Assembly (NCBI GenBank): GCA_026461075.1
Contig: JAPJNH010000051.1
Span: forward strand, 65,816 to 129,815
Length of the DNA stretch: 64,000 nt
Direction of reading: 5' to 3'
Source: Chitinophagales bacterium
GTDB lineage: Bacteria; Bacteroidota; Bacteroidia; Chitinophagales; CAIODY01
Part shown: positions 1 through 64,000 of the stretch, in pieces
Position numbering within the stretch: position 1 is the first letter of the stretch
How the letters are laid out: the number at the start of each line of letters is the position of its first letter
The notes under the pieces: generated by a model
Databases searched by the model: none
Told to the model about the DNA's origin: nothing
The model's input: the letters and a program-made list of their open reading frames with translations, nothing else
Program-made: the position numbers and the translations under genes

Positions 1-50
1 AAGAATATAAGCGTCTTCCTTGACTTAGGCTACAATTTTTTGCACCTATT

Positions 51-1853
51 TTAAAGATTGTACATTTTCTCCCATCGAGCGATAGACTGCAATTTCCACA
101 TTAATCTTGGATTCGCATGATAGTTTGGCAAGGCACGATAAACTTCCTTTAATAGGCGACTATTGCTTATCAACGAAGCCATTTCTCCTTGGGCATTCTG
201 CCATAGATAATCGGGAGAAGTAAACCCAATTTTAGTTTTTTGATTTGCCACATTCGTGAGTCCTGCCTTACCTAGAGCCGAACGCAGAATCCGTTTAGTT
301 TGCGCCTCTTTTAACTTATGATCTTGTGGAAGCTGAATTATAAAATCAGCTAATTGATTTTCTAGAAAAGGCTGACGCCCTTCTATACCGAAAGCGCCGC
401 CATTTCGATCTTCGTAACGTAACAATTTTGGCAAATGGAGCACTTCTATTTCATTTGCATATAATGCCGAAAGATTAAAATAAGAATTTGCTTCCGCCTC
501 CCAAATAGCTTTCTCGGCCAATTGCATCTTATCTGCAAACATCCCTCTGTGAAGGTGTTTCACGCGAGCCGTCCGCAATTTAGCCTTTGCAAACATTTGT
601 TCAAAAATCAAAAACTTGGTGAAAGATGCATTCATTTTTACACTCAATTTTTGAAAATAACGCAGCTTGTTTATTATCGATAAGGGTAAACTTTCCAACA
701 AAGAATATCGTTCATATCCCAACAATAATTCATCCGCTCCTTGTCCACTTAGCATCACTCTCACCCCTTGCTGAGCTGCAATTTTCATCATCCGATACTG
801 CATATAAACAGAAGGATCCGTGAAGGGTTCTTCTTGCACATAACTTAAATCATTCAACTCCGCAATCAATTCATCTGACTTAAACGCTACGGCAGTAAAA
901 TGATCTTCTGGTCCGGCGAATGCATCAAAAACTTTCTTAGCTTGAATTCGTTCATCCTGCCAACCCCCTGTCACACCTACTGTGAAAGCGTTAACAACAC
1001 TATTTCTGTTTTTCAAACCATAAAAGAGCCAAGAACTATCTAGTCCGGCACTTAGCGCAATCCCCTGTTTAACGGCATTACGACTTTGCAACATTATAGC
1101 ATTGGCACTCAGTTCTTCAAAACGCAACACATTTTCTTCAAAGGAATGTGAAACCAAACTTTGACTCCACTGATTCGAATGCCATTGCTTGACTTCGATT
1201 TTTATATTTTGAATATCGACTTCTACATACTGGCCGCCAAGCAGCGCAAACACCTTCTCAAAAGCAGTTTGAGCTGAAAAATTCTCTGCGTTGAATAATA
1301 AAAAATTAACCAGCGCATTAAAATTAGGCGCAGGATTATTGGCAACAACAAGTTGCTTTATCTCGGATGCAAAATAAATAGTATTCGATTGTACTTGGTA
1401 GTGCAAGGGCTTGACGCCGAATCTATCTACCGCAAGCGTTAATTTTCTCTTGGCTATATTATACCAAGAAAGCGCAAAAATCCCGTTTATTTTAGAAAGG
1501 AATTCGAGTCCATAATAGAACAAGCCTTGGGCTAAAACTTCGGTATCTGCCTCACTGGTAAACACACAGCCTTGAGACTGCAATTCCTTACGGAGTTCGA
1601 TATAGTTATAGATCGATCCATTCCAGGATAACACAAATTTCTCTTTAAAAAGAAAAGGCTGTAACGTTGCATGCGTGCTGTCTGGCGATTGCATAATATG
1701 CAGTTGCCGTTGACCAACACGATAACACTCGTCCCGCCAAACACCCTCAGCATCTGGACCACGCCTTTGCCCTTGTGAAAGCATTCGCAGCAAGAGCGCA
1801 TCTGTTTGCGCTGGATGGTGCGAAGCACTTAGAATGCCGGCGATGGCACACAT
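51..1853 (-). CDS. Asparagine synthase (glutamine-hydrolysing)-like amidotransferase; last gene of a surface-polysaccharide operon
   Basis: 600-aa ORF. N-terminal MCAIAG provides the Cys2 nucleophile of class-II Ntn glutaminases. PP-loop-like ALSAGLDSS. Length fits the AsnB family. Starts 3 nt after the upstream gene. Confidence 0.85.
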   Translation of the reverse strand: MCAIAGILSASHHPAQTDALLLRMLSQGQRRGPDAEGVWRDECYRVGQRQLHIMQSPDSTHATLQPFLFKEKFVLSWNGSIYNYIELRKELQSQGCVFTSEADTEVLAQGLFYYGLEFLSKINGIFALSWYNIAKRKLTLAVDRFGVKPLHYQVQSNTIYFASEIKQLVVANNPAPNFNALVNFLLFNAENFSAQTAFEKVFALLGGQYVEVDIQNIKIEVKQWHSNQWSQSLVSHSFEENVLRFEELSANAIMLQSRNAVKQGIALSAGLDSSWLFYGLKNRNSVVNAFTVGVTGGWQDERIQAKKVFDAFAGPEDHFTAVAFKSDELIAELNDLSYVQEEPFTDPSVYMQYRMMKIAAQQGVRVMLSGQGADELLLGYERYSLLESLPLSIINKLRYFQKLSVKMNASFTKFLIFEQMFAKAKLRTARVKHLHRGMFADKMQLAEKAIWEAEANSYFNLSALYANEIEVLHLPKLLRYEDRNGGAFGIEGRQPFLENQLADFIIQLPQDHKLKEAQTKRILRSALGKAGLTNVANQKTKIGFTSPDYLWQNAQGEMASLISNSRLLKEVYRALPNYHANPRLMWKLQSIARWEKMYNL

Positions 1854-1856
1854 CGA

Positions 1857-2867
1857 TTAAGGCTTTAACGCGTAAATACGTTCGATAATTTCAACTACTT
1901 TCAAGCCTTCTAAAGCGTTGGTAGTTGCGGAAGTTTTTCCTTTAAGGGTATCAACCACATTTTCAATCACATAGTGGTGATTGGCAGCACTACCTTTGTA
2001 AGCACCATAATCGTTTGGAGGATTAGAAGGTGGCAATTCAGGCATTGTATAGTTTTCAATGTGGCAATATTCCACTTTATCCATGTACTGACCACCTACT
2101 TTAATACTACCCTTCTCACCTATAATAGTGATCGAGCTTTCGAGATTTTTATCCCACATAGAGGTAGAGTAATTCAACACCCCAATTCCTCCGTTAATAA
2201 ATTTGAAGTTAACAGAACCAGAATCTTCGAAAGGTGTATAGGCGTGATTGAAGTTCTCAAAGCGCGCTTGAATATCCTGAATGTCACCTAACAACCAATA
2301 CATGATGTCTAAGAAATGACTGAACTGTGTAAATAAAGGACCGCCATCTAAATCAAGCGTTCCTTTCCAGCCACCTTTCTTATAATAACGCTCATCACGA
2401 TTCCAATAGCAATTAATTTGCGCCATGAAGATCTTTCCTAGACGTTCTTCTGTCAATACTTGTTTTAACCAAGCACTTGGCGGACTGTATCTATTTTGCA
2501 TAACACAGAATACGTGCTTATGCGCTTGTAATGACTTATAAATAACTTGTTCACACGCAGCTTTTGTAAGGCCCATAGGCTTTTCAACTACCACGTGACA
2601 GTTTCTGTCTAATGCTTTAATGGCATGTTCTGCATGATAGCCATTTGGCGTACAAACATTGATGACATCAATTTTAATATCAGAGGCCATCAACTCTTCG
2701 ATAGAGCTGAAATAAGCACATCCGTATTGTGTTTCTATTTCTTCTTTTAAAGCGGTATTAACATCCACAGCAGCTACCAACTCTGCATCTGGATTGTTCT
2801 TAATCATTTGTGCATGGCGCTTTCCGATATGGCCCATGCCAATTACAGCGAATTTAAACTTATTCAT
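1857..2867 (-). CDS. Gfo/Idh/MocA-family NAD(P)-dependent sugar oxidoreductase
   Basis: 336 aa. Rossmann N-terminus FAVIGMGHIGKRH and VVVEKPM motif typical of the family. ATGA start/stop overlap with the upstream gene at 2864-2867. Confidence 0.8.
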   Translation of the reverse strand: MNKFKFAVIGMGHIGKRHAQMIKNNPDAELVAAVDVNTALKEEIETQYGCAYFSSIEELMASDIKIDVINVCTPNGYHAEHAIKALDRNCHVVVEKPMGLTKAACEQVIYKSLQAHKHVFCVMQNRYSPPSAWLKQVLTEERLGKIFMAQINCYWNRDERYYKKGGWKGTLDLDGGPLFTQFSHFLDIMYWLLGDIQDIQARFENFNHAYTPFEDSGSVNFKFINGGIGVLNYSTSMWDKNLESSITIIGEKGSIKVGGQYMDKVEYCHIENYTMPELPPSNPPNDYGAYKGSAANHHYVIENVVDTLKGKTSATTNALEGLKVVEIIERIYALKP

Positions 2868-3943
2868 TTTTTCAGTTTTCTTTTAACTAAAACGTCAACG
2901 ATTATGGAAAGTAAAATAGCAAAACCCAAAAGCAGCGCGAATAGAACTTCCGTTTGAATTTTATTCAGTAAAAATGCAATTGCAATAAAAACAAGGTTCA
3001 CAAACGCAAGTAACATAGAAGCATTTATGTGCGAGAACCCGAGAATTAACAACTGATGATGCATATGCAGATTATCTGCATGGAATGGAGACCGCCCTTT
3101 CAATAAACGCAAAACAAAAACACGCAAAAGGTCAAAAACAGGAATGATAATAATACCGAAAGCAACTACCGGAGCGGAATTAATTCTAAGATTCACAGGC
3201 ACCAAATGGTTCAAATTAATGAATAATATGGTCAGAATACCAATAATTGTTCCAATTAGCATCGAACCGGTATCACCCATAAAGATACGTGCAGGTGTAA
3301 TGTTAAATTGTAAAAAAGCTAGGATTGACCCCATGATTGCAGTCGCAAAAATCAAAGGCTGTGGATAGCCCGCATGATAAAACCACCACGCGAAGGTACC
3401 TGCTGTGATTAACCCAATAGAACCTGCAAGGGCATCAATACCATCGATCATATTGAACGCATTTATGCTAAGCATAATAAACAATACACTAAAAACAATA
3501 CTCACTTCATAACCTAGTGCATGCACCCCAAAAACCCCTCCCCAAGAATCGATGCGAATATCTCCTGCCCAAACAATTATCAATGAGGCAATAAATTGGC
3601 CTATAAATTTAGAGTACGGTGAAAGAATGATGATATCATCCTTAATTCCTAAAAAGAACAAAATGAGTAATGCTGCCATTACAAACTGACGCCCATGAAA
3701 GGTGTAAGTATCTGTAAAAAGCATTAGAGAAATGATTGATCCTGCAAAAATTGCTAGTCCTCCTAAAGTTGGAACGACACGCTTATGTAACTTTCGATTA
3801 TCATCTGGTTCGTCGAATAAATGCTTTAATCGTGCTACTTGAATGATAGAAGGAATAGAAACCCATGTAATCAGAAAAGAACAAATCATCGCTAATGCTG
3901 GAAAAAACAACATCGACTTGGTGAGTAAATTAAAGCGCTCCAT
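2864..3943 (-). CDS. Polytopic MraY/WecA-family polyprenyl-phosphate HexNAc-1-phosphate transferase
   Basis: 359 aa, about 10 hydrophobic segments. Family motifs NAFNMIDGIDALAG and FMGDTGSM. Confidence 0.85.
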   Translation of the reverse strand: MERFNLLTKSMLFFPALAMICSFLITWVSIPSIIQVARLKHLFDEPDDNRKLHKRVVPTLGGLAIFAGSIISLMLFTDTYTFHGRQFVMAALLILFFLGIKDDIIILSPYSKFIGQFIASLIIVWAGDIRIDSWGGVFGVHALGYEVSIVFSVLFIMLSINAFNMIDGIDALAGSIGLITAGTFAWWFYHAGYPQPLIFATAIMGSILAFLQFNITPARIFMGDTGSMLIGTIIGILTILFINLNHLVPVNLRINSAPVVAFGIIIIPVFDLLRVFVLRLLKGRSPFHADNLHMHHQLLILGFSHINASMLLAFVNLVFIAIAFLLNKIQTEVLFALLLGFAILLSIIVDVLVKRKLKK

Positions 3944-3976
3944 CCTACTTCTTAATATTTACGGCAAATATACGAA

Positions 3977-4666
3977 TTAATTCGCGTTTACCGACGTATT
4001 AAATGGATTCGGAGGCAAATCACTAAACACTTGATAGACAAGTCTGTTTTGCTTAAAAACCAAACTAATTGCGGTTAGACAGAGAATTAAAAAATCAACT
4101 TTTAGTCCCTTATTTTTCTGATACCACATTTCCAATTGTCCCTTATAAGGATAGATTCGTTGTTTGTAGAAATCATGTGGACTTTGAAATTCCGTTTGGG
4201 TAGAAACCAAATGTTCCTCATCTCTAAAAATCAAGGATCCGATTCCTGTTATTCCTGGCACAGAATTATAAACTTTCTCTTGTACTTCAGGTGAATAATA
4301 AGCGAAACTCACTGGCATCAAGGGGCGTGGTCCAACCAAACTCATATCACCCGTTAAAACATTAAATATTTGTGGTAATTCATTCAACTTTGTAATGCGT
4401 AAATATTTCCCCCAGAAGGTAACGCGCGGATCATTACGAAGCGTAACATCCTTGCTTCCCATATTGGGTGAATTTTTTAACATGGTAGCAAACTTCCAAA
4501 TTTTAAACTTAGACAATCGATACCCTACTCTATCTTGTCCGTATAGTACCTCCCCTTCCCCAGAGAATCGCAATAGAATAATGATTGGAATTAAAACAGG
4601 AGACAATATTAACGCTACTATCAAAGCGACGATAAAATCAAAAAAACGTTTTAAAACAGGATACAT
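3977..4666 (-). CDS. Small monotopic 'bacterial sugar transferase' (PglC/WbaP C-domain type phosphoglycosyl transferase)
   Basis: 229 aa with a single N-terminal hydrophobic hairpin. Motifs KIWKFATM, PRVTFWGKYLRITKLNELPQIFNVLTGDMSLVGPRP. Confidence 0.85.
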   Translation of the reverse strand: MYPVLKRFFDFIVALIVALILSPVLIPIIILLRFSGEGEVLYGQDRVGYRLSKFKIWKFATMLKNSPNMGSKDVTLRNDPRVTFWGKYLRITKLNELPQIFNVLTGDMSLVGPRPLMPVSFAYYSPEVQEKVYNSVPGITGIGSLIFRDEEHLVSTQTEFQSPHDFYKQRIYPYKGQLEMWYQKNKGLKVDFLILCLTAISLVFKQNRLVYQVFSDLPPNPFNTSVNAN

Positions 4667-4678
4667 AACTCGTAATTT

Positions 4679-5806
4679 CTAGGCTTTGAAAATGGCAGCA
4701 CTCATATGATGCCATTCGTATTTTTTCTTTTCTTCTTTAACTCCTTCGACTAATTTTCCAGCAGTATTTGAACTAAAAAACTTTAAGATAGCTTCTGCTA
4801 TTGCTGCAGCACTGACTTCCGTGACGAAGCCAACCTTTCCATCTGGAACGATTTCTGGCAAACCACCAACATTAGTCACTACCATTGGCTTTTCAAAGTG
4901 ATAAGCCATTTGCGAAATGCCACTTTGCGTTGCGGTACGATAAGGTTGTACCACCACATCTGCAGCATTGAAGTAATTAGCTACCTCACTATTGGGGATA
5001 AAGTCGGTATGCATAATGCATGACGAAGCTATCCCGTATTTATGAATTAAATCAGTATAAAAGGTTGCGTCTTCGTAAAATTCACCTGCAACTAGCAATT
5101 TAATACCTGCAGCTTTAATACGTTCGTCATTCATCGCCTCTAATAAAATATCCAAGCCTTTGTACTTTCGAATAAAGCCAAAAAATAGCACTACTTTATC
5201 TTCCGAAGCAATACCTAATTTTTGACGAGCTACCGTATTTGATTCTACGGCACCAAAATGATCATATAAAGGGTGAGGAATAAAATCGCAAGGAAGATTT
5301 GCTTGCAAGGTTTTTAAGTCGGCCTGTACGGAACGACTCATAGCGATACATGCGTCCACTGCTTTTAAGAAATATTGGGTGAAGGGCAAATCGCCCGGAC
5401 GCTTTTCGTGTGGGATTACGTTATCTAAAATACTAATGACGCGCGTATGTTTATTCCGTTTCAAGATGCGTAATATCGTACCGAAGCAGGGTCCCATAAA
5501 GGGCAACCAAAACTTAACGATTAAAATATCAGGACGAAGCTTTTTTAATTCGCGACCAATCTTAATCCAATTGAATGGATTGATAGAATTTACCTTAACC
5601 TTGATCGTCAAATTTTCTGGCGCTGGTTCATCGCTATATTGCGAAGTTCCAGGAAATAAAAAATTAGGGTATTGCAAGGAGAACGTATATATCTGCACTT
5701 CATGTCCCTCCGCTTGCAGTTGATAGGCTAATCGCTCATTGAAAGCCGACAGACCACCTCTGAGTGGATGTGCACTTCCTAGTATTACTATTTTCTTTGC
5801 GCTCAT
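4679..5806 (-). CDS. GT4-family (GT-B fold) glycosyltransferase
   Basis: The ORF track begins at 5824. I prefer the ATG at 5806 (MSAKKIVILGSAHPLRGG), which forms an ATGA overlap with the ispE stop (5803-5805). C-terminal half has a typical GT4 donor-binding region (FGFIRKYKGLD ... EKPMVVTNVGGLPEIV). Confidence 0.8.
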   Translation of the reverse strand: MSAKKIVILGSAHPLRGGLSAFNERLAYQLQAEGHEVQIYTFSLQYPNFLFPGTSQYSDEPAPENLTIKVKVNSINPFNWIKIGRELKKLRPDILIVKFWLPFMGPCFGTILRILKRNKHTRVISILDNVIPHEKRPGDLPFTQYFLKAVDACIAMSRSVQADLKTLQANLPCDFIPHPLYDHFGAVESNTVARQKLGIASEDKVVLFFGFIRKYKGLDILLEAMNDERIKAAGIKLLVAGEFYEDATFYTDLIHKYGIASSCIMHTDFIPNSEVANYFNAADVVVQPYRTATQSGISQMAYHFEKPMVVTNVGGLPEIVPDGKVGFVTEVSAAAIAEAILKFFSSNTAGKLVEGVKEEKKKYEWHHMSAAIFKA

Positions 5807-6618
5807 TCTTCGTGAATAAAACAATTATAGCCATACATCTGCAACTGCTCGAGTGGCAATGGATCGCTTGATTTAAAGATACCAAAAAGTGTGCTACCGC
5901 TCCCACTCATAGAGGCATAAACAGCTCCAAATTCGTAGAGGGCTTCTTTTATTTCTGCCAATTCAGGATGAGCCTCAAAAATAGGCGCTTCAAAATCGTT
6001 GATTAATTTCTCTTTCCAATTTTCAATTGGACCCTGTAAGGTCTCTGAAATAGAATATTCAGCAGCCTTAGGTTTAATCTGACTATAGGCCCAAGGCGTG
6101 GAAACTCCTACAGCAGGATATACAAGCAATATATTGTACCCTTTTAAATTTAAATTAAACGGAGTCAATACCTCACCTCTTCCCGTCGCCATTTGCGGCG
6201 TATTGTCGATAAAGAAAGCACAATCACTTCCTAGTTTAGCGGCTAACGACTTTAAAGTGTTCGCATCTAAATGAAGTGAAAACATTTCATTTAAAACACG
6301 TAAGGTGAAAGCGGCGTCTGAGGAACCGCCTCCCAAACCACCTCCCATTGGCAAAACCTTATGCAAATGAATATGTACAGGAGGAATATCATAGACTTCT
6401 TTCAGAAGCGTATAAGCTTTTAAACACAAATTACTTTCTTCAGTACCGGGAATGGCTAAGCCACCAGAGGTAAATTTCAATTGATTCGCGCGAACAACTT
6501 CCAAAGCGTCCTTCCATTTTACAGGATAAAAAACAGACGCAATTTCATGAAATCCATCTTCGCGTTTACGAAGGATATTCAGACCTAGATTTATCTTTGC
6601 ATTCGGATAGACAATCAT
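5803..6618 (-). CDS. ispE: 4-(cytidine 5'-diphospho)-2-C-methyl-D-erythritol kinase
   Basis: 271 aa. MIVYPNAKINLGLNI N-terminus and GHMP-kinase loop PMGGGLGGGSSDAA. Confidence 0.9.
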   Translation of the reverse strand: MIVYPNAKINLGLNILRKREDGFHEIASVFYPVKWKDALEVVRANQLKFTSGGLAIPGTEESNLCLKAYTLLKEVYDIPPVHIHLHKVLPMGGGLGGGSSDAAFTLRVLNEMFSLHLDANTLKSLAAKLGSDCAFFIDNTPQMATGRGEVLTPFNLNLKGYNILLVYPAVGVSTPWAYSQIKPKAAEYSISETLQGPIENWKEKLINDFEAPIFEAHPELAEIKEALYEFGAVYASMSGSGSTLFGIFKSSDPLPLEQLQMYGYNCFIHEE

Positions 6619-6643
6619 TTCGCGAAGTAAAGGATAATTTCAA

Positions 6644-6651
6644 TAAGTTTG
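6644..6651 (+). promoter_or_regulatory. Bacteroidota-type -7 promoter box (TAnnTTTG)
   Basis: TAAGTTTG, ending 8 nt before the ATG at 6660. Confidence 0.3.
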
Positions 6652-6659
6652 CACGAATT

Positions 6660-7520
6660 ATGTCAACAAACACCAGAATTATTACATCGAATTTGTGGAT
6701 TAGCTTAAGCGCTGCGAGTATTACAGCTTACTTCGCTATTTCGTTTGGAGCAGATTATGATTTGACCTTGTTTTGGCTTATCCTGAGTGCCTTTCTGAGT
6801 ACCTATGCCATCTATACTTTTTATCGGCAGCAAAAAAAAATATGGCTCTGGATGATTCCTGCGGCACTTGCCTTTCTAATATCCTTCACTATGAATTCGC
6901 TAAATATAATCATTGGGATTAATCTAATTCTTTGCCTCCTCTATCAAACGCCTTTTTCAAAATATCCTTTACGAAAAAACCCATGGGCAAAACCGTTACT
7001 TATAGCAGCCTGCTGGTTGAATACGATTTGGTTGGCACCGCTACTACAATATGCAGTTCCTGTTTGGGAAAGTATGGCGGCTAGTCTCGCTCAGAAAAAT
7101 AGTTTATTTCCGAATGGTGCTGATCAATTTATACAAACACAATGGAAAGCGGCAGCAGCTAACGGAGTCGCTATCTTCTGTATCTATTATGCGCTTTGTT
7201 TGCTTACAGATCTTAACCAAGTTAAGGAGGATCAAAAAAATGCATTCATCAGCTTTCCAATTAAGTATGGCTTGAAAACAACCTTTTATAGTGCTTTGCT
7301 GTTAATACTCCCGATGCTTTGTTTCTCCTTCATCCATTTCCCTTATAGTCTGTTTATGATCGACCAATGGGAAGCCTTGATATGGGTACTAAGTAGCCTA
7401 GTCGTAATAATCATGGTCAATAAAAAACCGAATTTATCTTCGAATGCATTTTGGATAGACAATATAATTGGCTGTTGTGCTTTATCTTTTTTAGTATTGC
7501 ATTTCATTAAATCACTCTAA
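6660..7520 (+). CDS. Polytopic membrane protein, distantly UbiA-prenyltransferase-like
   Basis: Start moved to the ATG at 6660 (MSTNTRIITSN), because the track's upstream extension overlaps divergent ispE. About 8-9 hydrophobic segments. LTDLNQVKEDQKNAFISFPIKYG resembles the second Asp-rich motif of UbiA-family enzymes. Confidence 0.6.
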   Translation: MSTNTRIITSNLWISLSAASITAYFAISFGADYDLTLFWLILSAFLSTYAIYTFYRQQKKIWLWMIPAALAFLISFTMNSLNIIIGINLILCLLYQTPFSKYPLRKNPWAKPLLIAACWLNTIWLAPLLQYAVPVWESMAASLAQKNSLFPNGADQFIQTQWKAAAANGVAIFCIYYALCLLTDLNQVKEDQKNAFISFPIKYGLKTTFYSALLLILPMLCFSFIHFPYSLFMIDQWEALIWVLSSLVVIIMVNKKPNLSSNAFWIDNIIGCCALSFLVLHFIKSL

Positions 7521-7522
7521 AG

Positions 7523-7530
7523 TATCTTTG
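7523..7530 (+). promoter_or_regulatory. Bacteroidota-type -7 promoter box (TAnnTTTG)
   Basis: TATCTTTG, ending 4 nt before the ribE ATG at 7535. Confidence 0.3.
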
Positions 7531-7534
7531 GCGA

Positions 7535-8140
7535 ATGTTTACAGGAATTATTGAATCTACCGGCAAGCTAATAGCAGTTTCAAAGGAAGGAAGCAACCTA
7601 AGACTTAGAATGCAAGCCAAATTTACGCAAGAATTGAAAGTAGATCAAAGTGTTGCGCATAATGGTATTTGTCTTACGATATCAAATCTGTCTACCGACT
7701 GGTACGAAGTAGTTGCTATTGATGAAACCATTCACAAAACGACTATCGGTCACTGGCAAGCAAATGACCGAATAAATTTGGAAAGAGGGATGGCCGCAAA
7801 TGCCCGTCTAGACGGACATATCGTTCAAGGTCATGTGGATGCGCAAGCAAAATGTGTTGGTATTGAAAAGAAGGAAGGAAGCTATTTGCTAAATTTTCAA
7901 TTTACGAAGGAACTCCCACTCTTAATTGAAAAAGGAAGTATAACCATCGATGGAATTTCGCTTACCTGTTTTAATTGCAAGGAAGATTTATTTTCTGTGG
8001 AGATTATTCCATATACTTGGGAACATACCAATATAGCTCATTTGAAGCTCGGTCAATTAGTGAATATCGAATCAGATTTAATTGGGCGTTATTTCTTGGC
8101 TTATTTGAAACAACAAGAATGGTTAAGAACACAGTCCTAA
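7535..8140 (+). CDS. ribE: Riboflavin synthase alpha chain
   Basis: 201 aa. Hallmark MFTGIIE N-terminus and internal duplication (VAHNGICLT / ITIDGISLT). Confidence 0.92.
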   Translation: MFTGIIESTGKLIAVSKEGSNLRLRMQAKFTQELKVDQSVAHNGICLTISNLSTDWYEVVAIDETIHKTTIGHWQANDRINLERGMAANARLDGHIVQGHVDAQAKCVGIEKKEGSYLLNFQFTKELPLLIEKGSITIDGISLTCFNCKEDLFSVEIIPYTWEHTNIAHLKLGQLVNIESDLIGRYFLAYLKQQEWLRTQS

Positions 8141-8766
8141 TTTTAGTATGTTTATTTACTTTGCTTCATTCAAAAGCGGAGGCGAAAGTAGGCTTTGCAT
8201 TTGATTTCGATCAGCGCTTCTACTTACTCAAAGATGTAAAACAAAATATTTGGGGATATCGAGGCGGTCCATATATCAATCAAAAATTCAAATGTGGAAT
8301 CGGGGTTTACTATGGGAATAATACCTATTTTTTAAAGTCGAATTCGCTTTGGGCCGCAGATTTAGATATCTATTCTGATTTCAACTTGCAGCTTAAACAA
8401 CTCGGTTTTAGTATCTATGCCGAGCCTGTCTTTTATAAAGGAAAATATAGTGAATGGAGTGTCGTAAGTGAAATAGCCTATTTTAAAAACAACTATTATA
8501 TTTTAACAGGACCTACATCAAATCAGCATATAAAATCAACTTATATACCTGCAGCTGTCGGAATTTCAAGCAACTTGAAATTTGGAGATCAATTCAGATC
8601 ACCTGTATTTAAATGGTTTGGCCTAAACATAATGGCAGGTTATCGTTTTGACATCTATGAAAGTGAAACCTCCTTAAATATGGAAGGTGTGCACCTAAGT
8701 GTTAGCAGTGCAATATTCTTAGATAAAATTTGGAGCGACCTAAAAGGATGGAAAAAGGACAAATAG
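8119..8766 (+). CDS. Secreted hypothetical protein (beta-rich, Tyr/Gly-rich)
   Basis: Start placed at the ATG at 8119 (MVKNTVLILVCLFTLLHSKAEA), which is a signal peptide. The track's longer ORF from 7975 is out of frame inside ribE. No recognisable family. Confidence 0.55.
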   Translation: MVKNTVLILVCLFTLLHSKAEAKVGFAFDFDQRFYLLKDVKQNIWGYRGGPYINQKFKCGIGVYYGNNTYFLKSNSLWAADLDIYSDFNLQLKQLGFSIYAEPVFYKGKYSEWSVVSEIAYFKNNYYILTGPTSNQHIKSTYIPAAVGISSNLKFGDQFRSPVFKWFGLNIMAGYRFDIYESETSLNMEGVHLSVSSAIFLDKIWSDLKGWKKDK

Positions 8767-8770
8767 TCCA

Positions 8771-10045
8771 TTAATCCTTTTCATGATAATTTAGGTCCTT
8801 ACCATATGTTTCTTCCATACTTCGGATGGTTAGTAATGGAATTCCTAAACATACCACTCCGGTTAATATTCCCGCCCAAATCAGGCCGTTTGAATGTCCT
8901 AAGGAAGGCTTGAAATAGCTTTGTAGGCCGGTAAATAAAAGCGTAATCAAGGTAAGCGAGCCACGGATAAAGTTTGGCACTGTAGTCGTTACTGTCGCTC
9001 GCAAATTGGTTCCAAAAGATTCTGTAGCGATGGTCATTAAAATTGCCCAGTAGCCTCCACCCATTCCTAAAAAGAACACTACCACATAATACCAATTCAC
9101 AGGCATTCCTTTGGCCAAGAAAAACGGAATTAAGACAGCAGCAATGGTTAGAATATAAATGAGGATAATCTTTTTTCTGCTCTTCAAATAATGACTACCG
9201 AAGCCGCACAGCACGTCTCCGATACTAGCACCCATATAATACAATATAATTGCTATGGGCATTTGCACCTTTCCAACGACCCCAATAGCTTTGGTAAACT
9301 CTGGTGACAAGGTTACTAAAATCCCGACACTATACCATATTGGAAACCCTATGGCAACGCATTTAAGAAACTTGATGAACCGTACTTTCGAAGTAAATAC
9401 CATTAAAAAGTCCCCCCTTTTTACTTCTTCATCTGCTTCCATTTGTTGATACATACCTGACTCTAATAGCCCAATTCGCATAAACAACAAAAGCAATCCT
9501 AAAGCACCTCCGATAAAATAACAAATGCGCCAACCATCCGGATTATCTTGAAATATCAATCCCATTATACCTGCGAATACTGCGCCAAGTAAACCGATCG
9601 TAGCGACGATCATCGCTCCGAAACCGCGCTTTTCCTTTGGTAAAGACTCCGCAACTAAGGTTATTCCTGCTCCCAACTCCCCTGCCAATCCAACTCCTGC
9701 AATAAAACGTAAAATAGCGTATTGGGTAACGGTATGTACAAAGCCATTGGCAATATTAGCTAGTGAATACAATAAGATAGAACCGAATAAAACCGAAAGG
9801 CGCCCCTTCTTATCCCCAAAAATCCCCCAAATAATCCCTCCAATCAACATCCCTATCATTTGAATATTGATCAACCATAAGCCTGTGCTTTGTAAACTAG
9901 CTTCTGCAACACCAATACCTAACAAGCTTGGCTTACGTACTATGCTGAACAAGATTAAATCATAGATATCTACAAAATAGCCAAGTGCTGCAACGATAAT
10001 CGTACCCGTCAAAAAATCACGTAATTGAAATGCTTTTTGGTTCAT
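8771..10045 (-). CDS. MFS transporter
   Basis: 424 aa, about 12 TM segments. MFS loop motif GDKKGRL between TM2 and TM3. Confidence 0.85.
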   Translation of the reverse strand: MNQKAFQLRDFLTGTIIVAALGYFVDIYDLILFSIVRKPSLLGIGVAEASLQSTGLWLINIQMIGMLIGGIIWGIFGDKKGRLSVLFGSILLYSLANIANGFVHTVTQYAILRFIAGVGLAGELGAGITLVAESLPKEKRGFGAMIVATIGLLGAVFAGIMGLIFQDNPDGWRICYFIGGALGLLLLFMRIGLLESGMYQQMEADEEVKRGDFLMVFTSKVRFIKFLKCVAIGFPIWYSVGILVTLSPEFTKAIGVVGKVQMPIAIILYYMGASIGDVLCGFGSHYLKSRKKIILIYILTIAAVLIPFFLAKGMPVNWYYVVVFFLGMGGGYWAILMTIATESFGTNLRATVTTTVPNFIRGSLTLITLLFTGLQSYFKPSLGHSNGLIWAGILTGVVCLGIPLLTIRSMEETYGKDLNYHEKD

Positions 10046-10117
10046 ATATGCAAAACTGCAAAATTTTCACTGTAAATCAAGCCTTATTCAAGTCAAATCG
10101 TAATTTTATGGAAACGA

Positions 10118-11881
10118 ATGTTTATGCATTTTAATTTATATCGTCCATTTTCTTCTTTAAAAACTAACATCGCCATTATATGGATGTTGGTCTTTGTAGC
10201 AAATTCAAGCTTCGGACAAAGCCCCTATCTTCCGATGAACAGCAGAGAAGCGCTCTGGTTACAAAAATTAGAAATAAAAAATGGCGGCTTCGCTAGTAAT
10301 GTCCATACCGGTGAAAGTATGATTCCCGAAGACGCAATCCTACCAATCATTCGCAGCTACCAACAGAAAGACACCTTAGAAGGAGACAGAGAAAATACCG
10401 TTCTCAACCAAAATATTCAATGGATGATTGACCGACATGCGGAATACGCACCCGAAGACGCACGCATTGAAGGCAGATACCCTTTGTTTTGGGGGAATAT
10501 TTTCGACAAGAAAACAGACTTCTATTTCCTAAACACCGCCGATGCAAAAATCAGATTAAACCCAGTGGTCTTCTATCAAGGAGGAGGGAATTCGATCGAT
10601 CCGCACTATAAAGTATGGAATGTAAGAGGTTTCGAGGTAAGAGGAAATCTTTTTAATAAATTAGGATTCTATACCTACCTCGGCGAAAATCAATGGGCGC
10701 CGCAAGATTATGTGTTCAATTATTATAATAAATACGGAGCGGTTCCAAATCAAGGATATTATAAAATCTTCAACCATCTTAACAAAGCAAACAAATATTT
10801 TGGATATGACTTTTTAGATGCGCGAGGATATATCACCTTTTCTACGCTAAAAAATTGTGTCCGCTTTACTTTTGGTCAGGATCGTCAACAAATAGGCTAC
10901 GGTATGCGCTCACTTTGGCTTTCCGACAATAGCGCTTCAATCCCATTCCTTCGTGTCAATTCGCATTATGGCAAGTTTGATTATGAAAATCTATTCATGC
11001 AACTCACCATGCAAACCACCTTTAACAAAGGAGATTTTTTATTCCCTAAAAAATTTGCAGCCTTCCATCACTTTACCTACAATCCGTTCAAACGCTTTAA
11101 AATAGGGCTATTCGAAGGTGTTGTTTTTGAACGTAATCAACAATTTGAGTTAGCGTATCTCAACCCTGTTATCACCTATCGCTTCGTAGAACACTCACTT
11201 GGCAGTCCTGACAATACCTCTCTAGGAATTGACGGAGCATGGATTATTGGAAAATCCTTGAAGCTATATGGACAAGCATTTTTGGATGAATTCAATTTTA
11301 ATCGCTTAAAAGCAAACTTCTATAACTGGACCAACAAATACGGGATGCAATTAGGATTCCAATACGACGATATGTTCGGAGTTCAAAATTTAGATGCGAC
11401 CATGGAAGCCAATTGGGTTCGCCCTTATACCTATGCGCATCACGATTCCATTGCAAACTTCACACACTATAATCAACCCTTGGCGCATCCTCTAGGTGCT
11501 AACTTCCAAGAATTAATCGGGCGTATCATCTATCAACCAAATAGCCGCTTGACAGCCTCTGTACATGGTGCCTATCAAATGTATGGCGCGGATACAGCTA
11601 ATAGCAATTGGGGTGGTAATCCGTTAAGTTCTTATCAAACTCGTCCTTCAAGATTAGCAGGTACTGATATCACCTATGCTTATCCAATCACGATTGGGAA
11701 CAAAACCAATACCTTGATTTTGGATTATGTTCTTTCTTATGAGCTTGCATATAATTTATTCCTAGAAATCAACTACATTCATCGAAGCAGTTTTAGTCAA
11801 ACAGCACCAAACAAGCAGTATGAAGACTTCTACGGGATTGGCGTTCGTTATAATTATAATAGATCACACCAGCTCTACTAA
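10118..11881 (+). CDS. Putative outer-membrane beta-barrel protein (possibly Wzi-like); function unknown
   Basis: 587 aa with signal peptide (...VANSSFGQ). Alternating aromatic/polar beta-strand pattern throughout, C-terminal aromatic residue. The family assignment is uncertain. Confidence 0.55.
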   Translation: MFMHFNLYRPFSSLKTNIAIIWMLVFVANSSFGQSPYLPMNSREALWLQKLEIKNGGFASNVHTGESMIPEDAILPIIRSYQQKDTLEGDRENTVLNQNIQWMIDRHAEYAPEDARIEGRYPLFWGNIFDKKTDFYFLNTADAKIRLNPVVFYQGGGNSIDPHYKVWNVRGFEVRGNLFNKLGFYTYLGENQWAPQDYVFNYYNKYGAVPNQGYYKIFNHLNKANKYFGYDFLDARGYITFSTLKNCVRFTFGQDRQQIGYGMRSLWLSDNSASIPFLRVNSHYGKFDYENLFMQLTMQTTFNKGDFLFPKKFAAFHHFTYNPFKRFKIGLFEGVVFERNQQFELAYLNPVITYRFVEHSLGSPDNTSLGIDGAWIIGKSLKLYGQAFLDEFNFNRLKANFYNWTNKYGMQLGFQYDDMFGVQNLDATMEANWVRPYTYAHHDSIANFTHYNQPLAHPLGANFQELIGRIIYQPNSRLTASVHGAYQMYGADTANSNWGGNPLSSYQTRPSRLAGTDITYAYPITIGNKTNTLILDYVLSYELAYNLFLEINYIHRSSFSQTAPNKQYEDFYGIGVRYNYNRSHQLY

Positions 11882-11883
11882 AT

Positions 11884-11917
11884 AAAAAAGCCTTCAGAAA
11901 TTCTGAAGGCTTTTTTT
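11884..11917. terminator. Bidirectional rho-independent terminator between convergent genes
   Basis: AAAAAA-GCCTTCAGAA-a-TTCTGAAGGC-TTTTTTT. A perfect 10-bp inverted repeat flanked by an A-run and a T-run. Confidence 0.75.
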
Positions 11918-11935
11918 GTATCGCTAAGAGTAATT

Positions 11936-13069
11936 TTACAAATTACCTCTATTTGCTTGTTCGCGTTCAATCGCTTCGAAAAGGGCTTTGAAGTTCCCTT
12001 TACCAAATGACTTAGCGCCTTTACGTTGGATAATTTCATAGAACATGGTCGGACGATCTTCTACCGGCTTCGTGAATAATTGCAACAAATATCCTTCGTC
12101 ATCACGATCAACCAAAATCCCTAATTCACGTAACGGAGCGAGATCTTCTTCGATTGGTCCTACACGATCTAATAAATCATCATAATAAGAGCTTGGCACT
12201 TGCAAAAACTCAACGCCGCGAGCCATCATAGCCTTTACCGTTGTGATGATATCTTTCGTAGCTACGGCGATATGTTGAACGCCTTCTCCTTCATAAAAAT
12301 CTAAGTACTCTTCTACTTGTGACTTCTTCTTTCCTTCTGCAGGCTCGTTGATTGGAAACTTCACATAGCCATTTCCACTGCTCATTACCTTCGACATCAA
12401 TGCTGAATATTCTGTAGAAATATCTTTATCATCAAAACTCAAAATATTGCGGAAGCCCATTACGTTCTCGTAAAAGCTTACCCAAGTATTCATTTGATCC
12501 CAACCTACGTTTCCAACACAATGGTCGACATACTCCAATCCAACCGGACTTGGGTTATAATCAGATTTCCATTCGCGGAAACCTGGCATAAATACGCCGT
12601 TATAATTTTTACGCTCTACAAACACGTGCGCTACTTCACCATACGTACAAATACCACTCAAACGAACTTCGCCAGCAGCGTCGTTCAGTGTAGTTGGTTC
12701 CATATACGACTTTGCTCCACGCTTAATTGTTTGCGCATAGGCATCATAAGCGTCTTCTACCATCAAGGCCAAAACCTTCACGCCATCTCCATGCTTTTTA
12801 TGATGCTCCGTAATTGGATGATCACTTTTCAAAGGCGTAGTAAGCACTAAACGCATTTTGTTTTGCACCAACACATAACTTACACGATCTTTCACACCCG
12901 TTTCTGGTCCGGCATAAGCCAAAGATTGAAAACCGAATGCAGTTTTGTAGTAATGCGCTGCTTGCTTTGCATTGCCCACGTACAATTCAATATAATCTGT
13001 TCCATGAAGCGGTAAAAAATCGCTCACCATCATATCCTTTTCTGAAGGAATCGTGTTTGTTAATGACAT
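11936..13069 (-). CDS. hppD: 4-hydroxyphenylpyruvate dioxygenase
   Basis: 377 aa, two VOC-fold halves. Conserved GVQHIA and C-terminal FGKGNFKALFEAIEREQ motif. Confidence 0.92.
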   Translation of the reverse strand: MSLTNTIPSEKDMMVSDFLPLHGTDYIELYVGNAKQAAHYYKTAFGFQSLAYAGPETGVKDRVSYVLVQNKMRLVLTTPLKSDHPITEHHKKHGDGVKVLALMVEDAYDAYAQTIKRGAKSYMEPTTLNDAAGEVRLSGICTYGEVAHVFVERKNYNGVFMPGFREWKSDYNPSPVGLEYVDHCVGNVGWDQMNTWVSFYENVMGFRNILSFDDKDISTEYSALMSKVMSSGNGYVKFPINEPAEGKKKSQVEEYLDFYEGEGVQHIAVATKDIITTVKAMMARGVEFLQVPSSYYDDLLDRVGPIEEDLAPLRELGILVDRDDEGYLLQLFTKPVEDRPTMFYEIIQRKGAKSFGKGNFKALFEAIEREQANRGNL

Positions 13070-13123
13070 TTTAGTTCGTTTTGTAACGCGAATTTGCGTG
13101 TTTTTTATGAGAAAACAAAAGCA

Positions 13124-16100
13124 TTAACGAAGTAAGGTCAAATGCCCTATACTAGCCGCATTCCAACTAGCATCGATAAACTCTATTTCGTACACAAAAA
13201 TATACTCCCCTATTTCCTGGTCTATCCCCTTATACTTCCCATCCCAACGCTTTGAATATTGATCAGAAACAAAAATCTGCTCCCCCCATCGATTAAAAAT
13301 ACGGAGGTCGTATTTGGAGATCAACTCCGGTGCGGAAACTAATACCCCCCAAGAATCATTCTTCCCATCACCATTTGGAGAAAAAGCCGATGCAAAATCA
13401 AGCGAAGGCTCGAAAGAAACCTCTTGACAAACAGAATCTGCACATAAATAATCATTAACAGCAATCATACAAATTTCCACCTTATACAAGGGGGCAATTT
13501 CTAATTGCCATTGTAAATTGTTACCAACTTGAACTCCGTTAGAGAGATTCCACATCAAATTATAAGCACTCGCGCTTACAACAGAACCAGTAACCTGCAC
13601 TAGATTACCGCCAATCCCATTATTTTTACTGCTAACAAAACTCACCTTTGGAATATCTCTTACATGCACCATAAATTGTATGGTATCGAATTGAGGACAA
13701 CCAGATGGAAAGGCCACTATTGCATTCAATAAATAATCCCCTGCCATCGTTGCTTTCCAAACTTTTTGATTCATTTGCACAAACGAAGCTGGAAAGTTTG
13801 TTTGTAAAACACCGTTACAGCAAATTCTTACAGAATCTAAAACCAAATTCTCTCCGACACATAAAGTAGTGTCCTTGGAAAAAATCTCAGACTTAGAGTT
13901 TTGATTAAATGTGATTATCTGACTAACAGTATCACTGGTTCCACACACAGTATTGTGAGCAATCAAAGTAACAGTATAGGTTCCTAATTGACTATACGTA
14001 TGAACCGGACTATTCATAACAGAGGTAGTATTGTCTCCGAAATCCCAATGATAATAATTCGCACCAACAGTTGTATTGGTGAATGCTGTAGCCAAACTAC
14101 AATCAGATGTTTGGGTAAAATTTGCTACAGGCTTCGTATTGGTCAGACAGACTAAAGTTATCTTAAATGTATCACTCAAATTACAAGATAAAGAATTTGA
14201 TGCGACAAGAATAACATGATATGTACCTGCCAGAGAATAAAGATGAGAGGGCGTTCGATTTGTGTCCAACGGCGACCCATCGCCAAAGTCCCATACGAAG
14301 CCATTTCCATTATATGAAAAGTTAGTAAAGTTGATGGTTAGCGGCGCACAAAAAGTATCAATAAAACTAGTAGCACCTTGCGCTATAACGGAGTTATTTT
14401 GAAAATCAAACTTAAATCCATAAGCCGTCCAATTGGTTGAATTAGTGGCCGCAGTTGTAGTAGGCATATTGCTCGAGCCAGAACATACTGCTTCATATAC
14501 TACGCCGCGCTTATCAAAGCGACTTGTCCCTCCATCCACATGATCCATCATTTGTCCTCCAAAATAAGTGCAATAGTTAACAGATGTAGCATTAGGATTA
14601 AATTGCCATAATAAAAAATCAATTCCTCCAGGAGCTAAAGGTAAATAGGCATTAGGCGTTGTAACAACACTTGTGATGCCACCTGTATGCCCACATATAT
14701 AAATATAATCACAATTATCTACTAGGAATGCAGTAGGCAATAATGAAAACGAAAAACTTCCTGCACCGAAATTCGCTACCCAATTCATATTCATATTATT
14801 CACATTCCACTGCTGTATATAATTTTTAGCATTGAGTTCTGAAAAATGACCAGGTGTAGCCGTCACGGTACTATCCATCAATCCCATCACATAAAGATTA
14901 CCATGCCGATCAACTTGAACAAAATACCCTTGATCACTTTTTCCAATAACATTGTTATACGTACCATTCAAAAAGGATCCTTGTGCGCCTAACTTATAAA
15001 TATATCCATCAGAAAGACCAGAATGTGTATTATGAATTGCTGTTGATGGCATAAAGAAATTAACACTTTCCGTCCCGCCAGTTATCCATAAATCATTATT
15101 AATATCTACCGCCACACTCATAACATTATCATCATCACTTCCCCCAATAAATGTCGACCAAATCATCTGACTTAGGCTATTATTTATTTTGAACAATACA
15201 CCATCAGAATTCCCTCCTTTGTAATTAGAATTGAATGCGCCGGTAGTAATGGGGAAATCAGTTGAATTAGTACTACTCGCAACAATCACATCTTCATTTT
15301 TATCCAAGTTTATTTCGCCTCGATTAAAATCATCCCCTATAAAACTAATGGCATTACTACCATCATTAAGACTTCCTCCCACAAATGTTGACGCAACTAA
15401 TTGAGTACCTAAAGCATTAAAGCAGGTAACTGTTAAATCATTCCAACCTTTAAAGGTACTTTGAAAAGCTCCTTGCCGAATTGGAAAATCTGAAGATCCA
15501 CTTACCCCAAGTACATATAACTGGTTAATTGAATTTACAATCATACTTCTAGGATTTTCTCCAGAGGCCCCTCCTAAATAGGTACTAAACAATAACTGAC
15601 TTCCAGACGCATTAAATTTATCTATGGATATGTCAATACCTCCAGCATAAGAAGTTTGATAAGCACCATTTGTTGCAGCCCATCCCAAAGCAAAACATTC
15701 CGCACCTAAATAAAGATTGGCTGCAATATCATATGTAGCCGTAAACCCATAACTCATCGCCGTGCTCCAAGCATAACTTCCTATAACAAGTACTGGATCA
15801 ATTAATAATCTACAGCCATTCGGCAGGGGCTTTTCAAGGGTAAATCCAATACTTCCATCCACATTTATTTTATAATTACATGCTACCAATTTTCTTGTCC
15901 CCTTTTCATCAATTGAATACGCTATCGGAATATACTCCTCATTATTCGCTAAAGAAGTCTGAATTATCAAGCGACCATTTTGAACAGTCACAGACTCTGC
16001 TCCTTTAATAAAATAGGCTAGATTATCTAAATTGAAATCACTTTCTACCAAAAAAGAATACTTCAAATTTCCTGAATCACTTTCTAACTTAACATCTACA

Positions 16101-16549
16101 CCTTTATATAATCCTTCATAGTTCAATTGTTCATAAATCGGAACTTCAACATGATGATTATTAGTCGAATTCCCTAAATAATAATTATTATAATTGGGGA
16201 GTTTAGTTTCTCCTTTTACACCTACCCCTTCTCTACTATCCCGAAATTGCCATTCCAAACAATACGAACGAATAGGATAATTATAAGCGAATGATATAGA
16301 ATCTTTTTTATATTTTAATTCGTGCGCACGATGTAAATCCGCAACAGAGGCCGAAACAACACGCCAACCAGTCTTTGTAAAAAACACACGCCCCCCTTTT
16401 GCATCGAAGGCGTACTGAGCTGTATCGTTCCACTGACCAGCATTTTTAACAAACATATCCTTCTTTGCCGAAACGAAATTTGTTTCGATAGAATACAGGC
16501 TACAAGGCAGCAGCCATAATACAACGATAAACCAAGAAACGATTTTCAT
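13124..16549 (-). CDS. Large secreted protein: SBBP beta-propeller repeats + PKD domains + T9SS type B C-terminal domain
   Basis: 1141 aa with signal peptide. Repeated STYLGG/STFVGGS/STFIGGSDDD...SDFP motifs (SBBP-type). Two WDFGDG/WDFGDN PKD domains. C-terminus FSPNGDGKNDSW...IFNRWGEQIF...WDGKYKG...GHLTLLR. Confidence 0.85.
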   Translation of the reverse strand: MKIVSWFIVVLWLLPCSLYSIETNFVSAKKDMFVKNAGQWNDTAQYAFDAKGGRVFFTKTGWRVVSASVADLHRAHELKYKKDSISFAYNYPIRSYCLEWQFRDSREGVGVKGETKLPNYNNYYLGNSTNNHHVEVPIYEQLNYEGLYKGVDVKLESDSGNLKYSFLVESDFNLDNLAYFIKGAESVTVQNGRLIIQTSLANNEEYIPIAYSIDEKGTRKLVACNYKINVDGSIGFTLEKPLPNGCRLLIDPVLVIGSYAWSTAMSYGFTATYDIAANLYLGAECFALGWAATNGAYQTSYAGGIDISIDKFNASGSQLLFSTYLGGASGENPRSMIVNSINQLYVLGVSGSSDFPIRQGAFQSTFKGWNDLTVTCFNALGTQLVASTFVGGSLNDGSNAISFIGDDFNRGEINLDKNEDVIVASSTNSTDFPITTGAFNSNYKGGNSDGVLFKINNSLSQMIWSTFIGGSDDDNVMSVAVDINNDLWITGGTESVNFFMPSTAIHNTHSGLSDGYIYKLGAQGSFLNGTYNNVIGKSDQGYFVQVDRHGNLYVMGLMDSTVTATPGHFSELNAKNYIQQWNVNNMNMNWVANFGAGSFSFSLLPTAFLVDNCDYIYICGHTGGITSVVTTPNAYLPLAPGGIDFLLWQFNPNATSVNYCTYFGGQMMDHVDGGTSRFDKRGVVYEAVCSGSSNMPTTTAATNSTNWTAYGFKFDFQNNSVIAQGATSFIDTFCAPLTINFTNFSYNGNGFVWDFGDGSPLDTNRTPSHLYSLAGTYHVILVASNSLSCNLSDTFKITLVCLTNTKPVANFTQTSDCSLATAFTNTTVGANYYHWDFGDNTTSVMNSPVHTYSQLGTYTVTLIAHNTVCGTSDTVSQIITFNQNSKSEIFSKDTTLCVGENLVLDSVRICCNGVLQTNFPASFVQMNQKVWKATMAGDYLLNAIVAFPSGCPQFDTIQFMVHVRDIPKVSFVSSKNNGIGGNLVQVTGSVVSASAYNLMWNLSNGVQVGNNLQWQLEIAPLYKVEICMIAVNDYLCADSVCQEVSFEPSLDFASAFSPNGDGKNDSWGVLVSAPELISKYDLRIFNRWGEQIFVSDQYSKRWDGKYKGIDQEIGEYIFVYEIEFIDASWNAASIGHLTLLR

Positions 16550-16581
16550 AATCTAATTTTTAGTCTACCCTTTAACGCATT

Positions 16582-16589
16582 CAAATATA
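16582..16589 (-). promoter_or_regulatory. Bacteroidota-type -7 promoter box (TAnnTTTG)
   Basis: Minus-strand TATATTTG, 33 nt upstream of the ATG at 16549. Confidence 0.35.
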
Positions 16590-16635
16590 TTATATTTCCT
16601 CCGATATAAAAAATATATTTTATGCATCATTTAGA

Positions 16636-18963
16636 CTAAAAATCGAACGTAGCCTGTATCGTATAATTACGTGGCGGCATGGCAAAAGCTGGTCGCTCGG
16701 TATAAACCACATTCAATAAATTCTTCGCTACAAAGCCTAAACGAATATGACTGTTCAACTGATAAAACAAACGCGCGTCCCATAGATACGTTCCATCTAG
16801 ATGAGCCTGTCTGAACTTAGCAACACCAATTGGAAACAAATCTTTGTTTTCAAAAATAGCATCGATGTTCACCGTTCGACTCATATATCTAAACCCTGTC
16901 CCTAAGGTAAACTTCTTGTAACTCGCTTCGATATCAATCTTAGCAGTATGACGAACACGATACTTTAAAAAGTTAGAGGAAGTATCCGAATAGGTTACCT
17001 TTCTTGCGCTATCCCACTTCATCTCTAAAGGTTGCAAATAGGTATATCCAGCCATTACATTAAAGTTCACTTTACCAATTTCGCCCTGCCCGACTAAAGT
17101 AGCCTCCGCCCCATTAATACGCGCTTGCGATACATTAATCATCTTAAATCCTAAATAATAAATGAAACTATCTAATGGTGTCAACTCAGGATGTCTAGGA
17201 TCATACCCTGAATAGTACATATTAAACTGAAACTCATCCATATTATTATAAGTCGTACTAAAGGCTGCCACGTCAAAATAACCTTGCCACTTCTGAATCT
17301 TCAAACCTTGCTTAATACCGATTTCATAACTCTTTCCACTTTCAGCTTTCAAATTAGGATTAGGCAAAACATTCACACCGCCTACACGCGTACGCACAAA
17401 TTTCTCTCCGATACTTGGGAAGCGATAGCCCATCCCCCAAGATCCGCGTAAATATGTCGCTTGCGCTATTTGATAATTAAAGCCTGTACGATAAACCGGT
17501 TTCGACGTAGCTGTCGTTAAATCGATTCTAAACCACTCATTACGAACACCAGCAGACAACCAGAGCTTGCCAATCTTCTGTTCTGCCTGCGCATACACGG
17601 CCATATTATTACCATCATGCTGACCAAATAAATCCGCTTTCACTTTACTGTAGGTGTGTACCGCTCCTCCTGTCACATTCAAGCCAAAAGGAAAACGCTT
17701 CTGCACCTGCTGTTCAGTATAATATAAATCGGCTAGGCTCGATTGATTAACGGAGTTGACGTTATTCGAACGAAAGAAACGTGTTCTTAAATTGATACTT
17801 AATCCATGTTCATCGGTCCATGTCAAATAAGGATCCACATTCAAACGACGAGTTCCGCCATAACTTACAGTAGTGGTCGCAGGATCAATCCCTCCGTAAG
17901 GAATATACATCCCTGCACTATCATTCAGCCAATAGAAGAAGGTAGCCCCTTTTGAAATCTGGTTGTTCATGTTTACACCAATTGTCATTCCTTTTACCTC
18001 TTTCACATGATAACGTAAATTGGCATTGATACGAGCGCGCGTATTAAAATCACCTAACAAATAGCTACGGTTCCAATCGGTATAGCCAGCGCCGCCAATT
18101 ACCCAATCTAAATTTCCTTTCTTTTCTGAATGAAAGAAATTGATACCGGTAAATACCGGAGCTGTTTCACCCCACCATTGTGCAGCAGGAATTGGCGCAT
18201 CGCCATTCCATCCGCTATAATAACTGATATGTGTTTTCGGCTTCGACTTCGCATAGGCTGTTCTAAAGTGAATCACTCCATTCATTGCTGAAGATCCATA
18301 TAGAGAGGATGCCGCGCCTTTTAAAATTTCTACTTGCTCACAATTCTCAATTGGAAGAAAATCCCATTTCACATCTCCTGCGTCTGCCGTAATTAAAGGC
18401 ATATCATCAATCATCACCAATACCCTACTTCCTGCCCCATAGCTCCATCCTCCGCCGCCACGTATGTTTGCCTGCCCATCTACTACATCTACGCCAGGAA
18501 CCTTATTTAAAGCCTCATCTAAGGCGGTAAAATTATTCTTCTCAATAAAACTTGGCTTCACCACCTCCATCGATACCGTTTCCTCGGCAATATTCTTCGC
18601 ATACTTCGATCCGCTTACCACAATAGTATTCAAACCTTTGGTTTCCTTACATAACATGATGGGGCCAGGCACACTAGAAACACCCGCTTTCGACATACTA
18701 AACTCGAAAGACTTATAACCCAATGCCGAAACTTTAATTTTTAAATCACTCGCCTTTAATGGGTATGTAAATTTCTCATCTACTTTACCATTATAGTCTG
18801 AATAAGCAATCGCTTTTCCATCCACACTCACTAAGGCATTGACAACACCTTCCTTGCTGATAGAATCTAAGACTTGAAATTGAATTTGAATGGTGTTTTG
18901 TTGTGCAAAAACTTGCTTGCCAAAAATAATTAATATAAAAACAGAGAGTAACTTTTTATACAT
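16636..18963 (-). CDS. TonB-dependent receptor (CarboxypepD_reg-like N-domain + plug + barrel)
   Basis: Start placed at MYKKLLSVFILIIFGKQVFAQ (18963). Plug motifs (VEILKGAASSLYGSSAMNGVI). C-terminal strand ...YTIQATFDF. Confidence 0.88.
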   Translation of the reverse strand: MYKKLLSVFILIIFGKQVFAQQNTIQIQFQVLDSISKEGVVNALVSVDGKAIAYSDYNGKVDEKFTYPLKASDLKIKVSALGYKSFEFSMSKAGVSSVPGPIMLCKETKGLNTIVVSGSKYAKNIAEETVSMEVVKPSFIEKNNFTALDEALNKVPGVDVVDGQANIRGGGGWSYGAGSRVLVMIDDMPLITADAGDVKWDFLPIENCEQVEILKGAASSLYGSSAMNGVIHFRTAYAKSKPKTHISYYSGWNGDAPIPAAQWWGETAPVFTGINFFHSEKKGNLDWVIGGAGYTDWNRSYLLGDFNTRARINANLRYHVKEVKGMTIGVNMNNQISKGATFFYWLNDSAGMYIPYGGIDPATTTVSYGGTRRLNVDPYLTWTDEHGLSINLRTRFFRSNNVNSVNQSSLADLYYTEQQVQKRFPFGLNVTGGAVHTYSKVKADLFGQHDGNNMAVYAQAEQKIGKLWLSAGVRNEWFRIDLTTATSKPVYRTGFNYQIAQATYLRGSWGMGYRFPSIGEKFVRTRVGGVNVLPNPNLKAESGKSYEIGIKQGLKIQKWQGYFDVAAFSTTYNNMDEFQFNMYYSGYDPRHPELTPLDSFIYYLGFKMINVSQARINGAEATLVGQGEIGKVNFNVMAGYTYLQPLEMKWDSARKVTYSDTSSNFLKYRVRHTAKIDIEASYKKFTLGTGFRYMSRTVNIDAIFENKDLFPIGVAKFRQAHLDGTYLWDARLFYQLNSHIRLGFVAKNLLNVVYTERPAFAMPPRNYTIQATFDF

Positions 18964-19000
18964 AGTTGTGGTTTTCAAAGACAATATAAACAAATTAATC

Positions 19001-19037
19001 AAAATAAAAAAGGGCTGTATCGACGAGATACAGCCCT
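19001..19037 (-). terminator. Rho-independent terminator of metK
   Basis: 11-bp perfect stem AGGGCTGTATC / GATACAGCCCT with a 5-nt loop, followed on the minus strand by TTTTTTATTTT. Confidence 0.75.
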
Positions 19038-19056
19038 TTACACGATTCTAAAAGAA

Positions 19057-20292
19057 TTATTTCAAACCGAAAGCTTTCTTCACTTTAGCCACATAATCTA
19101 ATTTCTCCCAAGTGAAAGTCTCATAGGTTTTGCCATTGATAATTTTCTTACCAGGAGTTCTTCCCATATGACCATAAGCTGCAGTTTCGCTATAGATAGG
19201 CGTTTTCAATTTCAAACGATCAATGATCGCTGCTGGACGCATATCAAAAATATCAGCTATTTTTTTAGCCATTTCTCCGTCAGTCATTTTCACTTTCGAA
19301 GTTCCATAAGTATTCACATATAAACCTACTGGCTTTGCAACACCGATAGCATAAGCAACTTGTACCAATACTTCATCACACAAACCTGCAGCAACCATAT
19401 TCTTAGCAATATGACGAGTCGCATACGCAGCAGAACGATCTACTTTAGAAGGATCTTTACCAGAGAATGCGCCACCACCGTGTGCACCTTTACCACCATA
19501 CGTATCAACGATAATCTTACGACCAGTCAAACCTGTATCACCGTGTGGTCCGCCAATAACGAACTTTCCAGTTGGGTTGATATGGTAAACAACTTTATTA
19601 TCGAATAATACCTGGATTTTCTTAGGCAACTTCTTCATGATACGAGGGATCAAAATTTTGATCATATCCTCTTTGATTTTCTTCAACATCACATCTTCTT
19701 TAGCGAAGTCGTCGTGTTGTGTAGAGATAACAATTGTATCAATACGAATAGGACGATTGTTATCATCATATTCAATCGTTACTTGCGACTTAGCATCCGG
19801 ACGAAGATATTTCATGATCTTACCTTCCTTACGAATCGCTGCTAATTCTTCTAACAACAAATGCGACAATGCTAATGGCAATGGCATGTACGTATCAGTA
19901 TCCTTACAAGCATAACCAAACATCATACCTTGGTCGCCCGCACCTTGCTCTTTATGCAAACCTTTTCCTTCATCCACACCTTGTGCGATATCTGGAGATT
20001 GCTGATGAATAGCTACTAAAATACCACAGCTATCCGCTTCGAACATATAATCAGCTTTTGTATAACCAATGTTCTTGATGGTATTACGAATCACAGCTTG
20101 ATAATCAATATTAGCTTTTGTTGTAATTTCACCGGCAACAACCACCTGACCAGTGGTAACCAATGTTTCACATGCTACACGACTTTTAGCATCTTGCGCC
20201 AACATGGCGTCAATCACTGCATCGGAAATCTGATCTGCTACTTTATCTGGGTGGCCTTCAGAAACTGACTCAGAAGTAAATAAATAAGACAT
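19057..20292 (-). CDS. metK: S-adenosylmethionine synthetase
   Basis: 411 aa. [55 protein letters not shown]. Confidence 0.95.
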
Positions 20293-20312
20293 ATTAATGG
20301 TTTTATTGGGTA

Positions 20313-20320
20313 CAAATGTA
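20313..20320 (-). promoter_or_regulatory. Bacteroidota-type -7 promoter box (TAnnTTTG)
   Basis: Minus-strand TACATTTG, 20 nt upstream of the metK ATG, in a 54-nt intergenic gap. Confidence 0.35.
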
Positions 20321-20346
20321 GAAAAACTGAAGCAATTTCTAAATTA

Positions 20347-21942
20347 TTATTGAAGATGTTTCAAAGCAGCTTTGATAGTCGAATCGTCACTCTCATAAAT
20401 ATAATAGAATGCGTCTCCGCCCCATACCTGTTTGGCGATGTAGGCCTTCAATTGGCGAGCAATAAACGCCCTAGCAGAAGCATTCACCACACCTATGTAT
20501 TTAGCGTCCTTTACAGAGGAATTGATAAGAGAATTCAAAACCTTGGCATCCTTATCAAAATTCCTGTTAAAAGCTTCTGCGCTGCCGAAAGCAGCTATTG
20601 TAGCCTTGTTATGCGCAACATACTCATAAGCAAATTGCTGCAAAGCTCCTCCATTCATTAAAGAACGAATCATAGGATCAGCACCTAAAGTGGTATCTAA
20701 TGGAACGAAGATATCCGGACGAACACCGCCCCCCGCAAATACAGGGCGATGCTTAACCATCGTATAATACTTCATAGTGTCCGCATTCTTGATACTGTCA
20801 CCATTAGTCAATTCCCCATGCTTATAACGATTATAAACATCCATATCATAATCCGCCTCGCCTAATTGATACTTCTTCTGAATGCATCTTCCACTTGGTG
20901 TATAATAACGAGCCACTGTCAAACGCAAAGCAGAACCATCACTCAATTGATATTGTTCTTGAACTAAGCCCTTTCCAAAGGTACGACGCCCAATTATCGT
21001 CCCGCGATCCCAATCTTGCAAGGCTCCAGAAACAATTTCACTAGCACTTGCAGAGCCCTCATCCACTAATACAACAATCTGACCTTTCTCAAACATTCCC
21101 TCCACATGCGAAGTATAATCTTGGCGCGTACGATTACGACCTACGGTATAAACTAAAGTCTTATCACCATCAATCAACTCATCCAAAATTTTAGTTGCCG
21201 CATCTAAATACCCACCTCCGTTACCGCGCAAATCAATCACCAACTTCTTCATAGAACCTTTCTGCAACAGGCTATCCAAGCGTTGCATAAACTCGATATA
21301 CGTATTCTCTGCAAAGCGATTCACCTTGATATACCCTACTTCTTTATTCAACATAAAGGCCGCATCGATACTGTACAAAGGAATTTGACCACGAGTGATC
21401 GTGTACGAACTCAGTTTCTTAGAAGTCCCTCTGATAATTCCAACCTTCACCTTGCTGCCCCCTTTGCCACGCAACTTCTTAATGACATTTTCATTGGTGA
21501 TTTTTTTACCAGCAACTAAGGTATCGTTAATCGTTACGATTCGATCTCCGGAAAGAATGCCAACTTGTTGAGAAGGACCTCCAGAAATCACATTCACCAC
21601 CATAATGGTATCCTTCACGATAAAGAACTCAACCCCGATTCCCTCAAAATTACCTTCTAATTGCTCATTCACGCCTTTAAGCTCTTCAGCAGAGATGTAG
21701 GAACTATGCGGATCTAATTGCTTCAACAATTCAACATAGGATTCTTCCTTAATTTTCTCCATGTTCAAGGTATCGACATAATTACTCGAAATATAGTTCA
21801 ATAGCTCATCAAACTTAGATTGACCACCACCGACTCCGAACTTATTTGCACCATTTGAACCCAAACGCATCCCGATAAAAACGCCGAGAATCACAGAGAT
21901 TGCCACAATGGTAGGCAACCAGAATTTATTTTGCTCTTTCAT
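20347..21942 (-). CDS. S41-family C-terminal processing (tail-specific) peptidase with PDZ domain
   Basis: Start placed at MKEQNKFWLPTIVAISV (21942). Motifs DLRGNGGGY and GSASASEIVSGALQD. Confidence 0.9.
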   Translation of the reverse strand: MKEQNKFWLPTIVAISVILGVFIGMRLGSNGANKFGVGGGQSKFDELLNYISSNYVDTLNMEKIKEESYVELLKQLDPHSSYISAEELKGVNEQLEGNFEGIGVEFFIVKDTIMVVNVISGGPSQQVGILSGDRIVTINDTLVAGKKITNENVIKKLRGKGGSKVKVGIIRGTSKKLSSYTITRGQIPLYSIDAAFMLNKEVGYIKVNRFAENTYIEFMQRLDSLLQKGSMKKLVIDLRGNGGGYLDAATKILDELIDGDKTLVYTVGRNRTRQDYTSHVEGMFEKGQIVVLVDEGSASASEIVSGALQDWDRGTIIGRRTFGKGLVQEQYQLSDGSALRLTVARYYTPSGRCIQKKYQLGEADYDMDVYNRYKHGELTNGDSIKNADTMKYYTMVKHRPVFAGGGVRPDIFVPLDTTLGADPMIRSLMNGGALQQFAYEYVAHNKATIAAFGSAEAFNRNFDKDAKVLNSLINSSVKDAKYIGVVNASARAFIARQLKAYIAKQVWGGDAFYYIYESDDSTIKAALKHLQ

Positions 21943-21959
21943 GTTGAATATTAGAAAGA

Positions 21960-21967
21960 CAAATATA
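21960..21967 (-). promoter_or_regulatory. Bacteroidota-type -7 promoter box (TAnnTTTG)
   Basis: Minus-strand TATATTTG, 18 nt upstream of the ATG at 21942. Confidence 0.35.
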
Positions 21968-22001
21968 GTTAGCAATTAAACATCCCGCACTTTTTGACAA
22001 A

Positions 22002-22029
22002 TAAAAAACCCCGTAATTTCTTACGGGGT
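22002..22029 (-). terminator. Rho-independent terminator of the Calx-beta giant gene
   Basis: Stem ACCCCGTAA / TTACGGGGT with a 4-nt loop, followed on the minus strand by a T-run (TTTTTTAT). Confidence 0.7.
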
Positions 22030-22048
22030 TCTTAATATCACAGATTTT

Positions 22049-25000
22049 CTATCGTTCAATCACAATTTGTCCGTTCCCTTTTAGAACACCATTTTCTATA
22101 ATTCGATAAACATAAGTCCCTGCACTTAAATCAGGCAATTGAATTTGCTCCTTAGTACTTATAATAGCATTTTGCAATACCACTTGTCCCATTAAATTCA
22201 ATAATTGAAAATTTGCAGGAGTAGCTTGCGCACGTTCGATGCTAAGCACGCCATTACTTTCTAAAGGAGAAGGATATACCTTAATTAGATTCGTATTAAT
22301 CGCTTCCACTCCGGTAGCGAAGTCGTTATCCAACACAACTACTTGCATGGTTGTAAGTGCTCCCAAATTGGCATTCTGGGCAGAATTCAAGCTTATCGTG
22401 AATTGCTCAGATGTTTCGAATATATTATCATCCACAATATTAATTTGAATATTGTTCACGGTATTGAAAGGAGGAATGATTAATGGACTTGCCGTAATCA
22501 CTACATAATCGGTCGTTGGAAGACAAGTACCTGCATTCACAGTAAAGGATACCGATACAGGCGATGCCGTTGGGTTACTTACATAAACAGGCACGTTTAA
22601 CACGAGTGTTTGCCCTTCTTTCACCGTAGTGGCAGTACTTTGGAATTGAGCAACGGTTTGTAATCCGCCATTATCATTGTCAGTAATCGTACCAGTGAAA
22701 GTATTAGCCGCACCGATTGTTGCATTCACCGCATTACTCAAAACAATCGTAAATGTTTCTGTCCCTTCCACAATCGCATCATCCACAATAGTGAAAGTTA
22801 CATTTTGAGGGGTAGTCGAACCTATAGGGAAAATTATAGTTTGAGAAACAGTACCCGTTACATCTGTTCCGACCAAGGCCGTTCCGCTAGTAAGCGTTGC
22901 TGTAACGCTTACCGTAGTTGCACCTGGATTTTGAATCATTACAGGAACGGTAATAGTACCTGCACTTTCAATATAAGTATTTGCAGTTGTACCAAAGTAA
23001 ACCGTTGGCGCAAGAACATCGTTATCGATAATTGAAACTCCATCTGTTTGCATTGCACCCATGGTCGCTCCGATTGGATTCACTAGAACCAGTACAATAT
23101 TCTCTGTTGGCTCTACAATAATATCATCTACCACACTAATGGTGATGTATTTAATGGTGTCGCCAGGATAGAAGGTAATGCTACCAAGAGTACCACTAAT
23201 ACTATAATCAGCAGGAGTTATCGCCGAACCAGCAAGTGTATACGAAACTGTAACAGTATCACAATGCACATTACTTAAGAATACGGGCACTTGTAACATG
23301 CCACCAGCTTCGCCTATAGTTTGTGTCGGATTACTGCTAAAGGAAACACTTGGAGTAGGATCATTTTGTACAATATCAATATAATAAATAGAGTCCTGTC
23401 CAATTAAAACATTCACTGGATTAGAGAGTGTCAAAACCACACTTTCTAAAAATTCAGGTATACAATCATCCAATAAAGAGAACTGAACATATTGCGTATC
23501 ATTTGCCGAAGCAAAGGTTAAGATTTGCGGATTTGTCATAATAAAATCAACCCCATTCGTAGCCGTAGTATTCAACAAGTCCAAATTCACATTAACCGTT
23601 AATGGAAATACAGGTGTTGACCCTGAAGCTACTACCGGAATAGTAAGGGCTGCATTCATCTCGGAATACATGACATATGTTGGTTGTATGAAGTTTACAG
23701 AAACTGTCGGTGGCGTATAAACATCATCGTCCAAAATATCTATCAATGCATTTGAGGCTGCTGAGTTAATTTGTGTATTCGCTCCGGCACCGTACAACAT
23801 CAATGAGAAAGTCTCTGTTCCTTCGAAAATAAGATCTTGTATGATAGGAATCGTAAGAACAAGTTGTGTATCTGTTGGACCGAAGTTTAAAATCGCGCCT
23901 GGGAATGTATAATCCAATCCTAAAGTAGTAGTGATATCCATCGACATTACACTTACCGTTCCTCCATAGCCATATTCATTGGTAAAATCTACTGGCACTA
24001 GAATTGCCCCACCTCCTTCAGCGATGCTCATGCTTGCCATGTTAAATGAAAAGCTTGGGATAGGATTCATATCGTTCACTGTTACAAGTGTTGAAGCTGT
24101 ACTCACACCACTTCCACTCTGACAGTTTGCCCAAGTTGCGTTCAAAGTAAACGTTTGAGGAATACCACTCGTATTTAATGTAGAATTCGTATAAGCATCA
24201 ACATAAACAGAGGCGCTTAATTGCCCTGGAGGAATTACAACTAAAATCGAGGTAGTTCCATTGGCATATCCAGTAAAATCCCATGATGTACTTCCTGAAG
24301 GATAATTTGAAGAAGGGGCCATCGAAACAGTGATGTACATGGTATCACAATGTGCTGCACTTAAATTTACAGGAATCATCTGATTCATTTGTCCCTCATT
24401 TATGCTATAAGTAGAAGCTCCAAAACTGACTGTTGGAGGAGCATCGTTTGGCAAGATATCTAATGAATAAATAGAATCTATTCCAATAGATACACCCGCA
24501 CTTGGATTTGAAACAAGCAATTGAATACTTTCCATTAGTTCACAAACGCATTCATCATAAACATCTAAAGAAACATACTGCGTGTCTTGCGCATTCAAGA
24601 ATGTTAATGTTGTAGTTGTAAAGTTATAATCAATACCCGCAATAGCCGTTGTATTAGCAGCAAGTAAACTAACGTCAGCCGTATATGGCCCTGCTGCACT
24701 TGCGTTCAGCACAACAGGAATTTGCAATGTAATCGCTTGCTCTAAAATGCTGTTATTAACAGGCGCAAGGAATTGGATTGTATTCGTTGGAGCAAAATCA
24801 TTATCCAAAATATCTACACGCAAAGTATCCTGAGCAATCGCTTGTATTTGAGCATTCTGCGGATTTGAAAACTCAATGTATAAATCCTCTGTGTTCTCCA
24901 TATTCAAATCGTCGATAATCTGCAATGTATCTGGGTCAATTAATCCATTCCAGTAAGGAGGAATTACGACCGTTTGTGTAACGAAGTTGTAATCTGATCC

Positions 25001-25801
25001 AGAGGTAGCACTACCCGCACTACTTACCAAAACAACGTCTACCTTCGTAGTGTCACTATTCGCAAATAAGATATGCATTGGCAAATTTACCGTACCACTA
25101 TTCTCGTTGAAAACAGCATAGGTAGAATCAAAAATCACCGTTGGAGGAATTGGTGTTCCACAAGGGAAGGCTGTATGACTACCTAGCATCGTAAATGTAT
25201 TCATTGGATAAGCCGTCCATTCATACATCCCTTTCATCATCCAATTCTTTTCTCCATGATAAATATTAGGATTACGAACAAGTGTAGTATTGATTGAGAA
25301 GTTATTTGTAAGCGGTGTATTAATTTGCCAAGAAGCGCCAGGGTTATTACATAATTCACCAAAAATATCTAGAGTATCACCGTTCAAGGTGTTAATCAAA
25401 TAAACTGCATCATTACCATTAAAATTTAATGATGCCCAGGTAGTATCTCTTGCCGCTACAACCGCAGGGCTTAGTCCTCCAGTTCCATTGAAAGACACGA
25501 CATAAACATCTCCTGGAAGAAGATTTACGCTTGCTGGCAGACGCATTGTATCTGGATTACCACATCCCGGCGTGGAGGTTCCTCGCATTGAAACACCTAA
25601 AAGATAATTTCCTAGATTTACAGGAATTGTTTTGGGATTATAAATCTCAATTACCTTGTTGGCAGAAAATCCAGGTCCAGGTTCTACATACTCACTAAAA
25701 AACAAATCTGCACAATTTATACCATAGGTCGATTGAGCAAAACTTGCATTTTTACCAACGAATAAAAGACAAAATACAATTAGCGTAACTAGTTTCTTCA
25801 T
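22049..25801 (-). CDS. Giant secreted protein: lamin-tail-like N-domain + about 9 Calx-beta repeats + T9SS type A C-terminal domain
   Basis: 1250 aa with signal peptide. SEYVEPGPG..NKVIEIYNP (LTD-like). Repeated ...DDxIxExTExF... Calx-beta signatures (e.g. IVDDAIVEGTETFTIVLSN). C-terminus KVYPSP...GTYVYRII...IVIER. Confidence 0.85.
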   Translation of the reverse strand: MKKLVTLIVFCLLFVGKNASFAQSTYGINCADLFFSEYVEPGPGFSANKVIEIYNPKTIPVNLGNYLLGVSMRGTSTPGCGNPDTMRLPASVNLLPGDVYVVSFNGTGGLSPAVVAARDTTWASLNFNGNDAVYLINTLNGDTLDIFGELCNNPGASWQINTPLTNNFSINTTLVRNPNIYHGEKNWMMKGMYEWTAYPMNTFTMLGSHTAFPCGTPIPPTVIFDSTYAVFNENSGTVNLPMHILFANSDTTKVDVVLVSSAGSATSGSDYNFVTQTVVIPPYWNGLIDPDTLQIIDDLNMENTEDLYIEFSNPQNAQIQAIAQDTLRVDILDNDFAPTNTIQFLAPVNNSILEQAITLQIPVVLNASAAGPYTADVSLLAANTTAIAGIDYNFTTTTLTFLNAQDTQYVSLDVYDECVCELMESIQLLVSNPSAGVSIGIDSIYSLDILPNDAPPTVSFGASTYSINEGQMNQMIPVNLSAAHCDTMYITVSMAPSSNYPSGSTSWDFTGYANGTTSILVVIPPGQLSASVYVDAYTNSTLNTSGIPQTFTLNATWANCQSGSGVSTASTLVTVNDMNPIPSFSFNMASMSIAEGGGAILVPVDFTNEYGYGGTVSVMSMDITTTLGLDYTFPGAILNFGPTDTQLVLTIPIIQDLIFEGTETFSLMLYGAGANTQINSAASNALIDILDDDVYTPPTVSVNFIQPTYVMYSEMNAALTIPVVASGSTPVFPLTVNVNLDLLNTTATNGVDFIMTNPQILTFASANDTQYVQFSLLDDCIPEFLESVVLTLSNPVNVLIGQDSIYYIDIVQNDPTPSVSFSSNPTQTIGEAGGMLQVPVFLSNVHCDTVTVSYTLAGSAITPADYSISGTLGSITFYPGDTIKYITISVVDDIIVEPTENIVLVLVNPIGATMGAMQTDGVSIIDNDVLAPTVYFGTTANTYIESAGTITVPVMIQNPGATTVSVTATLTSGTALVGTDVTGTVSQTIIFPIGSTTPQNVTFTIVDDAIVEGTETFTIVLSNAVNATIGAANTFTGTITDNDNGGLQTVAQFQSTATTVKEGQTLVLNVPVYVSNPTASPVSVSFTVNAGTCLPTTDYVVITASPLIIPPFNTVNNIQINIVDDNIFETSEQFTISLNSAQNANLGALTTMQVVVLDNDFATGVEAINTNLIKVYPSPLESNGVLSIERAQATPANFQLLNLMGQVVLQNAIISTKEQIQLPDLSAGTYVYRIIENGVLKGNGQIVIER
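22316..25156 (-). repeat. Array of about 9 diverged Calx-beta domain repeats (protein-level tandem repeats; boundaries approximate)
   Basis: An approximately 100-aa unit recurs, ending in D(D/N)D / DD..(E/F)..E motifs. Confidence 0.55.
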
Positions 25802-25858
25802 TGCTTTAAATTATGTCTTAAAAATAAAAAAATAAACCCGCTTTTGATTGATTTTAAG

Positions 25859-25894
25859 TAAAAAAAAGCCCCTCAAAATTGAGGGGCTTTTTTG
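25859..25894. terminator. Strong rho-independent terminator ending the paralogous type-B cargo operon (symmetric A-run/T-run)
   Basis: AAAAAAAA-GCCCCTCAA-aa-TTGAGGGGC-TTTTTT, 8 nt downstream of the stop at 25902. Confidence 0.8.
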
Positions 25895-25901
25895 AGAAGA
25901 A

Positions 25902-28900
25902 TTAACGTACTAAAGTAACGTCACCTTTCAGATAAATTAACTTACCGCCACCGCATTCTGCAATGACATTGTAAATATAAGTTCCTAATTCTTGTTCAAC
26001 ACCGCGGAATTTACCATCCCAACCTTTACTGTTTTTATCGTTGGTTGCGAACATCAATTGTCCCCAACGGTTATAAACCTCTAAACGTACCAAACGATAG
26101 AAATCATCTGGATTAAGAACACGGAATGTACGATCTGCCTCTACATCAGAGTTTGGCGCAAAAGCATTCGGAATTCTTAATGCTTCACACATACGAATAG
26201 TCACATGCATGGTATCCATATCCATACAACCAAACGAAGCATTATAGTAAGTTAATACATAATCTTGATCTACACTTGGAGTCGCATTTGGATCCATTAA
26301 GGTTGGATTGTCCAAAGTGGCTGCAGGTGACCATAAATACGCGTTACCACCAATACTTCCGCTTCCATCCAAATGAGCTGCATTGCCAACGAAGATGGTT
26401 TGATCTGCACCCGCATCAGCAATTGGTAAAGCATGACCCGTGATATGATGAGAAGTACTATCTGTACAACCATTTGCATCTGTTACGAATACGAACACAT
26501 CTGCACCCCCTGTTACAAACAATGAATCATTCGCTGATCCATCGCTCCATAAGTAAGAAACATAATTTGGGCTTACAGCCAAACCAACTGTTTGATCCAA
26601 ACACAAATCATTTGGTCCGATAATAGTTGGCGTAGGCAATGGATTCACGTCCACATTTTGTGTTACTGGCAAACTGCTACATCCGTCTTGCGTCACTACC
26701 AAGGTTGTTGGATAATGTGCTTGTGTTGAAGTGCTATTAAAATAACGTACATTGTGCGGACCTGCTGTAGTCGCTTTATTTGGACTTCCATTATTGAAGG
26801 TCCAGTTGTATGTTACTTGACCACTGCTACTTGGATTCGTCGTTCCTGTATAACTAAAGTTAACCACTTGACCAGAACAAATAGGGTTAGGTGCATAACT
26901 GAAAGTTGCAGTAGGAATTGGGTACACCGTAATTAATACAGAGTCAGTATTAGAAGTACATCCGTTCTCTGTGATTGTCAAATAAGCAACCTCAGTTTTG
27001 ATACCAGAAGTTGTCATGTAGGTTACACTATGCGGTCCTTTAGTGGTTGCAGTCAGAGGACTACCATTAGGGAAGGCGTAACCGAATGTACATGATGCGG
27101 CATTTTGGTAAGTACTACCAGCACTTGTGATTGTTACAGGAACACCAGCACATGTTAAGGCAGGATTCGAGCTAATTTTAGCAACCGGATAAGGGTGAAT
27201 AGTTACGTTTACTGAAGCACTATCGTAACAACCATCTTGATTAACTAACAAGGTAATTTTCTTCACTAATGATATTTTCGAAGGAACTGTATTCCAAGTC
27301 ACATCATAAGTAGGCGTATTATTAATCATGTTAGCAATACCACCATTCCAACCCCAAGTGTATACAGGAATTGTAGGTGTTGGATTTGGAGCAACCCCTG
27401 TATTAATGGTTCCATTGAACGCAACAGTTAATGGAGAGCCAGTACATACCGCATTAGGTGTTGTACTCATGCTTGCCACTGGATTTGGATATATTATAAC
27501 TGAGTCAACAGTTACAATAGAAGGACAAAGGTTCGTTGGTCCAACACTTGTTTGCAACTTGATAATATACTTACCAGGCGCGTTCATTACTAGGCTTAGA
27601 TTCTTAGTAGTACCTACGACATTATTACCCTTATCCATCCACTTGTAATTAAGTCCTGGATAAGTTGCAGAAGTTCCTGTATAGGTTAATTTCAAGCTAT
27701 CGCCCACACAATGCGGACTATTACGAGCAAAATTACTTGTCAATGTTGGAATAACCACAACACTTGCAGAGTCTGGGAAGGAAGTACAACCAAAGTCATT
27801 CACCACCAAATGAGGCGTATAGATACCTCCAGCATTCCAGAATACTTGATATGGACCTTGACCAGAACCACTTAATACTTGCCCGCCATTCCAATTCCAA
27901 TTATAAGTACCTGCTGCAGTACCTGAACCTGTATAGGTTACTGTACTTGGGCTTCCCTGACAAACAGGAGAACTCATAATAAAGTCGGCACTTGGTGTAA
28001 GATTTTGAAGAATGGTAATGGTATCGGTTGCAGAGCATCCTGTACCAGATTGTGTCGCTGTAACAATTACCGAATCAGGACCAAATACTGTTACATTAGG
28101 TGTAGAACAATTACTACATCCTGAAAGTGCTCCACCATTGATCGTCGACCATGTCCAGCCGGTCATCGGAATATTATTTCCAGTTGCCCATAATGGAACA
28201 ACAGCACCTGGACAAACACTGGTATCCTTACGAACTTGTAAATTGATTGTTCCGATCACATTAACAACAACCGTATCAAACAATGGGCAATAAGAACCCA
28301 TTAACTGACATACATAAGTTGTTGTGGTAGCCGGGTTCACATTGATTGTAGCATTGGTATTATTTGGAATTATACTTGGAGGAATTGAACTCCAGAAGAA
28401 ATTGTAATTACCAACATTGATTTGAATTGGACAGCCCGTGAAGCGTGCATTCGGCAACAAATTGCTTGTACCAAAGGTGTTTGGCGTAGCCGCATTTTGC
28501 GTACAGCCGGCAATACCAGCGATATTACCCGCCCATACGACACAGTTCCCAGCTTGCGCTGTTTTTGCAACCACATCACTCGCGGAAGAAATAGCTGACC
28601 CAAAACAAATCTCTACTAACAAATCGCTACTACCATCCCAATCATATGCATTGGTAAAGGCAAATGTATTCCAACCTGCTGTAGTAGTATAATTCGTAGG
28701 ACCGTAAACCGTAGACAATCCACCAATGAAGTTAGTAGGCATTGCTAAGTTTTTATTGATACAACTTACTTTGATGGTCATATTGTAATGCGGCAAATAA
28801 CTATTCTTGGTAGTAATATTAAATGCCATTGAAGAAATCTTGTATGGCGTACCAGCTGCAATACCAAAGGCTGCTTGCAAACTAGCTGCTGTATAACGCA

Positions 28901-31900
28901 TCATCGTTCTTCCATTAGAATAATTCGCGTTGAACGGTGTTATGGTAGTTGTCAGATTATTACCTGCCCCTACAGTTACAGTTGTTGGAGCCGAAGCACA
29001 GTTATTCATTGTACTTAATCCACAAGGTACCGCGTTTACAGGTACTGGACCTGTAGCTGAAGCTGTCAAGCTAACCCCTTGGTTATTTCCACAGAACGTA
29101 GTATCCGCGCCGGCAGAAATTGTATTCTTCTGCATTTGGTAAACAGTGAAATTCTTGATCGTTTGACAACCTCCGTCATCCCCTGTAAGCGTATACGTTG
29201 TAGTTGTTAATGGAGAAACAAAAATGGAATCATTATGAGAAATAAAACCTGGAGGATTTGAGGTCCATGTCCATGTAGTTGTTGCTGTTGCTTTTCCACT
29301 ACATCCTTTAATGAATACATCTGGGCGTTCTGTGATTGTTGCTGGCAAAAATCCATTACCCGTTTGACCATAGTTAGGATCACAACCATTATAACTATCC
29401 GAATAAGCGTAAGCACATAAGTTAGCTGTAGCAGGTAAGCCTGCAGCTGCAGATATTGTAGCATTTGTAGTCTTAGCAACACGGTCATCAGAAGTCCAAC
29501 AGCTACTACCTGCATCATAACAAGTTTGAATCAAAAGGTTTGAAACTCCATCCCAAGCATACGGTGTTTGTAAAACGAAGGTGTTCATACCTGCTGTCGT
29601 ACTGTATGCAGTGGTGGTATAAACTTGCGTTAACGGAGTTGTTAAGTCCATTGCAACACCGCCTGTATAGATATCTGTATAAGGAACACATGCCATTGAA
29701 ATAGTAAACCCTGCAAATTGTCCATTTGCAGAACATGCTGGAATAGTACTTGCCTTATTTACAATATCCCATGCAACTTCAGAAATTGGTCCACCTTGGA
29801 ATCCTAAAGCTTGCAATTCAGAAGCTAAAATCAACATTTGACATTTAGATTCAGTGTAGAAACCGCGGAATGGTGTAGGTAAGTTTGCGGTAGTACCGCT
29901 GTTATTACCTGCTGCGTAAACAGAACCTCCTGCACAACTGATAGGTGATGGTCCACATACGGAAGGCGATGTCATAATGGCAATAGTATCGATCACCAAA
30001 TTACCGAATGGATCACGTAAACAGATGGTATCATTACCCATTACAAACAAAGAAGGATATTGACCTTTTACTAAAATAGGGATATCAATATTCGACCAAC
30101 AGGTAGTATCACCAGGAGGAGGTATGGCCGTAAAGCGAATATTGTGCGGCCCATTGCAATTGTACTTCAACTTGATTGGACCAGGTCCAATAAGATTTCC
30201 ACTCATTACGGTATAGCACGAGTCGAGTGTATAGAAATAATTAAAGTTAGGCTTTACTGTTCCTGTAAAATTCACAATGATCGAATCTGTCGGTCCACAT
30301 ACCGTATCTTGCGATACAAACATTGGTAATGGAGGCATCGGCTGGTTGATATGAATGGTTTTATAAACCGTATCAGATACACAACTAATATTAGATTGAA
30401 CAATTAAGGTAATCGTATAATTACCCATTTGATAATAAATATGCTGCGGATTCTGGGTAACGGTATCTATGTTAGGGTTATTAACCGTAGCATTCGGATC
30501 ACCGAAATTCCACTGCCAATGATTGATGAAAGTTCCCGCTGTTAGAGAGTAGGAAGAGTCGACAAACTGTACAATAGAACCAGCGCAGTAATTGGAAGGA
30601 TAGAAGAAATTAGCTACCGGCTTAGGTTGTGCAGTTAACAATGTATAAATAGTATCAGGACAACCAAATCCTGGGTAAGGGAATACCGCCAACGCATAAG
30701 TAGTAGGTTGAGTTGGCGCTGGATTCAATGTTAAATTCACATTGGTACCTAATATGGTAGTACAAGTTCCATCATACCAAACATAGCTTTGATAACCCGG
30801 AGGGCCATTCAAACCTGCGGTAGAAGATCCTGGACAATATCCTTGTACAATAGCAGAGATGGAACATCCTACGCCTACATCGACGTAACCATAACCCCAG
30901 TGACCACTAAAAGAACAGTCAAAAGTGGTGAATTCAAGCGCAACAGTACGTCCACTTAGACCATTCAATCCAATATTTTGTTGCGACCACGATTTATAGT
31001 GAACGGTAGGATCCAATGTAGAAGTTCCCCAACCTGGCATACTTGAACTTGCTGTATAGGCGAAAGTCGCACATGCAATGGAACTTCCTGGACCTAATAT
31101 ACTATCATAAACTTTTACAGTCACACCAGGCTGATCCGTTGCACCATGACTCGCATCCTGCAATACAGCAGCCCAGTTATAAACGATATTATAGTTGTTA
31201 TTTCCTGGCGGGATTCGAATATAATAAATAACGCGATCAGCTTGTGCTCCTACGTTATCATCCCCTACACGACAAGAGAAATTACCTCCACCAAAAACAG
31301 TAGGGCAAACTACAGGAAACAATCCATAAGGGTCTAAATTAACAGGAGCGGATGTTGGACTAGCTAATGCTGGATTCGGAAATCCAGAAGGCGTAATTTG
31401 AAAACGTGTTCCAGTAGCTGCAACGGTTGGAACAACAGCCGCCGCACCAAACGTTGGGGCTGTACCAGGATAAGTTCCTGTAAAACATTTCCAATTGGTA
31501 AAATTACCATATTCGAAATCAATATTAAGCGGACAACAAACTTGCGGTATAATACGCACGCAATAAGTTGGGCTCGAACAACCTGAAGGTGCCGTCTGAT
31601 AAACACAATAATTACCCGCATCATTGGGGCCAATACCTGTAATAGTATCTGCGTTTTGTGAACTATTCACACCATTTGTACTGTTCGCATTCCAATGAAT
31701 CGTATAGCCTGGTCCCGTTGGAGTTGCAGAGAAAATAAAGTCGCTACTATAACACGGACGCAAAGTATCTTTCACCACACCATTCAATACCATGTGCGGT
31801 ACACCTCCTACCAAGGTCGTAGACAATCCATTGAAAGATATTGTAGTTGGATATGCTGCCGGACCAGCACCTACAGAAATAATCAGTAAGGCGGTATCGC

Positions 31901-32231
31901 ACATAACAGGAACACCATTATCACATACTTTATAGGCTAAAGTATCGACACCGCAAAAGCCGCTATTAGGCGTATAAGAAATCGTTCCGTTGTTAATATT
32001 AACAGCAGTAACTAAACCATGCTTTGGCGTAATGATAACCACTGCATTCAATGTTAATGTTTGTCCGACGTCGGGATCAACGTCGTTTAAAATAACATTG
32101 GTAGTCACACCAGTATTAGCCGCAGTAGTAGCAGCATCATTTGCAGCAACCGGAGGGTTGTTTGCATATGCGCTTTGTAATGCAAAGAATGCCATTACAA
32201 AGAATACGGTTATTTTTACTATTTTTTTCAT
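25902..32231 (-). CDS. Giant T9SS type B cargo (2109 aa): cadherin-like + Ig-like + module A + PKD + 2x module B + PKD-like repeats + type B CTD
   Basis: Signal peptide MKKIVKITVFFVMAFFALQSAYA. NDVDPD cadherin-like domain. WNFGDP PKD domain. C-terminus VYNRWGQLMF...GWDGKFRG...GDVTLVR. Confidence 0.85.
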   Translation of the reverse strand: MKKIVKITVFFVMAFFALQSAYANNPPVAANDAATTAANTGVTTNVILNDVDPDVGQTLTLNAVVIITPKHGLVTAVNINNGTISYTPNSGFCGVDTLAYKVCDNGVPVMCDTALLIISVGAGPAAYPTTISFNGLSTTLVGGVPHMVLNGVVKDTLRPCYSSDFIFSATPTGPGYTIHWNANSTNGVNSSQNADTITGIGPNDAGNYCVYQTAPSGCSSPTYCVRIIPQVCCPLNIDFEYGNFTNWKCFTGTYPGTAPTFGAAAVVPTVAATGTRFQITPSGFPNPALASPTSAPVNLDPYGLFPVVCPTVFGGGNFSCRVGDDNVGAQADRVIYYIRIPPGNNNYNIVYNWAAVLQDASHGATDQPGVTVKVYDSILGPGSSIACATFAYTASSSMPGWGTSTLDPTVHYKSWSQQNIGLNGLSGRTVALEFTTFDCSFSGHWGYGYVDVGVGCSISAIVQGYCPGSSTAGLNGPPGYQSYVWYDGTCTTILGTNVNLTLNPAPTQPTTYALAVFPYPGFGCPDTIYTLLTAQPKPVANFFYPSNYCAGSIVQFVDSSYSLTAGTFINHWQWNFGDPNATVNNPNIDTVTQNPQHIYYQMGNYTITLIVQSNISCVSDTVYKTIHINQPMPPLPMFVSQDTVCGPTDSIIVNFTGTVKPNFNYFYTLDSCYTVMSGNLIGPGPIKLKYNCNGPHNIRFTAIPPPGDTTCWSNIDIPILVKGQYPSLFVMGNDTICLRDPFGNLVIDTIAIMTSPSVCGPSPISCAGGSVYAAGNNSGTTANLPTPFRGFYTESKCQMLILASELQALGFQGGPISEVAWDIVNKASTIPACSANGQFAGFTISMACVPYTDIYTGGVAMDLTTPLTQVYTTTAYSTTAGMNTFVLQTPYAWDGVSNLLIQTCYDAGSSCWTSDDRVAKTTNATISAAAGLPATANLCAYAYSDSYNGCDPNYGQTGNGFLPATITERPDVFIKGCSGKATATTTWTWTSNPPGFISHNDSIFVSPLTTTTYTLTGDDGGCQTIKNFTVYQMQKNTISAGADTTFCGNNQGVSLTASATGPVPVNAVPCGLSTMNNCASAPTTVTVGAGNNLTTTITPFNANYSNGRTMMRYTAASLQAAFGIAAGTPYKISSMAFNITTKNSYLPHYNMTIKVSCINKNLAMPTNFIGGLSTVYGPTNYTTTAGWNTFAFTNAYDWDGSSDLLVEICFGSAISSASDVVAKTAQAGNCVVWAGNIAGIAGCTQNAATPNTFGTSNLLPNARFTGCPIQINVGNYNFFWSSIPPSIIPNNTNATINVNPATTTTYVCQLMGSYCPLFDTVVVNVIGTINLQVRKDTSVCPGAVVPLWATGNNIPMTGWTWSTINGGALSGCSNCSTPNVTVFGPDSVIVTATQSGTGCSATDTITILQNLTPSADFIMSSPVCQGSPSTVTYTGSGTAAGTYNWNWNGGQVLSGSGQGPYQVFWNAGGIYTPHLVVNDFGCTSFPDSASVVVIPTLTSNFARNSPHCVGDSLKLTYTGTSATYPGLNYKWMDKGNNVVGTTKNLSLVMNAPGKYIIKLQTSVGPTNLCPSIVTVDSVIIYPNPVASMSTTPNAVCTGSPLTVAFNGTINTGVAPNPTPTIPVYTWGWNGGIANMINNTPTYDVTWNTVPSKISLVKKITLLVNQDGCYDSASVNVTIHPYPVAKISSNPALTCAGVPVTITSAGSTYQNAASCTFGYAFPNGSPLTATTKGPHSVTYMTTSGIKTEVAYLTITENGCTSNTDSVLITVYPIPTATFSYAPNPICSGQVVNFSYTGTTNPSSSGQVTYNWTFNNGSPNKATTAGPHNVRYFNSTSTQAHYPTTLVVTQDGCSSLPVTQNVDVNPLPTPTIIGPNDLCLDQTVGLAVSPNYVSYLWSDGSANDSLFVTGGADVFVFVTDANGCTDSTSHHITGHALPIADAGADQTIFVGNAAHLDGSGSIGGNAYLWSPAATLDNPTLMDPNATPSVDQDYVLTYYNASFGCMDMDTMHVTIRMCEALRIPNAFAPNSDVEADRTFRVLNPDDFYRLVRLEVYNRWGQLMFATNDKNSKGWDGKFRGVEQELGTYIYNVIAECGGGKLIYLKGDVTLVR

Positions 32232-32258
32232 ATGTATTTATTTCTCAGAATAATTTAA

Positions 32259-35200
32259 TTAACGTAACAAAGTAACACTACCCTCTTTTCTAACTATCTG
32301 TCCACCTTCACATTCAGCCTCTAGGTAGAAAGTATAGGCTCCTACTTCTTGATCAACTCCGTTAAACTTACCATCCCAACCTTGATCCATTTTGTTTTTA
32401 GAGCTATACACTTTTTGTCCCCAACGGTTAAACACTTCAAATCTCTTAAGACTAGTCAATTGCATTGCATTCGCGATAAAGAAGTGATCGTTCTTACCAT
32501 CACCATTTGGAGAGAATGCTTTCGGGATAAACACATTCGAACAGTTCGTAACGATAACAAGCATCGTGTCATATCCTATACAACCGTTCTGATCTGTTGC
32601 TTCCACAATATAGAATGTCGAAACAGCTGGTGTTGCTTGCGTATTAAGAATTGTTGCATTTGCTACAGTGGCAGCAGGTGTCCATGCGTAAATATAATTT
32701 GGCGTAGTAGCTCCACCGATATTGGCTGTATTACCAAGCACAATCATCGTATCAGGACCAGCATCTGGAGCTGGAGGAACGAGAACTGTAACAATAGCAG
32801 TACCTACTCCAGTACAACCGTTTGCAAGAGTACCGATAACAGAATATGAAGTCGTACTTGCTGGCCATACTTTGATAGCTGGTAAATTCGAATTCACATT
32901 ATTAATCCAATTATAACTATCCGCACCACTTGCCCATAGATATGCTGGACGACCCGGACAAATACTTGTATCACTATGAATAATCACAGTAGGAACAGGC
33001 AATATTGTAATCGGACTTGTAACAGGCGTAGATACGCAACCATTCTGAGATACAGTCAAGGTAACATTATACGTTCCAGGATTATTCCAGATAACACCTA
33101 TCGGACCTGCACCTGAACCATACAATTGTGATGTCATATTGCTGAATGTCCATGCATGGTTAGCTCCTGGCACTACCCCTCCTCCGATATGTACGAAGCG
33201 AGCTGTGTCGAAAGCACATGTTGGAGACGTTACGGTAAAGTTCGCTGTCGGTGTTGGCACTACTTGAATCGTTTGTGTATTCGTAGCAGAAGTACATCCA
33301 TTCTCCGTAACTACTAATGAAACCGAAGCATTGAATATTGAATTAGAGTTGTTAACCCATGTTACACCATGAGGTCCAATACCTGACAATTGAACAGGAT
33401 TAGCATTACCTGTTGTATTCCAAACAAAACCAGCTGTGCTTGTAGCATTACCTGTATAGGTAACCGCAACTTGGTTTCCAGAACATATACTTGAGGCCAA
33501 ACTGAAATTATTCGTTGGAGTTAAGGTAACATTCACAGGAACGACTGTTGGTGCAGAAGTACAACCATTAGAGGTAACCGTTAAGCTTACATTCTTTATA
33601 CCTGCTGTTGACCAGTTCACAGTATATGGTCCAGCTCCTGGTCCACCACTCGGTACACCGCCATCCCAAGCCCAGATATAACTTGCGCCAGCACCCATAT
33701 TACCTGTATAGGTAATTGGCGTTGCCTGACCTGTACATGATTTTACAGGAGCAACAAAAGAGGAAGTAGGTGTTAAGTTTACAACTAAAGGAACGGTTGT
33801 TGTACTTGTACAGTTTCCATTGGTTACCGTTAGGGTCAAGTTCTTTGTACCTGCTGAACTCCACATCGCTTGATAAGGACCAGCGCCGCTTCCTGAGGCA
33901 ACGACAGCACCTTGTAAATTCCAATTGTAGTTATAGGCTGCATTTGCAGTTCCTGTGTAGGAAATTATTGCATTTGAGCCGGTACAAACTGGGTTAGGAA
34001 TAATAGAAAATCCAGAAGTCGGTGTTTGATTAACAATCACAGGAATTGTGATGGAATCCAAACATGATCCAGAATTGACAATTAATTTCACATTTTTAGT
34101 ACCCGCTGTAGCCCACGTGATAGTGTAAGGTCCAAAACTGGATCCACTTACTACTGTACCACCATTCCAATTCCAAGTGGCCGTTGAACCTACAGGATTA
34201 ACTCCTGTAAAGGTAACCGTTGCATTTGCACCAGAACATACTGGATTAGGATTCACAGTGAAGTTAGCTGTAGGAACAGGAGTCACAGATATCACAATGT
34301 TATCCGTAACATTACAACCAGAGTACCCACTTGCTGAAACTTGATAGGTAGTGGTTATTGAGGGAGAAACTGCAGGATTCATCTGAAACGAAGTAAATCC
34401 AGCAGGAGTTGAAGTCCAGTTATAATTGAAAGGACCAGTACCAGTTGTAGTAGGGTTTAACGTATAAATTGAACCTTTACAAATAGTGGCATTATTACCA
34501 GCATTAATAGAAGTTGTATTATCAATGTAAATAGTTTTAGTCGTGGTTGTTTGACAACCATTACCATCATCAACCGTTACAGAATAAGTAGTATTAACAG
34601 TAGGTGAAGCCACTGGATTATTCACAGAGGCAGAGGATAAAGTTGCAGTCGGCGTCCAAACATAAGTTGCTGTATTCAAGTTTGAAATACAAGTAATCAA
34701 CGTAACTGAAGGACGATTGAACGAAGTAGTGAAGATAGTCCCTGTAGTAAGGTTACAACCACTTGAACCAACACCTGATTGAAGTGCATAGACACAAGAG
34801 CTGAATGCAGTAGCTGTTTGTGCAACAACATCATCCATATTGGCAGAAGAATTGTCGAAGCAGAATTCTAGTACTAAATTACTTGTTCCATCCCAGTTAT
34901 AAGGTGTCTGGAAATTAAAGGTATTGGTACCATTTACTGTATTGTAAATGGCGTTAGTATACACCAAGCTTAAACCTCCGATAAAGGATGCAGCACTATA
35001 TTGAGAGGATGCAGTGCAACCCATAGAAATCTTAAAATTACGGATAGGGTTTGTGCTACTCTTGCTCGTTACATTGAAACTTATTCCAGACAATTGACCA
35101 GCACTAAAGCCTGCATTTACGAGCTCTGATGCACGAATAATCATCTGCATTCTGCCATCAGAATAAGATTGAGAGAACGGACCAGGATAAGTTGAAATAT

Positions 35201-36893
35201 TTAATCCACCTGCACCAATTATACTATTATTGGGTACGCCATTACAAGCTACATTGGTTGGTCCGCATGTGGTTGGAATAACAGAAACCGATAATTGGGT
35301 ATTTGCATTCGGACAAATCGTGTCATCCGTTACATTAATATGCGCATCAGGAGCCACACCAACAATATTTACCACCACGCTATCTGTAAAGCTACAGCCT
35401 AGGACAGGATTGGTAATGGTATAATAGTAAGTAGTGGTCGCTGTTGGGGTTACTATAGCAAACTGTTGCGTAGTATCTACAATGCCGTTTGCAGGCCAAT
35501 TCAATCCATTATTGGTAGTCCATGCTATAGAATAGTTTGGATTTGGCGGCGAAACAGGATTCATGGTAGTACTCGTATTCAAACATATACTTTGATCAGG
35601 ACCAGCATTCGGATATACCGGAGGTTGAGCCACGTTCAAAATGGTGAATAAGGCCGTATCGGATACACAGGATATACTAGATGTTACGATCAACTGTACT
35701 TGGAAGAAGCCTGTGTCAGAGAAGATATGAACTGGATTTTGTTGTGTACTATAATTATTTGCACCAGTGTTTGGGTCACCGAAATCCCAATGCCAAGAGT
35801 TAATATAAGCAAATGGGAAGTTAGTATAAGAAGAGTCTGTAAATTGTACCGGACTATTCGCACAAATTTGCTGGTTAGTTGTGAAAAAAGCTGTTGGCAA
35901 TGGCGCTACTTTTAAGGTATCGACCAATGTATCATTACAGGAAGCACCACCTGGAGGTGTTACTACGCAAGCATAAGGTGTATTAGCTGCCGGAGCAGTA
36001 ATTACTACTGAATCGAAGTTCCCAATATTGGTCCAACCCGGTAATTGATACCAAGAGTAATTTGAAAAGCCTGGAGGGCCATATAAGGTAGCAGAACTTT
36101 GGCCAGGACAATAACCTGTGCTGATACGGAAAGGATTACAACCACCAGGAATATCTACATAAGAATATCCATAGTGACCTCCGAATGAACAGTCTCCTGT
36201 TGCGAATTCCAAGATAACTAGGTGACCATTTAAAGCGGCTAAGTTTACTGAAACAGGTATCCAATTAGAACAATATACCTGATTATTACTTGGTGAAACG
36301 AACCAGAACGGCGGCATGTTAGTACTGCTCGATGGCGAAGGGATATTGTAAGAAGGACAAGGTACTACAACTGGAGTTGTATAAGGTGCTGTAATTGGAC
36401 CCGCATCGTATACGGTAAATACAACACGCGGTTGATCTGTTGCTGCGTGACCACCAGAGTTTAGAACGGCTGCATAACGATAAATCAAGGTAGAGTTATT
36501 CGTACTGACAGGAAACTGAATACGAACTTTTTCAGATTCAGAACCTGTGTTTGAATTCCCTAATTTGAGTGAATGTAGGTTAACAATCGGCGGTTGAACA
36601 GGGCATACACAAGGGAATCCACAAGAAGCGTCATTACCCCAAGTAGCATCTGTTACTTCGATACGGCCAGGAATTTGAAAATTAACACCTTGAAATGAAC
36701 ATGCGTTGATTGGGCAACAACCTAAACCTGTACAGCCGTTATTGATAAAAGACTGCCACTGAGACATGTCGCCTAATTCAAACCCGATATTTGGCGGACA
36801 CACTTGTGAGAAGGCTTTTGGAGCTTCCAAAAGCATGAGCAATACTAAAATTCTTAAGCTCAGTTTAAAAATACTTTTCATTTGCAAGTTCAT
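32259..36893 (-). CDS. Giant T9SS type B cargo (1544 aa): module A + PKD + module B + 5 tandem PKD-like repeats + type B CTD
   Basis: Signal peptide (an alternative start at M5, 36881, is possible). WDFGDP PKD domain. C-terminus FSPNGDGKNDHF...VFNRWGQKVY...GWDGKFNG...GSVTLLR. Confidence 0.85.
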   Translation of the reverse strand: MNLQMKSIFKLSLRILVLLMLLEAPKAFSQVCPPNIGFELGDMSQWQSFINNGCTGLGCCPINACSFQGVNFQIPGRIEVTDATWGNDASCGFPCVCPVQPPIVNLHSLKLGNSNTGSESEKVRIQFPVSTNNSTLIYRYAAVLNSGGHAATDQPRVVFTVYDAGPITAPYTTPVVVPCPSYNIPSPSSSTNMPPFWFVSPSNNQVYCSNWIPVSVNLAALNGHLVILEFATGDCSFGGHYGYSYVDIPGGCNPFRISTGYCPGQSSATLYGPPGFSNYSWYQLPGWTNIGNFDSVVITAPAANTPYACVVTPPGGASCNDTLVDTLKVAPLPTAFFTTNQQICANSPVQFTDSSYTNFPFAYINSWHWDFGDPNTGANNYSTQQNPVHIFSDTGFFQVQLIVTSSISCVSDTALFTILNVAQPPVYPNAGPDQSICLNTSTTMNPVSPPNPNYSIAWTTNNGLNWPANGIVDTTQQFAIVTPTATTTYYYTITNPVLGCSFTDSVVVNIVGVAPDAHINVTDDTICPNANTQLSVSVIPTTCGPTNVACNGVPNNSIIGAGGLNISTYPGPFSQSYSDGRMQMIIRASELVNAGFSAGQLSGISFNVTSKSSTNPIRNFKISMGCTASSQYSAASFIGGLSLVYTNAIYNTVNGTNTFNFQTPYNWDGTSNLVLEFCFDNSSANMDDVVAQTATAFSSCVYALQSGVGSSGCNLTTGTIFTTSFNRPSVTLITCISNLNTATYVWTPTATLSSASVNNPVASPTVNTTYSVTVDDGNGCQTTTTKTIYIDNTTSINAGNNATICKGSIYTLNPTTTGTGPFNYNWTSTPAGFTSFQMNPAVSPSITTTYQVSASGYSGCNVTDNIVISVTPVPTANFTVNPNPVCSGANATVTFTGVNPVGSTATWNWNGGTVVSGSSFGPYTITWATAGTKNVKLIVNSGSCLDSITIPVIVNQTPTSGFSIIPNPVCTGSNAIISYTGTANAAYNYNWNLQGAVVASGSGAGPYQAMWSSAGTKNLTLTVTNGNCTSTTTVPLVVNLTPTSSFVAPVKSCTGQATPITYTGNMGAGASYIWAWDGGVPSGGPGAGPYTVNWSTAGIKNVSLTVTSNGCTSAPTVVPVNVTLTPTNNFSLASSICSGNQVAVTYTGNATSTAGFVWNTTGNANPVQLSGIGPHGVTWVNNSNSIFNASVSLVVTENGCTSATNTQTIQVVPTPTANFTVTSPTCAFDTARFVHIGGGVVPGANHAWTFSNMTSQLYGSGAGPIGVIWNNPGTYNVTLTVSQNGCVSTPVTSPITILPVPTVIIHSDTSICPGRPAYLWASGADSYNWINNVNSNLPAIKVWPASTTSYSVIGTLANGCTGVGTAIVTVLVPPAPDAGPDTMIVLGNTANIGGATTPNYIYAWTPAATVANATILNTQATPAVSTFYIVEATDQNGCIGYDTMLVIVTNCSNVFIPKAFSPNGDGKNDHFFIANAMQLTSLKRFEVFNRWGQKVYSSKNKMDQGWDGKFNGVDQEVGAYTFYLEAECEGGQIVRKEGSVTLLR
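32997..34283 (-). repeat. Five tandem ~85-aa non-canonical PKD-like repeats (protein-level, diverged)
   Basis: Unit P.PT..F.....VC.G.....YTG....Y.WNW.GG...GSG.GPY...W...G.K...L.V...GC.S......V (aa 871-1299). Confidence 0.6.
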
Positions 36894-36942
36894 TAATTTA
36901 GGGTAGTTTCTGTTTTCAATTTCAAGGATGCAACTCGGCTAA

Positions 36943-37320
36943 TTAGCGCTTATAGTTTACCAAAACCCAATTGTTATCTGCCATTACTTTTTCCAATTCA
37001 GGACTAGTTAATAAATCAACGGTATCATCAAAAACAAGAACTACGCGACGAGAGTTAGGAACCTCTGTAGCTAATGGCATCATAGATTGAAAGCCTTTAA
37101 TTTTCTGAAAATACTCATTTACTTTGGTTAGGTTCAACATGTCAGTTGCGGTCAACGTTTCAAACACAACAATACGACGATGCGCAACAGGATTATAGGA
37201 TTGGTCAATCACCTGAATAGCAACACGCTTAGTAGTTGCAGCAGCTTTTTGTGTCGTTTGTGCCATGCTCAAATTTGCAAGACCTAACAAAACCATAACG
37301 GAGAAAAGGATACGTTTCAT
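36943..37320 (-). CDS. Small secreted hypothetical protein nested between the paralogous giants
   Basis: 125 aa. Signal peptide MKRILFSVMVLLGLANLSMAQ. Gaps of only 27 and 49 nt to the flanking genes. No recognisable family. Confidence 0.6.
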   Translation of the reverse strand: MKRILFSVMVLLGLANLSMAQTTQKAAATTKRVAIQVIDQSYNPVAHRRIVVFETLTATDMLNLTKVNEYFQKIKGFQSMMPLATEVPNSRRVVLVFDDTVDLLTSPELEKVMADNNWVLVNYKR

Positions 37321-37347
37321 ATTTGTGAGTTTGAATTTTTGTATTAA

Positions 37348-39897
37348 TTATTTAATTAGAGTAACATTACCTGTTTTAGTTTTTACTTGCCCACCTTTAT
37401 CTACGACTTGTGCTTTATAGATATAGACGCCAATATCTTGTATTTGCCCTTTGTAAGAGCCATCCCAACCTTTCGCACGTATATCTGTTGTAGCGTAAAC
37501 TAACTCTCCCCAACGGTTGTAGACTTCAAAATAATCAAGCGAAACAAAATTTCTATTGAGAAGGAAGAAGTAGTCATTTTTGCCATCACCGTTAGGTGAG
37601 AAGGCACTTGGAATCACTAATTCCGGACATTCAATTGGATTGACAAAAACAGAATCTTTAGAACGACAGCCAATTGCATTAGCCGTATTAACATATACCA
37701 TCACCGGCTGTGTCACTGCTGCAACGGCAGTGGAGCATGTAACGCAAGCAGCAATCGATCCTGCAGACGGATCCATCGTCCACCAAAACTGAGTGATGTC
37801 AGATGCAAGGGAATTGAATGCTATTATTTCTGCCTGGTTCATACACGGTTGAATTGTGTCAGGCAAATCTAATGAATAAGGCTCCCCTACTCTTACTACA
37901 ATATTTTCAGTTAATACGCACCCACTATAGGTAATTCCTGTAACGGTATACGTTGTTGTTTGCATGGCAGAGCACACAACTTGAGGTCCTGTTGAGGAGC
38001 TTAAATCATTAGACGGATTCCAGCTAAAGCTAAATCCTCCGCTCGGTGTTGGGCCATCCATAGATGCCATTAAGGTGCAAGAAGATCCTTTACAAATCAC
38101 TGTATCTAAGCTTGCGAAAAGATGGTTTCGGTCATCCACATTAACAAGGAAAGTCTGAGAGGACGAGCAACCGTTGTCATTAATTGTGAGACTATATGCA
38201 GTTGTCACGATTGGATTTACCGTAGGATTTGGAACGGATGCAGAGCTGATATGCGTGTTCGGTGTCCAAGTATAATTCGCAGATGCGGGAATTACATCTA
38301 GGCCAAGATTGGTAATACTTAGGAAGTCGTTTTCTCCGGCACAAATGGTATCATCCCCATTAATTTGGAAGTTAGGACGTACTCCTAAAACAGTAACTTT
38401 TACGGAGTCAGTTAAATTACATCCAGAAGGATCTGTTAAGATAATATGGTAAACCGTGGTAACTGATGGAGATGCTTTCGGATTTGGAATAGAGTCGTTG
38501 CTTAAGCCTGCAGACGGCACCCAATGATATTGATAAGGGCCAAAAGCGGCATTAGCTGTTGCCTGTAATTGTGTGCTATCGTATTTACAAATACTAACAT
38601 TTAGTCCTGCATCCAAATTAATGGGAGGTGGAGGTACAATCGTAATCGATAAACTTGTAGTATCCGAAACACAGGAGATATCGGACTCAACGATAAGTGC
38701 AACAGTATAGGTACCTGGGTTATAAAAGACGTGGGTAGGATTTTGAGAAGTCGCAATATTATTAGCACCAGAGGAAGGATCTCCAAAATCCCAATGCCAT
38801 TGGACGATAATAGAGCCAGGGATATGCGTTTGACTAGAATCGTAGAAATTGATTAATCCACCTGCACAGGCGGTGGTTTGGAATCCAAACATGGCAGTAG
38901 GACGAGGCTGTACATGAATGGTATCATACAAAGTATCAGCGCAAACAACCAATCCTGGAGGGATTACAACAAGGGAATAGATAATATTAGAATCTGGTGA
39001 TAAAATCAACAATGAATCTGCAGCGCCGCTAGCAATGTATGGCGCACCAGTCCCTGCGGTGTCCCAGATATAAGTATTGAAACCCGGAGGACCATAAAGG
39101 GTTGCAGAGGTTGACCCAGGGCAATAGCCGGTTACGACAGAGAATGCGCCGCAGTTTAAATCAACATAGGCATAGCCAAAATGCCCACCAAGTGAACAAT
39201 CCGCTGTAGCAAATTCAATCGTCACTAAATGTCCATTCAAAGTACCTAAGTTAACTGACACTGGAATCCAACGCGAACAAAAAACACTACTATTCGTTGT
39301 AGAGACGAACCAGCCTTGCGTTAAACTTGCAGAAGAGGAAGGCGTCTGAAATAGAATAGAAGAACAAGTTACTTTTACCGGAGTGGCATAAGGATTATTC
39401 ATTGGGCCATTATCCCAAACATTAAAAACCAAGAAGGGCTGATTGGTTATAGCATGCTGTGGATTCTCCATAACTGCCGCATAGCGATAAATTAAGGATG
39501 CATTAGAGCTGTTTACAGCAAAGGTGGTACGTACCATTTCAGCCTCACCGCCCGTATTATCGTTCCCGAGGCGTAATGACTTCGTTCCGTAACCAATATA
39601 AGGACAAACAACTGGTAAAAGACTATATGGATCAAGTGTTCCATTAAATGGAGGCGTATACGTCAAGCCAGCCCCATTGGGGGTAACGGTATGTCTGCCA
39701 GCAACCTGACCAGGCACTGTAATACTCGGAGTACCAGAGTTATTAGTTCCTGTGAAACATTGCCAACCTGTGGTATTACCTTGCTCGAAACCAATATTTG
39801 GTAGACATTGCGCGAACAAACTGCTGTGAATACCAAGACTGAAAAGCCCTAGTAAAAGCAGTTTGACGCTAAAAAGCTTTAAAAATTGTTGTTTCAT
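37348..39897 (-). CDS. T9SS type B cargo (849 aa from the preferred start): module A + PKD + Ig-like repeats + type B CTD
   Basis: Start placed at MKQQFLKLFSVKLLLLGLFSLGIHSSLFAQ (39897; the track gives 39969). WDFGDP PKD domain. C-terminus FSPNGDGKNDYF...VYNRWGELVY...GWDGSYKG...GNVTLIK. Confidence 0.85.
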   Translation of the reverse strand: MKQQFLKLFSVKLLLLGLFSLGIHSSLFAQCLPNIGFEQGNTTGWQCFTGTNNSGTPSITVPGQVAGRHTVTPNGAGLTYTPPFNGTLDPYSLLPVVCPYIGYGTKSLRLGNDNTGGEAEMVRTTFAVNSSNASLIYRYAAVMENPQHAITNQPFLVFNVWDNGPMNNPYATPVKVTCSSILFQTPSSSASLTQGWFVSTTNSSVFCSRWIPVSVNLGTLNGHLVTIEFATADCSLGGHFGYAYVDLNCGAFSVVTGYCPGSTSATLYGPPGFNTYIWDTAGTGAPYIASGAADSLLILSPDSNIIYSLVVIPPGLVVCADTLYDTIHVQPRPTAMFGFQTTACAGGLINFYDSSQTHIPGSIIVQWHWDFGDPSSGANNIATSQNPTHVFYNPGTYTVALIVESDISCVSDTTSLSITIVPPPPINLDAGLNVSICKYDSTQLQATANAAFGPYQYHWVPSAGLSNDSIPNPKASPSVTTVYHIILTDPSGCNLTDSVKVTVLGVRPNFQINGDDTICAGENDFLSITNLGLDVIPASANYTWTPNTHISSASVPNPTVNPIVTTAYSLTINDNGCSSSQTFLVNVDDRNHLFASLDTVICKGSSCTLMASMDGPTPSGGFSFSWNPSNDLSSSTGPQVVCSAMQTTTYTVTGITYSGCVLTENIVVRVGEPYSLDLPDTIQPCMNQAEIIAFNSLASDITQFWWTMDPSAGSIAACVTCSTAVAAVTQPVMVYVNTANAIGCRSKDSVFVNPIECPELVIPSAFSPNGDGKNDYFFLLNRNFVSLDYFEVYNRWGELVYATTDIRAKGWDGSYKGQIQDIGVYIYKAQVVDKGGQVKTKTGNVTLIK

Positions 39898-40027
39898 TAA
39901 GGAGTAGTTTTCAGTTTTAAATAAAACCACACTCGCGTTAAGGGGCGCAAGTATAGTTTTCCTTCGCAATATAGTGAAAACTTCCTATAAAAGCAACATT
40001 TGGCTTAAAATCAGATAGTACAAAAGA

Positions 40028-41002
40028 CTACCCTACTTCTTGCAATTTCATACAATTAAAATGGCCTTTCGGACAAGATTTGAAGCCAATTTTACTACAA
40101 GGTCTGCAAGACAAACCTAATACCTCAAAATTAACTGCATTCGCAGGAGCGGTATCTGGATAAAAAGGATACATGCCGAAGCCTGGAACGGTATTCCCCC
40201 AAAACACATCAATGTCTTTATTATACGCGGCAGCGATGTGCATCATACCTGTATCGTTGGTAAAAACTTTACTCGCAACTTTAATCAATTCTGCTGACTG
40301 ATTAATGGTCAATTTTCCTGTCCAGTTGATTACTTGCTCAGGAAAGGCTTGCTGTATTTCCTGTCCCATTTCCATATCCTCTTTCCCTCCAATAACATGA
40401 ATTGGCAAATCTAATTTTGCAGCTATTTGCTTCCATTTATCCATCGGTAAACGCTTGGTCGCAAATTGCCCCCCAATTGAAAAGACAACAAATGGGTTAT
40501 CATTATAATGTTTTAAAAACTCGTGCTGTAGCCAGTTTTGAGCTTCTAGATCCGTAAAATGATCCAAACCTAATCCATCATAGGCAAGTCCTAATTCCTG
40601 ACCAGTTTCGAGATAACGATCGACAATATGCGGGACCTTAATTTGCTTTTTCCACTTCACCATTCTCCATTTATCCCAATGCATTTTCTTAACCGAAGAA
40701 GATGGAACTCCAAGGTATACTTTCAAAAAAGCACTTCTCAAATTATTATGCAAATCAATTACATAATCGTAACGCTCCGACCGCAACTTAGAAGCTAATG
40801 CCAATAATCCGTTTTCTAATGGTATGATTTTATCTATGTATGGATTATGCTGTAAAACACTGCTTAGCTTTTTCTTAACCGTCAAATGAACTTCGGCATT
40901 CGGATATTTAGCTTTCAAACAGCGATAAACAGGGCTCGTGAGCACAAGATCTCCAATTGAGCTAAAACGAATTACTAAAATTTTCTTCGGAGGAGGAAGC
41001 AT
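40028..41002 (-). CDS. Glycosyltransferase family 9 (LPS heptosyltransferase-like)
   Basis: 324 aa. KILVIRFSSIGDLVLTSPVYRCLK N-terminus and NDTGMMHIAAA motif typical of GT9. Confidence 0.85.
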   Translation of the reverse strand: MLPPPKKILVIRFSSIGDLVLTSPVYRCLKAKYPNAEVHLTVKKKLSSVLQHNPYIDKIIPLENGLLALASKLRSERYDYVIDLHNNLRSAFLKVYLGVPSSSVKKMHWDKWRMVKWKKQIKVPHIVDRYLETGQELGLAYDGLGLDHFTDLEAQNWLQHEFLKHYNDNPFVVFSIGGQFATKRLPMDKWKQIAAKLDLPIHVIGGKEDMEMGQEIQQAFPEQVINWTGKLTINQSAELIKVASKVFTNDTGMMHIAAAYNKDIDVFWGNTVPGFGMYPFYPDTAPANAVNFEVLGLSCRPCSKIGFKSCPKGHFNCMKLQEVG

Positions 41003-41011
41003 AGCTAAAAT

Positions 41012-41046
41012 AGAAAAGCCGACCTTATTGATCGGCTTTTCAAAAA
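41012..41046 (-). terminator. Rho-independent terminator after the disordered-lipoprotein gene
   Basis: Stem AAAAGCCGA / TCGGCTTTT with a 9-nt loop. The minus strand continues TTTTCTATTTT. Confidence 0.6.
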
Positions 41047-41057
41047 AGTGTTAATCG

Positions 41058-41876
41058 TTATTTCTTTTGAATAATCTCATTGGCCGTTTTAGGCTTTTGA
41101 TCAACTTTTGTTGGAACTGTACCAATCTGACCGTTTGCAGAAGCATTGTTAGCATTACCTGTATTTGCAGCTTTTGCTGCTGGTTGACTATGGGCAGGAG
41201 TGTTTGGTAAAGACCTTTTCGGTCCGCGTGCAGGACCTGTTTGACGACCATCCGCGTATCCAGAAGCTGGAACGATATAGTCTTTACTGCCATCCAATTC
41301 AGACGCTTTTTTATAATGTCTTTCGTACTCGCTGTTAGAACCGTTATAATCATCTACATAATAAGCGTCATTATAGCCTTCTGCACGACGAATGATAGCA
41401 CGCTCTTCTTGATCATTCACACCATCGTAAATGGATCCAGAGCGACGACGAGTTGTTGTAGTTGCTGTAGCTGCTGTGGCGGTATTAGCTGAAGTTTTTG
41501 CCTTTGAAGACGTTGTTACTGTGTTCTTTGCAGGAGTAGCTGCAGGTTTTGGTTCTGCTTTAACAACTTTCTTTTCAGCTTTAGCAGGAGCAGGAGTAGT
41601 TTCGGCTGGTTTGGCAGACTCTTCAGCTATTTTTGTATCCGAAGAGGAAAGGGCGTCAGTGCCAGCATCCGTAGTGGTTGTCGTTGTCGAATCAGAAAGC
41701 AATTCTGCATCTGAAAAATCAGAAGAAGAGCCATCATCCGCGAACTCACCCTCCCCAACACTTGTTGAGTCGGCCACTACCTCTTCTTGTTTACCAAACT
41801 TCTTTTTAATGAATTTACAGCTCACGTTAGAGGCGGCAATACTAGCAATTAGAAGCAGGACGAATATTTTTTTCAT
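41058..41876 (-). CDS. Predicted lipoprotein, largely low-complexity/disordered, charge-segregated
   Basis: Start placed at MKKIFVLLLIASIAASNVSC (41876), a lipobox-like signal with Cys. An acidic S/D/T-rich segment is followed by a basic K/A/P/T-rich segment, then a Tyr-rich ~70-aa block. Confidence 0.65.
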   Translation of the reverse strand: MKKIFVLLLIASIAASNVSCKFIKKKFGKQEEVVADSTSVGEGEFADDGSSSDFSDAELLSDSTTTTTTDAGTDALSSSDTKIAEESAKPAETTPAPAKAEKKVVKAEPKPAATPAKNTVTTSSKAKTSANTATAATATTTTRRRSGSIYDGVNDQEERAIIRRAEGYNDAYYVDDYNGSNSEYERHYKKASELDGSKDYIVPASGYADGRQTGPARGPKRSLPNTPAHSQPAAKAANTGNANNASANGQIGTVPTKVDQKPKTANEIIQKK

Positions 41877-41894
41877 AAGACTGAAAGGGTTAAT

Positions 41895-41902
41895 CAAATT
41901 TA
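41895..41902 (-). promoter_or_regulatory. Bacteroidota-type -7 promoter box (TAnnTTTG)
   Basis: Minus-strand TAAATTTG, 19 nt upstream of the ATG at 41876. Confidence 0.35.
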
Positions 41903-41917
41903 ATATAATTCTTTAGA

Positions 41918-42928
41918 CTAGAACTTAGGGCAAAACATCTTTTTTCCACGACTATAAACCGTTGGTTTAGATTTAGGACATTTAATAACGTATTGCAAGG
42001 TTAATTCTGGTCCGCCTTTATAGTTAGAAAACACATGAAGTGGAGATACGTTTACGTCATAAGACAAGCCGACTGCAAGATTAAGGATATCATAACGGAA
42101 GTAGAAGTTCAAGGCGTCAGCACCTGGACGGGTAAAGCGCATTCCTGTACCGAAATAGACTGCAGTTTCATACGTAAGGTTATCGTCAATCAACACTTTA
42201 CCAAGGGCTGACACGTTCAATTCTCTGGCACCTTTCTGCGTACTGTACTGAATCATAGGGATAACAGTGAACATATCGGCGAACTGGATAAATGCCGTTC
42301 CATGATATTGAAACTTGGTACCAAGCAAATCTGTGTAGTGTGCAAAAGATTGATTCGGACGTGTTAAGTGTGTAAAGCTAAAACCGGTTTGATAAGATAG
42401 CCAATTATACGGTTGATGATAAAATAATACCCCCGTACCAAAATCAGTAAAACTTACATTATTAGTTAATGTCACCACTTCAAACGGATTCTCCAATTTT
42501 AAATTGGAGAGATTCACCTTACGTTGCCAAGATCCAAATTGCAAACCTGCTGCAATGGTCATTGGATGCTTTTTATCAAGAATATGGCAATAGCCTAAGC
42601 TCATTCCAAAAGCACTAGTGCCATATTGTGCGTCACCACCAATATCATTAAAGAAATTAACGCCAAGTCCAACAAAATTCCCTTTCAATTGACCTTGCAA
42701 AATTTTTGCATCCATTGCGCCAGACATCGTATTAAACCCATTACTTCCCATAATGGAAGACCATTGATTTCTATATCCAGCATTCACACGCATACAGCCA
42801 TTGAATTGCCCAACCAAAGCCGGGTTCAAGGTCTGAGGCGACATATAATATTGTGTAAAATGATAATCCTGCGCAAATGCATTCAGGCTAATCATACAAC
42901 AAAGTATTACTATAATTTTTTTCATCAT
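41918..42928 (-). CDS. PorP/SprF-family type IX secretion system outer-membrane protein
   Basis: 336 aa with signal peptide. Family hallmark AQDYHFTQYYMSPQTLNPALVG at the mature N-terminus. Beta-barrel pattern, C-terminal Phe. Starts only 10 nt after the upstream type-B cargo gene. Confidence 0.85.
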   Translation of the reverse strand: MMKKIIVILCCMISLNAFAQDYHFTQYYMSPQTLNPALVGQFNGCMRVNAGYRNQWSSIMGSNGFNTMSGAMDAKILQGQLKGNFVGLGVNFFNDIGGDAQYGTSAFGMSLGYCHILDKKHPMTIAAGLQFGSWQRKVNLSNLKLENPFEVVTLTNNVSFTDFGTGVLFYHQPYNWLSYQTGFSFTHLTRPNQSFAHYTDLLGTKFQYHGTAFIQFADMFTVIPMIQYSTQKGARELNVSALGKVLIDDNLTYETAVYFGTGMRFTRPGADALNFYFRYDILNLAVGLSYDVNVSPLHVFSNYKGGPELTLQYVIKCPKSKPTVYSRGKKMFCPKF

Positions 42929-42938
42929 TAACCTTTGT

Positions 42939-45900
42939 TTAGCGTATTAGAGTAAGGTTTCCATTAAGCACTTTATATTCTCCATCGCCCAAGTCCTGAT
43001 AATTGATAATATAAAGATAGACCCCTGAATTCTGTTCTTTACCTCTGTGATAGCCATCCCATCCTTGGGTATAATCTTCTGAGTGAAAAACCTCTTCACC
43101 CCAACGATTGAAAATACGCATACTAAACTGATTGATTGGTTGATTTGCTGTGATGCGGAAGACATCATTCAAACCATTAGCATCTGGCGTGAAGCCGTTT
43201 GGAACCGTTATCACCGCATTTTGATAAATCATGGTAATATAAACGGTATCAGGTCCTGGACAATTACTTTCATCCTTAACTGTGTAATAAATATTATTCA
43301 ATGCACTTGAAATAACGGTATTACCGGTATCCTGATTTAATGCTATGTTCGGCATCCATGTGATAGTGCCTGTACCAATTGCATTTAAGGTAATATCACT
43401 ACCTGCAACTAAAGTGCTGTTCGGTGTTAGAATACGCGGAGCTGGTAAAACCGTAATCGTTTTAATCATTGTATTGCTCTTTCCATATTTATTAGAATCT
43501 ACCAAGGTAATGGTAAAGGTTCCAGGATATTGGTAGCAAATATTTTTAGGGTTTATTTGCGTAGAGAACAAACTATCTGCACCAGTGAATGTCCAAAGGC
43601 TAGTAAACGGCGCTTCTGTACTTATATTGGTGATATCAATACAAGTTGATGCACAGGTTGTGGTAGGCATATAAAAATCTGCTGTTGGAGGCAAACAAGA
43701 CAATACTGTAATGTATTTCGTCATGCTATTTGATCCATATGCATTTTGTACCGTCAATTTGATACTATACGTACCTGGTGTTCCATACTGTACTGTAGGA
43801 CTAGATTGATTGGAGATACCAGGGCTAGCACCAGAAAGTGCCCAGTAGTAAATAAGTGGTCCATGTAGTGAAGAGTCCGTTAAGACAATTGGTGTGTTCA
43901 TACAAACTGTATCAGCAGGGATACCAAAATTGGCAACAGGCAAAGAACAGTCTGTAATCGTAATTTGATTGGTAACAGCTGAACTTGCGCCGCAAACGTT
44001 CCACGCAATCATCTGTATAGTGTAGGTCCCTGCAGTTGGGTAGATATGCGTTGGAGTTTGTAAAGTACTTGTATCGGTACCTGAACCAGCTTGACCGAAA
44101 GTCCACTGCCAAGCATTTGGTGAACCGGTAGTATTATCATAAAGTGTGATTGGCGTATTATTACAGTAAGGAGGATTCAAGCTAAATTGGGCAGTTGGGA
44201 TCGTTTTAACATTTATCGTTTTCGTAGCGACATTAGATCCACAAAGATTACTAGCGATTAATTGAATAATTTGATTCCCTGCCGCATTAAACTGGATTGC
44301 CCCTGGATTTTGAGTGGTAGAGGTCGCTGGTGAAGAATTGGCAAATGACCAGGCCCAGTTTGTAGGAGTATTAGAACTTCCGTCTGTGATATTGAGCGTA
44401 TTCCCTACGCAGACACTGTTTGCGCTAGCATTAATGGCCGCTAATGGAGCGCCAGGAAAGATTACAAGGGTCTTTGTAAAAACACCACTATTACCAAGGG
44501 TATTTCCTGCAACTAGCGAAATGGTAACGGTTGCAGCAGTGGTAAGAGAAGAGTTAAACGTGATAATGCCTGGGTTTTGCAAATTAGAACTAGGAATAGA
44601 CACGGTGATTCCTCCTGTATTGGTACTGTTAAAATTCCAGCTCCATGTAGTTGGCCCGTTAATAGAGAGGTCCGTAACCGTAATTGTCGAACCCGAACAA
44701 ATGGTATCATTCGGACTAAGACTGAATGAAGCAACAGGCGTTAAGCAGAACTGAGTCGTCACGTTGACGGCAGCTGAAGCTAAGCTAGTACAGCCTCCAA
44801 CCGTATTCGTAACGGTGTAATTACCTGTTTGAGGAGCATTTACACTCGGGATAACCGGGTTTTGTTGCGTTGATGTGAATGCATTAGGGCCGGTCCATGA
44901 CCAAGTTCCTGACGGAGAACCGTTAGGATTAGCTGTTAGGTTACACGACTGACCTGTACATACCGGAGCATTACTCGAGGCGATTGGCGTTTGCGGGATC
45001 GGGTTTACATCCACCAAAATACAAGTTGAGGCGCTATTACAACCTACTGTTTGATATTGATAAACGCAGTACTGACCAGAATCGACTTGCGTAACAGCCG
45101 CTGCCGCAATAGAGATTGAAGCACCCGTACCAATTAATCCAGAAGGGCCTGTCCATACCATGGTCATTCCTGCTAATCCTGTTGCGCTAATATTGATACC
45201 GCTTCCTAAACAAACGGGATTACTGGCTGCAGTTACGCCACTTGGTGCTGCAGGAGATGTTCCTACTTGCACAAATACCCAGGCTGTATCACATAATGTC
45301 GGGCTTCCATTATCACAAATTTGATATTGAAAGGAATCTTGTCCGCAATAGTTTGCAGTGGAAGTATAGGTAAGTCCGCCATTAGAACCAATACCAGTAA
45401 TGGTTCCATGCTGCGGTTGCGTAACAATTGTTGCGTTCAAAAAGATATTATCTGTCGGATCTGGGTCGTAGTCATTCACCATGACATTCGTAGTGGTAGC
45501 GGTTCCAGAAGCAGCATTTAGATTGTCGTTGGCAGCAACAGGCTGATTATTTAAAACAGTATAAAACAAATTAATTGAATCAACTGCAAAAGAAGGGTCA
45601 GTGCCTAAGGCGTCATTATCGTTGTCCCAAAGAAATCCTATTCTAAAGTTGGCCAAGTTGTTATAAAGGGATGGGAGAGCCATTGAGAAGCGGGTCCACT
45701 GCCCTTGCGGCGCGCAGGTTAAGGGTGTTTTAGCTAGTAAAACATTATTCCATGTGGTACCATCGAAGAGTTGTAAAGTAGCGTTATCATCAGAACCTTC
45801 CCCATTTAAGATATAGTTAAAGGAAATAACAATACTAGATTTACCCGCGCAGTTAATGATTGGAGATTGAGCGCGGTCGTGTGTTTCAGAGAATGAAGAT

Positions 45901-46241
45901 GCTAAGTATGTTGCACCATTATCACCTACCGTGGTAGATGCCACGTGAAGAGTTGGATCGCCTGCACCACCACTGCAAGAGGTACCGCAAGCTCCAGCGG
46001 TATGACCGGCTTCTTGACAGCTCACATACCAAGTATTCGGTAATGCCCCATTGTTTAGATTTAGGTTAGACGCGACGCTCCAAGTACCATTTACGGTAAC
46101 GAAGTTATTGGCTAAAGTGCCTGCGACAGGAGTAGCGATGGGATTACTGTTAAACAACTCCGTCCAAAATAAAGTTTGGCTAAAGCCCAACTGAATGGAA
46201 AAAGTCATAAGACAAAAGACAAGAAACGATTTCCGAAGCAT
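42939..46241 (-). CDS. T9SS type B cargo (1100 aa): MAM-like/jelly-roll N-domain + cadherin-like + Ig-like + about 6 PKD-like repeats + type B CTD
   Basis: Signal peptide. NDYDPD cadherin-like domain. Repeated PKD-like units. C-terminus FTPDANGLNDVF...IFNRWGEEVF...GWDGYHRG...GNLTLIR. Confidence 0.85.
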   Translation of the reverse strand: MLRKSFLVFCLMTFSIQLGFSQTLFWTELFNSNPIATPVAGTLANNFVTVNGTWSVASNLNLNNGALPNTWYVSCQEAGHTAGACGTSCSGGAGDPTLHVASTTVGDNGATYLASSFSETHDRAQSPIINCAGKSSIVISFNYILNGEGSDDNATLQLFDGTTWNNVLLAKTPLTCAPQGQWTRFSMALPSLYNNLANFRIGFLWDNDNDALGTDPSFAVDSINLFYTVLNNQPVAANDNLNAASGTATTTNVMVNDYDPDPTDNIFLNATIVTQPQHGTITGIGSNGGLTYTSTANYCGQDSFQYQICDNGSPTLCDTAWVFVQVGTSPAAPSGVTAASNPVCLGSGINISATGLAGMTMVWTGPSGLIGTGASISIAAAAVTQVDSGQYCVYQYQTVGCNSASTCILVDVNPIPQTPIASSNAPVCTGQSCNLTANPNGSPSGTWSWTGPNAFTSTQQNPVIPSVNAPQTGNYTVTNTVGGCTSLASAAVNVTTQFCLTPVASFSLSPNDTICSGSTITVTDLSINGPTTWSWNFNSTNTGGITVSIPSSNLQNPGIITFNSSLTTAATVTISLVAGNTLGNSGVFTKTLVIFPGAPLAAINASANSVCVGNTLNITDGSSNTPTNWAWSFANSSPATSTTQNPGAIQFNAAGNQIIQLIASNLCGSNVATKTINVKTIPTAQFSLNPPYCNNTPITLYDNTTGSPNAWQWTFGQAGSGTDTSTLQTPTHIYPTAGTYTIQMIAWNVCGASSAVTNQITITDCSLPVANFGIPADTVCMNTPIVLTDSSLHGPLIYYWALSGASPGISNQSSPTVQYGTPGTYSIKLTVQNAYGSNSMTKYITVLSCLPPTADFYMPTTTCASTCIDITNISTEAPFTSLWTFTGADSLFSTQINPKNICYQYPGTFTITLVDSNKYGKSNTMIKTITVLPAPRILTPNSTLVAGSDITLNAIGTGTITWMPNIALNQDTGNTVISSALNNIYYTVKDESNCPGPDTVYITMIYQNAVITVPNGFTPDANGLNDVFRITANQPINQFSMRIFNRWGEEVFHSEDYTQGWDGYHRGKEQNSGVYLYIINYQDLGDGEYKVLNGNLTLIR

Positions 46242-46346
46242 TGCTTTTTGGTTGATTCGTTTTAAAATTAAGGAATGCCCTAAAAATACAATATAATCGC
46301 CTTATCTCCAACCAAATCTTCATAAATAAGATGTGAGCAAAAATCT

Positions 46347-46354
46347 TAAATTTG
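46347..46354 (+). promoter_or_regulatory. Bacteroidota-type -7 promoter box (TAnnTTTG)
   Basis: TAAATTTG, 24 nt upstream of the ATG at 46378. It lies inside the track's GTG-extended ORF, which supports the shorter start. Confidence 0.4.
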
Positions 46355-46377
46355 AAGCCTTATCGAAACGCAAAATC

Positions 46378-47637
46378 ATGAGCTCCATTTTAATTAAGAA
46401 CATAAAACAATTGATAGGCATTGCTACAGCAGAAGAGTTAAAATCAGCTTTTTACGGAGCGAGAATAAGCAAGCTAGAAACGATTGAAAACGCCTATTTA
46501 TGGCTAGTTGACGGTAAAATAAAGTCATTTGGCACCATGCAGGATGAACTAGCGCTTAAATTAGACCTGCCCAATACCACCTTAATTTTGGATGCTAGTG
46601 GTAGAATTGTATTACCCGGTTATGTAGACAGTCATACCCACCTCGTATTTGCAGCAACTAGAGAAAAGGAGTTTTGCGACCGAATTAAGGGATTGAGCTA
46701 TGAGGAGATTGCTGCTCGCGGAGGAGGGATTCTGAATTCTGCGCGAAGAATGAAGGAGGCTAGTGAAGCTCAACTACTAGAATCGGCGTGGATTCGTCTG
46801 CAAGAGGTGATAAGACAAGGAACTACGGCTATCGAAATAAAAAGCGGATATGGATTAGATGTGGAGAATGAATTAAAAATGTTACGAGTGATTCGTCGTT
46901 TAAAAGAAATTAGTCCAATAAGTATTAAAACCACACTTCTAGCTGGACATGCCTATCCAATGGAATATCGTGAGAATCATGAAGGATTTTTAAAAATCGT
47001 CGAAGAAGCGTTAATTCCAAACGTTGCAAGAGAGGGCCTCGCAGAATACATTGATGTGTTTTGTGAAAAAGGCTTTTTTAGTGTAGAGGAAACGGCGCGC
47101 ATTATGGATGCGGGTGCAAAGTTTGGCATGAAATCAAAAATCCACGCAAATCAATTGCATCATAGTGGTGGGATTGAAATAGGTGTTGCGAAGGGGGCTA
47201 TCAGTGTGGATCATTGTGAATGCGTTGGAGAGGCTGAAATAAGTGCTTTGAAAGGAAGCGCTACGCTTCCAACCTTATTACCCGGAGCGGCATTTTTCTT
47301 AGGAATAGGCTACCAACCCGGACGTAGGATGATTGATGCCGGTTTGCCGATTGTATTAGCAAGCGACTATAACCCAGGTTCTTGTCCGAGCGGCAATATG
47401 AACTTTGTAATGAGCTTAGCTTGCACACAAATGAAATTAACTCCGGCAGAGGCCTTACATGCGTCTACCATTAATGGCGCACATGCATTAGAGCTAGGTC
47501 AACAAATGGGAGCCATTTGCGAAGGCTATGCAGCGAATGTATTAATAACGGAGCCAATGGAAGATTATAGCGTAATCCCCTACTCCTTCGGCACCAACCG
47601 AATAGAAAAAGTAATCGTGAACGGAAAGTTACTCTAA
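46378..47637 (+). CDS. hutI: Imidazolonepropionase
   Basis: 419 aa from the ATG at 46378. PGYVDSHTHLVF metal-binding motif, ARGGGI, amidohydrolase fold signature HA.Q..HSGG / DH. Confidence 0.9.
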   Translation: MSSILIKNIKQLIGIATAEELKSAFYGARISKLETIENAYLWLVDGKIKSFGTMQDELALKLDLPNTTLILDASGRIVLPGYVDSHTHLVFAATREKEFCDRIKGLSYEEIAARGGGILNSARRMKEASEAQLLESAWIRLQEVIRQGTTAIEIKSGYGLDVENELKMLRVIRRLKEISPISIKTTLLAGHAYPMEYRENHEGFLKIVEEALIPNVAREGLAEYIDVFCEKGFFSVEETARIMDAGAKFGMKSKIHANQLHHSGGIEIGVAKGAISVDHCECVGEAEISALKGSATLPTLLPGAAFFLGIGYQPGRRMIDAGLPIVLASDYNPGSCPSGNMNFVMSLACTQMKLTPAEALHASTINGAHALELGQQMGAICEGYAANVLITEPMEDYSVIPYSFGTNRIEKVIVNGKLL

Positions 47638-49562
47638 GCTTCTGGTGTTTCAGAAACCGCTGTAGCATCGGCACTTTCTGTAGTTTCTTCCTGCTTCTTC
47701 TCTTCAGCTTTCACGGGATTCGGAGCAGACTGTGGCTTGTCTTGATTCTTTGACTTCACTTCATTCAAAGCCTTTTCCATTTCCTTCATGCGTTCATTAC
47801 GAGAAGTAATCTGATCTTCTGTATTCTTGATTTTATCCAGAATTGTCTGACGAAACTCTTTGGTAGCCGCATTATCACGTACAGTACTCAACCAACCTTG
47901 TAACTGCTTTAAGTAAATGACTGCATCTTGATTTTCTTGCTTCATTTTACGGATAGTGGAAGTCATTTTACCAGAACGCAATAGCATACGGTTCTCCCAC
48001 TGTTTCTGCTTCTCCTCACGCTCTTTACGTTTCTGTGTAAAGTAAACATCCGCGCGAGCGTTCAAATCCTTAAACGCGTTATCCATCAATTTCCACAATT
48101 CACGACGATGCTTGTGCATCAATTGTAAATCTTTGAATTGATTTTGAAGATCGATTAATTTTTGACGAGCCTCTTTGAAGTTTTCAGTAGTCTTAGACTC
48201 TTCAATTGCAGCATCTAATAATGGTTTGAAGCCCGTATATTGTTCTTCACTAATTTTCAACTCGCCAGCTTGCGCTTCTTCCATTTTTTTATTTAGCTCC
48301 TTGAACGCCTTATCAATAAGGTTCCAGAGCTCTTGACGATGCGATGGCATAAGCTTCACATCATTCAATTCCTTTTGCATTGCTTTCAACTGCTCACGAG
48401 TAGCCTTGAGATCGGTTGAGTTGTTTACGAAGCGTTCAACCTCCTCAACTTTCAGTGCTAGTAGATCTTTATTCGAATTACTTTCTTGTTCAAATTGAAA
48501 ACGTAGTTCTTCATAACGACGAGAGATTAGCTCAAAATATTCATTGAACAAATCATGAATCGTTTTACGTTGCTCGCGTGTAAGAACGGTTTCCCATGAC
48601 GCTACTTGAATTTTCTTCAACTCTTCACGACTTGCTTGCACGTCCATTGATTGGGCGATAGCTTCCTTTTGTGCTAATACTTGTTGTTGTACTTGCTCAA
48701 AATTTGCATTCGTTATTTTTTCGTATTCTTCTTGTGCCTGTTCACGACGTTTGTCCATTTCTTCATAACAAGCATGAACGATATCATAGAGTTCTTGGCG
48801 TGTTTCGCGAGCGAGAGTTTTCTCTTGCAAATCGTTTTGAATGGCACGTAAGGTATCTCTCCATTCTTTGAAGATGGTAGCTGTTTTTAAACCTTCTTGT
48901 ACTGCAATTAAACGCGGTTTTAGTTCCTCATAGTTTGCTTTACAAGCCTCTTCATGTGCTTGTTTCTGCGAAGCTTGACGTTTATCTAAAATTTGATAAC
49001 ACTCGTTTAATTTATCAAAGAGTTCAGACTTTTTAGGTGCCTCGATAAGGGCGTTCTTCAAGCTTTCGCTCAAAGATTGAATACGTTGAAAAACAGGTTT
49101 TGCTTCCGAAGCAGTAGTAACCAAATCACCTAGGTTTTTCAATTCTTCTGCATAATAGTCGAAGGTGAATTGTGTGTGCGGCAATACAGCGACAAACTCA
49201 ATATGCCCGAAAGGCGGGATACGACGAATTTTTGTATCGTTATCGATACGAGTATCTAATTCGAAGGCTTGATAATTCAATTTACCTCTCTTCTTCAACG
49301 CGGTTTTAACGGCTTCCCCAAGACTAGCTGCCATTTTCTCTTGCACCCATTCGATGGCGAATTTATCTACTGTTACAGGAATAGTAGGCTTTACAATTTC
49401 AGCGAAGGTGATATATTGCCCCTCTTTTAAGGAGATCGCAAATGTTGCAGCGCCTGCTTTATTTTCTACTGCTCCAATTATCTTTGGTGTTGAAGCGGCA
49501 TAATGACTCAACAATAAACGACTTAAGTTGTCTCTTTGCTCACGTGACAATTCAGTAATCAT
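47634..49562 (-). CDS. DUF349-like repeat protein (helical, highly charged)
   Basis: 642 aa. About 7 repeats of a ~75-aa helical unit with a recurring R(Q/R)ELW.L(I/M)D.AFK(E/D)LN motif. No signal peptide. Confidence 0.7.
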   Translation of the reverse strand: MITELSREQRDNLSRLLLSHYAASTPKIIGAVENKAGAATFAISLKEGQYITFAEIVKPTIPVTVDKFAIEWVQEKMAASLGEAVKTALKKRGKLNYQAFELDTRIDNDTKIRRIPPFGHIEFVAVLPHTQFTFDYYAEELKNLGDLVTTASEAKPVFQRIQSLSESLKNALIEAPKKSELFDKLNECYQILDKRQASQKQAHEEACKANYEELKPRLIAVQEGLKTATIFKEWRDTLRAIQNDLQEKTLARETRQELYDIVHACYEEMDKRREQAQEEYEKITNANFEQVQQQVLAQKEAIAQSMDVQASREELKKIQVASWETVLTREQRKTIHDLFNEYFELISRRYEELRFQFEQESNSNKDLLALKVEEVERFVNNSTDLKATREQLKAMQKELNDVKLMPSHRQELWNLIDKAFKELNKKMEEAQAGELKISEEQYTGFKPLLDAAIEESKTTENFKEARQKLIDLQNQFKDLQLMHKHRRELWKLMDNAFKDLNARADVYFTQKRKEREEKQKQWENRMLLRSGKMTSTIRKMKQENQDAVIYLKQLQGWLSTVRDNAATKEFRQTILDKIKNTEDQITSRNERMKEMEKALNEVKSKNQDKPQSAPNPVKAEEKKQEETTESADATAVSETPEA

Positions 49563-49591
49563 AATCAGTTATTTTCAACTTGAATGGAAGG

Positions 49592-49599
49592 CAAATTTA
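49592..49599 (-). promoter_or_regulatory. Bacteroidota-type -7 promoter box (TAnnTTTG)
   Basis: Minus-strand TAAATTTG, 30 nt upstream of the ATG at 49562. Confidence 0.35.
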
Positions 49600-49652
49600 C
49601 GTTATTATCGTTGTGAAACAAGTGAAATAAGGGTTAATAAGACGAAAATGCT

Positions 49653-49660
49653 TACTTTTG
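49653..49660 (+). promoter_or_regulatory. Bacteroidota-type -7 promoter box (TAnnTTTG)
   Basis: TACTTTTG, 12 nt upstream of the ATG at 49673. Confidence 0.4.
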
Positions 49661-49672
49661 TAAAACCAAATT

Positions 49673-50620
49673 ATGAAACCTGTAAAAATCATAGAAATCA
49701 AATCAGAACTAGGTGCTGGAACACGCGGGGCTAGTTTGGGTGTAGATGCCATTAAAATAGCTGCTCTAGACTTTAGAAGTGATTATTTCAAACGTTATAA
49801 TACGATTGAAGTAAAGAACGAAAACGCTTTGCTTTTTGAAGCACAAGGCAGTCCGTTTGCAAAGCGTATTAAAGGCATTTACCAAATTTTTGATCGCTTG
49901 AGCACGACTGTTGCGGAGACGATGAAAAATGATGAATTTCCAATTGTATTAGCAGGAGATCATTCGACTGCCGCAGCCACCATTTCTGGGATAAAGATTG
50001 CGAATCCAAAAGCACGTTTAGGAGTTATTTGGATTGATGCGCATGCAGATTTGCATTCTCCCTATACCACTCCTTCTGGGAATGTACATGGTATGCCTGT
50101 TGCTATTTGTTTGGGAGAAGACAATTTAGACAAGCAAATCAACAAGCTTGATAAAGAGACGAATGAATATTGGGAAAAGTTGAAGAATATTGGCGGAATA
50201 AGTCCGAAGATTTTACCTCGCGATATCGTCTATGTTTGCTTACGTGATTACGAAAAGCAAGAAGAGCATATTATCAAAAAGAACAAGATTAAAGTTGTGC
50301 CGACAGCGGAAGTCAGAAGAATGGGAACGGAGCGTGTTGGACGTGATATTTTAATTTACTTGGATCATTGTGACATCATTTATATTACGTTTGATGTCGA
50401 CAGTATGGATTCTTCTATTAGTAAAGGAACGGGAACTCCGGTACCGGGCGGCATTAATGAACGTGAAGCGGGTGATTTAATTATTCGTTTGTTGCAAAGT
50501 GAAAAAATCTGCTGTTTCGAAATGACGGAAGTAAATCCAACATTGGATAAAGAGAATTTGATGGCGGAGAATGCTTTTGAAATTTTACAGAAAGCAACGA
50601 ATGAGATTTTAGCTGAATAA
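49673..50620 (+). CDS. Arginase/ureohydrolase-family enzyme, plausibly formimidoylglutamase
   Basis: 315 aa. Mn-binding motifs LAGDHS, DAHADLH, FDVDSMD. Proximity to hutI suggests HutG-like function (inference). Confidence 0.8.
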   Translation: MKPVKIIEIKSELGAGTRGASLGVDAIKIAALDFRSDYFKRYNTIEVKNENALLFEAQGSPFAKRIKGIYQIFDRLSTTVAETMKNDEFPIVLAGDHSTAAATISGIKIANPKARLGVIWIDAHADLHSPYTTPSGNVHGMPVAICLGEDNLDKQINKLDKETNEYWEKLKNIGGISPKILPRDIVYVCLRDYEKQEEHIIKKNKIKVVPTAEVRRMGTERVGRDILIYLDHCDIIYITFDVDSMDSSISKGTGTPVPGGINEREAGDLIIRLLQSEKICCFEMTEVNPTLDKENLMAENAFEILQKATNEILAE

Positions 50621-50648
50621 CAAACTACAGGATCCGTTTCATTTTTCT

Positions 50649-52076
50649 TTAAGGAGTAAAGGAGCGCTTTACGGCCTTTATCTTCCCATTAGGTCCTTGG
50701 GGAATAGTATCCACCAATTCTAAATGAATCTGAATGGAATCACCTAATCGCTCTTTAAGATTAGTGATTAGTTCTTGTCCGATCGCTTCAACATAATTTT
50801 GTTCAGGGACAATTTTCACTATTATATTTTCAAGATCTGTTTGTTCGATGGAAGATTGAATAATTCCACTCAACCCTTTGTATGCAGGATCTAGTCGTCC
50901 TACCCAACCTTTTTCTTCAGTGAAGAGTATATCATCTTCACGACCGAGAATTTCTAGTACGTAGGGCATTTTACAACCGCAAGCGCAATTCGAATCTTTG
51001 AATGCATTTTGATCAAACTTAATCCAATCGCCCGTTTGATAGCGGATTAACGGAAACATCCATTGACGAAAAGAGGTTACAACCAGTTCTGCAATTCCTT
51101 CGCCTTCGGTATAAAACTTTCCATTTTGATAAAATTCAAAAACTGCAGAATCGATATTCAGATGTAATTTCCCTTCGGGGCATTCGGTGATAAACGGACC
51201 GCCTTCAGAAGAAGAATATTGATTATACACTTTGCAGTTAAAAGCTTTTTCGATTTCATTCCTTTGGTAATCGAACAATGTTTCTGCTGTGGTTGCGATA
51301 GCTGTAGGCGTAAAAACTAACTGTAGCTTATGGCGATTGATATAATTTGCGAGAATATAAATCGCCGAGGGATATGCGTCAATTAGTTCCGGTTGAAATT
51401 GATTCAACTTCTGAACATACGCTCTCATATTCTCCTCTGTAAGGTGATAGGAAGACATGAAAAGCTGCTGGTGTAGCGGATTATATACCCAAAACGGTGG
51501 TTTTGTATCATTGGGATGAATAACTATTTTCCCTGAAATACGAACTGATTTAAATTTTTCGGGCAATCCACAATTATCATGAAATCGGCGCCACAATGCG
51601 AAGCCAATTTGAAAGGACTCATCATCATAAGGAATAGTGGTCGGGGTTCCTGAGGTACCACTGGTGTGATTGAGATAAACAAGTTTTCGCATATTGTTCC
51701 ATACATCTTGGCCCGCATTTTTCAAGCTAGACTTATTAACTAATGGAAACTGTAACAAAACATCATTGGCTAGATAATTATTTTTTTTAATAGAGGCTAT
51801 TAATTCATTCGACAAATGTGTTTTTAAACTATTTCTATAAAACAGCGTACAGTAATAAGCTTCGGAATACAATTTGGCAAGCTGTTTACTCCTGTAATTA
51901 TTAAGTTCTTCCGAAGACAAAAACCAATTCTTTCTATAACGATCTAGATATTTTACATAATAACTTCCATAACGCTTCTGCTGCTGGTTTAGCATTAGTA
52001 AATAAGTAATTAAGGATTTTAGGAAGTAAGGCAGCCTATAGTAAAGTCCACCCAAGTGCTTTTTAAGTTTGCTCAT
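50649..52076 (-). CDS. Phenylacetate-CoA ligase / CapK-like adenylate-forming enzyme
   Basis: 475 aa. AMP-binding P-loop HTSGTSGTPTT. Sits within a polysaccharide operon. Confidence 0.75.
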   Translation of the reverse strand: MSKLKKHLGGLYYRLPYFLKSLITYLLMLNQQQKRYGSYYVKYLDRYRKNWFLSSEELNNYRSKQLAKLYSEAYYCTLFYRNSLKTHLSNELIASIKKNNYLANDVLLQFPLVNKSSLKNAGQDVWNNMRKLVYLNHTSGTSGTPTTIPYDDESFQIGFALWRRFHDNCGLPEKFKSVRISGKIVIHPNDTKPPFWVYNPLHQQLFMSSYHLTEENMRAYVQKLNQFQPELIDAYPSAIYILANYINRHKLQLVFTPTAIATTAETLFDYQRNEIEKAFNCKVYNQYSSSEGGPFITECPEGKLHLNIDSAVFEFYQNGKFYTEGEGIAELVVTSFRQWMFPLIRYQTGDWIKFDQNAFKDSNCACGCKMPYVLEILGREDDILFTEEKGWVGRLDPAYKGLSGIIQSSIEQTDLENIIVKIVPEQNYVEAIGQELITNLKERLGDSIQIHLELVDTIPQGPNGKIKAVKRSFTP

Positions 52077-53337
52077 TACTTATACAATTTATAATCTTTT
52101 TATTCTTAGAATCAATAATCAACTTGTACACGATTGAAATAATTGCAAATGCAATCCAGAATTCACGCTTACGAAGATGATAAGTATAACCCCAGCTGAT
52201 TAACCAGCCAATTACAAAAGGTCGTAGCTCCATTAAAAAGGCGAACCAAGGATGTATCTCATTTGACTCATCTACCACTATCCTTTTCGAGAATAACATC
52301 TGGAGCATAAAGTACATGAGTAGTATGTAAGGAATAATCCCAAGTAAACCCGTTTCACCAATTATTTTCAAGTAGGTAGAATGCACTTCATGACGTTCGT
52401 AACGTCCCATGAAACCACCAATTCCAGAACCCGTTAATGGATTATCATAAAAGGCGGTCAAGGCACTTTCAAAATTTCGATTGATAAAAGCTGTGCCATT
52501 CACTTTGGAATGAGAATCAGAAATCTCCATTGGCTCTAGAATACGTGTACGTACTTTGGCAAAAATTCGTTTATTAATTTGGGGGGCAATGGTGGGCAGT
52601 TCGTTGAACATCCAAACTAGTCCTGCCAGTAAAAGCAAAACAGTGAAAAAGGAACTCAGGCGTCGCTTCATTATCAAATACAATAATATCCCGACACTCG
52701 CACCAATATAAGCAGCAACTTTACCAGTTAAAACAAAAAATATAAATCCTATAATTAAAGATATTCTGAACAATACTTTCTGATTAGCGCTTAATCGATT
52801 CTTAAGTTCTGTACGTACAAAAGCATATACAATAAATAGAGTTATTTGCATGAATGCACCTGCCTGACCTGCGTTACGAAATCCGCTCAAAGCTTCGCCA
52901 TCAGCTCTTGCTTTAAAAATTCGAGGTAAGCCAAAGGAGGTAAAATAGGAGTCGTAAATACCTATAGCTGATGCAATCAAATTAACCCAAGCTAAGGCAA
53001 GGAAAAGTTGTACTATATTTTTTTGTTCTGTATAGATTGAAAAAATACATTGACTTACTGCAATTAGAAACAAAAGTATTATTACTTCATTAAAGGAACT
53101 CATCGGAAAATCAGACCCAGTGATTCCTATAAAAAAACCTGTAATTAGTAACCACGCCATTTGATAAGGAACAGATGTTTTAAACTTACCCTGCTGAAGT
53201 ATAAAAACGATTAGCGCAGCAAGTCCAAAAAAATCCGCCAAAACAAATCGACTTAAGACACTCCCTTCTCCAAATAACGGGCGAGTTATAAAAGATGCAA
53301 TGATGTAACAAAAAAACAAGAATCTTAACACTTTCAT
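52063..53337 (-). CDS. O-antigen polymerase/ligase-like (Wzy-type) polytopic membrane protein
   Basis: 424 aa, about 10-11 TM segments with one large loop (RILEPMEISDSHSKVNG...HEVHSTYLKIIGETG). Context also fits. Confidence 0.7.
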   Translation of the reverse strand: MKVLRFLFFCYIIASFITRPLFGEGSVLSRFVLADFFGLAALIVFILQQGKFKTSVPYQMAWLLITGFFIGITGSDFPMSSFNEVIILLFLIAVSQCIFSIYTEQKNIVQLFLALAWVNLIASAIGIYDSYFTSFGLPRIFKARADGEALSGFRNAGQAGAFMQITLFIVYAFVRTELKNRLSANQKVLFRISLIIGFIFFVLTGKVAAYIGASVGILLYLIMKRRLSSFFTVLLLLAGLVWMFNELPTIAPQINKRIFAKVRTRILEPMEISDSHSKVNGTAFINRNFESALTAFYDNPLTGSGIGGFMGRYERHEVHSTYLKIIGETGLLGIIPYILLMYFMLQMLFSKRIVVDESNEIHPWFAFLMELRPFVIGWLISWGYTYHLRKREFWIAFAIISIVYKLIIDSKNKKIINCISNEQT

Positions 53338-54593
53338 AGTTGCTGTATTAAGTCAGCGAGCGTTCTTGCCTGTTCCTTTCTATCAAATTTCATTAGAAGC
53401 GCTTGATTGTATCCTTGCGGAGTATACTCCTTTACTTTTTTCATCCAATGAGCAATTACTTCAAGATTCAATTCTTCAAATTGTTTTCCGTAAAAGCAAT
53501 TTCCATTAAATGAGGATTCATTTAACAGCTCTAACACTTCTGCTTCGGAAGGACAAAGCGTTAAGATTGGAAGTCCCGTATTTAGGTATTCAAAAACTTT
53601 AATTGGTACTGCAAATTGATCTTGCTCTGAGTTACCTAGAAGTAAAAGGCATGCATCCACCTGTTTATAATAATCTTCCACTTGTTGTTGAGAAAGAACA
53701 CCAAGAATTTTCACGCTCCCAGAATTAAGATACGGTTCAAATAGTTTGAGTTCAAGCGGGGTTAGATTGGAAGCGATATGAAATTCGTAATTAGAAATGG
53801 CATTCGTTTTTGAGAGCATCTCAAATAATCGAAGAATAATAAAAATGTCGCGAGGGTGCGCGCTATTTAAATATAAAGATCCGGCGTAAAACAATTTGAC
53901 TACCTCTGAATTTGGCTTAGATGATTCAAGGGTGTTGGAAGGATAATTTTGCAAATCAATCCCATTATAAATAATAGAAGATTTACTTTTTATGAATGGG
54001 TAACGTTCTACATAACACTTCATCATTCCTATAGAGATAAAGAGAATATGGTTGCTTCTTTTCATAGCCCATAATTCCAAGAGATAATCGAGCCAACGCA
54101 ATAATATAAAGCGTTTAAATAGTCCCTTTGTAAAGTAGAAATCTCGAAAATCTAGGACTAGTTTTTTTTCAAACTGAAGACTTAATAGCAGCGCCACAAG
54201 TATATTAACGAAGCTTGGTGCTGTCGCAAAGATACAGTCGATATCTTTTTCTTTTTTTAGAAAAGCTCTTCCCATTTTCAACGCACGTGGAGCCCAAACA
54301 ATTCCACGATCAGGAAATAAAAAATGTCGTATAACGGAGCTAAGTAGGCCTGGCTTTAATACTTCCTTTGAAGTACGTTGTCCAGGTTTAAAAGAAGGAG
54401 GTGTATCAACAAAATGAATGTGCTCCTCTTGCAAACTGCTTCCGTAACCTAATGAAGAAATTTGATTACTAGCGGTTAAAACAAATGATTGGCAATTGAA
54501 TTCTGGCAGATATTTCGCGAAATAAAAAGCACGTTTCGCAGCAGGTGAATTTGCTGGAGGAAAAGAATAACTTATGAGGAGTACTTTTTTCAT
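53334..54593 (-). CDS. Glycosyltransferase (GT-B fold, GT4-like)
   Basis: 419 aa. MKKVLLISYSFPPANSPAAKR N-terminus, C-terminal E..(F/V)EYL..G.P motif (IKVFEYLNTGLPIL). 4-nt overlap with the downstream gene. Confidence 0.7.
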   Translation of the reverse strand: MKKVLLISYSFPPANSPAAKRAFYFAKYLPEFNCQSFVLTASNQISSLGYGSSLQEEHIHFVDTPPSFKPGQRTSKEVLKPGLLSSVIRHFLFPDRGIVWAPRALKMGRAFLKKEKDIDCIFATAPSFVNILVALLLSLQFEKKLVLDFRDFYFTKGLFKRFILLRWLDYLLELWAMKRSNHILFISIGMMKCYVERYPFIKSKSSIIYNGIDLQNYPSNTLESSKPNSEVVKLFYAGSLYLNSAHPRDIFIILRLFEMLSKTNAISNYEFHIASNLTPLELKLFEPYLNSGSVKILGVLSQQQVEDYYKQVDACLLLLGNSEQDQFAVPIKVFEYLNTGLPILTLCPSEAEVLELLNESSFNGNCFYGKQFEELNLEVIAHWMKKVKEYTPQGYNQALLMKFDRKEQARTLADLIQQL

Positions 54594-55192
54594 TACTTAC
54601 TATTTCGATCACTTATACAAACAGCCGGGTTTCCTGCATAAATAGCATTAGGCTTTAATATTCCTTTGCACACACTGTTAGCGGAGACGATGGTTCCTGA
54701 ACCTATTTGTGTGCCGGGTAATACAATGACACCAGTACCTAACCAAACATAGTCGCCGATCACGATGGGTTTAGGTGTATCCATCTTATGTAAACGATCT
54801 TCAGGACTTCGTAAGGAAATAGCATGACCATTATTATCAAAAATTTGACAATTAGCTGCAATCAAACAACCTTTTCCGATGCTAATCGAATCTTTGGCAT
54901 GTAATAATGTCCCATGAATTCTAGTTTGATCACCAATTGAAATATGAGCCTTCTTATCATCCAATAAAAATTTTACTGGTCGAAACATATTCAAATGATA
55001 AAAGGTATTCGTTGAATTAATTTGAACAAAATTGCCAAGATGCAACTTTGCTCCTGTTCGAATCTGAAAACGCGGTATTCCCTTAAATTTAATCCCCTTA
55101 CCCCATGGTCCCCAAAATAGGCGTGCCAAGAAGAGAGTGGTAAACCCTTTTATATAATCTAAAACTAAACGTAAATAGTGAATGGGCATCAT
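54593..55192 (-). CDS. Hexapeptide-repeat (LbH) acetyltransferase
   Basis: 199 aa. Left-handed beta-helix repeats (IGDYVWLGTGVIVLPGTQIGSGTIVSANSV). Confidence 0.8.
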   Translation of the reverse strand: MMPIHYLRLVLDYIKGFTTLFLARLFWGPWGKGIKFKGIPRFQIRTGAKLHLGNFVQINSTNTFYHLNMFRPVKFLLDDKKAHISIGDQTRIHGTLLHAKDSISIGKGCLIAANCQIFDNNGHAISLRSPEDRLHKMDTPKPIVIGDYVWLGTGVIVLPGTQIGSGTIVSANSVCKGILKPNAIYAGNPAVCISDRNSK

Positions 55193-55203
55193 AATTATGT
55201 TTG

Positions 55204-55211
55204 CAAAATTA
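55204..55211 (-). promoter_or_regulatory. Bacteroidota-type -7 promoter box (TAnnTTTG)
   Basis: Minus-strand TAATTTTG, 12 nt upstream of the ATG at 55192. Likely the promoter of the 55192-50649 operon. Confidence 0.4.
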
Positions 55212-55292
55212 CGTAGTAGCCCTTTAGTATTCTAAAAACAGATTAGATGATAATACACCTACAACAAATCCTTAACACAGCCTTAATACAAA

Positions 55293-55321
55293 TAAAAAAG
55301 GGAGCTTACGCTCCCCTTTTC
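55293..55321 (-). terminator. Rho-independent terminator after the 932-aa T9SS type A cargo gene
   Basis: GC-rich stem GGGAGC / GCTCCC with a 4-nt loop, followed on the minus strand by TTTTTTATTT. Confidence 0.65.
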
Positions 55322-55346
55322 ATTTAGACCTAAATACACACTGAAA

Positions 55347-58103
55347 TTATTTCACGAAAGTAGTATTAGCAACCACTTGACGATTAGCAGTCATCACTTG
55401 AACGTGATAAATTCCGCTAGCTAAGTTTTCAGCTTGTAAAGCAACGTTTTGAATAGTACCAGAAGTTAATTCAAGATTCATTGTATTAACAACTTGACCT
55501 AAAGCGTTCATTACAACCAATGTAGCCATTCCGCTAACTGTAGAAGAGATAGAAACATTAGCAACTTCAGCTACTGGATTTGGAGCAACATTCAATTCGA
55601 ATGTATTGAAATCATCAGAAGATACCAACTCATAAGCACGAGCTGAAGCTGAATATTTCAAGTAGAAGTTAGAAGGTAAAGAAGATTTACAAGTTCCAAC
55701 TGCAGTACATGAAATTTTGATAGTTGACAAAGAAACTGTAGAACCAAAGTTATTTCCTGTAGTCAAAGTAATAGAATCTCCAGTTGTAGCACTAGTGATA
55801 GTAGCAGGACCAGAAACAATTGACCAAGCATAAGAGATACCAGCTTGAACAGTTTTAACTTTGAAAGTTAAATTAGCATTTGAATTTGCTAAAGCAGAAC
55901 CCAAAACGATTGGTTTTGTAGGAGCAGCAGCAACTTTAAGTACACGAGAAGCAGGAGCTTTAGAACAGTTGTTGTTAGTGATAACAGAAACCAAACCTAA
56001 AGAATAAGTTGGGTCGAAAGAGATATAAGCTGTATCGTTACCTTGACCGCTTACCAAAGTAGCACCTGTAGGCATTGCCCACTTGTAGTAGGTAGCATTT
56101 GCAGCAGGAGCAGCAACGAACATGATTGGAGAATCAGAGCAAACATCATAAGTAGGACCATAAATCTTTGCAGGCAATTTAGTTAAATTGATTGCGATAG
56201 AAGCAGATTTCTTAACTAAACTTACACAATATTGTGTATTAGCAACTGCATTGATAGTAGACTTGATGTAAGTAGAATCAAACTTAACTGTCAAAGTGCG
56301 CGTTCCGTTACCAGAAACAATTGTAACACCTTGAGGTACTGACCAAGCGTAGTTAGTTACAGCGTTAGCAGCTTTACCAGTTGTATCAATTGTGTAAACA
56401 GCGTTTACTTGAGAGTTGTTATAATACTTGATATAAGGACAAGCATCTAATGGACCAGTGATAGCTAAAGGAGCAGCAGGAACAGCATCTACTGTAATTG
56501 TGATAGCTGTACGAGGACTTTCAGCAGAAAGTGCTGTATTGTATTGAGAAACATAGATAGTTTTTGTACCAACAACTGATGAAGAAATAACAGGTTGTGT
56601 TGTTTTGAAAGTACCACCAGTAGCAACTGTGTACCAACGTAAAGTATAACCAGTAGCAGGAGTTACTTGTAATGGAGTAACTACAGTTCCTTTACAGATG
56701 TGTACATTTGTAGAAGCGATAGAAGGAGCGTTAGTGTTGATCAACAATCCAGAGAAAGTTGTATCAGTAAATGAAGCACCAGTTTCAGCCACGCTACCTG
56801 TAGCAGGACGGAAGTCAGGAGCAGTCCAAGAATAAGGAGTAGTTAAGATTCCACTTGATAAAGAAATAGAGTCGTTGTTGCTATTTGCAAACCAACCCCA
56901 GATATTCCAAGCTGCGTTCTTTTCACAAACGATTGATTTTGTTCCAGCAACGATGTTGTTTTTGAATTTCAAACCAATTTTGTTATCAGCATAGTTAGAA
57001 GAAGCTAATGCTTGACATAATGAACCGTCAATCATCACACCATTTACATAATCCATGAAAATAGAGTTAACAATTTTCAATGCAGAGTTACGACGGATAC
57101 GAGCACCACGCTTGTAACCTGAAGCAATCGTTGCAGATTTGTTACCACGTAATGGTCCTACCATAGTCATGTTAGTAAAAATAGCTGAAGTTTGAGGAGT
57201 TGCAGTTGTTCCAGAAGGATCGTTATCTGACTCAAAACCTTCTGAAGTAGAAACTGAAGGGTTATCAGAGATTTGTGGATCACGTACAGCCAATCCGAAT
57301 TGAACTGAACCACTGAATCCGTTATCTGTATCGAAATCATCATCCAATCCACGATAAGCAACTAAGTATTTACAGTTAACATTACCTCCGAACCATTCGT
57401 AAGAATCGTCATTAGAGAAAGAGATTTGGATGTGGTTGATAGTAGTACCACGACCTACAGCTCCAAAAGTTAAACCGTTAATTTCTTTATTTGGTTGATA
57501 TACATAACCAGGGTATTCGATACGAACATACGTCATAACACCTGAGTTATCGTTATCGTTAGGAGAAGTACCTCCACCGTAAGCAGTTAAAGCTGAAGGA
57601 GCTAAACCTTCTACATAAGCTTCACCACCAGGGTTGTTGTTAGATGCTTTACCCATTAAAATGATTCCACCCCAATCACCGATGTTACGAGAACCAGCAG
57701 GCTGATTAGACGTAAATACGATTGGTTGAGAAGCAGTACCAGCAGCGTTAATTTTAGCACCACGTGTAATGAACAAACCTGCTCCAGTAGCAGCCTTGTT
57801 ACCCATGATAACTGTACCAGGTTGAATCGTTAATGTAGCGTTGTTTGTAACATAAATTTGACCAGACAACAAATAAACGTTGTTGCTAGTCCAAGTAGTG
57901 TTCATGGTGATGTTGTTAATTACAGTAACAGTTGGTGTTCCGTAATTAGTGTTTTGTGGATCAAAATTGGTCCAGCCATCAGTCCATGCAGCAGCAGGAG
58001 CAGGTTCGAAGGCTCCGCGGTAGGATGTAGGCACAATCGTTTGTTGCGCCAAAACAGCCTGAGCGAAAAGCGCCAAAACGAGGGTGTTGAGGATTTTTTT
58101 CAT
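55347..58103 (-). CDS. Secreted surface protein: ~440-aa beta-helix-like N-domain + Ig-like repeats + T9SS type A CTD
   Basis: Start placed at MKKILNTLVLALFAQAVLAQ (58103). CHU_C-associated Ig-like unit (ICKGTVVTPLQV...LRWYTVATGG). Three ~95-aa Y(A/K)W...G(A/V)T(I/L)VSG units. C-terminus APNPVAE...GIYHVQV...TTFVK. Confidence 0.8.
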   Translation of the reverse strand: MKKILNTLVLALFAQAVLAQQTIVPTSYRGAFEPAPAAAWTDGWTNFDPQNTNYGTPTVTVINNITMNTTWTSNNVYLLSGQIYVTNNATLTIQPGTVIMGNKAATGAGLFITRGAKINAAGTASQPIVFTSNQPAGSRNIGDWGGIILMGKASNNNPGGEAYVEGLAPSALTAYGGGTSPNDNDNSGVMTYVRIEYPGYVYQPNKEINGLTFGAVGRGTTINHIQISFSNDDSYEWFGGNVNCKYLVAYRGLDDDFDTDNGFSGSVQFGLAVRDPQISDNPSVSTSEGFESDNDPSGTTATPQTSAIFTNMTMVGPLRGNKSATIASGYKRGARIRRNSALKIVNSIFMDYVNGVMIDGSLCQALASSNYADNKIGLKFKNNIVAGTKSIVCEKNAAWNIWGWFANSNNDSISLSSGILTTPYSWTAPDFRPATGSVAETGASFTDTTFSGLLINTNAPSIASTNVHICKGTVVTPLQVTPATGYTLRWYTVATGGTFKTTQPVISSSVVGTKTIYVSQYNTALSAESPRTAITITVDAVPAAPLAITGPLDACPYIKYYNNSQVNAVYTIDTTGKAANAVTNYAWSVPQGVTIVSGNGTRTLTVKFDSTYIKSTINAVANTQYCVSLVKKSASIAINLTKLPAKIYGPTYDVCSDSPIMFVAAPAANATYYKWAMPTGATLVSGQGNDTAYISFDPTYSLGLVSVITNNNCSKAPASRVLKVAAAPTKPIVLGSALANSNANLTFKVKTVQAGISYAWSIVSGPATITSATTGDSITLTTGNNFGSTVSLSTIKISCTAVGTCKSSLPSNFYLKYSASARAYELVSSDDFNTFELNVAPNPVAEVANVSISSTVSGMATLVVMNALGQVVNTMNLELTSGTIQNVALQAENLASGIYHVQVMTANRQVVANTTFVK

Positions 58104-58214
58104 TTTGTTTGGTTTAGTTTTTATTTGATTGCAAAGTAAAGACACGTATTTATCCTTTTACTTAAGCCAATTTGAACAAAGGATTAACAAATTCGCTTCT
58201 ATGTTAAGATTAAT

Positions 58215-61211
58215 TTAAAACTTGTAAGAGGCTGCCAAAGAAAACACACGGCCAAAATTGGTTTGCCAAATCACATTATCATATGCAGACTGATATCCAT
58301 TTTTATTTTGAGCGTCGCCCAATATCAATTTATTGGTAAGCGCTTTAACGCCACTCACTTGCTCCGAATTATCTGTATTATTAAAATCATTTTGATAGAA
58401 GATTTGATCTTGTGCAAAAATGTTTTGAATATTGAACTTCACTTCTAAATCTCCCTTATAGAATGTCTTTGCTATTTGCAAGTCAAAGAAAGTACGAGAC
58501 TTTTCCCAAATATCTGGTTCATTTACGTTACCAACTATAAATACACGATTACCTACTCGATTTAAACTTAAGGTAGCTGTTAAATCTGTTACAGGATCCA
58601 TATACATTGCGCCTGTATTTAGGACATAAGGTGATTGACCTTGCAAAGGACGAGAGACGCCACCCGCTCCGACTAAACCTGCGAGGTCGACTTGCGAACG
58701 TATTATTGCAAGATTGGTAAAAATCGTTAAATGCTCCGCCCATGATGAAAAGTGAGGAACAGAATCTCTTCTGCTTAAGCTACTTAGAAGAAAACGTGTT
58801 TCTAATTCTAAGCCATAACTGTTTGCATTAGATAAGTTACGATAGGTGATTTCTCGATCTGTATAGGCTAATGAAACTTGTTCAATTGGGTTTGTGAACG
58901 ATTTATAAAATGCAGAAACTGAGATAATCTGTCCTTTACCAGGATACGCTTCGTAACGCAAGTCGTAGTTTTTAATTTCTGCGCGCTTCAAAGTATCTAG
59001 ACCTGAAACTACATATTGCGTAGCGAAATCATAAAACGCGAAAGGCGCCAATTCACGGTATTCAGGACGATTTAACGTTTTTGAATAAGCGAAACGAATA
59101 TTTTGTTTTTTATTGATAGAAATAACCCCGTTCAATGAAGGCAAAAGATCTCCGATAGTAGTATCAATATGAACATCTTGATCTTTATTAATACTTTGAC
59201 GAGCATCTAATTTTTGATTAAACGACTCATAACGAGCACCCCAAATCAAACGGAACCAATCATACTTTGTGTCAAACTGAATGAATGAAGCATTTAGTTC
59301 AGAGCTCGCGGTGTAGGTATCTGAAGGACGAGTTCCATCAATAATCTTGAACCCTGCAGTTGTCTTTGACAATTGCCCCATGTTCTGATACGTAAAGATA
59401 TTCTCTTCACCTAAATACAATAAAGAATCAACGAATTGTAATTTACTACCTGGTGATCCATATTTAGAATAACCTAGACGACGAGCTTCGAATTGACGTT
59501 GACGAACCTGATTAGAATACCCAAGCTTAGCTTCCAAACTAAACTTCTTATCACTGTATGCTTTACTTACCACCACTTTTCCAAAACGAATATTTTCATG
59601 GTTGCGATACCAAAACATACCGCCAGAGTAGTCAGATCCCACGTTAGCAAATGACATATTTGCCTGATAAGTGGTATCCAATGGATTAGGATTTGAAGGA
59701 TCCAACATGTATTTATTTCTTGAATACACTGTTCTTCTTTCATTAGGGATATTTCTAAAAACATCGCTGTAAGAGGCTACCCAATTAATTTTAAGTTTTA
59801 TAGGTACAATAAAATGATCTCCATTTAACTGAGAAGAGATTACACGATTGCTAGTGAAAATTCTTCCTGTAGAACTAATTAATGTCGGATTAACGTCGGC
59901 AGGCTGTGTAGCTCCATCACGTTGAATAACACGATTGTCGGAATTGATACTTGCCATATTTTTCCATGAAATAAAATTATATTTATCTAATTTGATAGAA
60001 CCGTTCATTAACAAACCTGCTAACACTTGCGTAGAGTAATTTTTATCTAAATAATCATAATCCATTTGAACGGGTGTTGTGTCCCCAATCACATTGGAGT
60101 TGCCGCTATAACCACGACGAATAGTTGTATTATAATTTTGTGAAGCATTATAAGAAGCAGAAACAATAACGCCTGCTGCTTTTTTTGCTATTTTAAAATT
60201 ACGCCCAGCCGCAAATTGAAAATTCACATTTGGACGATAGTGCTTATCAAATGTATTCCAATCAACTTGAAAATGCTTTGCATAATATGCCTGTACTCGG
60301 TCGTTCGTAGGAAATTCAGCTGCGTTAGGTAATACTTTTGGAATATCACGGCTTCCATCATCAATACCCAACCAATCTAAATTACCGCCTAAATAAGTCT
60401 TTTGATTTTTAAACGTAGTAATGGAATTATAACCCAAAGAAAAGTTACAAGTTGTAAAATTATTTTCCGGAATATCTTTTGTGTTTATAACTATCACACC
60501 ACCGGCAAATTCACCCGGCAATTCAGGGGTAGCTGTTTTATAAATAACTAAGTTATCCAACATGTTTGAAGGAAAGATATCGAAGGCAAATGCCTTTCTA
60601 TCAGGCTCTGAGCTTGGCAATGGAGCTCCGTTAATGTAAGCCGCGTTGTAACGATCATTCAGACCACGAACTACCGCAAATTTATTATCCTGAATACTAA
60701 CACCGCTAATACGCTTCAATACATCACTTGTGCTCTTATCTGGCGTACGTTTAATGTTCTCTGCTGACAAACCATCTGCTACCGAAGCACTGTTCTTCTG
60801 CAAAACACGCAAGGCATTCACAGACTCTTTGTTAATCTTAGTAATGATGTTAACGGTACCCAAAGTCTTTTGCGCAGTATTCATGGAAACGGTAATTGTT
60901 GTTGCTTCATTAGCCTTCACTTCAACACCAGATAAAGTTTTCGTGTTGTAAGACAACATCTTACACTCCAAGGTATAAGTCCCTGGCTTAATTCCTGTCA
61001 ATTCAAAGTCTCCATTCCAATCAGAAACAGTTCCATCATTAGTGCCTTGAAAAACGATTACCGCATTCATCAACGGTTGACCATTTTTCTCATCAATAAT
61101 TTTACCAGTGATTTTACCATTGCCAGACGTACTTGTGGACGTAGTCTGCGCTGAAATTTGCCCAACAAGTGCAATAGACAGAATAAAAATAAAAGTAATA
61201 AGCTTCTGCAT
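58215..61211 (-). CDS. TonB-dependent receptor (~1000 aa; CarboxypepD_reg-like N-domain + plug + large barrel)
   Basis: Start placed at MQKLITFIFILSIALVGQISAQ (61211). GKITGKIIDEKNGQPLMNAVI, plug region ISGVSIQDNKFAVVRGLNDRYN. C-terminal strand FSLAASYKF. Confidence 0.88.
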   Translation of the reverse strand: MQKLITFIFILSIALVGQISAQTTSTSTSGNGKITGKIIDEKNGQPLMNAVIVFQGTNDGTVSDWNGDFELTGIKPGTYTLECKMLSYNTKTLSGVEVKANEATTITVSMNTAQKTLGTVNIITKINKESVNALRVLQKNSASVADGLSAENIKRTPDKSTSDVLKRISGVSIQDNKFAVVRGLNDRYNAAYINGAPLPSSEPDRKAFAFDIFPSNMLDNLVIYKTATPELPGEFAGGVIVINTKDIPENNFTTCNFSLGYNSITTFKNQKTYLGGNLDWLGIDDGSRDIPKVLPNAAEFPTNDRVQAYYAKHFQVDWNTFDKHYRPNVNFQFAAGRNFKIAKKAAGVIVSASYNASQNYNTTIRRGYSGNSNVIGDTTPVQMDYDYLDKNYSTQVLAGLLMNGSIKLDKYNFISWKNMASINSDNRVIQRDGATQPADVNPTLISSTGRIFTSNRVISSQLNGDHFIVPIKLKINWVASYSDVFRNIPNERRTVYSRNKYMLDPSNPNPLDTTYQANMSFANVGSDYSGGMFWYRNHENIRFGKVVVSKAYSDKKFSLEAKLGYSNQVRQRQFEARRLGYSKYGSPGSKLQFVDSLLYLGEENIFTYQNMGQLSKTTAGFKIIDGTRPSDTYTASSELNASFIQFDTKYDWFRLIWGARYESFNQKLDARQSINKDQDVHIDTTIGDLLPSLNGVISINKKQNIRFAYSKTLNRPEYRELAPFAFYDFATQYVVSGLDTLKRAEIKNYDLRYEAYPGKGQIISVSAFYKSFTNPIEQVSLAYTDREITYRNLSNANSYGLELETRFLLSSLSRRDSVPHFSSWAEHLTIFTNLAIIRSQVDLAGLVGAGGVSRPLQGQSPYVLNTGAMYMDPVTDLTATLSLNRVGNRVFIVGNVNEPDIWEKSRTFFDLQIAKTFYKGDLEVKFNIQNIFAQDQIFYQNDFNNTDNSEQVSGVKALTNKLILGDAQNKNGYQSAYDNVIWQTNFGRVFSLAASYKF

Positions 61212-61342
61212 AAAGGAAATTTGATGCAAAAAAAGCAAAAAGGACTATCCTTATTTTTACTCCAATGTTAACTTAATGTTTAAAGAGTAGGCATAAACAG
61301 CAATAATAAACATTAAATTAACATAAAAGTTGTAAAATAATG

Positions 61343-62089
61343 TTAAAACAAGGCAAGTTGGTTATCCGGACGAATATCGTCCTTTGTATTACCTATTTGA
61401 AGCAATTTCTTGGCTTGCAAGTTTTCTACATAATGACCTAGCTCCTCTTGCGACCAAGGATTATTTCCATTTAACAGCCAAATGTCTTGCCACTCTTTAG
61501 ACAAAAACAAAGGCATTCGAGGCTCTGACAATGAAGGGTTATTATGAATTTCTGCCATCTTTCCCAAACCCTTAATAGTAACAATACTCGTTGTTTGTAA
61601 AAACTCACCTGTTCGCTGATCAGTCCATTCCGAGAATAGGCCCGCAAAAATTAAAGGCTCGTCTATAGTGGCTGAAGAAATAAGGTGAGGGACTTTCTTT
61701 TTTCCTTGATGTTGAAACTCATAAAACGCATCCACATAGATCAGACAGCGCTTTTTTGCTAAAGACTCCTTGAAGGAAGGTTTTTCAGCAGCGGTTTCAA
61801 AGCGAGCATTAAATGTTTTGGTACTAATCGATTTCGCTTCTTCGGCATCGCGTGCCCAAGAAGGAATCAAACCCCATTTGAAGAGCTGTGGGGTGAACGG
61901 TGCTTCGTTAGTAAAAACCAACAAAGAAGGAAATTCAAAGGCCTTCACGTGTTCGTGCGACTGCCAACTAGCTTCTTTGCTGACCTTATCTAATTGCGCC
62001 TCTAATTCGGCTATAATAGACGGATCTTCTGATCTATGCTTTGCATATTTCAGCAACTGTAAGGTTCCACTTTTGACGTCGTAACACAT
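61343..62089 (-). CDS. SOS-response-associated peptidase (SRAP/YedK family)
   Basis: Start placed at MCYDV (62089), so that Cys2 is N-terminal as required in the family. WGLIPSW, FNARFET, KRCLIYVDAFYEF, IHNN...PRMPLFL motifs. Confidence 0.8.
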   Translation of the reverse strand: MCYDVKSGTLQLLKYAKHRSEDPSIIAELEAQLDKVSKEASWQSHEHVKAFEFPSLLVFTNEAPFTPQLFKWGLIPSWARDAEEAKSISTKTFNARFETAAEKPSFKESLAKKRCLIYVDAFYEFQHQGKKKVPHLISSATIDEPLIFAGLFSEWTDQRTGEFLQTTSIVTIKGLGKMAEIHNNPSLSEPRMPLFLSKEWQDIWLLNGNNPWSQEELGHYVENLQAKKLLQIGNTKDDIRPDNQLALF

Positions 62090-62116
62090 AAAAAAAAGAG
62101 GCCGAATGAATCGGCC
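62090..62116 (-). terminator. Rho-independent terminator of the PPIase gene, abutting the SRAP start codon
   Basis: Stem GGCCGA / TCGGCC with a 5-nt loop. The minus strand continues TCTTTTTTTT directly into the ATG at 62089. Confidence 0.55.
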
Positions 62117-62119
62117 CCA

Positions 62120-62127
62120 CAAATTTA
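62120..62127 (-). promoter_or_regulatory. Bacteroidota-type -7 box match (TAnnTTTG), questionable
   Basis: Minus-strand TAAATTTG overlapping the PPIase stop codon. It lies upstream of the terminator hairpin, so function is doubtful. Confidence 0.2.
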
Positions 62128-64000
62128 CTTTTTCATTAGTGCTTCTACAACACTTTTATTTTCAACTACAGGATATTTATCTCTTAATGCTGCCATCCAA
62201 GTCTTTTCAAGATTAGCCATATAATCAGCAATCACATAACCCTTTGCTTCTTCAAATGACTTAACAGTACTCGGAATTACCTTTTTTACTTGCACAATAT
62301 GATAGGCGCCATCAGCTCCATACACTTTGTAAATACCAGGCTTAGCCTTCGCTGAATCTACATACGCATTGTTACCACGCTCGTATTTTCCAGCATCCAT
62401 ACTAAAATCAATTGGATGATCTGTGGTATTATACTTCAATTTCATTTGCTCGACACTCATAATCTTTTTCTTAGCAAATATTTTCTTAAAGAAAGACGGA
62501 TGAATATTAGCAATCACTTCATCTGCCATTTCATTCGTTGCACAACGATACGTGTTCGCCTCTAAACGCTCACCCCAAACATATTCTGAAGCATGACCTT
62601 GGAAGAAAGCTTTCAATCCTGTCGTATCCGTTGCTGAACGCGACCAAACATTCTTTTCTTTCAAGTCGAATAAAATCATACCATCTGTATAGTCTTTCAT
62701 CAAATCTTTAAAATCAGCATACTTAGCCTCTAAATTGTTTTCTGCATAATCCATTACGCATTTATCGACATATAAACTAAACAAACGCAATGCAATGTCC
62801 TGCGAATTGGTATAAGAACGACGACTTGGTGTACGTTGAGACAACTCTACATAATTTGCAAAATCGTTGGTTGTGTAAGTCTTATCACCTAGTTTGAATA
62901 AGGTTTTGTTTACGTTGTTCATGGAAGCCTTGAAAGAAGCTTTAAGAACAGTAGAGTCTAAGGCAGAAACCCATGCAACAAGATTTTCTGTATACTGAAC
63001 GAAATTCGCTTCCGCTTTTGCATGACGCAAGTACGCTTTCTTCGCTTCTTCAAAGCGCGCATCTTTGTCAATTAACTTTTTAATCTGATCGCGTGATTTA
63101 GCAAAATCAGTTTCCGCTCCTTTACGATCAATACGTTTGATGATATGGAAACCATAATCCGTTTTTACCGGAGCAGAGATATCTTCATTGTTTTGTAAAG
63201 CAAAGGCAGCAACTTCGAATTCAGTCACCATTTCATTCACTTTAAACCAACGAAGACGACCGCTGTTTTGAGCAGCTTGACGATCATCACTTGAATCACG
63301 TGCATAGACTTCAAACATGGCTGGATTCTTTTTAACGGCAGCAAAAATTCGATTGGCTTTCTGACGAGCAGCTTCAATTGCAGCAGCATTTGCATTCTTG
63401 GCTGCAGCAACCAAAATATGCGTAACCAACATCTGTCCTTGTGCAGGACGCTTATTTGTCACTTTAATAAAATGATAGCCTAATGATGTACGGAAGATCC
63501 CAGAAACATTCCCTACGGCGGTATTATACATTTGATTTTCGAATGCATAAGGCGTTTGCATAGCCGTAAAATAACCTAGGTTGCCATGATTAATCTTCAC
63601 AGAAGGATCTTCAGAACTTTCGGTAGCTACTTTAGCGAACTCTTCTTTGTTCTTCACCACACGATCGTACATGTTTTTAATTTTTGTGTACGCAGCTAAC
63701 GTATCTTTCGGAGAAGCGTCAATTGCGCAGCGAGCCACACAATGCGATACTTCAACCTCATATTGATTACGATCAAAAACTTCTTTATAAATAGACTCCA
63801 ACATCCCCTTATCTACCAAATAATTTTTAGCCAATTGCTTGCGGTAGGTGCCTAATTCTGCCTTAATAGAAGGCAACGTATCCAAATGTTGCGCATGCGC
63901 TTCCGCTACTACAATTTTGTAGTTTTCATACATCATCAAATTATCACGCATTTCAGCCTCTGACTGACCTGCATTCTTATTCAAATTGTACTTCTGATAA
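62125..64000 (-). CDS. Parvulin-type peptidyl-prolyl isomerase (SurA/PpiD-like), 5'-truncated by the window edge
   Basis: The frame stays open to position 64000, and the track's start is a TTG codon. Two rotamase signatures (SLGYHFIKV, DYGFHIIKR). Confidence 0.85.
   Translation of the reverse strand, partial: YQKYNLNKNAGQSEAEMRDNLMMYENYKIVVAEAHAQHLDTLPSIKAELGTYRKQLAKNYLVDKGMLESIYKEVFDRNQYEVEVSHCVARCAIDASPKDTLAAYTKIKNMYDRVVKNKEEFAKVATESSEDPSVKINHGNLGYFTAMQTPYAFENQMYNTAVGNVSGIFRTSLGYHFIKVTNKRPAQGQMLVTHILVAAAKNANAAAIEAARQKANRIFAAVKKNPAMFEVYARDSSDDRQAAQNSGRLRWFKVNEMVTEFEVAAFALQNNEDISAPVKTDYGFHIIKRIDRKGAETDFAKSRDQIKKLIDKDARFEEAKKAYLRHAKAEANFVQYTENLVAWVSALDSTVLKASFKASMNNVNKTLFKLGDKTYTTNDFANYVELSQRTPSRRSYTNSQDIALRLFSLYVDKCVMDYAENNLEAKYADFKDLMKDYTDGMILFDLKEKNVWSRSATDTTGLKAFFQGHASEYVWGERLEANTYRCATNEMADEVIANIHPSFFKKIFAKKKIMSVEQMKLKYNTTDHPIDFSMDAGKYERGNNAYVDSAKAKPGIYKVYGADGAYHIVQVKKVIPSTVKSFEEAKGYVIADYMANLEKTWMAALRDKYPVVENKSVVEALMKK

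Follow-up and report, generated by a model that had tools for sequence, protein, structure and literature searches.

The DNA analysed here (64,000 nt, hereafter the window) belongs to an uncultured freshwater Chitinophagales genome, and between positions 22049 and 46241 it carries five minus-strand ORFs of 849-2109 aa that cover 20,571 of 24,193 nt (85%), coordinates that agree with those of a first-pass annotation in which the interval had been described as a 24-kb island of adhesin-like T9SS cargo genes, all on one strand. The common orientation of the ORFs is real, but it is not special to the interval, since the same-strand run extends to position 11936. One of the ORFs can be read from a TTG as 873 aa; however, the ATG that yields 849 aa is the gene call in a public assembly, and the position of the signal peptide agrees with it. 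No T9SS core genes are found within the 64-kb window, and a TonB-dependent receptor gene lies nearby. The features of the interval and the two further cargo genes outside it are as follows.

42939-46241, minus strand: 1100-aa ORF, type B cargo with signal peptide (Pfam and NCBIfam matches above cut-off)
45537-46181, minus strand: module B of the 1100-aa cargo (unassigned, N-terminal)
45303-45551, minus strand: cadherin-like/Big_9 domain of the 1100-aa cargo, in which Ig-like repeats are also present
About 43242-44744, minus strand: PKD repeats of the 1100-aa cargo
42942-43211, minus strand: type B CTD of the 1100-aa cargo
41918-42928, minus strand: PorP/SprF-family outer-membrane shuttle/anchor gene, beginning 10 nt past the 1100-aa gene
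41058-41897, minus strand: low-complexity lipoprotein of 279 aa (272 aa from ATG), last gene of the first unit
41013-41041, minus strand: predicted intrinsic terminator ending that unit (12-bp stem plus U tract)
40028-41002, minus strand: GT9 (heptosyltransferase-like) glycosyltransferase (PF01075, 94 bits, cut-off 22)
37348-39969, minus strand: 873-aa ORF from TTG; from the ATG at 39897 (37348-39897), 849-aa type B cargo, paralog 1
Within it: module A, 38890-39807; PKD, 38641-38904; Ig_7 repeats, 37615-38652; type B CTD, 37351-37614
36943-37320, minus strand: 125-aa secreted protein with signal peptide, between paralogs 1 and 2
32259-36893, minus strand: 1544-aa ORF, type B cargo, paralog 2, with Ig/PKD-like repeats
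Within it: module A, 35859-36806; PKD, 35652-35897; module C (jelly-roll), 34614-35306; type B CTD, 32262-32528
25902-32231, minus strand: 2109-aa ORF, type B cargo, paralog 3, with repeats
Within it: cadherin-like/Big_9, 31917-32162; module A, 30597-31544; PKD, 30372-30623; module C twice, 29259-29993 and 28386-29048; type B CTD, 25905-26177
25860-25893, minus strand: predicted intrinsic terminator ending the unit of 849-, 125-, 1544- and 2109-aa proteins (14-bp stem plus U8)
22049-25801, minus strand: 1250-aa ORF, type A cargo (PF00932; PF03160, 235 bits, 7 stretches; TIGR04183)
Within it: lamin-tail domain, 25367-25711; seven Calx-beta repeats, about 22322-25354; type A CTD, 22052-22279
22004-22033, minus strand: predicted intrinsic terminator past the 1250-aa gene (13-bp stem, -18.2 kcal/mol)
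13124-16549, minus strand: fifth type B cargo, outside the interval (DUF7948, SBBP, PKD, CHU_C), varying among relatives
55347-58145: type A cargo, outside the interval

Four type B CTDs and one type A CTD had been proposed for the five large proteins, and in profile searches all of them exceed the curated cut-offs. TIGR04131 scores 38.7, 47.5, 48.2 and 51.0 bits (cut-off 35) on the type B CTDs, each match ending at the last residues and the lowest belonging to the 2109-aa protein, PF13585 scores 39-72 bits (cut-off 27), and the type A CTD of the 1250-aa protein is matched by TIGR04183 (34.6 bits, cut-off 23) and PF18962 (29, cut-off 27). Signal peptides, judged by reading the sequences directly, are present in all four type B cargos (a hydrophobic core, then A/S-Q or A-N cleavage-like sites) and also in the type A cargo. 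The type B patterns had been called near-identical; five conserved blocks do align across all of them, the first being degenerate in the 2109-aa protein (AFAPNSDVEAD), but identity is only 32-47%. Type B CTDs have five motifs that are conserved over their final 100 residues (PMC12618676), and our blocks may correspond to motifs A-E, whose sequences are given there in a figure. The CTDs of the 849-, 1544- and 2109-aa proteins form a group of their own, with 46-47% mutual identity and 32-34% identity to the 1100-aa CTD.

The 1100-aa cargo is 90-95% identical in relatives at the amino acid level, with zero indels, and is best conserved in the CTD (97-98% over the last 200 residues). The PorP/SprF gene, which had been listed simply as interspersed, scores well above profile cut-offs (TIGR03519, 139.1 bits, cut-off 90.55; PF11751, 95.4 bits, cut-off 22.3), is 95-96% identical in relatives with a dN/dS of 0.025, and lies directly downstream of the 1100-aa cargo in the relatives L002, L082 and L083 too. 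This is where a cognate shuttle is expected, the order cargo-then-porP/sprF having been shown by experiment to define cognate pairs (PMC12618676), and we infer that the two genes form a canonical pair with PorP/SprF as the putative shuttle. The family to which the profiles assign it is one of 14-stranded, FadL-like outer-membrane barrels to which the CTD binds. The lipoprotein that follows has a signal peptide ending in NVSC, is only 19% hydrophobic and is rich in A, S, T and K; the terminal cysteine and the composition agree with its earlier description as a disordered lipoprotein, and it is probably disordered. It is less similar among relatives (77-88% identity) and has no Pfam or NCBIfam match even at E<=1. 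A role as a PorE-like cell-wall anchor was considered and rejected, as such anchors have an OmpA_C-like, peptidoglycan-binding domain (together with TPR or a beta-propeller) and the protein has no OmpA-like domain.

The neighbouring glycosyltransferase had also been placed correctly, in GT9, although it is below every equivalog cut-off (TIGR02195, 116.8 versus 134.6 bits, others far lower); the assignment is one to family level by profile, and no LPS heptosyltransferase equivalog (RfaC/RfaF/RfaQ) applies. Its 331 relatives (42-50% identity) are spread across Bacteroidota, mostly without T9SS neighbours, and judged from them it is a phylum-wide core housekeeping gene embedded in the block. Among 80 GT9 loci, 7 have type B genes and 4 have PorP-like genes at a distance of 10 kb or less; this co-location is close to chance save for a slight excess of direct PorP adjacency, and the idea that GT9 is functionally linked to T9SS cargo was rejected for that reason. 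In Taibaiella soli three type B genes come after GT9.

By sequence comparison, the 849-, 1544- and 2109-aa proteins are tandem paralogs: neighbours find each other by BLASTP at E-values of 1e-70 to 1e-120, and the 2109-aa protein aligns colinearly with the 1544-aa one (32-34% identity). The latter is, like the 1100-aa cargo, 90-95% identical in relatives with zero indels. The 125-aa protein between the first two paralogs carries the signal peptide ascribed to it, matches no Pfam or NCBIfam family, and is syntenic at 87-93% identity in L002, L082 and L084. Orthologs of the 1250-aa type A cargo are more variable (47-82% identity), and they always lie between the 2109-aa ortholog and an S41 peptidase gene. 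Density and paralogy had been taken to suggest a dedicated system; the paralogy of three cargos stands, but the gene density is owed largely to tandem duplication, and clusters of large T9SS-tagged proteins with a matching shuttle protein are an ordinary arrangement for the phylum.

The large proteins had been described as built from shuffled modules, and the cadherin-like, Ig-like, PKD and unassigned modules are all present, but the unassigned ones are three (A, B and C), not two. None of the three has sequence relatives in the PDB, module B has no Pfam match, modules A and C fall outside every Pfam and NCBIfam model searched, and profile-profile comparison found no relationship among the three. 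Module A is a ~300-aa N-terminal beta-sandwich plus Ig unit common to the three paralogs. Word-indexed homology search was insensitive (7 matches for module A, 1 for module C), and an exhaustive profile search was needed; it returned 6,873 cluster representatives (50% identity clusters) at E<=1e-3 and 2,762 at E<=1e-30, i.e., a family of at least 2,762. The module is N-terminal in 133 of 147 family proteins, a type B CTD terminates 128 of 156, and public annotations of the family read [quoted passage not shown] or bear CHU_C/Ig_7/PKD-type names. Genome L094 likewise has two module A type B cargo genes in tandem, and no PorP gene lies closer to them than 8 kb. The AF2 model of module A (pLDDT 85.5) resembles those units of GH85 enzymes that combine a beta-sandwich with Ig, the RPTPmu MAM-Ig unit, and CBMs, and its invariant residues (His118, His209, Asp59, Asp203 and Gln123) could reflect catalysis or metal binding instead of adhesion. 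Module C, rarer than module A, is predicted to be a jelly-roll (pLDDT 75) with weak matches to CBMs and ConA-like lectins (E>=1e-3). The fold matches are weak (TM scores of 0.2-0.34 relative to the query, 0.5-0.59 relative to small CBM targets) and name no ligand.

Owing to three strong predicted terminators, conserved in relatives, the block appears to be split into about four transcription units and not to be one operon: the 1100-aa cargo, PorP/SprF and lipoprotein genes; GT9; the 849-125-1544-2109 genes; and the LTD/Calx-beta type A cargo. The hairpin at 41013-41041 (-18.6 kcal/mol, z -6.9) is also present in L002, L082 and L084. Same-site hairpins of L085, L088 and L090 differ in stem sequence from that at 25860-25893 (-21.5 kcal/mol, z -5.7), i.e., they show compensatory changes, and the hairpin at 22004-22033 is identical in these three. 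Sigma-70 promoter scans gave hits at or below shuffle expectation, and the Bacteroidota TAnnTTTG motif is absent from the block's own intergenic regions. About four units, one of them a housekeeping GT9, argue against a single co-regulated system, and with just one cargo having an adjacent shuttle gene, we do not retain the notion of a dedicated system.

Exact look-ups of the window's proteins returned a single 9.6-kb Logan contig. Five haplotypes (the window included) were recovered, together with a sixth, more distant lineage seen only at the 3' end. Gene order is the same and protein lengths are near-identical in L002/L085, L082-L084, L088, L090 and L093, with dN/dS of 0.03-0.12 and 0-6 indel positions per protein in most comparisons. 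Diversification by module shuffling, as first suggested, is thus not what is seen, architectures and lengths being frozen among these lineages; positive selection was also rejected, as per-100-residue dN/dS is <=0.12 wherever measurable. Two comparisons gave dS of 0.8-1.9 in the block versus 0.14-0.47 in the flanks, and flank trees and block trees disagree, which together point to recombination of old haplotypes as the source of the divergent block. At least three haplotypes, with 70-85% DNA identity, occur in genomes whose flanks are 94-98% identical, and the block acts as one recombination unit with breakpoints near the S41 peptidase and amidohydrolase genes. Judged from these comparisons, genomes that are otherwise close carry deeply diverged haplotypes of the whole block, which is core to the clade.

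The original wording, a T9SS cargo island, therefore holds for the cargo, by signal peptides and curated CTD matches, but not for the island, as the strain comparison finds the block syntenic in every relative recovered. That it was horizontally acquired as a strain-variable accessory island we consider very improbable and already largely refuted: divergence far above that of the flanks in two comparisons, a slightly higher GC in part (0.41-0.45, block 0.38-0.45, versus 0.36-0.41 outside) and a GC skew unlike that of the left flank would fit, but there is no clear compositional break at the block, the window has no tRNA, Rfam match, integrase or transposase, GT9 inside the block is core to the phylum, and true presence/absence variation lies just outside, at 50621-61342 and 13124-16549 (the cargo at the latter is 59% identical in L088, absent in L090 and replaced by other genes in L085). 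A better case can be made, though we still think it the lesser possibility, for a cluster without joint function in which a cargo-shuttle operon, duplicated cargos, a type A cargo and GT9 are merely side by side and passed on together. Terminators separate these units, the 1100-aa CTD falls outside the paralog group, the 1250-aa protein evolves at another rate than the 2109-aa protein (47-82% versus 71-92% identity), and GT9 is beside T9SS genes in a minority of loci; yet the whole block behaves as a single unit of recombination, with shared breakpoints, and its order is conserved even in the lineage whose 1250-aa ortholog is only 47% identical.

What the large proteins do can also be read otherwise. 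Nutrient acquisition by polysaccharide binding or degradation, with modules A and C as CBMs or novel jelly-roll catalytic domains, seems unlikely, even though the fold matches are mostly glycoside hydrolase accessory domains and CBMs (GH85 Endo-A/D, CBM28, a porphyran-binding CBM, an acetylxylan esterase CBM and CBM32/35), the module A residues are invariant and a TonB-dependent receptor gene is close by. No recognised catalytic domain occurs in any of the five proteins, the block lacks both a SusC/SusD pair and a regulator, the top 50 fold matches include neither a polysaccharide lyase nor a GH16 jelly-roll, and long Ig/PKD/cadherin stalks anchored through a type B CTD typify proteins displayed at the surface. 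Less probable still are SprB-type mobile gliding adhesins, loaded on a gliding track via PorP/SprF. Mobile cargo has been proposed to have just such a configuration, a type B CTD and an adjacent PorP/SprF gene that is not followed downstream by a PorE-like one (PMC9143113), and the family is annotated as gliding motility-associated, yet that name reflects only the CTD; the SprB repeat (PF13573) is not matched in any of the proteins at E<=0.01, nor in segments of them at E<=1, there are no sprC/sprD-like genes, the window has no gld genes, and the proteins are 3-7 times shorter than SprB.

We thus consider it probable, if well short of certain, that the interval is a stably inherited chromosomal gene cluster for T9SS cell-surface proteins that segregates as old recombining haplotypes. 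In such a surface-protein cluster the large proteins would be exported through Sec by their signal peptides and cross the outer membrane by their CTDs through the T9SS translocon, after which the PorP/SprF-like barrel would collect the 1100-aa cargo and keep it at the surface. The three paralogs would be orphan type B cargos using the local PorP or a shared shuttle encoded elsewhere; orphan type B cargos can share one shuttle (PMC12618676; PMC9143113). The LTD/Calx-beta protein would take the type A route via PorV and then sortase, to be attached to LPS or released. Ig-like, PKD and cadherin-like stalks may present beta-sandwich, lectin-like heads (A, B and C) for the binding of polysaccharide or other surfaces, an adhesive role suggested by the domain types and by folds that weakly match lectin, CBM and MAM domains.

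The arrangement has several known counterparts. Like the Flavobacterium johnsoniae pairs SprB-SprF and Fjoh_3952-Fjoh_3951, a large repeat-rich TIGR04131 cargo is followed immediately by porP/sprF on the same strand, but SprB repeats are lacking and the cargo has 1100 aa versus 6497; moreover, PorP is followed here by a disordered lipoprotein gene and not by a PorE-like OmpA-domain gene (Fjoh_3950) or by nothing (sprB-sprF). The three cargos without an adjacent shuttle gene recall the F. johnsoniae orphans Fjoh_1123 and Fjoh_1720 as well as Fjoh_4934, which share Fjoh_1677 (PMC12618676), also in that their CTDs resemble each other more than other CTDs; however, the cargos here are tandem paralogs in one predicted operon with a PorP gene 2 kb upstream in the neighbouring unit. 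Our working model agrees with PG1035-PorP-PorE of Porphyromonas gingivalis (PMC9143113) in that a PorP-family barrel anchors a type B cargo, but here there is no PorE-like peptidoglycan-binding partner, and this Chitinophagales bacterium is free-living and has many cargo genes. The large CHU_C/Ig_7/PKD proteins of Cytophaga and Chitinophagales have the same PF13585 CTD and the same Ig_7 and PKD_4 repeats; the difference here is that modules A and C lie outside the profile models searched.

Replacement-type flexible genomic islands and hyperdivergent surface-antigen loci, such as those for O-antigen and capsule, have a fixed position and conserved flanks, are far more diverged than those flanks and follow a discordant tree. 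Our block is similarly a fixed surface-structure locus, diverged beyond its flanks and with a tree of its own, but gene content is the same in all haplotypes and only the sequence differs, under strong purifying selection. We tentatively postulate, and hold it to be doubtful as yet, that the ~25-kb block (about 21-46.5 kb) could be an ancient polymorphism of a complete surface-protein locus, whose haplotypes frequency-dependent selection (phage, grazer or substrate recognition) would keep apart and which would be exchanged whole when homologous recombination takes place inside the S41 peptidase and amidohydrolase genes, with module A as an undescribed ligand-binding head specific to type B cargo.

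T9SS cargo clusters with PorP/SprF are well known, and the locus leaves the view of the system unchanged. It draws attention to an unannotated family of N-terminal domains, very large and nearly always on type B cargo, and to a second, rarer jelly-roll module, both of which merit a profile and a ligand. The three orphans are a natural test case for orphan shuttle choice: the PorP gene 2 kb away has a cargo of its own, with another type of CTD. Fixed in content yet present as deeply diverged, recombining haplotypes, the locus also bears on population-level surface diversity in an abundant uncultured freshwater lineage.

The interval 22049-46241 holds nine successive minus-strand ORFs (ORF listing), given here in transcription order, first to ninth and last.

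42939-46241, minus strand, type B cargo, 1100 aa
41918-42928, minus strand, PorP/SprF, 336 aa
41058-41897, minus strand, putative lipoprotein, 279 aa
40028-41002, minus strand, GT9, 324 aa
37348-39969, minus strand, type B cargo ORF, 873 aa from TTG
36943-37320, minus strand, 125-aa protein
32259-36893, minus strand, type B cargo, 1544 aa
25902-32231, minus strand, type B cargo, 2109 aa
22049-25801, minus strand, type A cargo, 1250 aa

The 873-aa ORF has an ATG at 39897, upstream of the signal peptide and used as the start in a public assembly, that gives 849 aa. As the first-pass annotation had it, the five large ORFs fill about 85% of the interval (20,571 nt), and its labels for CTD (T9SS C-terminal domain) types, PorP/SprF and GT9 all exceed the curated cut-offs in profile searches: TIGR04131 (type B) at 38.7-51.0 bits versus 35 for the 2109-, 1544-, 849- and 1100-aa proteins, TIGR04183 (type A) at 34.6 versus 23 for the 1250-aa protein, TIGR03519 (PorP/SprF) at 139 versus 90.55, and PF01075 (GT9) at 94 versus 22. 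The cargo proteins otherwise carry Big_9/cadherin-like, PKD/PKD_4 and Ig_7 domains, and the 1250-aa protein adds a lamin-tail domain and seven Calx-beta repeats. Signal peptides are present in the 279- and 125-aa proteins: that of the 279-aa protein ends in Cys and is followed by an A/S/T/K-rich remainder (19% hydrophobic residues), and profile searches placed the 125-aa protein in no family. The type B CTDs, described earlier as near-identical, do have five motif blocks in common but are only 32-47% identical, and in the 2109-aa protein the first block is deviant. In that CTD (25905-26177), whose TIGR04131 score barely exceeds the cut-off, AFAPNSDVEAD replaces the first motif F[ST]PNGDGxND, a deviation retained in a distant ortholog (L093 3-857, AFAPGSNVVED). 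The genes of the interval do all lie on one strand, but this is not special to it: the same-strand run reaches 11936, and two T9SS cargo genes lie beyond the interval (type B, 13124-16549; type A, 55347-58145).

Three strong intrinsic terminators, with hairpins at equivalent sites in relatives, were found in the block.

41041-41013, minus strand, 3' of the lipoprotein gene, -18.6 kcal/mol, z -6.9
25893-25860, minus strand, 3' of the 2109-aa gene, -21.5 kcal/mol, z -5.7
22033-22004, minus strand, 3' of the 1250-aa gene, -18.2 kcal/mol

These conserved terminators would divide the block into about four transcription units, predicted as 1100-aa cargo, PorP/SprF and lipoprotein (unit 1), GT9 alone (unit 2), 849-125-1544-2109 with intergenic gaps of 27-49 nt (unit 3), and the 1250-aa gene alone (unit 4). 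Sigma-70 promoter scans did not rise above shuffle expectation, and none of the units has an assigned promoter. Between the 2109- and 1250-aa genes, four lineages have four stem sequences, all of which pair and are followed by a T tract (window 25860-25893; L085 9900-10000; L088 9897-10000; L090 9897-10000), which we read as a clear case of compensatory change; that the stems differ yet still pair argues that this terminator is functional.

The 849-, 1544- and 2109-aa proteins have an N-terminal region of ~400 residues in common (BLASTP, 37-43% identity, E 1e-70 to 1e-120), and the latter two are colinear over their full length (32-34% identity); the extra cadherin-like module of the 2109-aa protein is also found in the 1100-aa protein. 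The unit 3 cargo genes are thus a tandemly duplicated family, to which the 1100- and 1250-aa proteins are unrelated save for common repeats. Three modules matched no sequence model in Pfam or NCBIfam and no PDB sequence, and profile-profile comparison showed no link between them. In an exhaustive profile search, module A (~300 residues, CxPNIGFExGN..W ... DQPRF ... DCxLGGHFGYAYVD) matched 6,873 cluster representatives at E<=1e-3, of which 2,762 passed E<=1e-30; among the top matches, 133 of 147 carry it at the N-terminus, and a type B CTD ends 128 of 156 module-A proteins. Public annotation calls these proteins nothing more specific than "gliding motility-associated C-terminal domain-containing", "PKD" or "hypothetical", with entries from Chitinophagales, e.g., Flavipsychrobacter, Dinghuibacter and Segetibacter. 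In the confident AlphaFold2 model of module A (pLDDT 85.5, pTM 0.83) an Ig-like domain follows a beta-sandwich; its Foldseek matches, at low TM scores, were accessory units of GH85 endoglycosidases with this beta-sandwich-plus-Ig build, RPTPmu's MAM-Ig unit and small CBMs. Module C (~200 residues; one copy in the 1544-aa and two in the 2109-aa protein) is rare, in 5 of 156 module-A proteins, and is modeled as a jelly-roll (pLDDT 75) with weak CBM and ConA-like matches. Module B is the N-terminal module of the 1100-aa protein.

Loci that combine T9SS cargo of types B and A with a PorP/SprF partner are already known, and this is one of them; its novelty lies in the module families, which had no annotation, and in the way the block varies as haplotypes. 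The shuttle also anchors its cargo in F. johnsoniae and P. gingivalis, one shuttle can serve several orphan cargos, crosstalk tracks CTD similarity, and a PorE-like gene beside PorP has been proposed as a marker of static, cell-wall-tethered complexes (PMC9143113; PMC12618676). The 1100-aa protein and PorP are predicted to be a canonical cargo-shuttle pair, and the gene 3' of PorP is not PorE-like. The CTDs of the 849-, 1544- and 2109-aa proteins are 46-47% identical among themselves and 32-34% identical to the 1100-aa CTD, and we take these three paralogs to be orphan cargo (type B without its own adjacent shuttle gene) with their own CTD type. A parallel is seen in a different genome (L094 3286-10649), where two tandem genes (1463 and 882 aa), each encoding module A and a type B CTD, have no PorP/SprF gene within 8 kb and lie beside a gene for type A cargo and an ECF sigma/FecR/CarboxypepD_reg cluster. 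The locus would work like the cognate-pair and orphan arrangements of F. johnsoniae, and it is neither an SprB system nor a PorE-type complex.

We consider that T9SS cargo displaying binding heads at the surface is the best explanation overall, and a probable one: lectin-like heads would be borne on Ig/PKD/cadherin stalks. We are much surer that these are T9SS cargo, and less sure of adhesion as such. That modules A and C, whose models recall CBMs and glycosidase accessory units, serve in nutrient acquisition or catalysis seems unlikely, and SprB-like mobile adhesins are less likely still. A cluster without joint function, which is compatible with the displayed-cargo model, is conceivable but doubtful.

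The first-pass annotation had called the interval a cargo island. Relatives instead carry the interval as conserved genome, though not one with already characterised functions: block genes and order match in the closest genome (L002, a lake MAG labelled Chitinophagales), gene content and order in metagenome contigs L082-L084, and the series 1544, 2109, LTD/Calx-beta, S41 peptidase, MetK recurs in all four contigs recovered via orthologs of the 1250-aa protein (L085, of the L002 lineage; L088; L090; and L093, a more distant lineage). Protein lengths across relatives are 1544 or 1541, 2108 to 2127, 1236 to 1256, and 849, with zero alignment gaps for the 1100- and 1544-aa proteins versus L002 and L082. 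dN/dS is 0.03-0.05 versus L002 and L082 and 0.09-0.12 versus L090, and does not exceed 0.12 in any 100-residue window. No tRNA, Rfam match, integrase or transposase was found anywhere in the 64-kb window, and we regard an acquired island as highly improbable. GT9, with 331 relatives (42-50% identity) spread across Bacteroidota and mostly non-T9SS neighbours in other loci, is a core gene that happens to sit inside the block. It (40028-41002) is the block's most diverged protein between haplotypes (72-81% aa, dN/dS 0.10; neighbours 90-96%). Elsewhere in phyla-wide loci GT9 directly adjoins a PorP-like gene (L024, L012, L034) or, in Taibaiella soli (L060), precedes three type B cargo genes, adjacencies that may be chance. 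A 642-aa protein at 47634-49562, with no Pfam family and only a sub-threshold Imm74 match, shows high conservation (94-98% aa identity, dN/dS about 0.03).

Versus the window, L083 (a single contig) is 92-98% identical in nucleotides between 50.6 kb and about 47.3 kb, and 79-90% identical once 46.1 kb is reached; L084 carries the comparison on to 31.9 kb at about 84%. With both contigs assumed to come from one genome, dS is 0.14-0.47 in the flank and 0.78-1.36 in the block. The left flank of L090 (TonB receptor, MetK) is 89-98% identical, its S41 peptidase gene intermediate and its block about 70% (dS 0.17-0.43 in the flank versus 1.7-1.9 in the block). Block dS is near saturation in these comparisons. 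For MetK and TonB, L090 is nearest to the window (94%; L085 and L088, 84-86%), and for the 2109- and 1250-aa genes it is the outgroup to all (70%; others 77-79%), i.e., the flank and block trees, as compared here, disagree. An intrinsic codon-usage effect was ruled out as the cause, because flank and block are equally diverged versus L085 and L002. The simplest reading is that homologous recombination would have put old whole-block haplotypes onto closely related backbones, its breakpoints lying within or close to the genes for S41 peptidase and amidohydrolase. Five haplotypes, compared on metagenomic contigs, are distinguished (window, L082/L084, L002/L085, L088, L090; 70-85% DNA identity). 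At least one gene outside the block is diverged as well: the MFS gene (8771-10045) has a dS of 1.19 versus L090 and adjacent genes 0.3-0.4, and thus recombination mosaicism is general and extends beyond the T9SS genes. A balanced, recombining surface-locus polymorphism together with a new ligand-binding head family is a tentative idea that we rate as rather unlikely.

Presence/absence variation does occur close to the block: the real accessory region is 50621-61342 rather than 22049-46241. It is a clean 10.7-kb indel versus L083, where the arginase-family gene stop codon abuts the SRAP gene stop; no flanking repeats were seen, and in the window it holds six minus-strand genes (475-aa unknown, Wzy_C-like, GT4, hexapeptide acyltransferase, 932-aa PKD_6/Ig_7 type A T9SS cargo, 1007-aa CarboxypepD_reg/Plug outer-membrane protein). 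The fifth type B cargo (13124-16549; 1141 aa; DUF7948, SBBP, PKD, CHU_C) varies among relatives: it is 59% identical in L088 and absent from L090, where the dioxygenase gene directly follows the TonB receptor gene, and in L085 a 491-aa type A cargo and a 987-aa protein stand in its place. Two flanking glycan-synthesis sets, at 1-8766 (asparagine synthase, oxidoreductase, Glycos_transf_4, Bac_transf, GT1) and 52063-55192 (Wzy_C, GT4, hexapeptide transferase), suggest a surface-polysaccharide neighbourhood.

Follow-up and report, generated by a model that had tools for sequence, protein, structure and literature searches.

Four genes (g1, g2, g3 and g4) follow one another on the same strand within the 64-kb window, by which we mean the whole stretch of DNA that was analysed, from an uncultured Chitinophagales bacterium (Table 1). 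The first-pass annotation had described them as an apparent operon with spacers of 27, 49 and 27 nt, and this layout is reproduced from the ORF coordinates. Motif scans detected no TAnnTTTG box in the three intergenic gaps and no relaxed -33/-7 motif in the 400 nt that precede g2, g3 or g4. The folding energies of the gaps are 0 to -2 kcal/mol with no hairpin or terminator inside, just as had been claimed. In contrast, hairpin terminators are present in gaps between unrelated same-strand neighbours elsewhere in the window (19003-19056, 21976-22048 and 41003-41057). At the 3' end of g4 there is an intrinsic terminator with a folding energy of -21.5 kcal/mol (z = -6.2). It is strong, but the earlier statement that it is the strongest in the window does not stand: it ranks second or third, and a hairpin at ~19011 is comparable. 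This terminator, which is flanked by an A-run and a U-run, looks bidirectional. The set therefore has the usual marks of an operon (one strand, small gaps, no terminator within and a terminator at the end), and the four genes are probably transcribed together. Scans for promoter motifs carry little evidential weight.

Table 1. Features of the four-gene unit and its upstream region (window coordinates)
Feature	Position	Strand	Details
g1	37348..39897	-	849 aa from ATG at 39897
g1 module A	38935-39807	-
g1 PKD	38638-38907	-
g1 Ig-like repeats	37888-38631	-	three repeats
g1 type-B CTD	37351-37614	-
g2	36943..37320	-	125 aa
g3	32259..36893	-	1544 aa
g3 module A	35919-36803	-
g3 PKD	35637-35903	-
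g3 module B	34689-35258	-
g3 PKD-like repeats	33003-34280	-	five repeats
g3 further Ig-like repeats		-
g3 type-B CTD	32262-32528	-
g4	25902..32231	-	2109 aa
g4 cadherin-like/Big_9	31917-32165	-
g4 module A	30654-31541	-
g4 PKD	30069-30626	-	two domains
g4 module B	29373-29948 and 28431-29012	-
g4 PKD-like repeats	26646-27998	-	five repeats
g4 type-B CTD	25905-26177	-
Intrinsic terminator closing the unit	25859..25894	-	from sequence and folding energy
GT9 (heptosyltransferase-family) glycosyltransferase gene	40028..41002	-	324 aa; PF01075 E = 1e-26
Promoter-like region	39966..39996	-	TTG, 20 nt, -7-like box TATATTGC (39973-39966)
Leader hairpin	39923..39960	-	~15 bp plus U-rich tract; RNAfold of GT9-g1 gap

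A longer reading frame of g1 (37348-39969, minus strand) would give 873 aa from a TTG, but the 849-aa start preferred in the first-pass annotation is to be retained, because the orthologues are 843-852 aa long and because the TTG falls inside a conserved non-coding promoter-like box. That box belongs to a region of ~100 nt between the GT9 gene and g1 that has hardly changed between the window and those of its relatives that have 81% identity, whereas the sequence just past the GT9 stop codon has diverged. The box, of the form TAT(T)ATTGC, is kept upstream of gene 1 both in the window and in loci L002, L005, L006, L007 and L161, and it deviates from the strict TAnnTTTG consensus. The leader hairpin is kept in L081, L082 and L163, including a G-to-A change that preserves pairing, and it matches no family in Rfam. 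It could be either a regulatory or attenuator hairpin in the 5' UTR or the terminator of the GT9 gene, and in the latter case little room would be left for a g1 promoter.

In each of the three large proteins a signal peptide is followed by a common core of module A, PKD, Ig-like repeats and a type-B type IX secretion system (T9SS) C-terminal domain (CTD), in the order that had been proposed. Module B is absent from g1 and present once in g3 and twice in g4, and the five consecutive PKD-like repeats of g3 and the cadherin-like/Big_9 unit at the N-terminus of g4 are likewise found as described. The g4 protein also carries five PKD-like repeats, an addition to the earlier description. In g1, g3 and most homologues, module A forms the N-terminus of the mature protein, and neither Pfam nor NCBIfam has a match to it at E <= 0.01 (residues 31-321 of g1). 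Its AlphaFold2 model is all-beta (pLDDT 86), and Foldseek searches of the PDB with this model returned 3fhq (3e-7), 2c9a (2e-5) and 2xom (6e-5) with probabilities of 0.98-1.0. The matched structures are binding modules, namely the MAM-Ig unit of RPTP-mu, the C-terminal domains of GH85 enzymes, and CBM61/16/28/22/11. By its predicted fold, module A is a MAM/CBM-like (lectin-like) jelly-roll with a small Ig-like subdomain, a class assignment to be read alongside low TM-scores to known folds (0.2-0.36). Module A also has an N-terminal C-x-x-x-FE-x-G-x-x-x-W motif that we take to be MAM-like, and the module occurs at no fewer than 592 places across Bacteroidota genomes. A phylogeny of the module A copies, suggested as a check in the first-pass annotation, was poorly resolved, and searches with module B gave no informative match.

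The signal peptides of g1-g4, read directly from the sequence, consist of a basic N-terminus and a hydrophobic core followed by A|Q or S|Q (g1, g2, g3) or YA|N (g4). Type-B cargo was defined by a ~85-aa C-terminal domain scoring above the curated cut-off (TIGR04131 / PF13585 CHU_C), and the g1, g3 and g4 proteins score 54.4, 62.9 and 39.1 bits with PF13585 (cut-off 27) and 48.2, 47.5 and 38.7 bits with TIGR04131 (cut-off 35). The type-B CTD and PKD assignments exceed curated cut-offs in all three proteins; the CTD of g4 is the most divergent, with APNSDVEAD instead of SPNGDGKND. No PorP/SprF match falls within 25902-39897, as had been noted; the nearest such gene (41918-42928) trails another cargo gene (42939-46241) by 10 nt, and none was found within 10 kb upstream in the distant copies of the cluster. 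Such a gene is usually also absent beside module-A genes in general. An adjacent PorP/SprF gene is a common but not obligatory companion of type-B cargo, and "orphan" type-B substrates with no adjacent porP/sprF have been documented (PMC12618676). The CTDs of g1, g3 and g4 are 44-45% identical to each other and 31-32% identical to that of the neighbouring PorP-partnered cargo, and this closer mutual relationship would fit one shared shuttle. T9SS core genes are absent from the window, and the system is implied by the presence there of type-A and type-B CTD proteins together with one PorP/SprF gene. Judged by these sequence features, the three large proteins are probably exported by a T9SS.

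The remaining member of the unit, g2, encodes a signal peptide followed by a ~100-aa alpha/beta domain with no match in Pfam or NCBIfam. Its AlphaFold2 model has a pLDDT of 82 overall and >90 in the core, and no PDB fold matches it at E < 0.01. The family is rare, with only 7 representatives among 1.84 billion proteins. A member is found in every copy of the cluster long enough to show one, and among the contexts examined there is none outside the cluster. The protein is perhaps a cluster-specific periplasmic or secreted accessory, conceivably a chaperone or assembly factor.

Protein alignments confirm the paralogy of the three large proteins, with 42% identity between g1 and g3 over 584 aa (E = 2e-116), 37% between g1 and g4 over 417 aa (E = 2e-70) and 32-34% between g3 and g4 over ~1000 aa. 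The genes had been described as diverged, with moderate similarity at the DNA level; the divergence is evident, but the level of similarity turned out to be low, with only short stretches of 70-80% identity and a longest exact match of 14-16 nt. The same arrangement of three large genes and one small gene is also found in diverged Chitinophagales/Bacteroidota metagenomes, as the first-pass annotation had suggested looking for. The best relatives in the collections searched are 65-98% identical, and protein identity for the distant copies is 30-48%. The gene order is seen in L003, L005, L006, L081, L082, L161-L164 and the P0049 places, and the cluster was recovered with a module A seed and, independently, with a g2 seed. 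Three complete size series are available (849<1544<2109, 623<1584<1733 and 1254<1573<1912 aa), and L006 has proteins of 630 and then 1597 aa, its third gene being incomplete. Orthologues of g3 are 1544-1597 aa long in four lineages. Each L006 gene finds its best match in its positional counterpart in the window, arguing that the arrangement is older than the split of those lineages. The proposal that the proteins grew by domain insertion is supported by these comparisons, but not as a simple stepwise series, because the first gene of one lineage already has two B modules. With gene order, small gene and size gradient all recurring, the description of the locus as an apparent operon of old, diverged type-B cargo paralogues that have been kept together is well founded.

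We consider it fairly likely that g1-g4 form one conserved cluster, and most probably one transcript, encoding three T9SS surface proteins with lectin-like heads together with the g2 accessory. Transcription would start from a promoter in the GT9-g1 gap (~39966-39996) and run to the terminator at 25859-25894. Sec would export the three large products and the T9SS would then secrete them by means of their type-B CTDs, after which a PorP/SprF-type shuttle/anchor whose gene lies elsewhere would probably retain them at the surface. The module A head of each would be borne by a stalk that combines PKD/Ig-like repeats with module-B inserts, with total lengths rising from ~850 to 1540 to 2110 residues, so that related lectin-like heads may be displayed at three distances from the outer membrane. 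The three proteins could then serve as adhesins or as a ligand-capture set, with g2 acting in the periplasm or outside the cell as a cluster-specific accessory, perhaps in chaperoning or assembly. On this reading the cluster is a probable tip-lectin surface-protein operon, and a rather unremarkable case of a type of locus that is already known. A more ambitious version, which we regard as improbable, would make the cluster a self-contained surface-display module. There g2 would be a dedicated periplasmic factor that passes the three orphan type-B proteins on to a distal shuttle or arranges them at the cell surface. Stalks that lengthen strictly from one large gene to the next would make up a layered coat in which one and the same lectin-like head appears at three fixed heights, and the always adjacent GT9 could supply a matching glycan.

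The simplest competing model is that the genes are neighbours rather than one operon, with g2-g3-g4, or each large gene, read from its own promoter inside the 3' end of the coding sequence before it, so that the paralogues would be expressed apart from one another, for instance in different conditions. Gene 1 and g2 are 104-118 nt apart in L003-L006 and L161, and the gap there contains a conserved promoter-like element (TGAGTGAGTAGAAT...TGTAATTG, ~19 nt, TTTTG) resembling the Bacteroidota -33/-7 layout, and the unit may be split in those lineages. Furthermore, ~35 nt directly upstream of the g3 ATG are kept between the window and L081 while the remainder of that gap has diverged. The element is absent from the window, however, where the scans upstream of g2, g3 and g4 were empty and where the gaps of this lineage have been compacted to 25-27 nt without terminators, and for the window we think separate promoters rather unlikely. 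The opposite extension would bring the GT9 gene into the system, either to glycosylate the three proteins or to make an anchoring glycolipid. Aah/TibC heptosyltransferases are known to glycosylate autotransporter adhesins. The first-pass annotation had set the boundary of the unit at gene 1, and the GT9 gene is a constant upstream neighbour: it lies directly 5' of the cluster in all loci that reach that far (L002, L003, L005-L007, L081, L082, L161-L164 and two P0049 places), despite at least four different outer contexts beyond it, and its protein scores below all NCBIfam equivalog cut-offs, including those for LPS heptosyltransferases. Against its membership, the promoter-like box and the hairpin with its U-tract lie between GT9 and g1, 52 metagenomic loci without module-A genes have homologues that are just as similar (42-50% identity), and the cluster-linked GT9 genes form no supported clade. 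Moreover, the closest solved structures in a PDB sequence search are RfaF 1psw and 3tov, and the matches at E <= 1e-3 comprise RfaF and other LPS GT9 enzymes with none of the TibC type. The independent rearrangements are few, so the linkage could reflect plain inheritance. An assignment as an Aah/TibC-type adhesin heptosyltransferase was rejected, the LPS enzymes being closer and the homologues widespread without module-A genes. GT9 is probably a separate transcription unit, and its participation in the system appears rather doubtful.

A further alternative concerns function, with the large proteins acting as surface enzymes or polymer-processing proteins in which module A or B is an unrecognised catalytic domain. 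The invariant polar residues of module A (E9, D60, H119, D204, C205, H210, Y213 and Y215) might together constitute a metal or active site, its leading fold matches come from glycoside hydrolase chains, and module B has no family assignment. The matched GH85 segments, however, are non-catalytic beta-sandwich domains and the other matches are CBMs and MAM, no catalytic family is detected in the three proteins by Pfam or NCBIfam, and adhesins typically have such a layout, in which a long stalk of Ig repeats bears a head. We regard a catalytic role as very unlikely.

Several known systems resemble the cluster in part. In Flavobacterium johnsoniae, three type-B substrates that are orphans (Fjoh_1123, Fjoh_1720, Fjoh_4934) use in common a distal orphan PorP/SprF-like shuttle, Fjoh_1677 (PMC12618676). 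Here too there are several type-B cargo with related CTDs and no adjacent porP/sprF, whereas the three paralogues in our case sit in one tight cluster and share module A and a dedicated small gene; the F. johnsoniae proteins and shuttle come from a published study, while the present cluster is known from its sequence. The sprCDBF operon of F. johnsoniae and F. columnare (Rhodes et al. 2011, as cited in PMC5879114) also joins a giant repetitive surface adhesin with a type-B CTD to accessory genes, which in sprCDBF are needed for function, as outlined there. In the same outline it has one adhesin with its own shuttle, SprF, whereas the present cluster encodes three adhesin-like paralogues but lacks a shuttle gene. 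A SprB-type gliding adhesin was also considered and discarded: Pfam and NCBIfam found no SprB-repeat, SprC or SprD families in the cluster proteins, and the unit contains no sprF-like gene. The canonical cargo/PorP-SprF pairs (the neighbouring pair in the window and Fjoh_3952/3951) share the CTD family, cadherin-like/Big_9 and PKD domains with the cluster; the neighbouring cargo gene is followed closely by its shuttle gene, whereas g1, g3 and g4 have none and their CTDs are distant from that of this cargo. As for the head itself, module A differs from MAM and from CBM61/16/28/22/11 in belonging by sequence to no Pfam or NCBIfam family, as well as in its low TM-scores, but it resembles the MAM-Ig unit of RPTP-mu in the order of its parts, a jelly-roll followed by an Ig-like domain.

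The four genes g1 to g4, named in their order of transcription, probably form one transcription unit. On the reading that we favor, g1, g3 and g4 would encode three surface proteins secreted by the T9SS (type IX secretion system), with lectin-like heads displayed on stalks of graded length, the g2 product would be a small accessory protein specific to the cluster, and the shuttle for the three cargo proteins would be encoded elsewhere. Cargo whose C-terminal domain (CTD) is of type B (TIGR04131/PF13585, CHU_C) makes up the branch of type IX secretion about which less is understood, and to our knowledge the matching of orphan cargo (type-B substrates with no adjoining gene of the PorP/SprF shuttle/anchor family) to shuttles was experimentally addressed only in 2025, in one species only. 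The cluster provides a natural test set for this question: three diverged orphan paralogs with related CTDs, conserved jointly and accompanied by a tiny accessory protein.

The genes are separated by 27, 49 and 27 nt, and the first-pass annotation's statement that these gaps are free of -7 boxes and hairpins agrees with the ORF calls, the motif scans and the folding. The Bacteroidota -7 motif TAnnTTTG is absent from all three gaps, a relaxed -33/-7 pattern has no match in the 400 nt that precede g2, g3 or g4, and the folding energies of the gaps are 0 to -2 kcal/mol. Strong hairpins do occur in three other same-strand gaps, between unrelated genes of the window, which serve as an internal control for the clean gaps of the cluster. 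The hairpin 3' of g4, previously called the strongest terminator in the window, is indeed strong (-21.5 kcal/mol, z = -6.2), but ranks among the best two or three. The earlier preference for the 849-aa start of g1 also holds: because orthologs are 843-852 aa long and the alternative TTG falls within a conserved non-coding box, the ATG is taken as the correct start.

Features of the cluster and its surroundings (window positions unless a locus is named)
Feature	Position	Strand	Details
g1	37348-39969 (TTG start) or ATG at 39897	-	ORF call, 873 aa (TTG) or 849 aa (ATG); A, PKD, 3 Ig-like repeats, CTD
g2	36943-37320	-	ORF call, 125 aa
g3	32259-36893	-	ORF call, 1544 aa; A, PKD, Ig, B, 2 Ig, 5 PKD-like repeats, 2 Ig, CTD
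g4	25902-32231	-	ORF call, 2109 aa; cadherin-like/Big_9, linker, A, 2 PKD, B, Ig, B, Ig repeats, 5 PKD-like repeats, Ig, CTD
Near-invariant stretch upstream of g1	39923-39996	-	-7-like box TATATTGC; 15-bp hairpin then U-tract
GT9 glycosyltransferase gene	40028-41002		
Neighboring cargo operon	41058-46241	-	1100-aa cadherin-like/Big_9 + PKD + CHU_C protein, 10 nt, PorP/SprF (336 aa), 20 nt, 279-aa protein; terminator 41013-41041
PorP/SprF gene	41918-42928		within the neighboring cargo operon
Hairpin-bearing control gaps	19003-19056; 21976-22048; 41003-41057		
Gene 1-g2 element of relatives	L003:2728-2845; L004:3715-3829; L005:6553-6656; L006:8979-9096; L161:9892-10000		
Orphan type-B cargo	13124-16549	-	1141 aa; DUF7948, SBBP beta-propeller repeat, PKD, CHU_C
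Type-A cargo (Por_Secre_tail)	22049-25801	-	seven Calx-beta + lamin-tail domain
Type-A cargo (Por_Secre_tail)	55347-58145	-	PKD_6/Ig_7 domains
54-nt gaps	13070-13123; 19003-19056; 20293-20346		
Polysaccharide-synthesis genes	1-6618; 50649-55192		sugar transferase, GT4/GT1, Wzy_C-like ligase, hexapeptide acyltransferase, asparagine synthase-like

All three large proteins start with a signal peptide and score above curated cut-offs for both PKD and the type-B T9SS CTD. Pairwise comparisons (g1 with g3, 42% identity over 584 aa, E = 2e-116; g1 with g4, 37% over 417 aa, E = 2e-70; g3 with g4, 32-34% over about 1000 aa) make their paralogy clear at the sequence level. Domain maps drawn with iterated HMMs bear out the shared core order that had been proposed, as well as growth by insertion: module B is present in 0, 1 and 2 copies in g1, g3 and g4, five PKD-like repeats appear in both g3 and g4, and g4 has the additional cadherin-like/Big_9 unit. 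The description of these genes as old, diverged paralogs is upheld by DNA-level likeness that reaches 70-80% identity in short stretches only, and recent gene conversion was rejected since exact matches are at most 14-16 nt long.

Module A, the lectin-like jelly-roll, is about 290 aa long. In g1, g3 and most homologs it sits N-terminally in the mature protein, that is, at the end opposite the CTD anchor. Its invariant residues include E9, W16, D60, H119, D204, C205, H210, Y213 and Y215. A word-indexed protein search with module A returned only 23 relatives; a pattern scan of representative genomes confirmed at least 592 occurrences in Chitinophagales, Sphingobacteriales and Flavobacteriales, and since no Pfam or NCBIfam model matches it, module A is by these searches a widespread but unmodelled domain. 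Module B, of about 185 aa, contains conserved cysteines; its range is narrower, and it nearly always co-occurs with module A. It has no Pfam match, a word-indexed search with it gave one fragment only, and against PDB profiles its single match was insignificant (S-layer protein 9f8e, E = 0.025). Both modules could become family models and thereby improve the annotation of "hypothetical" T9SS cargo. The g2 protein starts with a signal peptide, and its alpha/beta core is modelled with confidence, showing generic alpha/beta resemblance only and no PDB fold match at E < 0.01. A search of 1.84 billion proteins yielded only 7 representatives of its family, which, among the contexts examined, was met in cluster copies only.

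The nearest sequences to the window cluster, 65-98% identical, come from Chitinophagales/Bacteroidota metagenomes. Two routes, one scanning 80 module-A loci with window-derived HMMs and the other consisting of independent look-ups seeded with g2 homologs, recovered this cluster from several diverged lineages, so that the three-plus-one arrangement does recur elsewhere, with protein size rising along the cluster in all complete cases.

Composition of cluster copies (protein lengths in aa)
Source	Gene 1	g2 copies	Gene 3	Gene 4
Window, L081/L082, L163/L164	849-852	1	1544	2108-2109
L006	630	2	1597	at least 1253 (contig end inside gene)
Contigs found via g2 homologs (P0049)	623	2	1584	1733
L161/L162	1254 (A-B-B)	2	1573	1912

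Partial versions occur at L003, L004, L005 and L007, and every copy of sufficient length has a g2-family member. Lineages keep the three paralogs together at 30-48% identity. The module-A phylogeny that had been suggested proved too poorly resolved to establish three clean orthologous clades, with no resolution at depth, bootstrap values of 2-50 and the window g1 nearer to the window g3 (42%) than to gene 1 of L006 (37%). Orthology was therefore judged by full-length best matches and gene position; for every gene of L006, the best match in the window is the gene at the corresponding position, at 37-47% identity. At L004:3493-3829, the 337 nt that follow the A-B-B gene look like a gap but encode a type-B CTD (ending GNVTLLR-stop) in another frame; this probably reflects a frameshift or MAG assembly error and not a true intergenic region.

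Between GT9 and g1 sits a conserved -7-like box, TAT(T)ATTGC, and in the window lineage about 100 nt here are almost invariant in comparison with relatives that share 81% identity in the GT9 protein (tblastn). This stretch matches no Rfam family and could be an attenuator or leader element. Because the box and the near-invariant hairpin region separate GT9 from g1, we infer that the transcription unit starts downstream of GT9. The existence of separate promoters within the cluster is a doubtful alternative, which draws on a conserved promoter-like element in relatives with a longer gene 1-g2 gap (104-118 nt). In distant relatives this element consists of TGAGTGAGTAGAAT, 6-8 nt, TAAAAATGTAATTG, about 19 nt and then (A/T)TTTTG, and looks like a Bacteroidota -33/-7 promoter plus one more box upstream. 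The window lineage lacks the element, however, the motif scans upstream of g2-g4 were also empty there, and the extent of co-transcription may therefore differ between lineages.

It is rather unlikely that GT9 forms a functional part of the surface-protein system. The gene lies directly upstream of the cluster in every lineage seen, while at least four different gene contexts are found beyond it (type-B cargo, PorP and the 279-aa protein in the window; Mur ligase, RNase T, then GT2; NeuB with DUF4476; ETF with a nuclease). Yet the closest solved relative of GT9 is RfaF, homologs of equal identity occur at 52 loci without module-A genes, and the cluster-linked GT9 genes form no supported clade; the idea of a cluster-specific enzyme is not supported on these grounds, and GT9 looks like an ordinary widespread one. 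We consider it very unlikely that the large proteins are unrecognized enzymes. The AF2 model of module A (pLDDT 86, all-beta) matches binding modules, namely RPTP-mu MAM-Ig, the non-catalytic sandwiches of GH85, and CBM61, 16, 28, 22 and 11, with E-values down to 3e-7, yet TM-scores of just 0.2-0.36. Involvement of GT9 is compatible with the other readings, and the likelihoods of the four are not meant to sum to one.

Several further regulatory candidates were set aside. An Rfam scan of 25700-41200 (E <= 1) gave sub-threshold matches only, caused by the terminator hairpin. Phase variation by an invertible promoter found no convincing flanking inverted repeats in the promoter region, nor DNA tandem repeats in the genes. 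A sigma-70 scan predicted fewer promoters than the shuffle mean, and that model is not relevant to Bacteroidota.

The unit contains no PorP/SprF gene, as had been reported; the sole copy in the window starts 10 nt after another type-B cargo gene, in an operon whose 279-aa protein matches no family and whose gene order recurs in L081 and L163, both close relatives. This copy is unlikely to be a shared shuttle, given its own cargo partner, CTDs that are 44-45% identical among g1, g3 and g4 versus 31-32% to that of the neighboring cargo, and the lack of a PorP gene within 10 kb upstream of distant cluster copies. The cluster resembles the orphans of F. johnsoniae, where 3 of 12 type-B substrates lack an adjoining shuttle gene and share one orphan shuttle (PMC12618676). 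Since, in addition, PorP/SprF follows only about 7 of 57 other module-A genes, the absence of a shuttle gene is by analogy expected behavior and not an anomaly. The remaining downstream neighbors checked with Pfam were all housekeeping genes. At four unrelated metagenomic loci (L091, L092, L124 and L150), a PorP/SprF-family gene comes within about 130-230 nt after a GT9 homolog, which hints at a recurrent GT9-T9SS neighborhood outside the module-A cluster.

The logic of the system, comprising type-B cargo, orphan substrates and adhesin operons such as sprCDBF (PMC5879114), is already known, and the locus is otherwise a commonplace case of large repetitive surface proteins, of which Bacteroidota encode many; new here are the particular conserved cluster, the g2 family and the two unmodelled domains.

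At three places a gap of exactly 54 nt separates unrelated same-strand genes, probably by coincidence; only the middle gap has a hairpin terminator, and no shared sequence was seen among the three. The window holds seven T9SS cargo genes in 64 kb. One of them is a further orphan type-B cargo gene, with no adjacent PorP/SprF gene and flanked by genes for a TonB-dependent receptor and an HPPD-like dioxygenase, and one of two type-A cargo genes lies directly downstream of the cluster. Polysaccharide-synthesis genes occupy both window ends, so that this cargo-rich region is embedded in cell-envelope loci.

Follow-up and report, generated by a model that had tools for sequence, protein, structure and literature searches.

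CHU_C is an anchor of fibrillar adhesins that is found only in Bacteroidetes (PMC8286594), and T9SS cargo of type B binds PorP/SprF-like proteins, the class of its anchoring partners (PMC9143113). Soil and freshwater Bacteroidota encode many giant surface proteins of the T9SS, and the functional ends of these proteins lack annotation. Here we describe one large and coherent family of such ends, termed Module A, and give its boundaries, a confidently predicted fold and a small set of invariant residues. Three copies, noticed before in a sequence-only reading, lie in the window, i.e. the whole 64-kb stretch of DNA that was analysed. The source organism is a freshwater Chitinophagales bacterium. 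All copies are on the minus strand, the plus-strand frames being riddled with stops, and at the coordinates first given (copy 1, 36138-36803 and aa 31-252 in that reading, is here extended by one codon):

25902..32231, minus strand: ORF of 2109 aa, carries Module A copy 3
30864..31544, minus strand: Module A copy 3, aa 230-456 of the 2109-aa protein
32259..36893, minus strand: ORF of 1544 aa, carries Module A copy 1
36138..36806, minus strand: Module A copy 1, aa 30-252 of the 1544-aa protein, predicted jelly-roll head
37348..39969, minus strand: ORF of 873 aa, carries Module A copy 2
39151..39810, minus strand: Module A copy 2, aa 54-273 of the 873-aa ORF (aa 30-249 if counted from the ATG at 39897)

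Module-against-module BLASTP with composition-adjusted E-values gives identities of 46% (E=1e-64), 34% (E=3e-33) and 35% (E=2e-37), a similarity which by this measure is far above chance. The existence and position of the three copies held up, but several of the strings quoted as shared fit only two of them; the variants in the 2109-aa protein read CPLNIDFE, CRVGDDNVG, IVYNWAAV and FSGHWGY. Moreover, the string GYCPG..SA.L.GPPG(F/Y)..Y.W, which had been counted as the last motif of the module, maps to aa 260-282, 281-303 and 464-486, beyond the module limits. This stretch has low AF2 confidence (pLDDT 57-62) and looks like the start of the small Cys-bracketed domain that follows. A six-frame scan of the 64-kb window with a three-copy profile detected no fourth copy, no Rfam match was found within the window, and an exact-match look-up of the 1544-aa protein returned no record.

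An exhaustive profile search recovered 3,772 cluster representatives (clusters at 50% identity) related to Module A at E<=1e-3, 469 of them at E<=1e-30. At least 569 loci are present in species genomes, labelled mostly as Chitinophagales, Sphingobacteriales and Flavobacteriales, with several paralogues per genome that are often arranged in tandem. A few loci are labelled as Bifidobacterium, Azovibrio or Janthinobacterium MAGs, which probably reflects mis-binning. A word-index search with a single module found nothing; since the exhaustive profile search gave thousands of relatives, this null result marks a sensitivity limit and not absence. A trivial explanation would be that Ser/Thr/Asn/Gly-rich surface proteins resemble each other by composition or by chance, or that the copies stem from a recent local triplication only, of no wider meaning. 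In its favour, the proteins are compositionally biased and repetitive, and the single-sequence search was empty. However, the composition-adjusted pairwise E-values (1e-64 to 3e-33), the thousands of cluster representatives and the loci across Bacteroidota genomes refute this explanation, and the confident AF2 model and coherent covariation contact map described below also argue against it; we give it virtually no credence.

The module had not been recognised as a member of any named family, and this was borne out by the profile searches. No Pfam-A or NCBIfam entry reaches its cut-off over the module in the three window proteins, in 16 domain-only sequences (searched at E<=10) or in 79 homologues (E<=1). 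PDB sequence profiles were also empty, and matches to a phycobilisome linker and Shiga toxin B (E>0.05) were discarded as noise. Below threshold, the HMMs return echoes of three kinds. Choice-of-anchor J (NF038128) matches four of the 79 members over profile positions 108-158 of 162, with at best 18.8 bits (E=0.0014) against a cut-off of 30. The InhA-like MAM domain (PF20773) is found below its gathering score in four of the 79 (best E=0.057) and in one of the 16 (E=0.13). Finally, CBM_35 (E=0.0014) and CBM_6 (E=0.0043) match one of the 79 each, and CBM_4_9 (E=0.1) matches two.

An AF2 model built with a 16-sequence alignment, which replaced a poor one based on the three paralogues alone (pLDDT 50), predicts a jelly-roll (pLDDT 83.9, pTM 0.84). 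Foldseek finds 42 PDB matches to it at E<=1e-3, the top ranks being mainly CBM, MAM and Eph-LBD modules (CBM61, LAST-MAM, a T9SS porphyran CBM, CBM16/27/11/22/4/35, RPTPmu MAM, Eph LBD and the gingipain K2 adhesin), although the likeness is remote, with TM scores of 0.3-0.37 normalised to the query and about 10% identity. Thus, the suggestion that the opening N.GFE.G...W recalls carbohydrate-binding or jelly-roll modules is confirmed at the level of the fold. DCA contacts (39-247, 42-246 and 32-252) join the first and last strands, and with these paired N- and C-terminal strands the modelled Module A falls into the MAM/CBM jelly-roll superfamily at fold level. Module A is a large Bacteroidota-wide family that is absent from Pfam and NCBIfam: a new sequence family with a known fold.

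The regions flanking the module in the window proteins are the following (a slash marks the predicted cleavage site):

36807..36893, minus strand: signal peptide of the 1544-aa protein, aa 1-29, read from the sequence as ...PKAFS/QVCPPN
39811..39897, minus strand: probable true start (ATG, codon 25) and signal peptide of the 873-aa ORF, read from the sequence as MKQQFLKLFSVKLLLLGLFSLGIHSSLFA/QC
35889..36128, minus strand: small Cys-bracketed domain of the 1544-aa protein, about aa 256-335, opening with GYCPG..SATLYGPPGF.NY.W
35652..35897, minus strand: PKD domain of the 1544-aa protein, aa 333-414, part of the stalk, profile match
32271..32528, minus strand: CHU_C / T9SS type B sorting domain of the 1544-aa protein, aa 1456-1541, Pfam/NCBIfam match
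37360..37614, minus strand: CHU_C / T9SS type B sorting domain of the 873-aa ORF, aa 786-870, Pfam/NCBIfam match
25911..26177, minus strand: CHU_C / T9SS type B sorting domain of the 2109-aa protein, aa 2019-2107, Pfam/NCBIfam match

The sequence-only reading had placed the module directly behind the signal peptide in two of the paralogues, and both the cleavage sites (AFS/QVCPPN and LFA/QCLPN) and the family statistics agree with this. The Gln at position +1 of the 1544-aa protein fits the Bacteroidota Q-rule. Translation of the 873-aa ORF most likely begins at the ATG of codon 25 (window position 39897), which would yield a normal signal peptide ending in ...SLFA/QC; this assignment is based on the sequence itself and on the homologue P0003 (843 aa), whose module occupies aa 32-273. 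Family-wide, the module starts at a median residue of 25, and at residue 45 or before in 114 of 148 domains. A Gln lies 4-7 residues ahead of the invariant Asn, in an A/Q cleavage context, in 161 of 173 N-terminal members. Copy 3, on the other hand, is internal, being preceded by a Big_9/cadherin-like domain and then about 120 more residues. The small Cys-bracketed domain after the jelly-roll is probably Ig-like and the first unit of the stalk. In homologues this position has the consensus C...L.AP.GF..Y.W ... GC, and Ig_7 begins about 60 aa past the jelly-roll.

Each of the three window proteins combines a signal peptide with PKD/Big_9/cadherin-like domains and CHU_C/TIGR04131, the matches to PF13585 (CHU_C) having E-values of 3e-17, 1.4e-14 and 8.6e-10 and those to TIGR04131 exceeding the cut-off in each case. 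Judged by the combination of N-terminal signal peptide and C-terminal CHU_C/TIGR04131, the proteins classify as T9SS type B cargo. In the family, Module A almost always comes straight behind the signal peptide and is followed by an Ig-like/PKD stalk and CHU_C (type B), rarely a type A sorting domain. CHU_C is present in 131 of 238 collected homologues and in 61 of 90 genome-locus ORFs, and in a small subfamily it is replaced by Por_Secre_tail. Four homologues match M36/M6i metallopeptidase entries of NCBIfam; these matches stem only from their type A CTDs and were therefore dismissed as a link to peptidases. Two neighbouring genes complete the picture:

41918..42928, minus strand: gene for a PorP/SprF-family outer-membrane protein
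42939..46241: gene for another CHU_C protein, directly upstream of the PorP/SprF gene

The PorP/SprF gene follows this different CHU_C gene, and about 2 kb separate it from the three paralogues, which lie downstream of it; immediately downstream of the three window genes there is none. A PorP/SprF-like ORF is found directly 3' of the module gene in 10 of 79 genome loci.

The strings H...DQP and DCS.GGH.GY.YVD had been proposed to form a metal or ligand site. Copy 1 has the following key residues: C32, N35, E39, W46, D88, G112, H149, Q154, P155, C179, W211, D234, C235, H240, Y243, Y245, D247 and C252. Among the aligned homologues H149 (239 of 239), W211 (234 of 234) and C235, H240 and Y243 (232 of 232 each) are invariant, as is N35, within the 224-239 homologues covered. 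Q154, P155, D234, Y245 and D247 are 94-99.6% conserved (230-239 members), E39 and D247 94-95% and C179 98%. In the wider alignment the putative site residues are not lost, as the refutation proposed in the first reading would require, H149, C235, H240 and Y243 remaining at 100%. C235 is even kept in P0218, where it is the sole Cys, and it is unpaired in P0198, although in most members C179-C235 might be a simple disulfide.

DCA was done with 305 sequences (Meff 269), ranking 27,261 pairs. C32-C252 ranks 9th, 153-236 10th, 153-237 31st and 112-234 34th, and the antiparallel registers S5/S12 and S7/S12 are each defined by eight couplings. These registers bring the loops 113-119, 146-155 and 234-241 together, so that the LGN loop, the H149 loop and the DC..GGH loop share one pole, while the C32-C252 clamp and the E39/D247 pair mark the stalk end. 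E39 and D247 are lost jointly, being replaced by S/T paired with V/I in seven sequences, with two exceptions. The couplings 112-234 and 112-179 hinge on a few variant sequences (MI-APC rank about 800), and the clustering of the invariant residues, which rests on covariation among about 270 effective sequences, may in part reflect phylogenetic artefacts. The putative metal or ligand site is supported by residues that are kept throughout the family and by two loops that are in contact by covariation.

Invariance of this kind could also be that of an active centre. Module A would then be a surface-displayed enzyme, held off the cell by the stalk, with Cys235, His240 and His149 (and Asp234, Tyr243 and Gln154) as catalytic or redox residues, for instance as a hydrolase or transferase of the Cys-His type, an oxidase that depends on copper, or a jelly-roll lyase acting on a polymer. 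H149, C235, H240 and Y243 are strictly kept at an overall identity of about 35-40%, C235 even where it is the only Cys, and the loops carrying them are in contact. Where identity is about 35%, strict His/Cys/His/Tyr invariance is more often a mark of catalytic or cofactor sites than of ordinary CBM ligand sites, and this speaks against a binding head. The spacing H...C-x4-H also recalls the ligand loops of type-1 copper proteins. However, H149...C235-x4-H240 comes without the conserved Met of the cupredoxin pattern His...Cys-xn-His-xm-Met. The 50 Foldseek matches listed comprise CBM, MAM, Eph and adhesin modules as well as multidomain enzymes and tailspikes, these last counted without regard to the aligned region, and none of the 50 is annotated as a jelly-roll hydrolase, a lyase or a cupredoxin. 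No known catalytic motif is matched in Pfam or NCBIfam, and no conserved enzyme, substrate-utilisation or transporter neighbour was found at the 79 genome loci. Enzymes are numerous among T9SS exports (PMC10202324), but a tip domain on a long Ig/PKD stalk with a type B CTD, encoded by tandem paralogues, is the layout of adhesins (PMC8286594). We consider an enzyme rather unlikely.

A further alternative is that Module A is a MAM-like head for homophilic or heterophilic protein-protein interactions in aggregation or docking, and that its invariant residues are structural, forming a buried Zn/His-Cys cluster and disulfides. The fold, the weak sequence echoes of MAM and choice-of-anchor J, and an N-/C-terminal Cys clamp as in MAM/discoidin-type domains point this way. 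The multiple, often tandem paralogues of a genome could form interacting sets, and a conserved small secreted ORF sits between tandem paralogues. Nevertheless, the MAM HMMs stay below threshold (best E=0.057), and invariant loops that by covariation lie opposite the stalk would better suit an exposed functional site than a buried structural one. This makes the MAM-like reading improbable.

We lean towards Module A being the distal ligand-binding head of T9SS-exported fibrillar adhesins of the cell surface, with a likely metal-centred site. Of the fibrillar adhesin definition of Monzon & Bateman, the stalk (PKD, Big_9 and cadherin-like domains; Ig_7 in homologues) and the CHU_C anchor are present, and Module A would be the adhesive domain. 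The Sec signal peptide would be cleaved directly ahead of the Gln, so that the mature protein would begin 1-4 residues before C32, and its first approximately 225 residues would form the CBM/MAM-like jelly-roll. The chain of Ig-like, PKD and cadherin-like domains would serve as the stalk, and the C-terminal CHU_C (type B) would steer T9SS export and anchoring on an outer-membrane carrier of the PorP/SprF type. The stalk-proximal pole would be held by the C32-C252 clamp and by a site of E39/D247 (plus N35), which may resemble the structural Ca2+ sites of CBMs. The outward pole would consist of three loops, LGN (111-113)..., H149-x4-Q154-P155 and D234-C235-x4-H240, whose invariant residues, together with C179, Y243 and W211, would make up one conserved site. 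A metal centre of His149/Cys235/His240, to which Asp234 or Cys179 may contribute, is the most likely form of this site, and it would bind the target or help to bind it.

In a variant of the adhesin head that we regard as unlikely, an unpaired Cys235 with His149, His240, Tyr243, Gln154 and Asp234 would form a new kind of reactive centre at the outward tip of mobile T9SS adhesins, either copper/redox or a nucleophilic thiol for covalent capture. Such a thiol would serve the same end as thioester domains do in adhesins of Gram-positive bacteria. The SprF/GldK disulfide-to-track mechanism (PMC12635249) was set aside as a reason for C235 because it involves the periplasmic tail of the carrier and not the head of the cargo.

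Naming the family in a Pfam or NCBIfam entry would better annotate thousands of proteins now called 'hypothetical' or 'gliding motility-associated C-terminal domain'. Should the His-Cys-His site bind a metal or be covalently reactive, gliding bacteria would have a chemistry of adhesion that is new; and with a reactive centre at the tip, adhesion to surfaces or prey polymers would in many environmental Bacteroidota rest on metal-dependent or covalent chemistry, unlike ordinary lectin binding. If the lectin-like head just contains a structural zinc, Module A would be a useful yet ordinary new domain family.

Compared to known systems, Module A has the jelly-roll beta-sandwich in common with jelly-roll/galactose-binding-like CBMs (CBM61 2xom, CBM16 2zey, CBM27, CBM11, CBM22, CBM4, CBM35/6 and the T9SS porphyran-binding 8xmz). 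It also shares with them the opening N-x-(G/D)-F-E-x-G-x4-W strand that pairs with a closing Y-x-Y-V-D strand, possibly an acidic pair (E39/D247) where CBMs hold structural Ca2+, and its place as a presumably non-catalytic appendage of secreted multidomain proteins, T9SS cargo included. It differs by an identity of only about 10%, by TM scores that are 0.3-0.37 for the query and do not exceed 0.6 for the target, with no CBM HMM at threshold, and by its size, being about 80 residues larger with long insertions. To our knowledge, an invariant His-Cys-His-Tyr cluster does not occur in the CBM families compared.

The fold class is likewise common to MAM and MAM-like domains (RPTPmu 2c9a, meprin 7uab, LAST-MAM 8a28; PF20773; NF038128), as are a start of the C-x-F-E...W type, an end of the G-Y-x-Y-(V/I)-D...C type and the N-/C-terminal Cys clamp. 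Both lie at the ends of surface proteins whose C-terminal anchors are interchangeable, and weak HMM echoes extend across the last 50 residues or so. However, the MAM and choice-of-anchor J scores stay under their cut-offs, and the central H..QP and DC..GGH motifs of Module A lie outside the HMM matches.

With the tips of fibrillar adhesins Module A would share the logic of tip, stalk and anchor, the latter being CHU_C or Por_Secre_tail (PMC8286594), and with the cleaved adhesin domains K1-K3 of gingipain/HagA (3km5) the nature of a putative jelly-roll binding module on T9SS-secreted surface proteins. The gingipain domains show no detectable sequence relationship to it and reach a Foldseek E of only 6.7e-4; moreover, they are internal or C-terminal and combined with type A CTDs, whereas Module A is N-terminal and mostly combined with type B CTDs. 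The SprB-type gliding adhesins of Flavobacterium johnsoniae, which are SprF-carried cargo with a type B CTD, differ from the window proteins, which have stalks of the PKD/Ig_7 type. The window proteins are also much shorter than SprB, and a role of Module A proteins in gliding is only a possibility. Both, however, are large surface proteins of repetitive make-up that end in a type B CTD and have a probably associated gene of the PorP/SprF family, and Module A proteins likely ride the same kind of outer-membrane shuttle as SprB (PMC9143113, PMC12635249, PMC12618676).

Module A, a domain of about 225 residues, is encoded three times in the window, by consecutive large ORFs on the minus strand. 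This is its coding strand, the plus-strand frames at these coordinates being stop-rich.

37348..39969, minus strand, 873-aa ORF with Module A at aa 54-273
32259..36893, minus strand, 1544-aa ORF with Module A at aa 31-252
25902..32231, minus strand, 2109-aa ORF with Module A at aa 230-456

A sequence-only reading had proposed three copies at these positions, and their presence is borne out by pairwise alignments that run end to end (composition-adjusted BLASTP: 46% identity, E=1e-64; 34%, 3e-33; 35%, 2e-37). Chance or composition as the source of the similarity is excluded, and a profile of the three copies detected no fourth in the six-frame translation of the window. Most of the strings quoted in that reading were found, several of them matching only the two closer paralogues; its fifth string (GYCPG..SA.L.GPPG..Y.W) lies not inside the module but 8-30 residues past the end assigned to it. 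As listed mechanically, the 873-aa ORF begins at TTG. An ATG at codon 25 (window position 39897) yields a canonical signal peptide and a length in line with that of a homologue (P0003, 843 aa), and the real product is therefore probably 849 aa long.

All three proteins contain PKD domains and end in a type B T9SS sorting domain (CHU_C/TIGR04131); the 2109-aa protein additionally has an N-terminal Big_9/cadherin-like domain. The two longer proteins also share a second module of about 200 aa, with the pattern CGP...C.G...P(F)...YS.GR.QM.I.ASEL...G...G.IS...F...K.S...F.I.M.C...Y..G.NTF.F..PY.WDG.SNL..E.C:

approx. 34700..35330, minus strand, 1544-aa protein, aa ~520-720
approx. 29350..30030, minus strand, 2109-aa protein, copy 1, aa ~735-960
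approx. 28480..29100, minus strand, 2109-aa protein, copy 2, aa ~1045-1250

It has no Pfam or NCBIfam match and is a further unannotated domain of these putative adhesins.

Module A is a real, large family: an exhaustive HMMER search over 1.84 billion representatives recovered 3,772 proteins at E<=1e-3, 2,681 at E<=1e-10 and 469 at E<=1e-30. With a single genome scanned for each species, at least 569 loci were confirmed; the best 79 are mostly labelled Chitinophagales (Chitinophagaceae, Flavipsychrobacter, Ferruginibacter, Sediminibacterium, Segetibacter, Foetidibacter, Nemorincola, Chitinophaga), Sphingobacteriales (Pedobacter, Mucilaginibacter), Flavobacteriales or plain Bacteroidota/Bacteroidetes. 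Four loci (L022, L030, L056, L066) come from MAGs that bear the labels Azovibrio, Bifidobacterium or Janthinobacterium; most likely these are Bacteroidota contigs placed in the wrong bin, not occurrences outside the phylum. The nearest public Module A (95% identity) belongs to locus L001 of a freshwater Chitinophagales MAG, whose gene order (852-, 126- and 1544-aa ORFs) is that of the window. Between the 873-aa and 1544-aa paralogues lies a 125-aa ORF (36943..37320, minus strand) with the signal peptide MKRILFSVMVLLGLANLSMA followed by Q and without a Pfam match. L001 has the same small gene between its paralogues (3484..3864), and similar small secreted ORFs adjoin or separate module genes in about six genome loci.

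Among the top 150 matches, Module A starts at a median residue of 25, and at or before residue 45 in 114 of 148 domains. Gln stands 4-7 residues ahead of the invariant Asn in 161 of the 173 members with an intact N-terminus, usually as ...A followed by Q-x(0-3)-C-P-P-N-I-D-F-E. This context agrees with the 'Q-rule' of Bacteroidota for substrates of signal peptidase I, reportedly formulated by Bochtler et al. in 2018, so that the mature protein begins essentially at Module A; the position directly after the signal peptide, noticed earlier in two paralogues, also fits the family. The domain is not strictly terminal, since some homologues carry two copies (P0007, 1501 aa; P0011, 1373 aa). Both copies in P0007 (residues 15-235 and 597-821) keep C235 and lack C179, in the numbering of the 1544-aa protein. 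Downstream follow Ig_7, PKD, SprB repeats or Big_2, and the C-terminus is CHU_C, replaced by Por_Secre_tail in a small subfamily. Minimal members consist of Module A, about 130 aa and CHU_C (487 aa), and stand-alone members have about 267 aa.

That the family could not be recognised from sequence proved correct. Neither Pfam-A nor NCBIfam matched Module A in the three window proteins or in 16 diverse domain-only sequences (E<=10), and no match was above threshold in 79 homologues (searched at E<=1). The region is also blank in the precomputed Pfam annotation of 89 of 89 homologues, and a profile search of all PDB sequences returned only noise. Echoes below threshold came from choice-of-anchor J (no more than 18.8 bits, the cut-off being 30; found in 4 of 79 members, over the last ~50 module residues), from an InhA-like MAM domain (E=0.057) and, in single members, from CBM_35, CBM_6 and CBM_4_9. 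M36/M6-like NCBIfam matches in four homologues come from type A CTDs and not from Module A. Surveys of fibrillar adhesins that defined new adhesive domains covered Firmicutes and Actinobacteria only (PMC9210967).

The suggested resemblance to carbohydrate-binding jelly-rolls is supported at the level of the predicted fold. AlphaFold2 reached a pLDDT of 50 with the three paralogues only, and of 83.9 (pTM 0.84) with a 16-sequence alignment, giving a confident all-beta model with 13 strands over residues 47-247. Foldseek returned 42 PDB matches at E<=1e-3, the top-ranked being mainly CBMs (CBM61, CBM16, CBM27, CBM11, CBM22, CBM4, CBM28, CBM35) or of the same fold class; they include a T9SS porphyran-binding CBM, the MAM domains of LAST-MAM, RPTPmu and meprin, Eph receptor ligand-binding domains and a gingipain K2 adhesin domain. 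The GYCPG... stretch, the last ~30 modelled residues, has a pLDDT of 57-62, Ig_7 starts about 60 residues past the jelly-roll in homologues, and the family consensus beyond the module is C...L.AP.GF..Y.W...GC. We therefore assign this stretch to a separate domain of the stalk, small and Cys-bracketed, which would start here.

Conservation was counted first in 150 diverse domains and then in 241, with positions numbered as in the 1544-aa protein. N35 (224/224), H149 (239/239), W211 (234/234), C235, H240 and Y243 (each 232/232) are invariant where aligned, and C32, E39, W46, D88, G112, Q154, P155, C179, D234, Y245, D247 and C252 are conserved in at least 94%; the His, Asp and Cys positions singled out as a possible metal or ligand site are thus retained in the wider alignment. 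C32 and C252 tend to be absent together. C235 stays even without C179, C32 and C252: it is the sole cysteine of the domain in homologue P0218 and is left over in P0198 once C32 and C252 are paired, which argues that it is conserved for more than a disulfide.

Covariation was analysed by mean-field DCA on 305 non-identical domains and 238 columns, with a modest Meff of 269 and with phylogeny able to mimic coupling. Its top-ranked couplings join residues that make sense as partners in hairpins and strands. Ranked among 27,261 pairs, the following couplings stand high:

C32-C252, rank 9, z 7.1
153-236, rank 10, z 7.0
153-237, rank 31, z 5.1
112-234, rank 34, z 5.0 (few variant sequences, MI-APC rank ~800)
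112-179, rank 47, z 4.5 (few variant sequences, MI-APC rank ~800)

The top 150 also include 150-237, 179-234, 146-178, 89/90-114 and 90-241. Strands S5 (120-128) and S7 (156-166) each run antiparallel to S12 (224-233), with eight couplings apiece, and these well-supported registers bring three loops out at one pole of the sandwich, in mutual contact:

113-119, loop after LGN
146-155, loop with H149...Q154-P155
234-241, loop with D234-C235...H240

The last strand leads from this pole to D247, where it meets E39 (coupling 39-247, and also 42-246) and the C32-C252 clamp. E39 and D247 are lost jointly (S/T with V/I in seven sequences, two exceptions), a pattern to be expected if they share a site, for instance one like the structural Ca2+ site in CBMs. 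From these patterns we infer that the His/Cys/His/Tyr site would lie on the pole facing away from the stalk, and the Ca-like site and disulfide at the stalk-proximal pole. That the cluster is purely structural, in a MAM-like protein-protein interaction head, seems to us quite improbable.

The window, part of a Bacteroidota chromosome, abounds in T9SS cargo genes and is a hot spot with differing heads, listed here together with a PorP/SprF-family gene:

13124..16549, minus strand, 1141-aa protein with DUF7948, beta-propeller repeats, PKD and CHU_C
22049..25801, minus strand, 1250-aa protein with lamin-tail domain, 7 Calx-beta and type A tail
42939..46241, minus strand, 1100-aa protein with N-terminal ~220-aa unannotated region, Big_9, PKD and CHU_C
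41918..42928, minus strand, PorP/SprF-family gene

The last of these follows the 1100-aa CHU_C gene as sprF follows sprB. Its product has two cysteines in the C-terminal tail (...KCPKSKPTVYSRGKKMFCPKF), recalling SprF, which is joined to the gliding-track protein GldK by disulfide bonding of its twin-cysteine C-tail (PMC12635249). Among the best 79 of the at least 569 loci, a PorP/SprF-like gene directly downstream is the commonest neighbour (10/79), and tandem paralogues occur in 9/79.

PorP/SprF-type outer-membrane proteins, which are linked to the moving gliding/T9SS track (PMC12635249, PMC12618676), hold type B cargo on the cell surface (PMC9143113), and CHU_C is a Bacteroidetes-only anchor of fibrillar adhesins (PMC8286594). 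Through their type B CTD, the Module A proteins would be held at the surface by such a carrier, the jelly-roll head, at the very N-terminus of the mature protein, would be the adhesive tip of a fibril, and the invariant site on its distal pole would be metal-centred, with His2Cys plus Asp234 or Cys179 as candidate ligands for Zn or Cu. The terminal head and its predicted distal site fit an adhesive tip. That His149, Cys235 and His240 are invariant, that C235 behaves like a free thiol and that the loops carrying them are in contact is most economically read as a metal centre. A surface-displayed enzyme or redox domain would likewise account for the degree of residue invariance; the fold neighbours, the protein architecture and the neighbourhoods of the best 79 of at least 569 loci, in which no conserved enzyme or transporter partner gene was found, make it unlikely. 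An adhesive fibril tip with a putative metal-centred site is the reading to which we give slightly better than even chances. A centre for redox chemistry or covalent capture at the adhesin tip is perhaps a long shot and, if real, would be of considerably greater interest.

Neither the fold nor the tip-stalk-anchor logic is new, and a domain of this kind is in itself unsurprising. As far as Pfam-A, NCBIfam and the literature searched show, the sequence family is undescribed, and so are its size, its almost exclusively N-terminal place in T9SS proteins and its invariant His-Cys-His-Tyr site; Module A merits a family definition and structural and metal analysis. A useful parallel for the putative metal site is the MIDAS motif found in VWA adhesin domains, which combines invariant metal ligands with differing targets.
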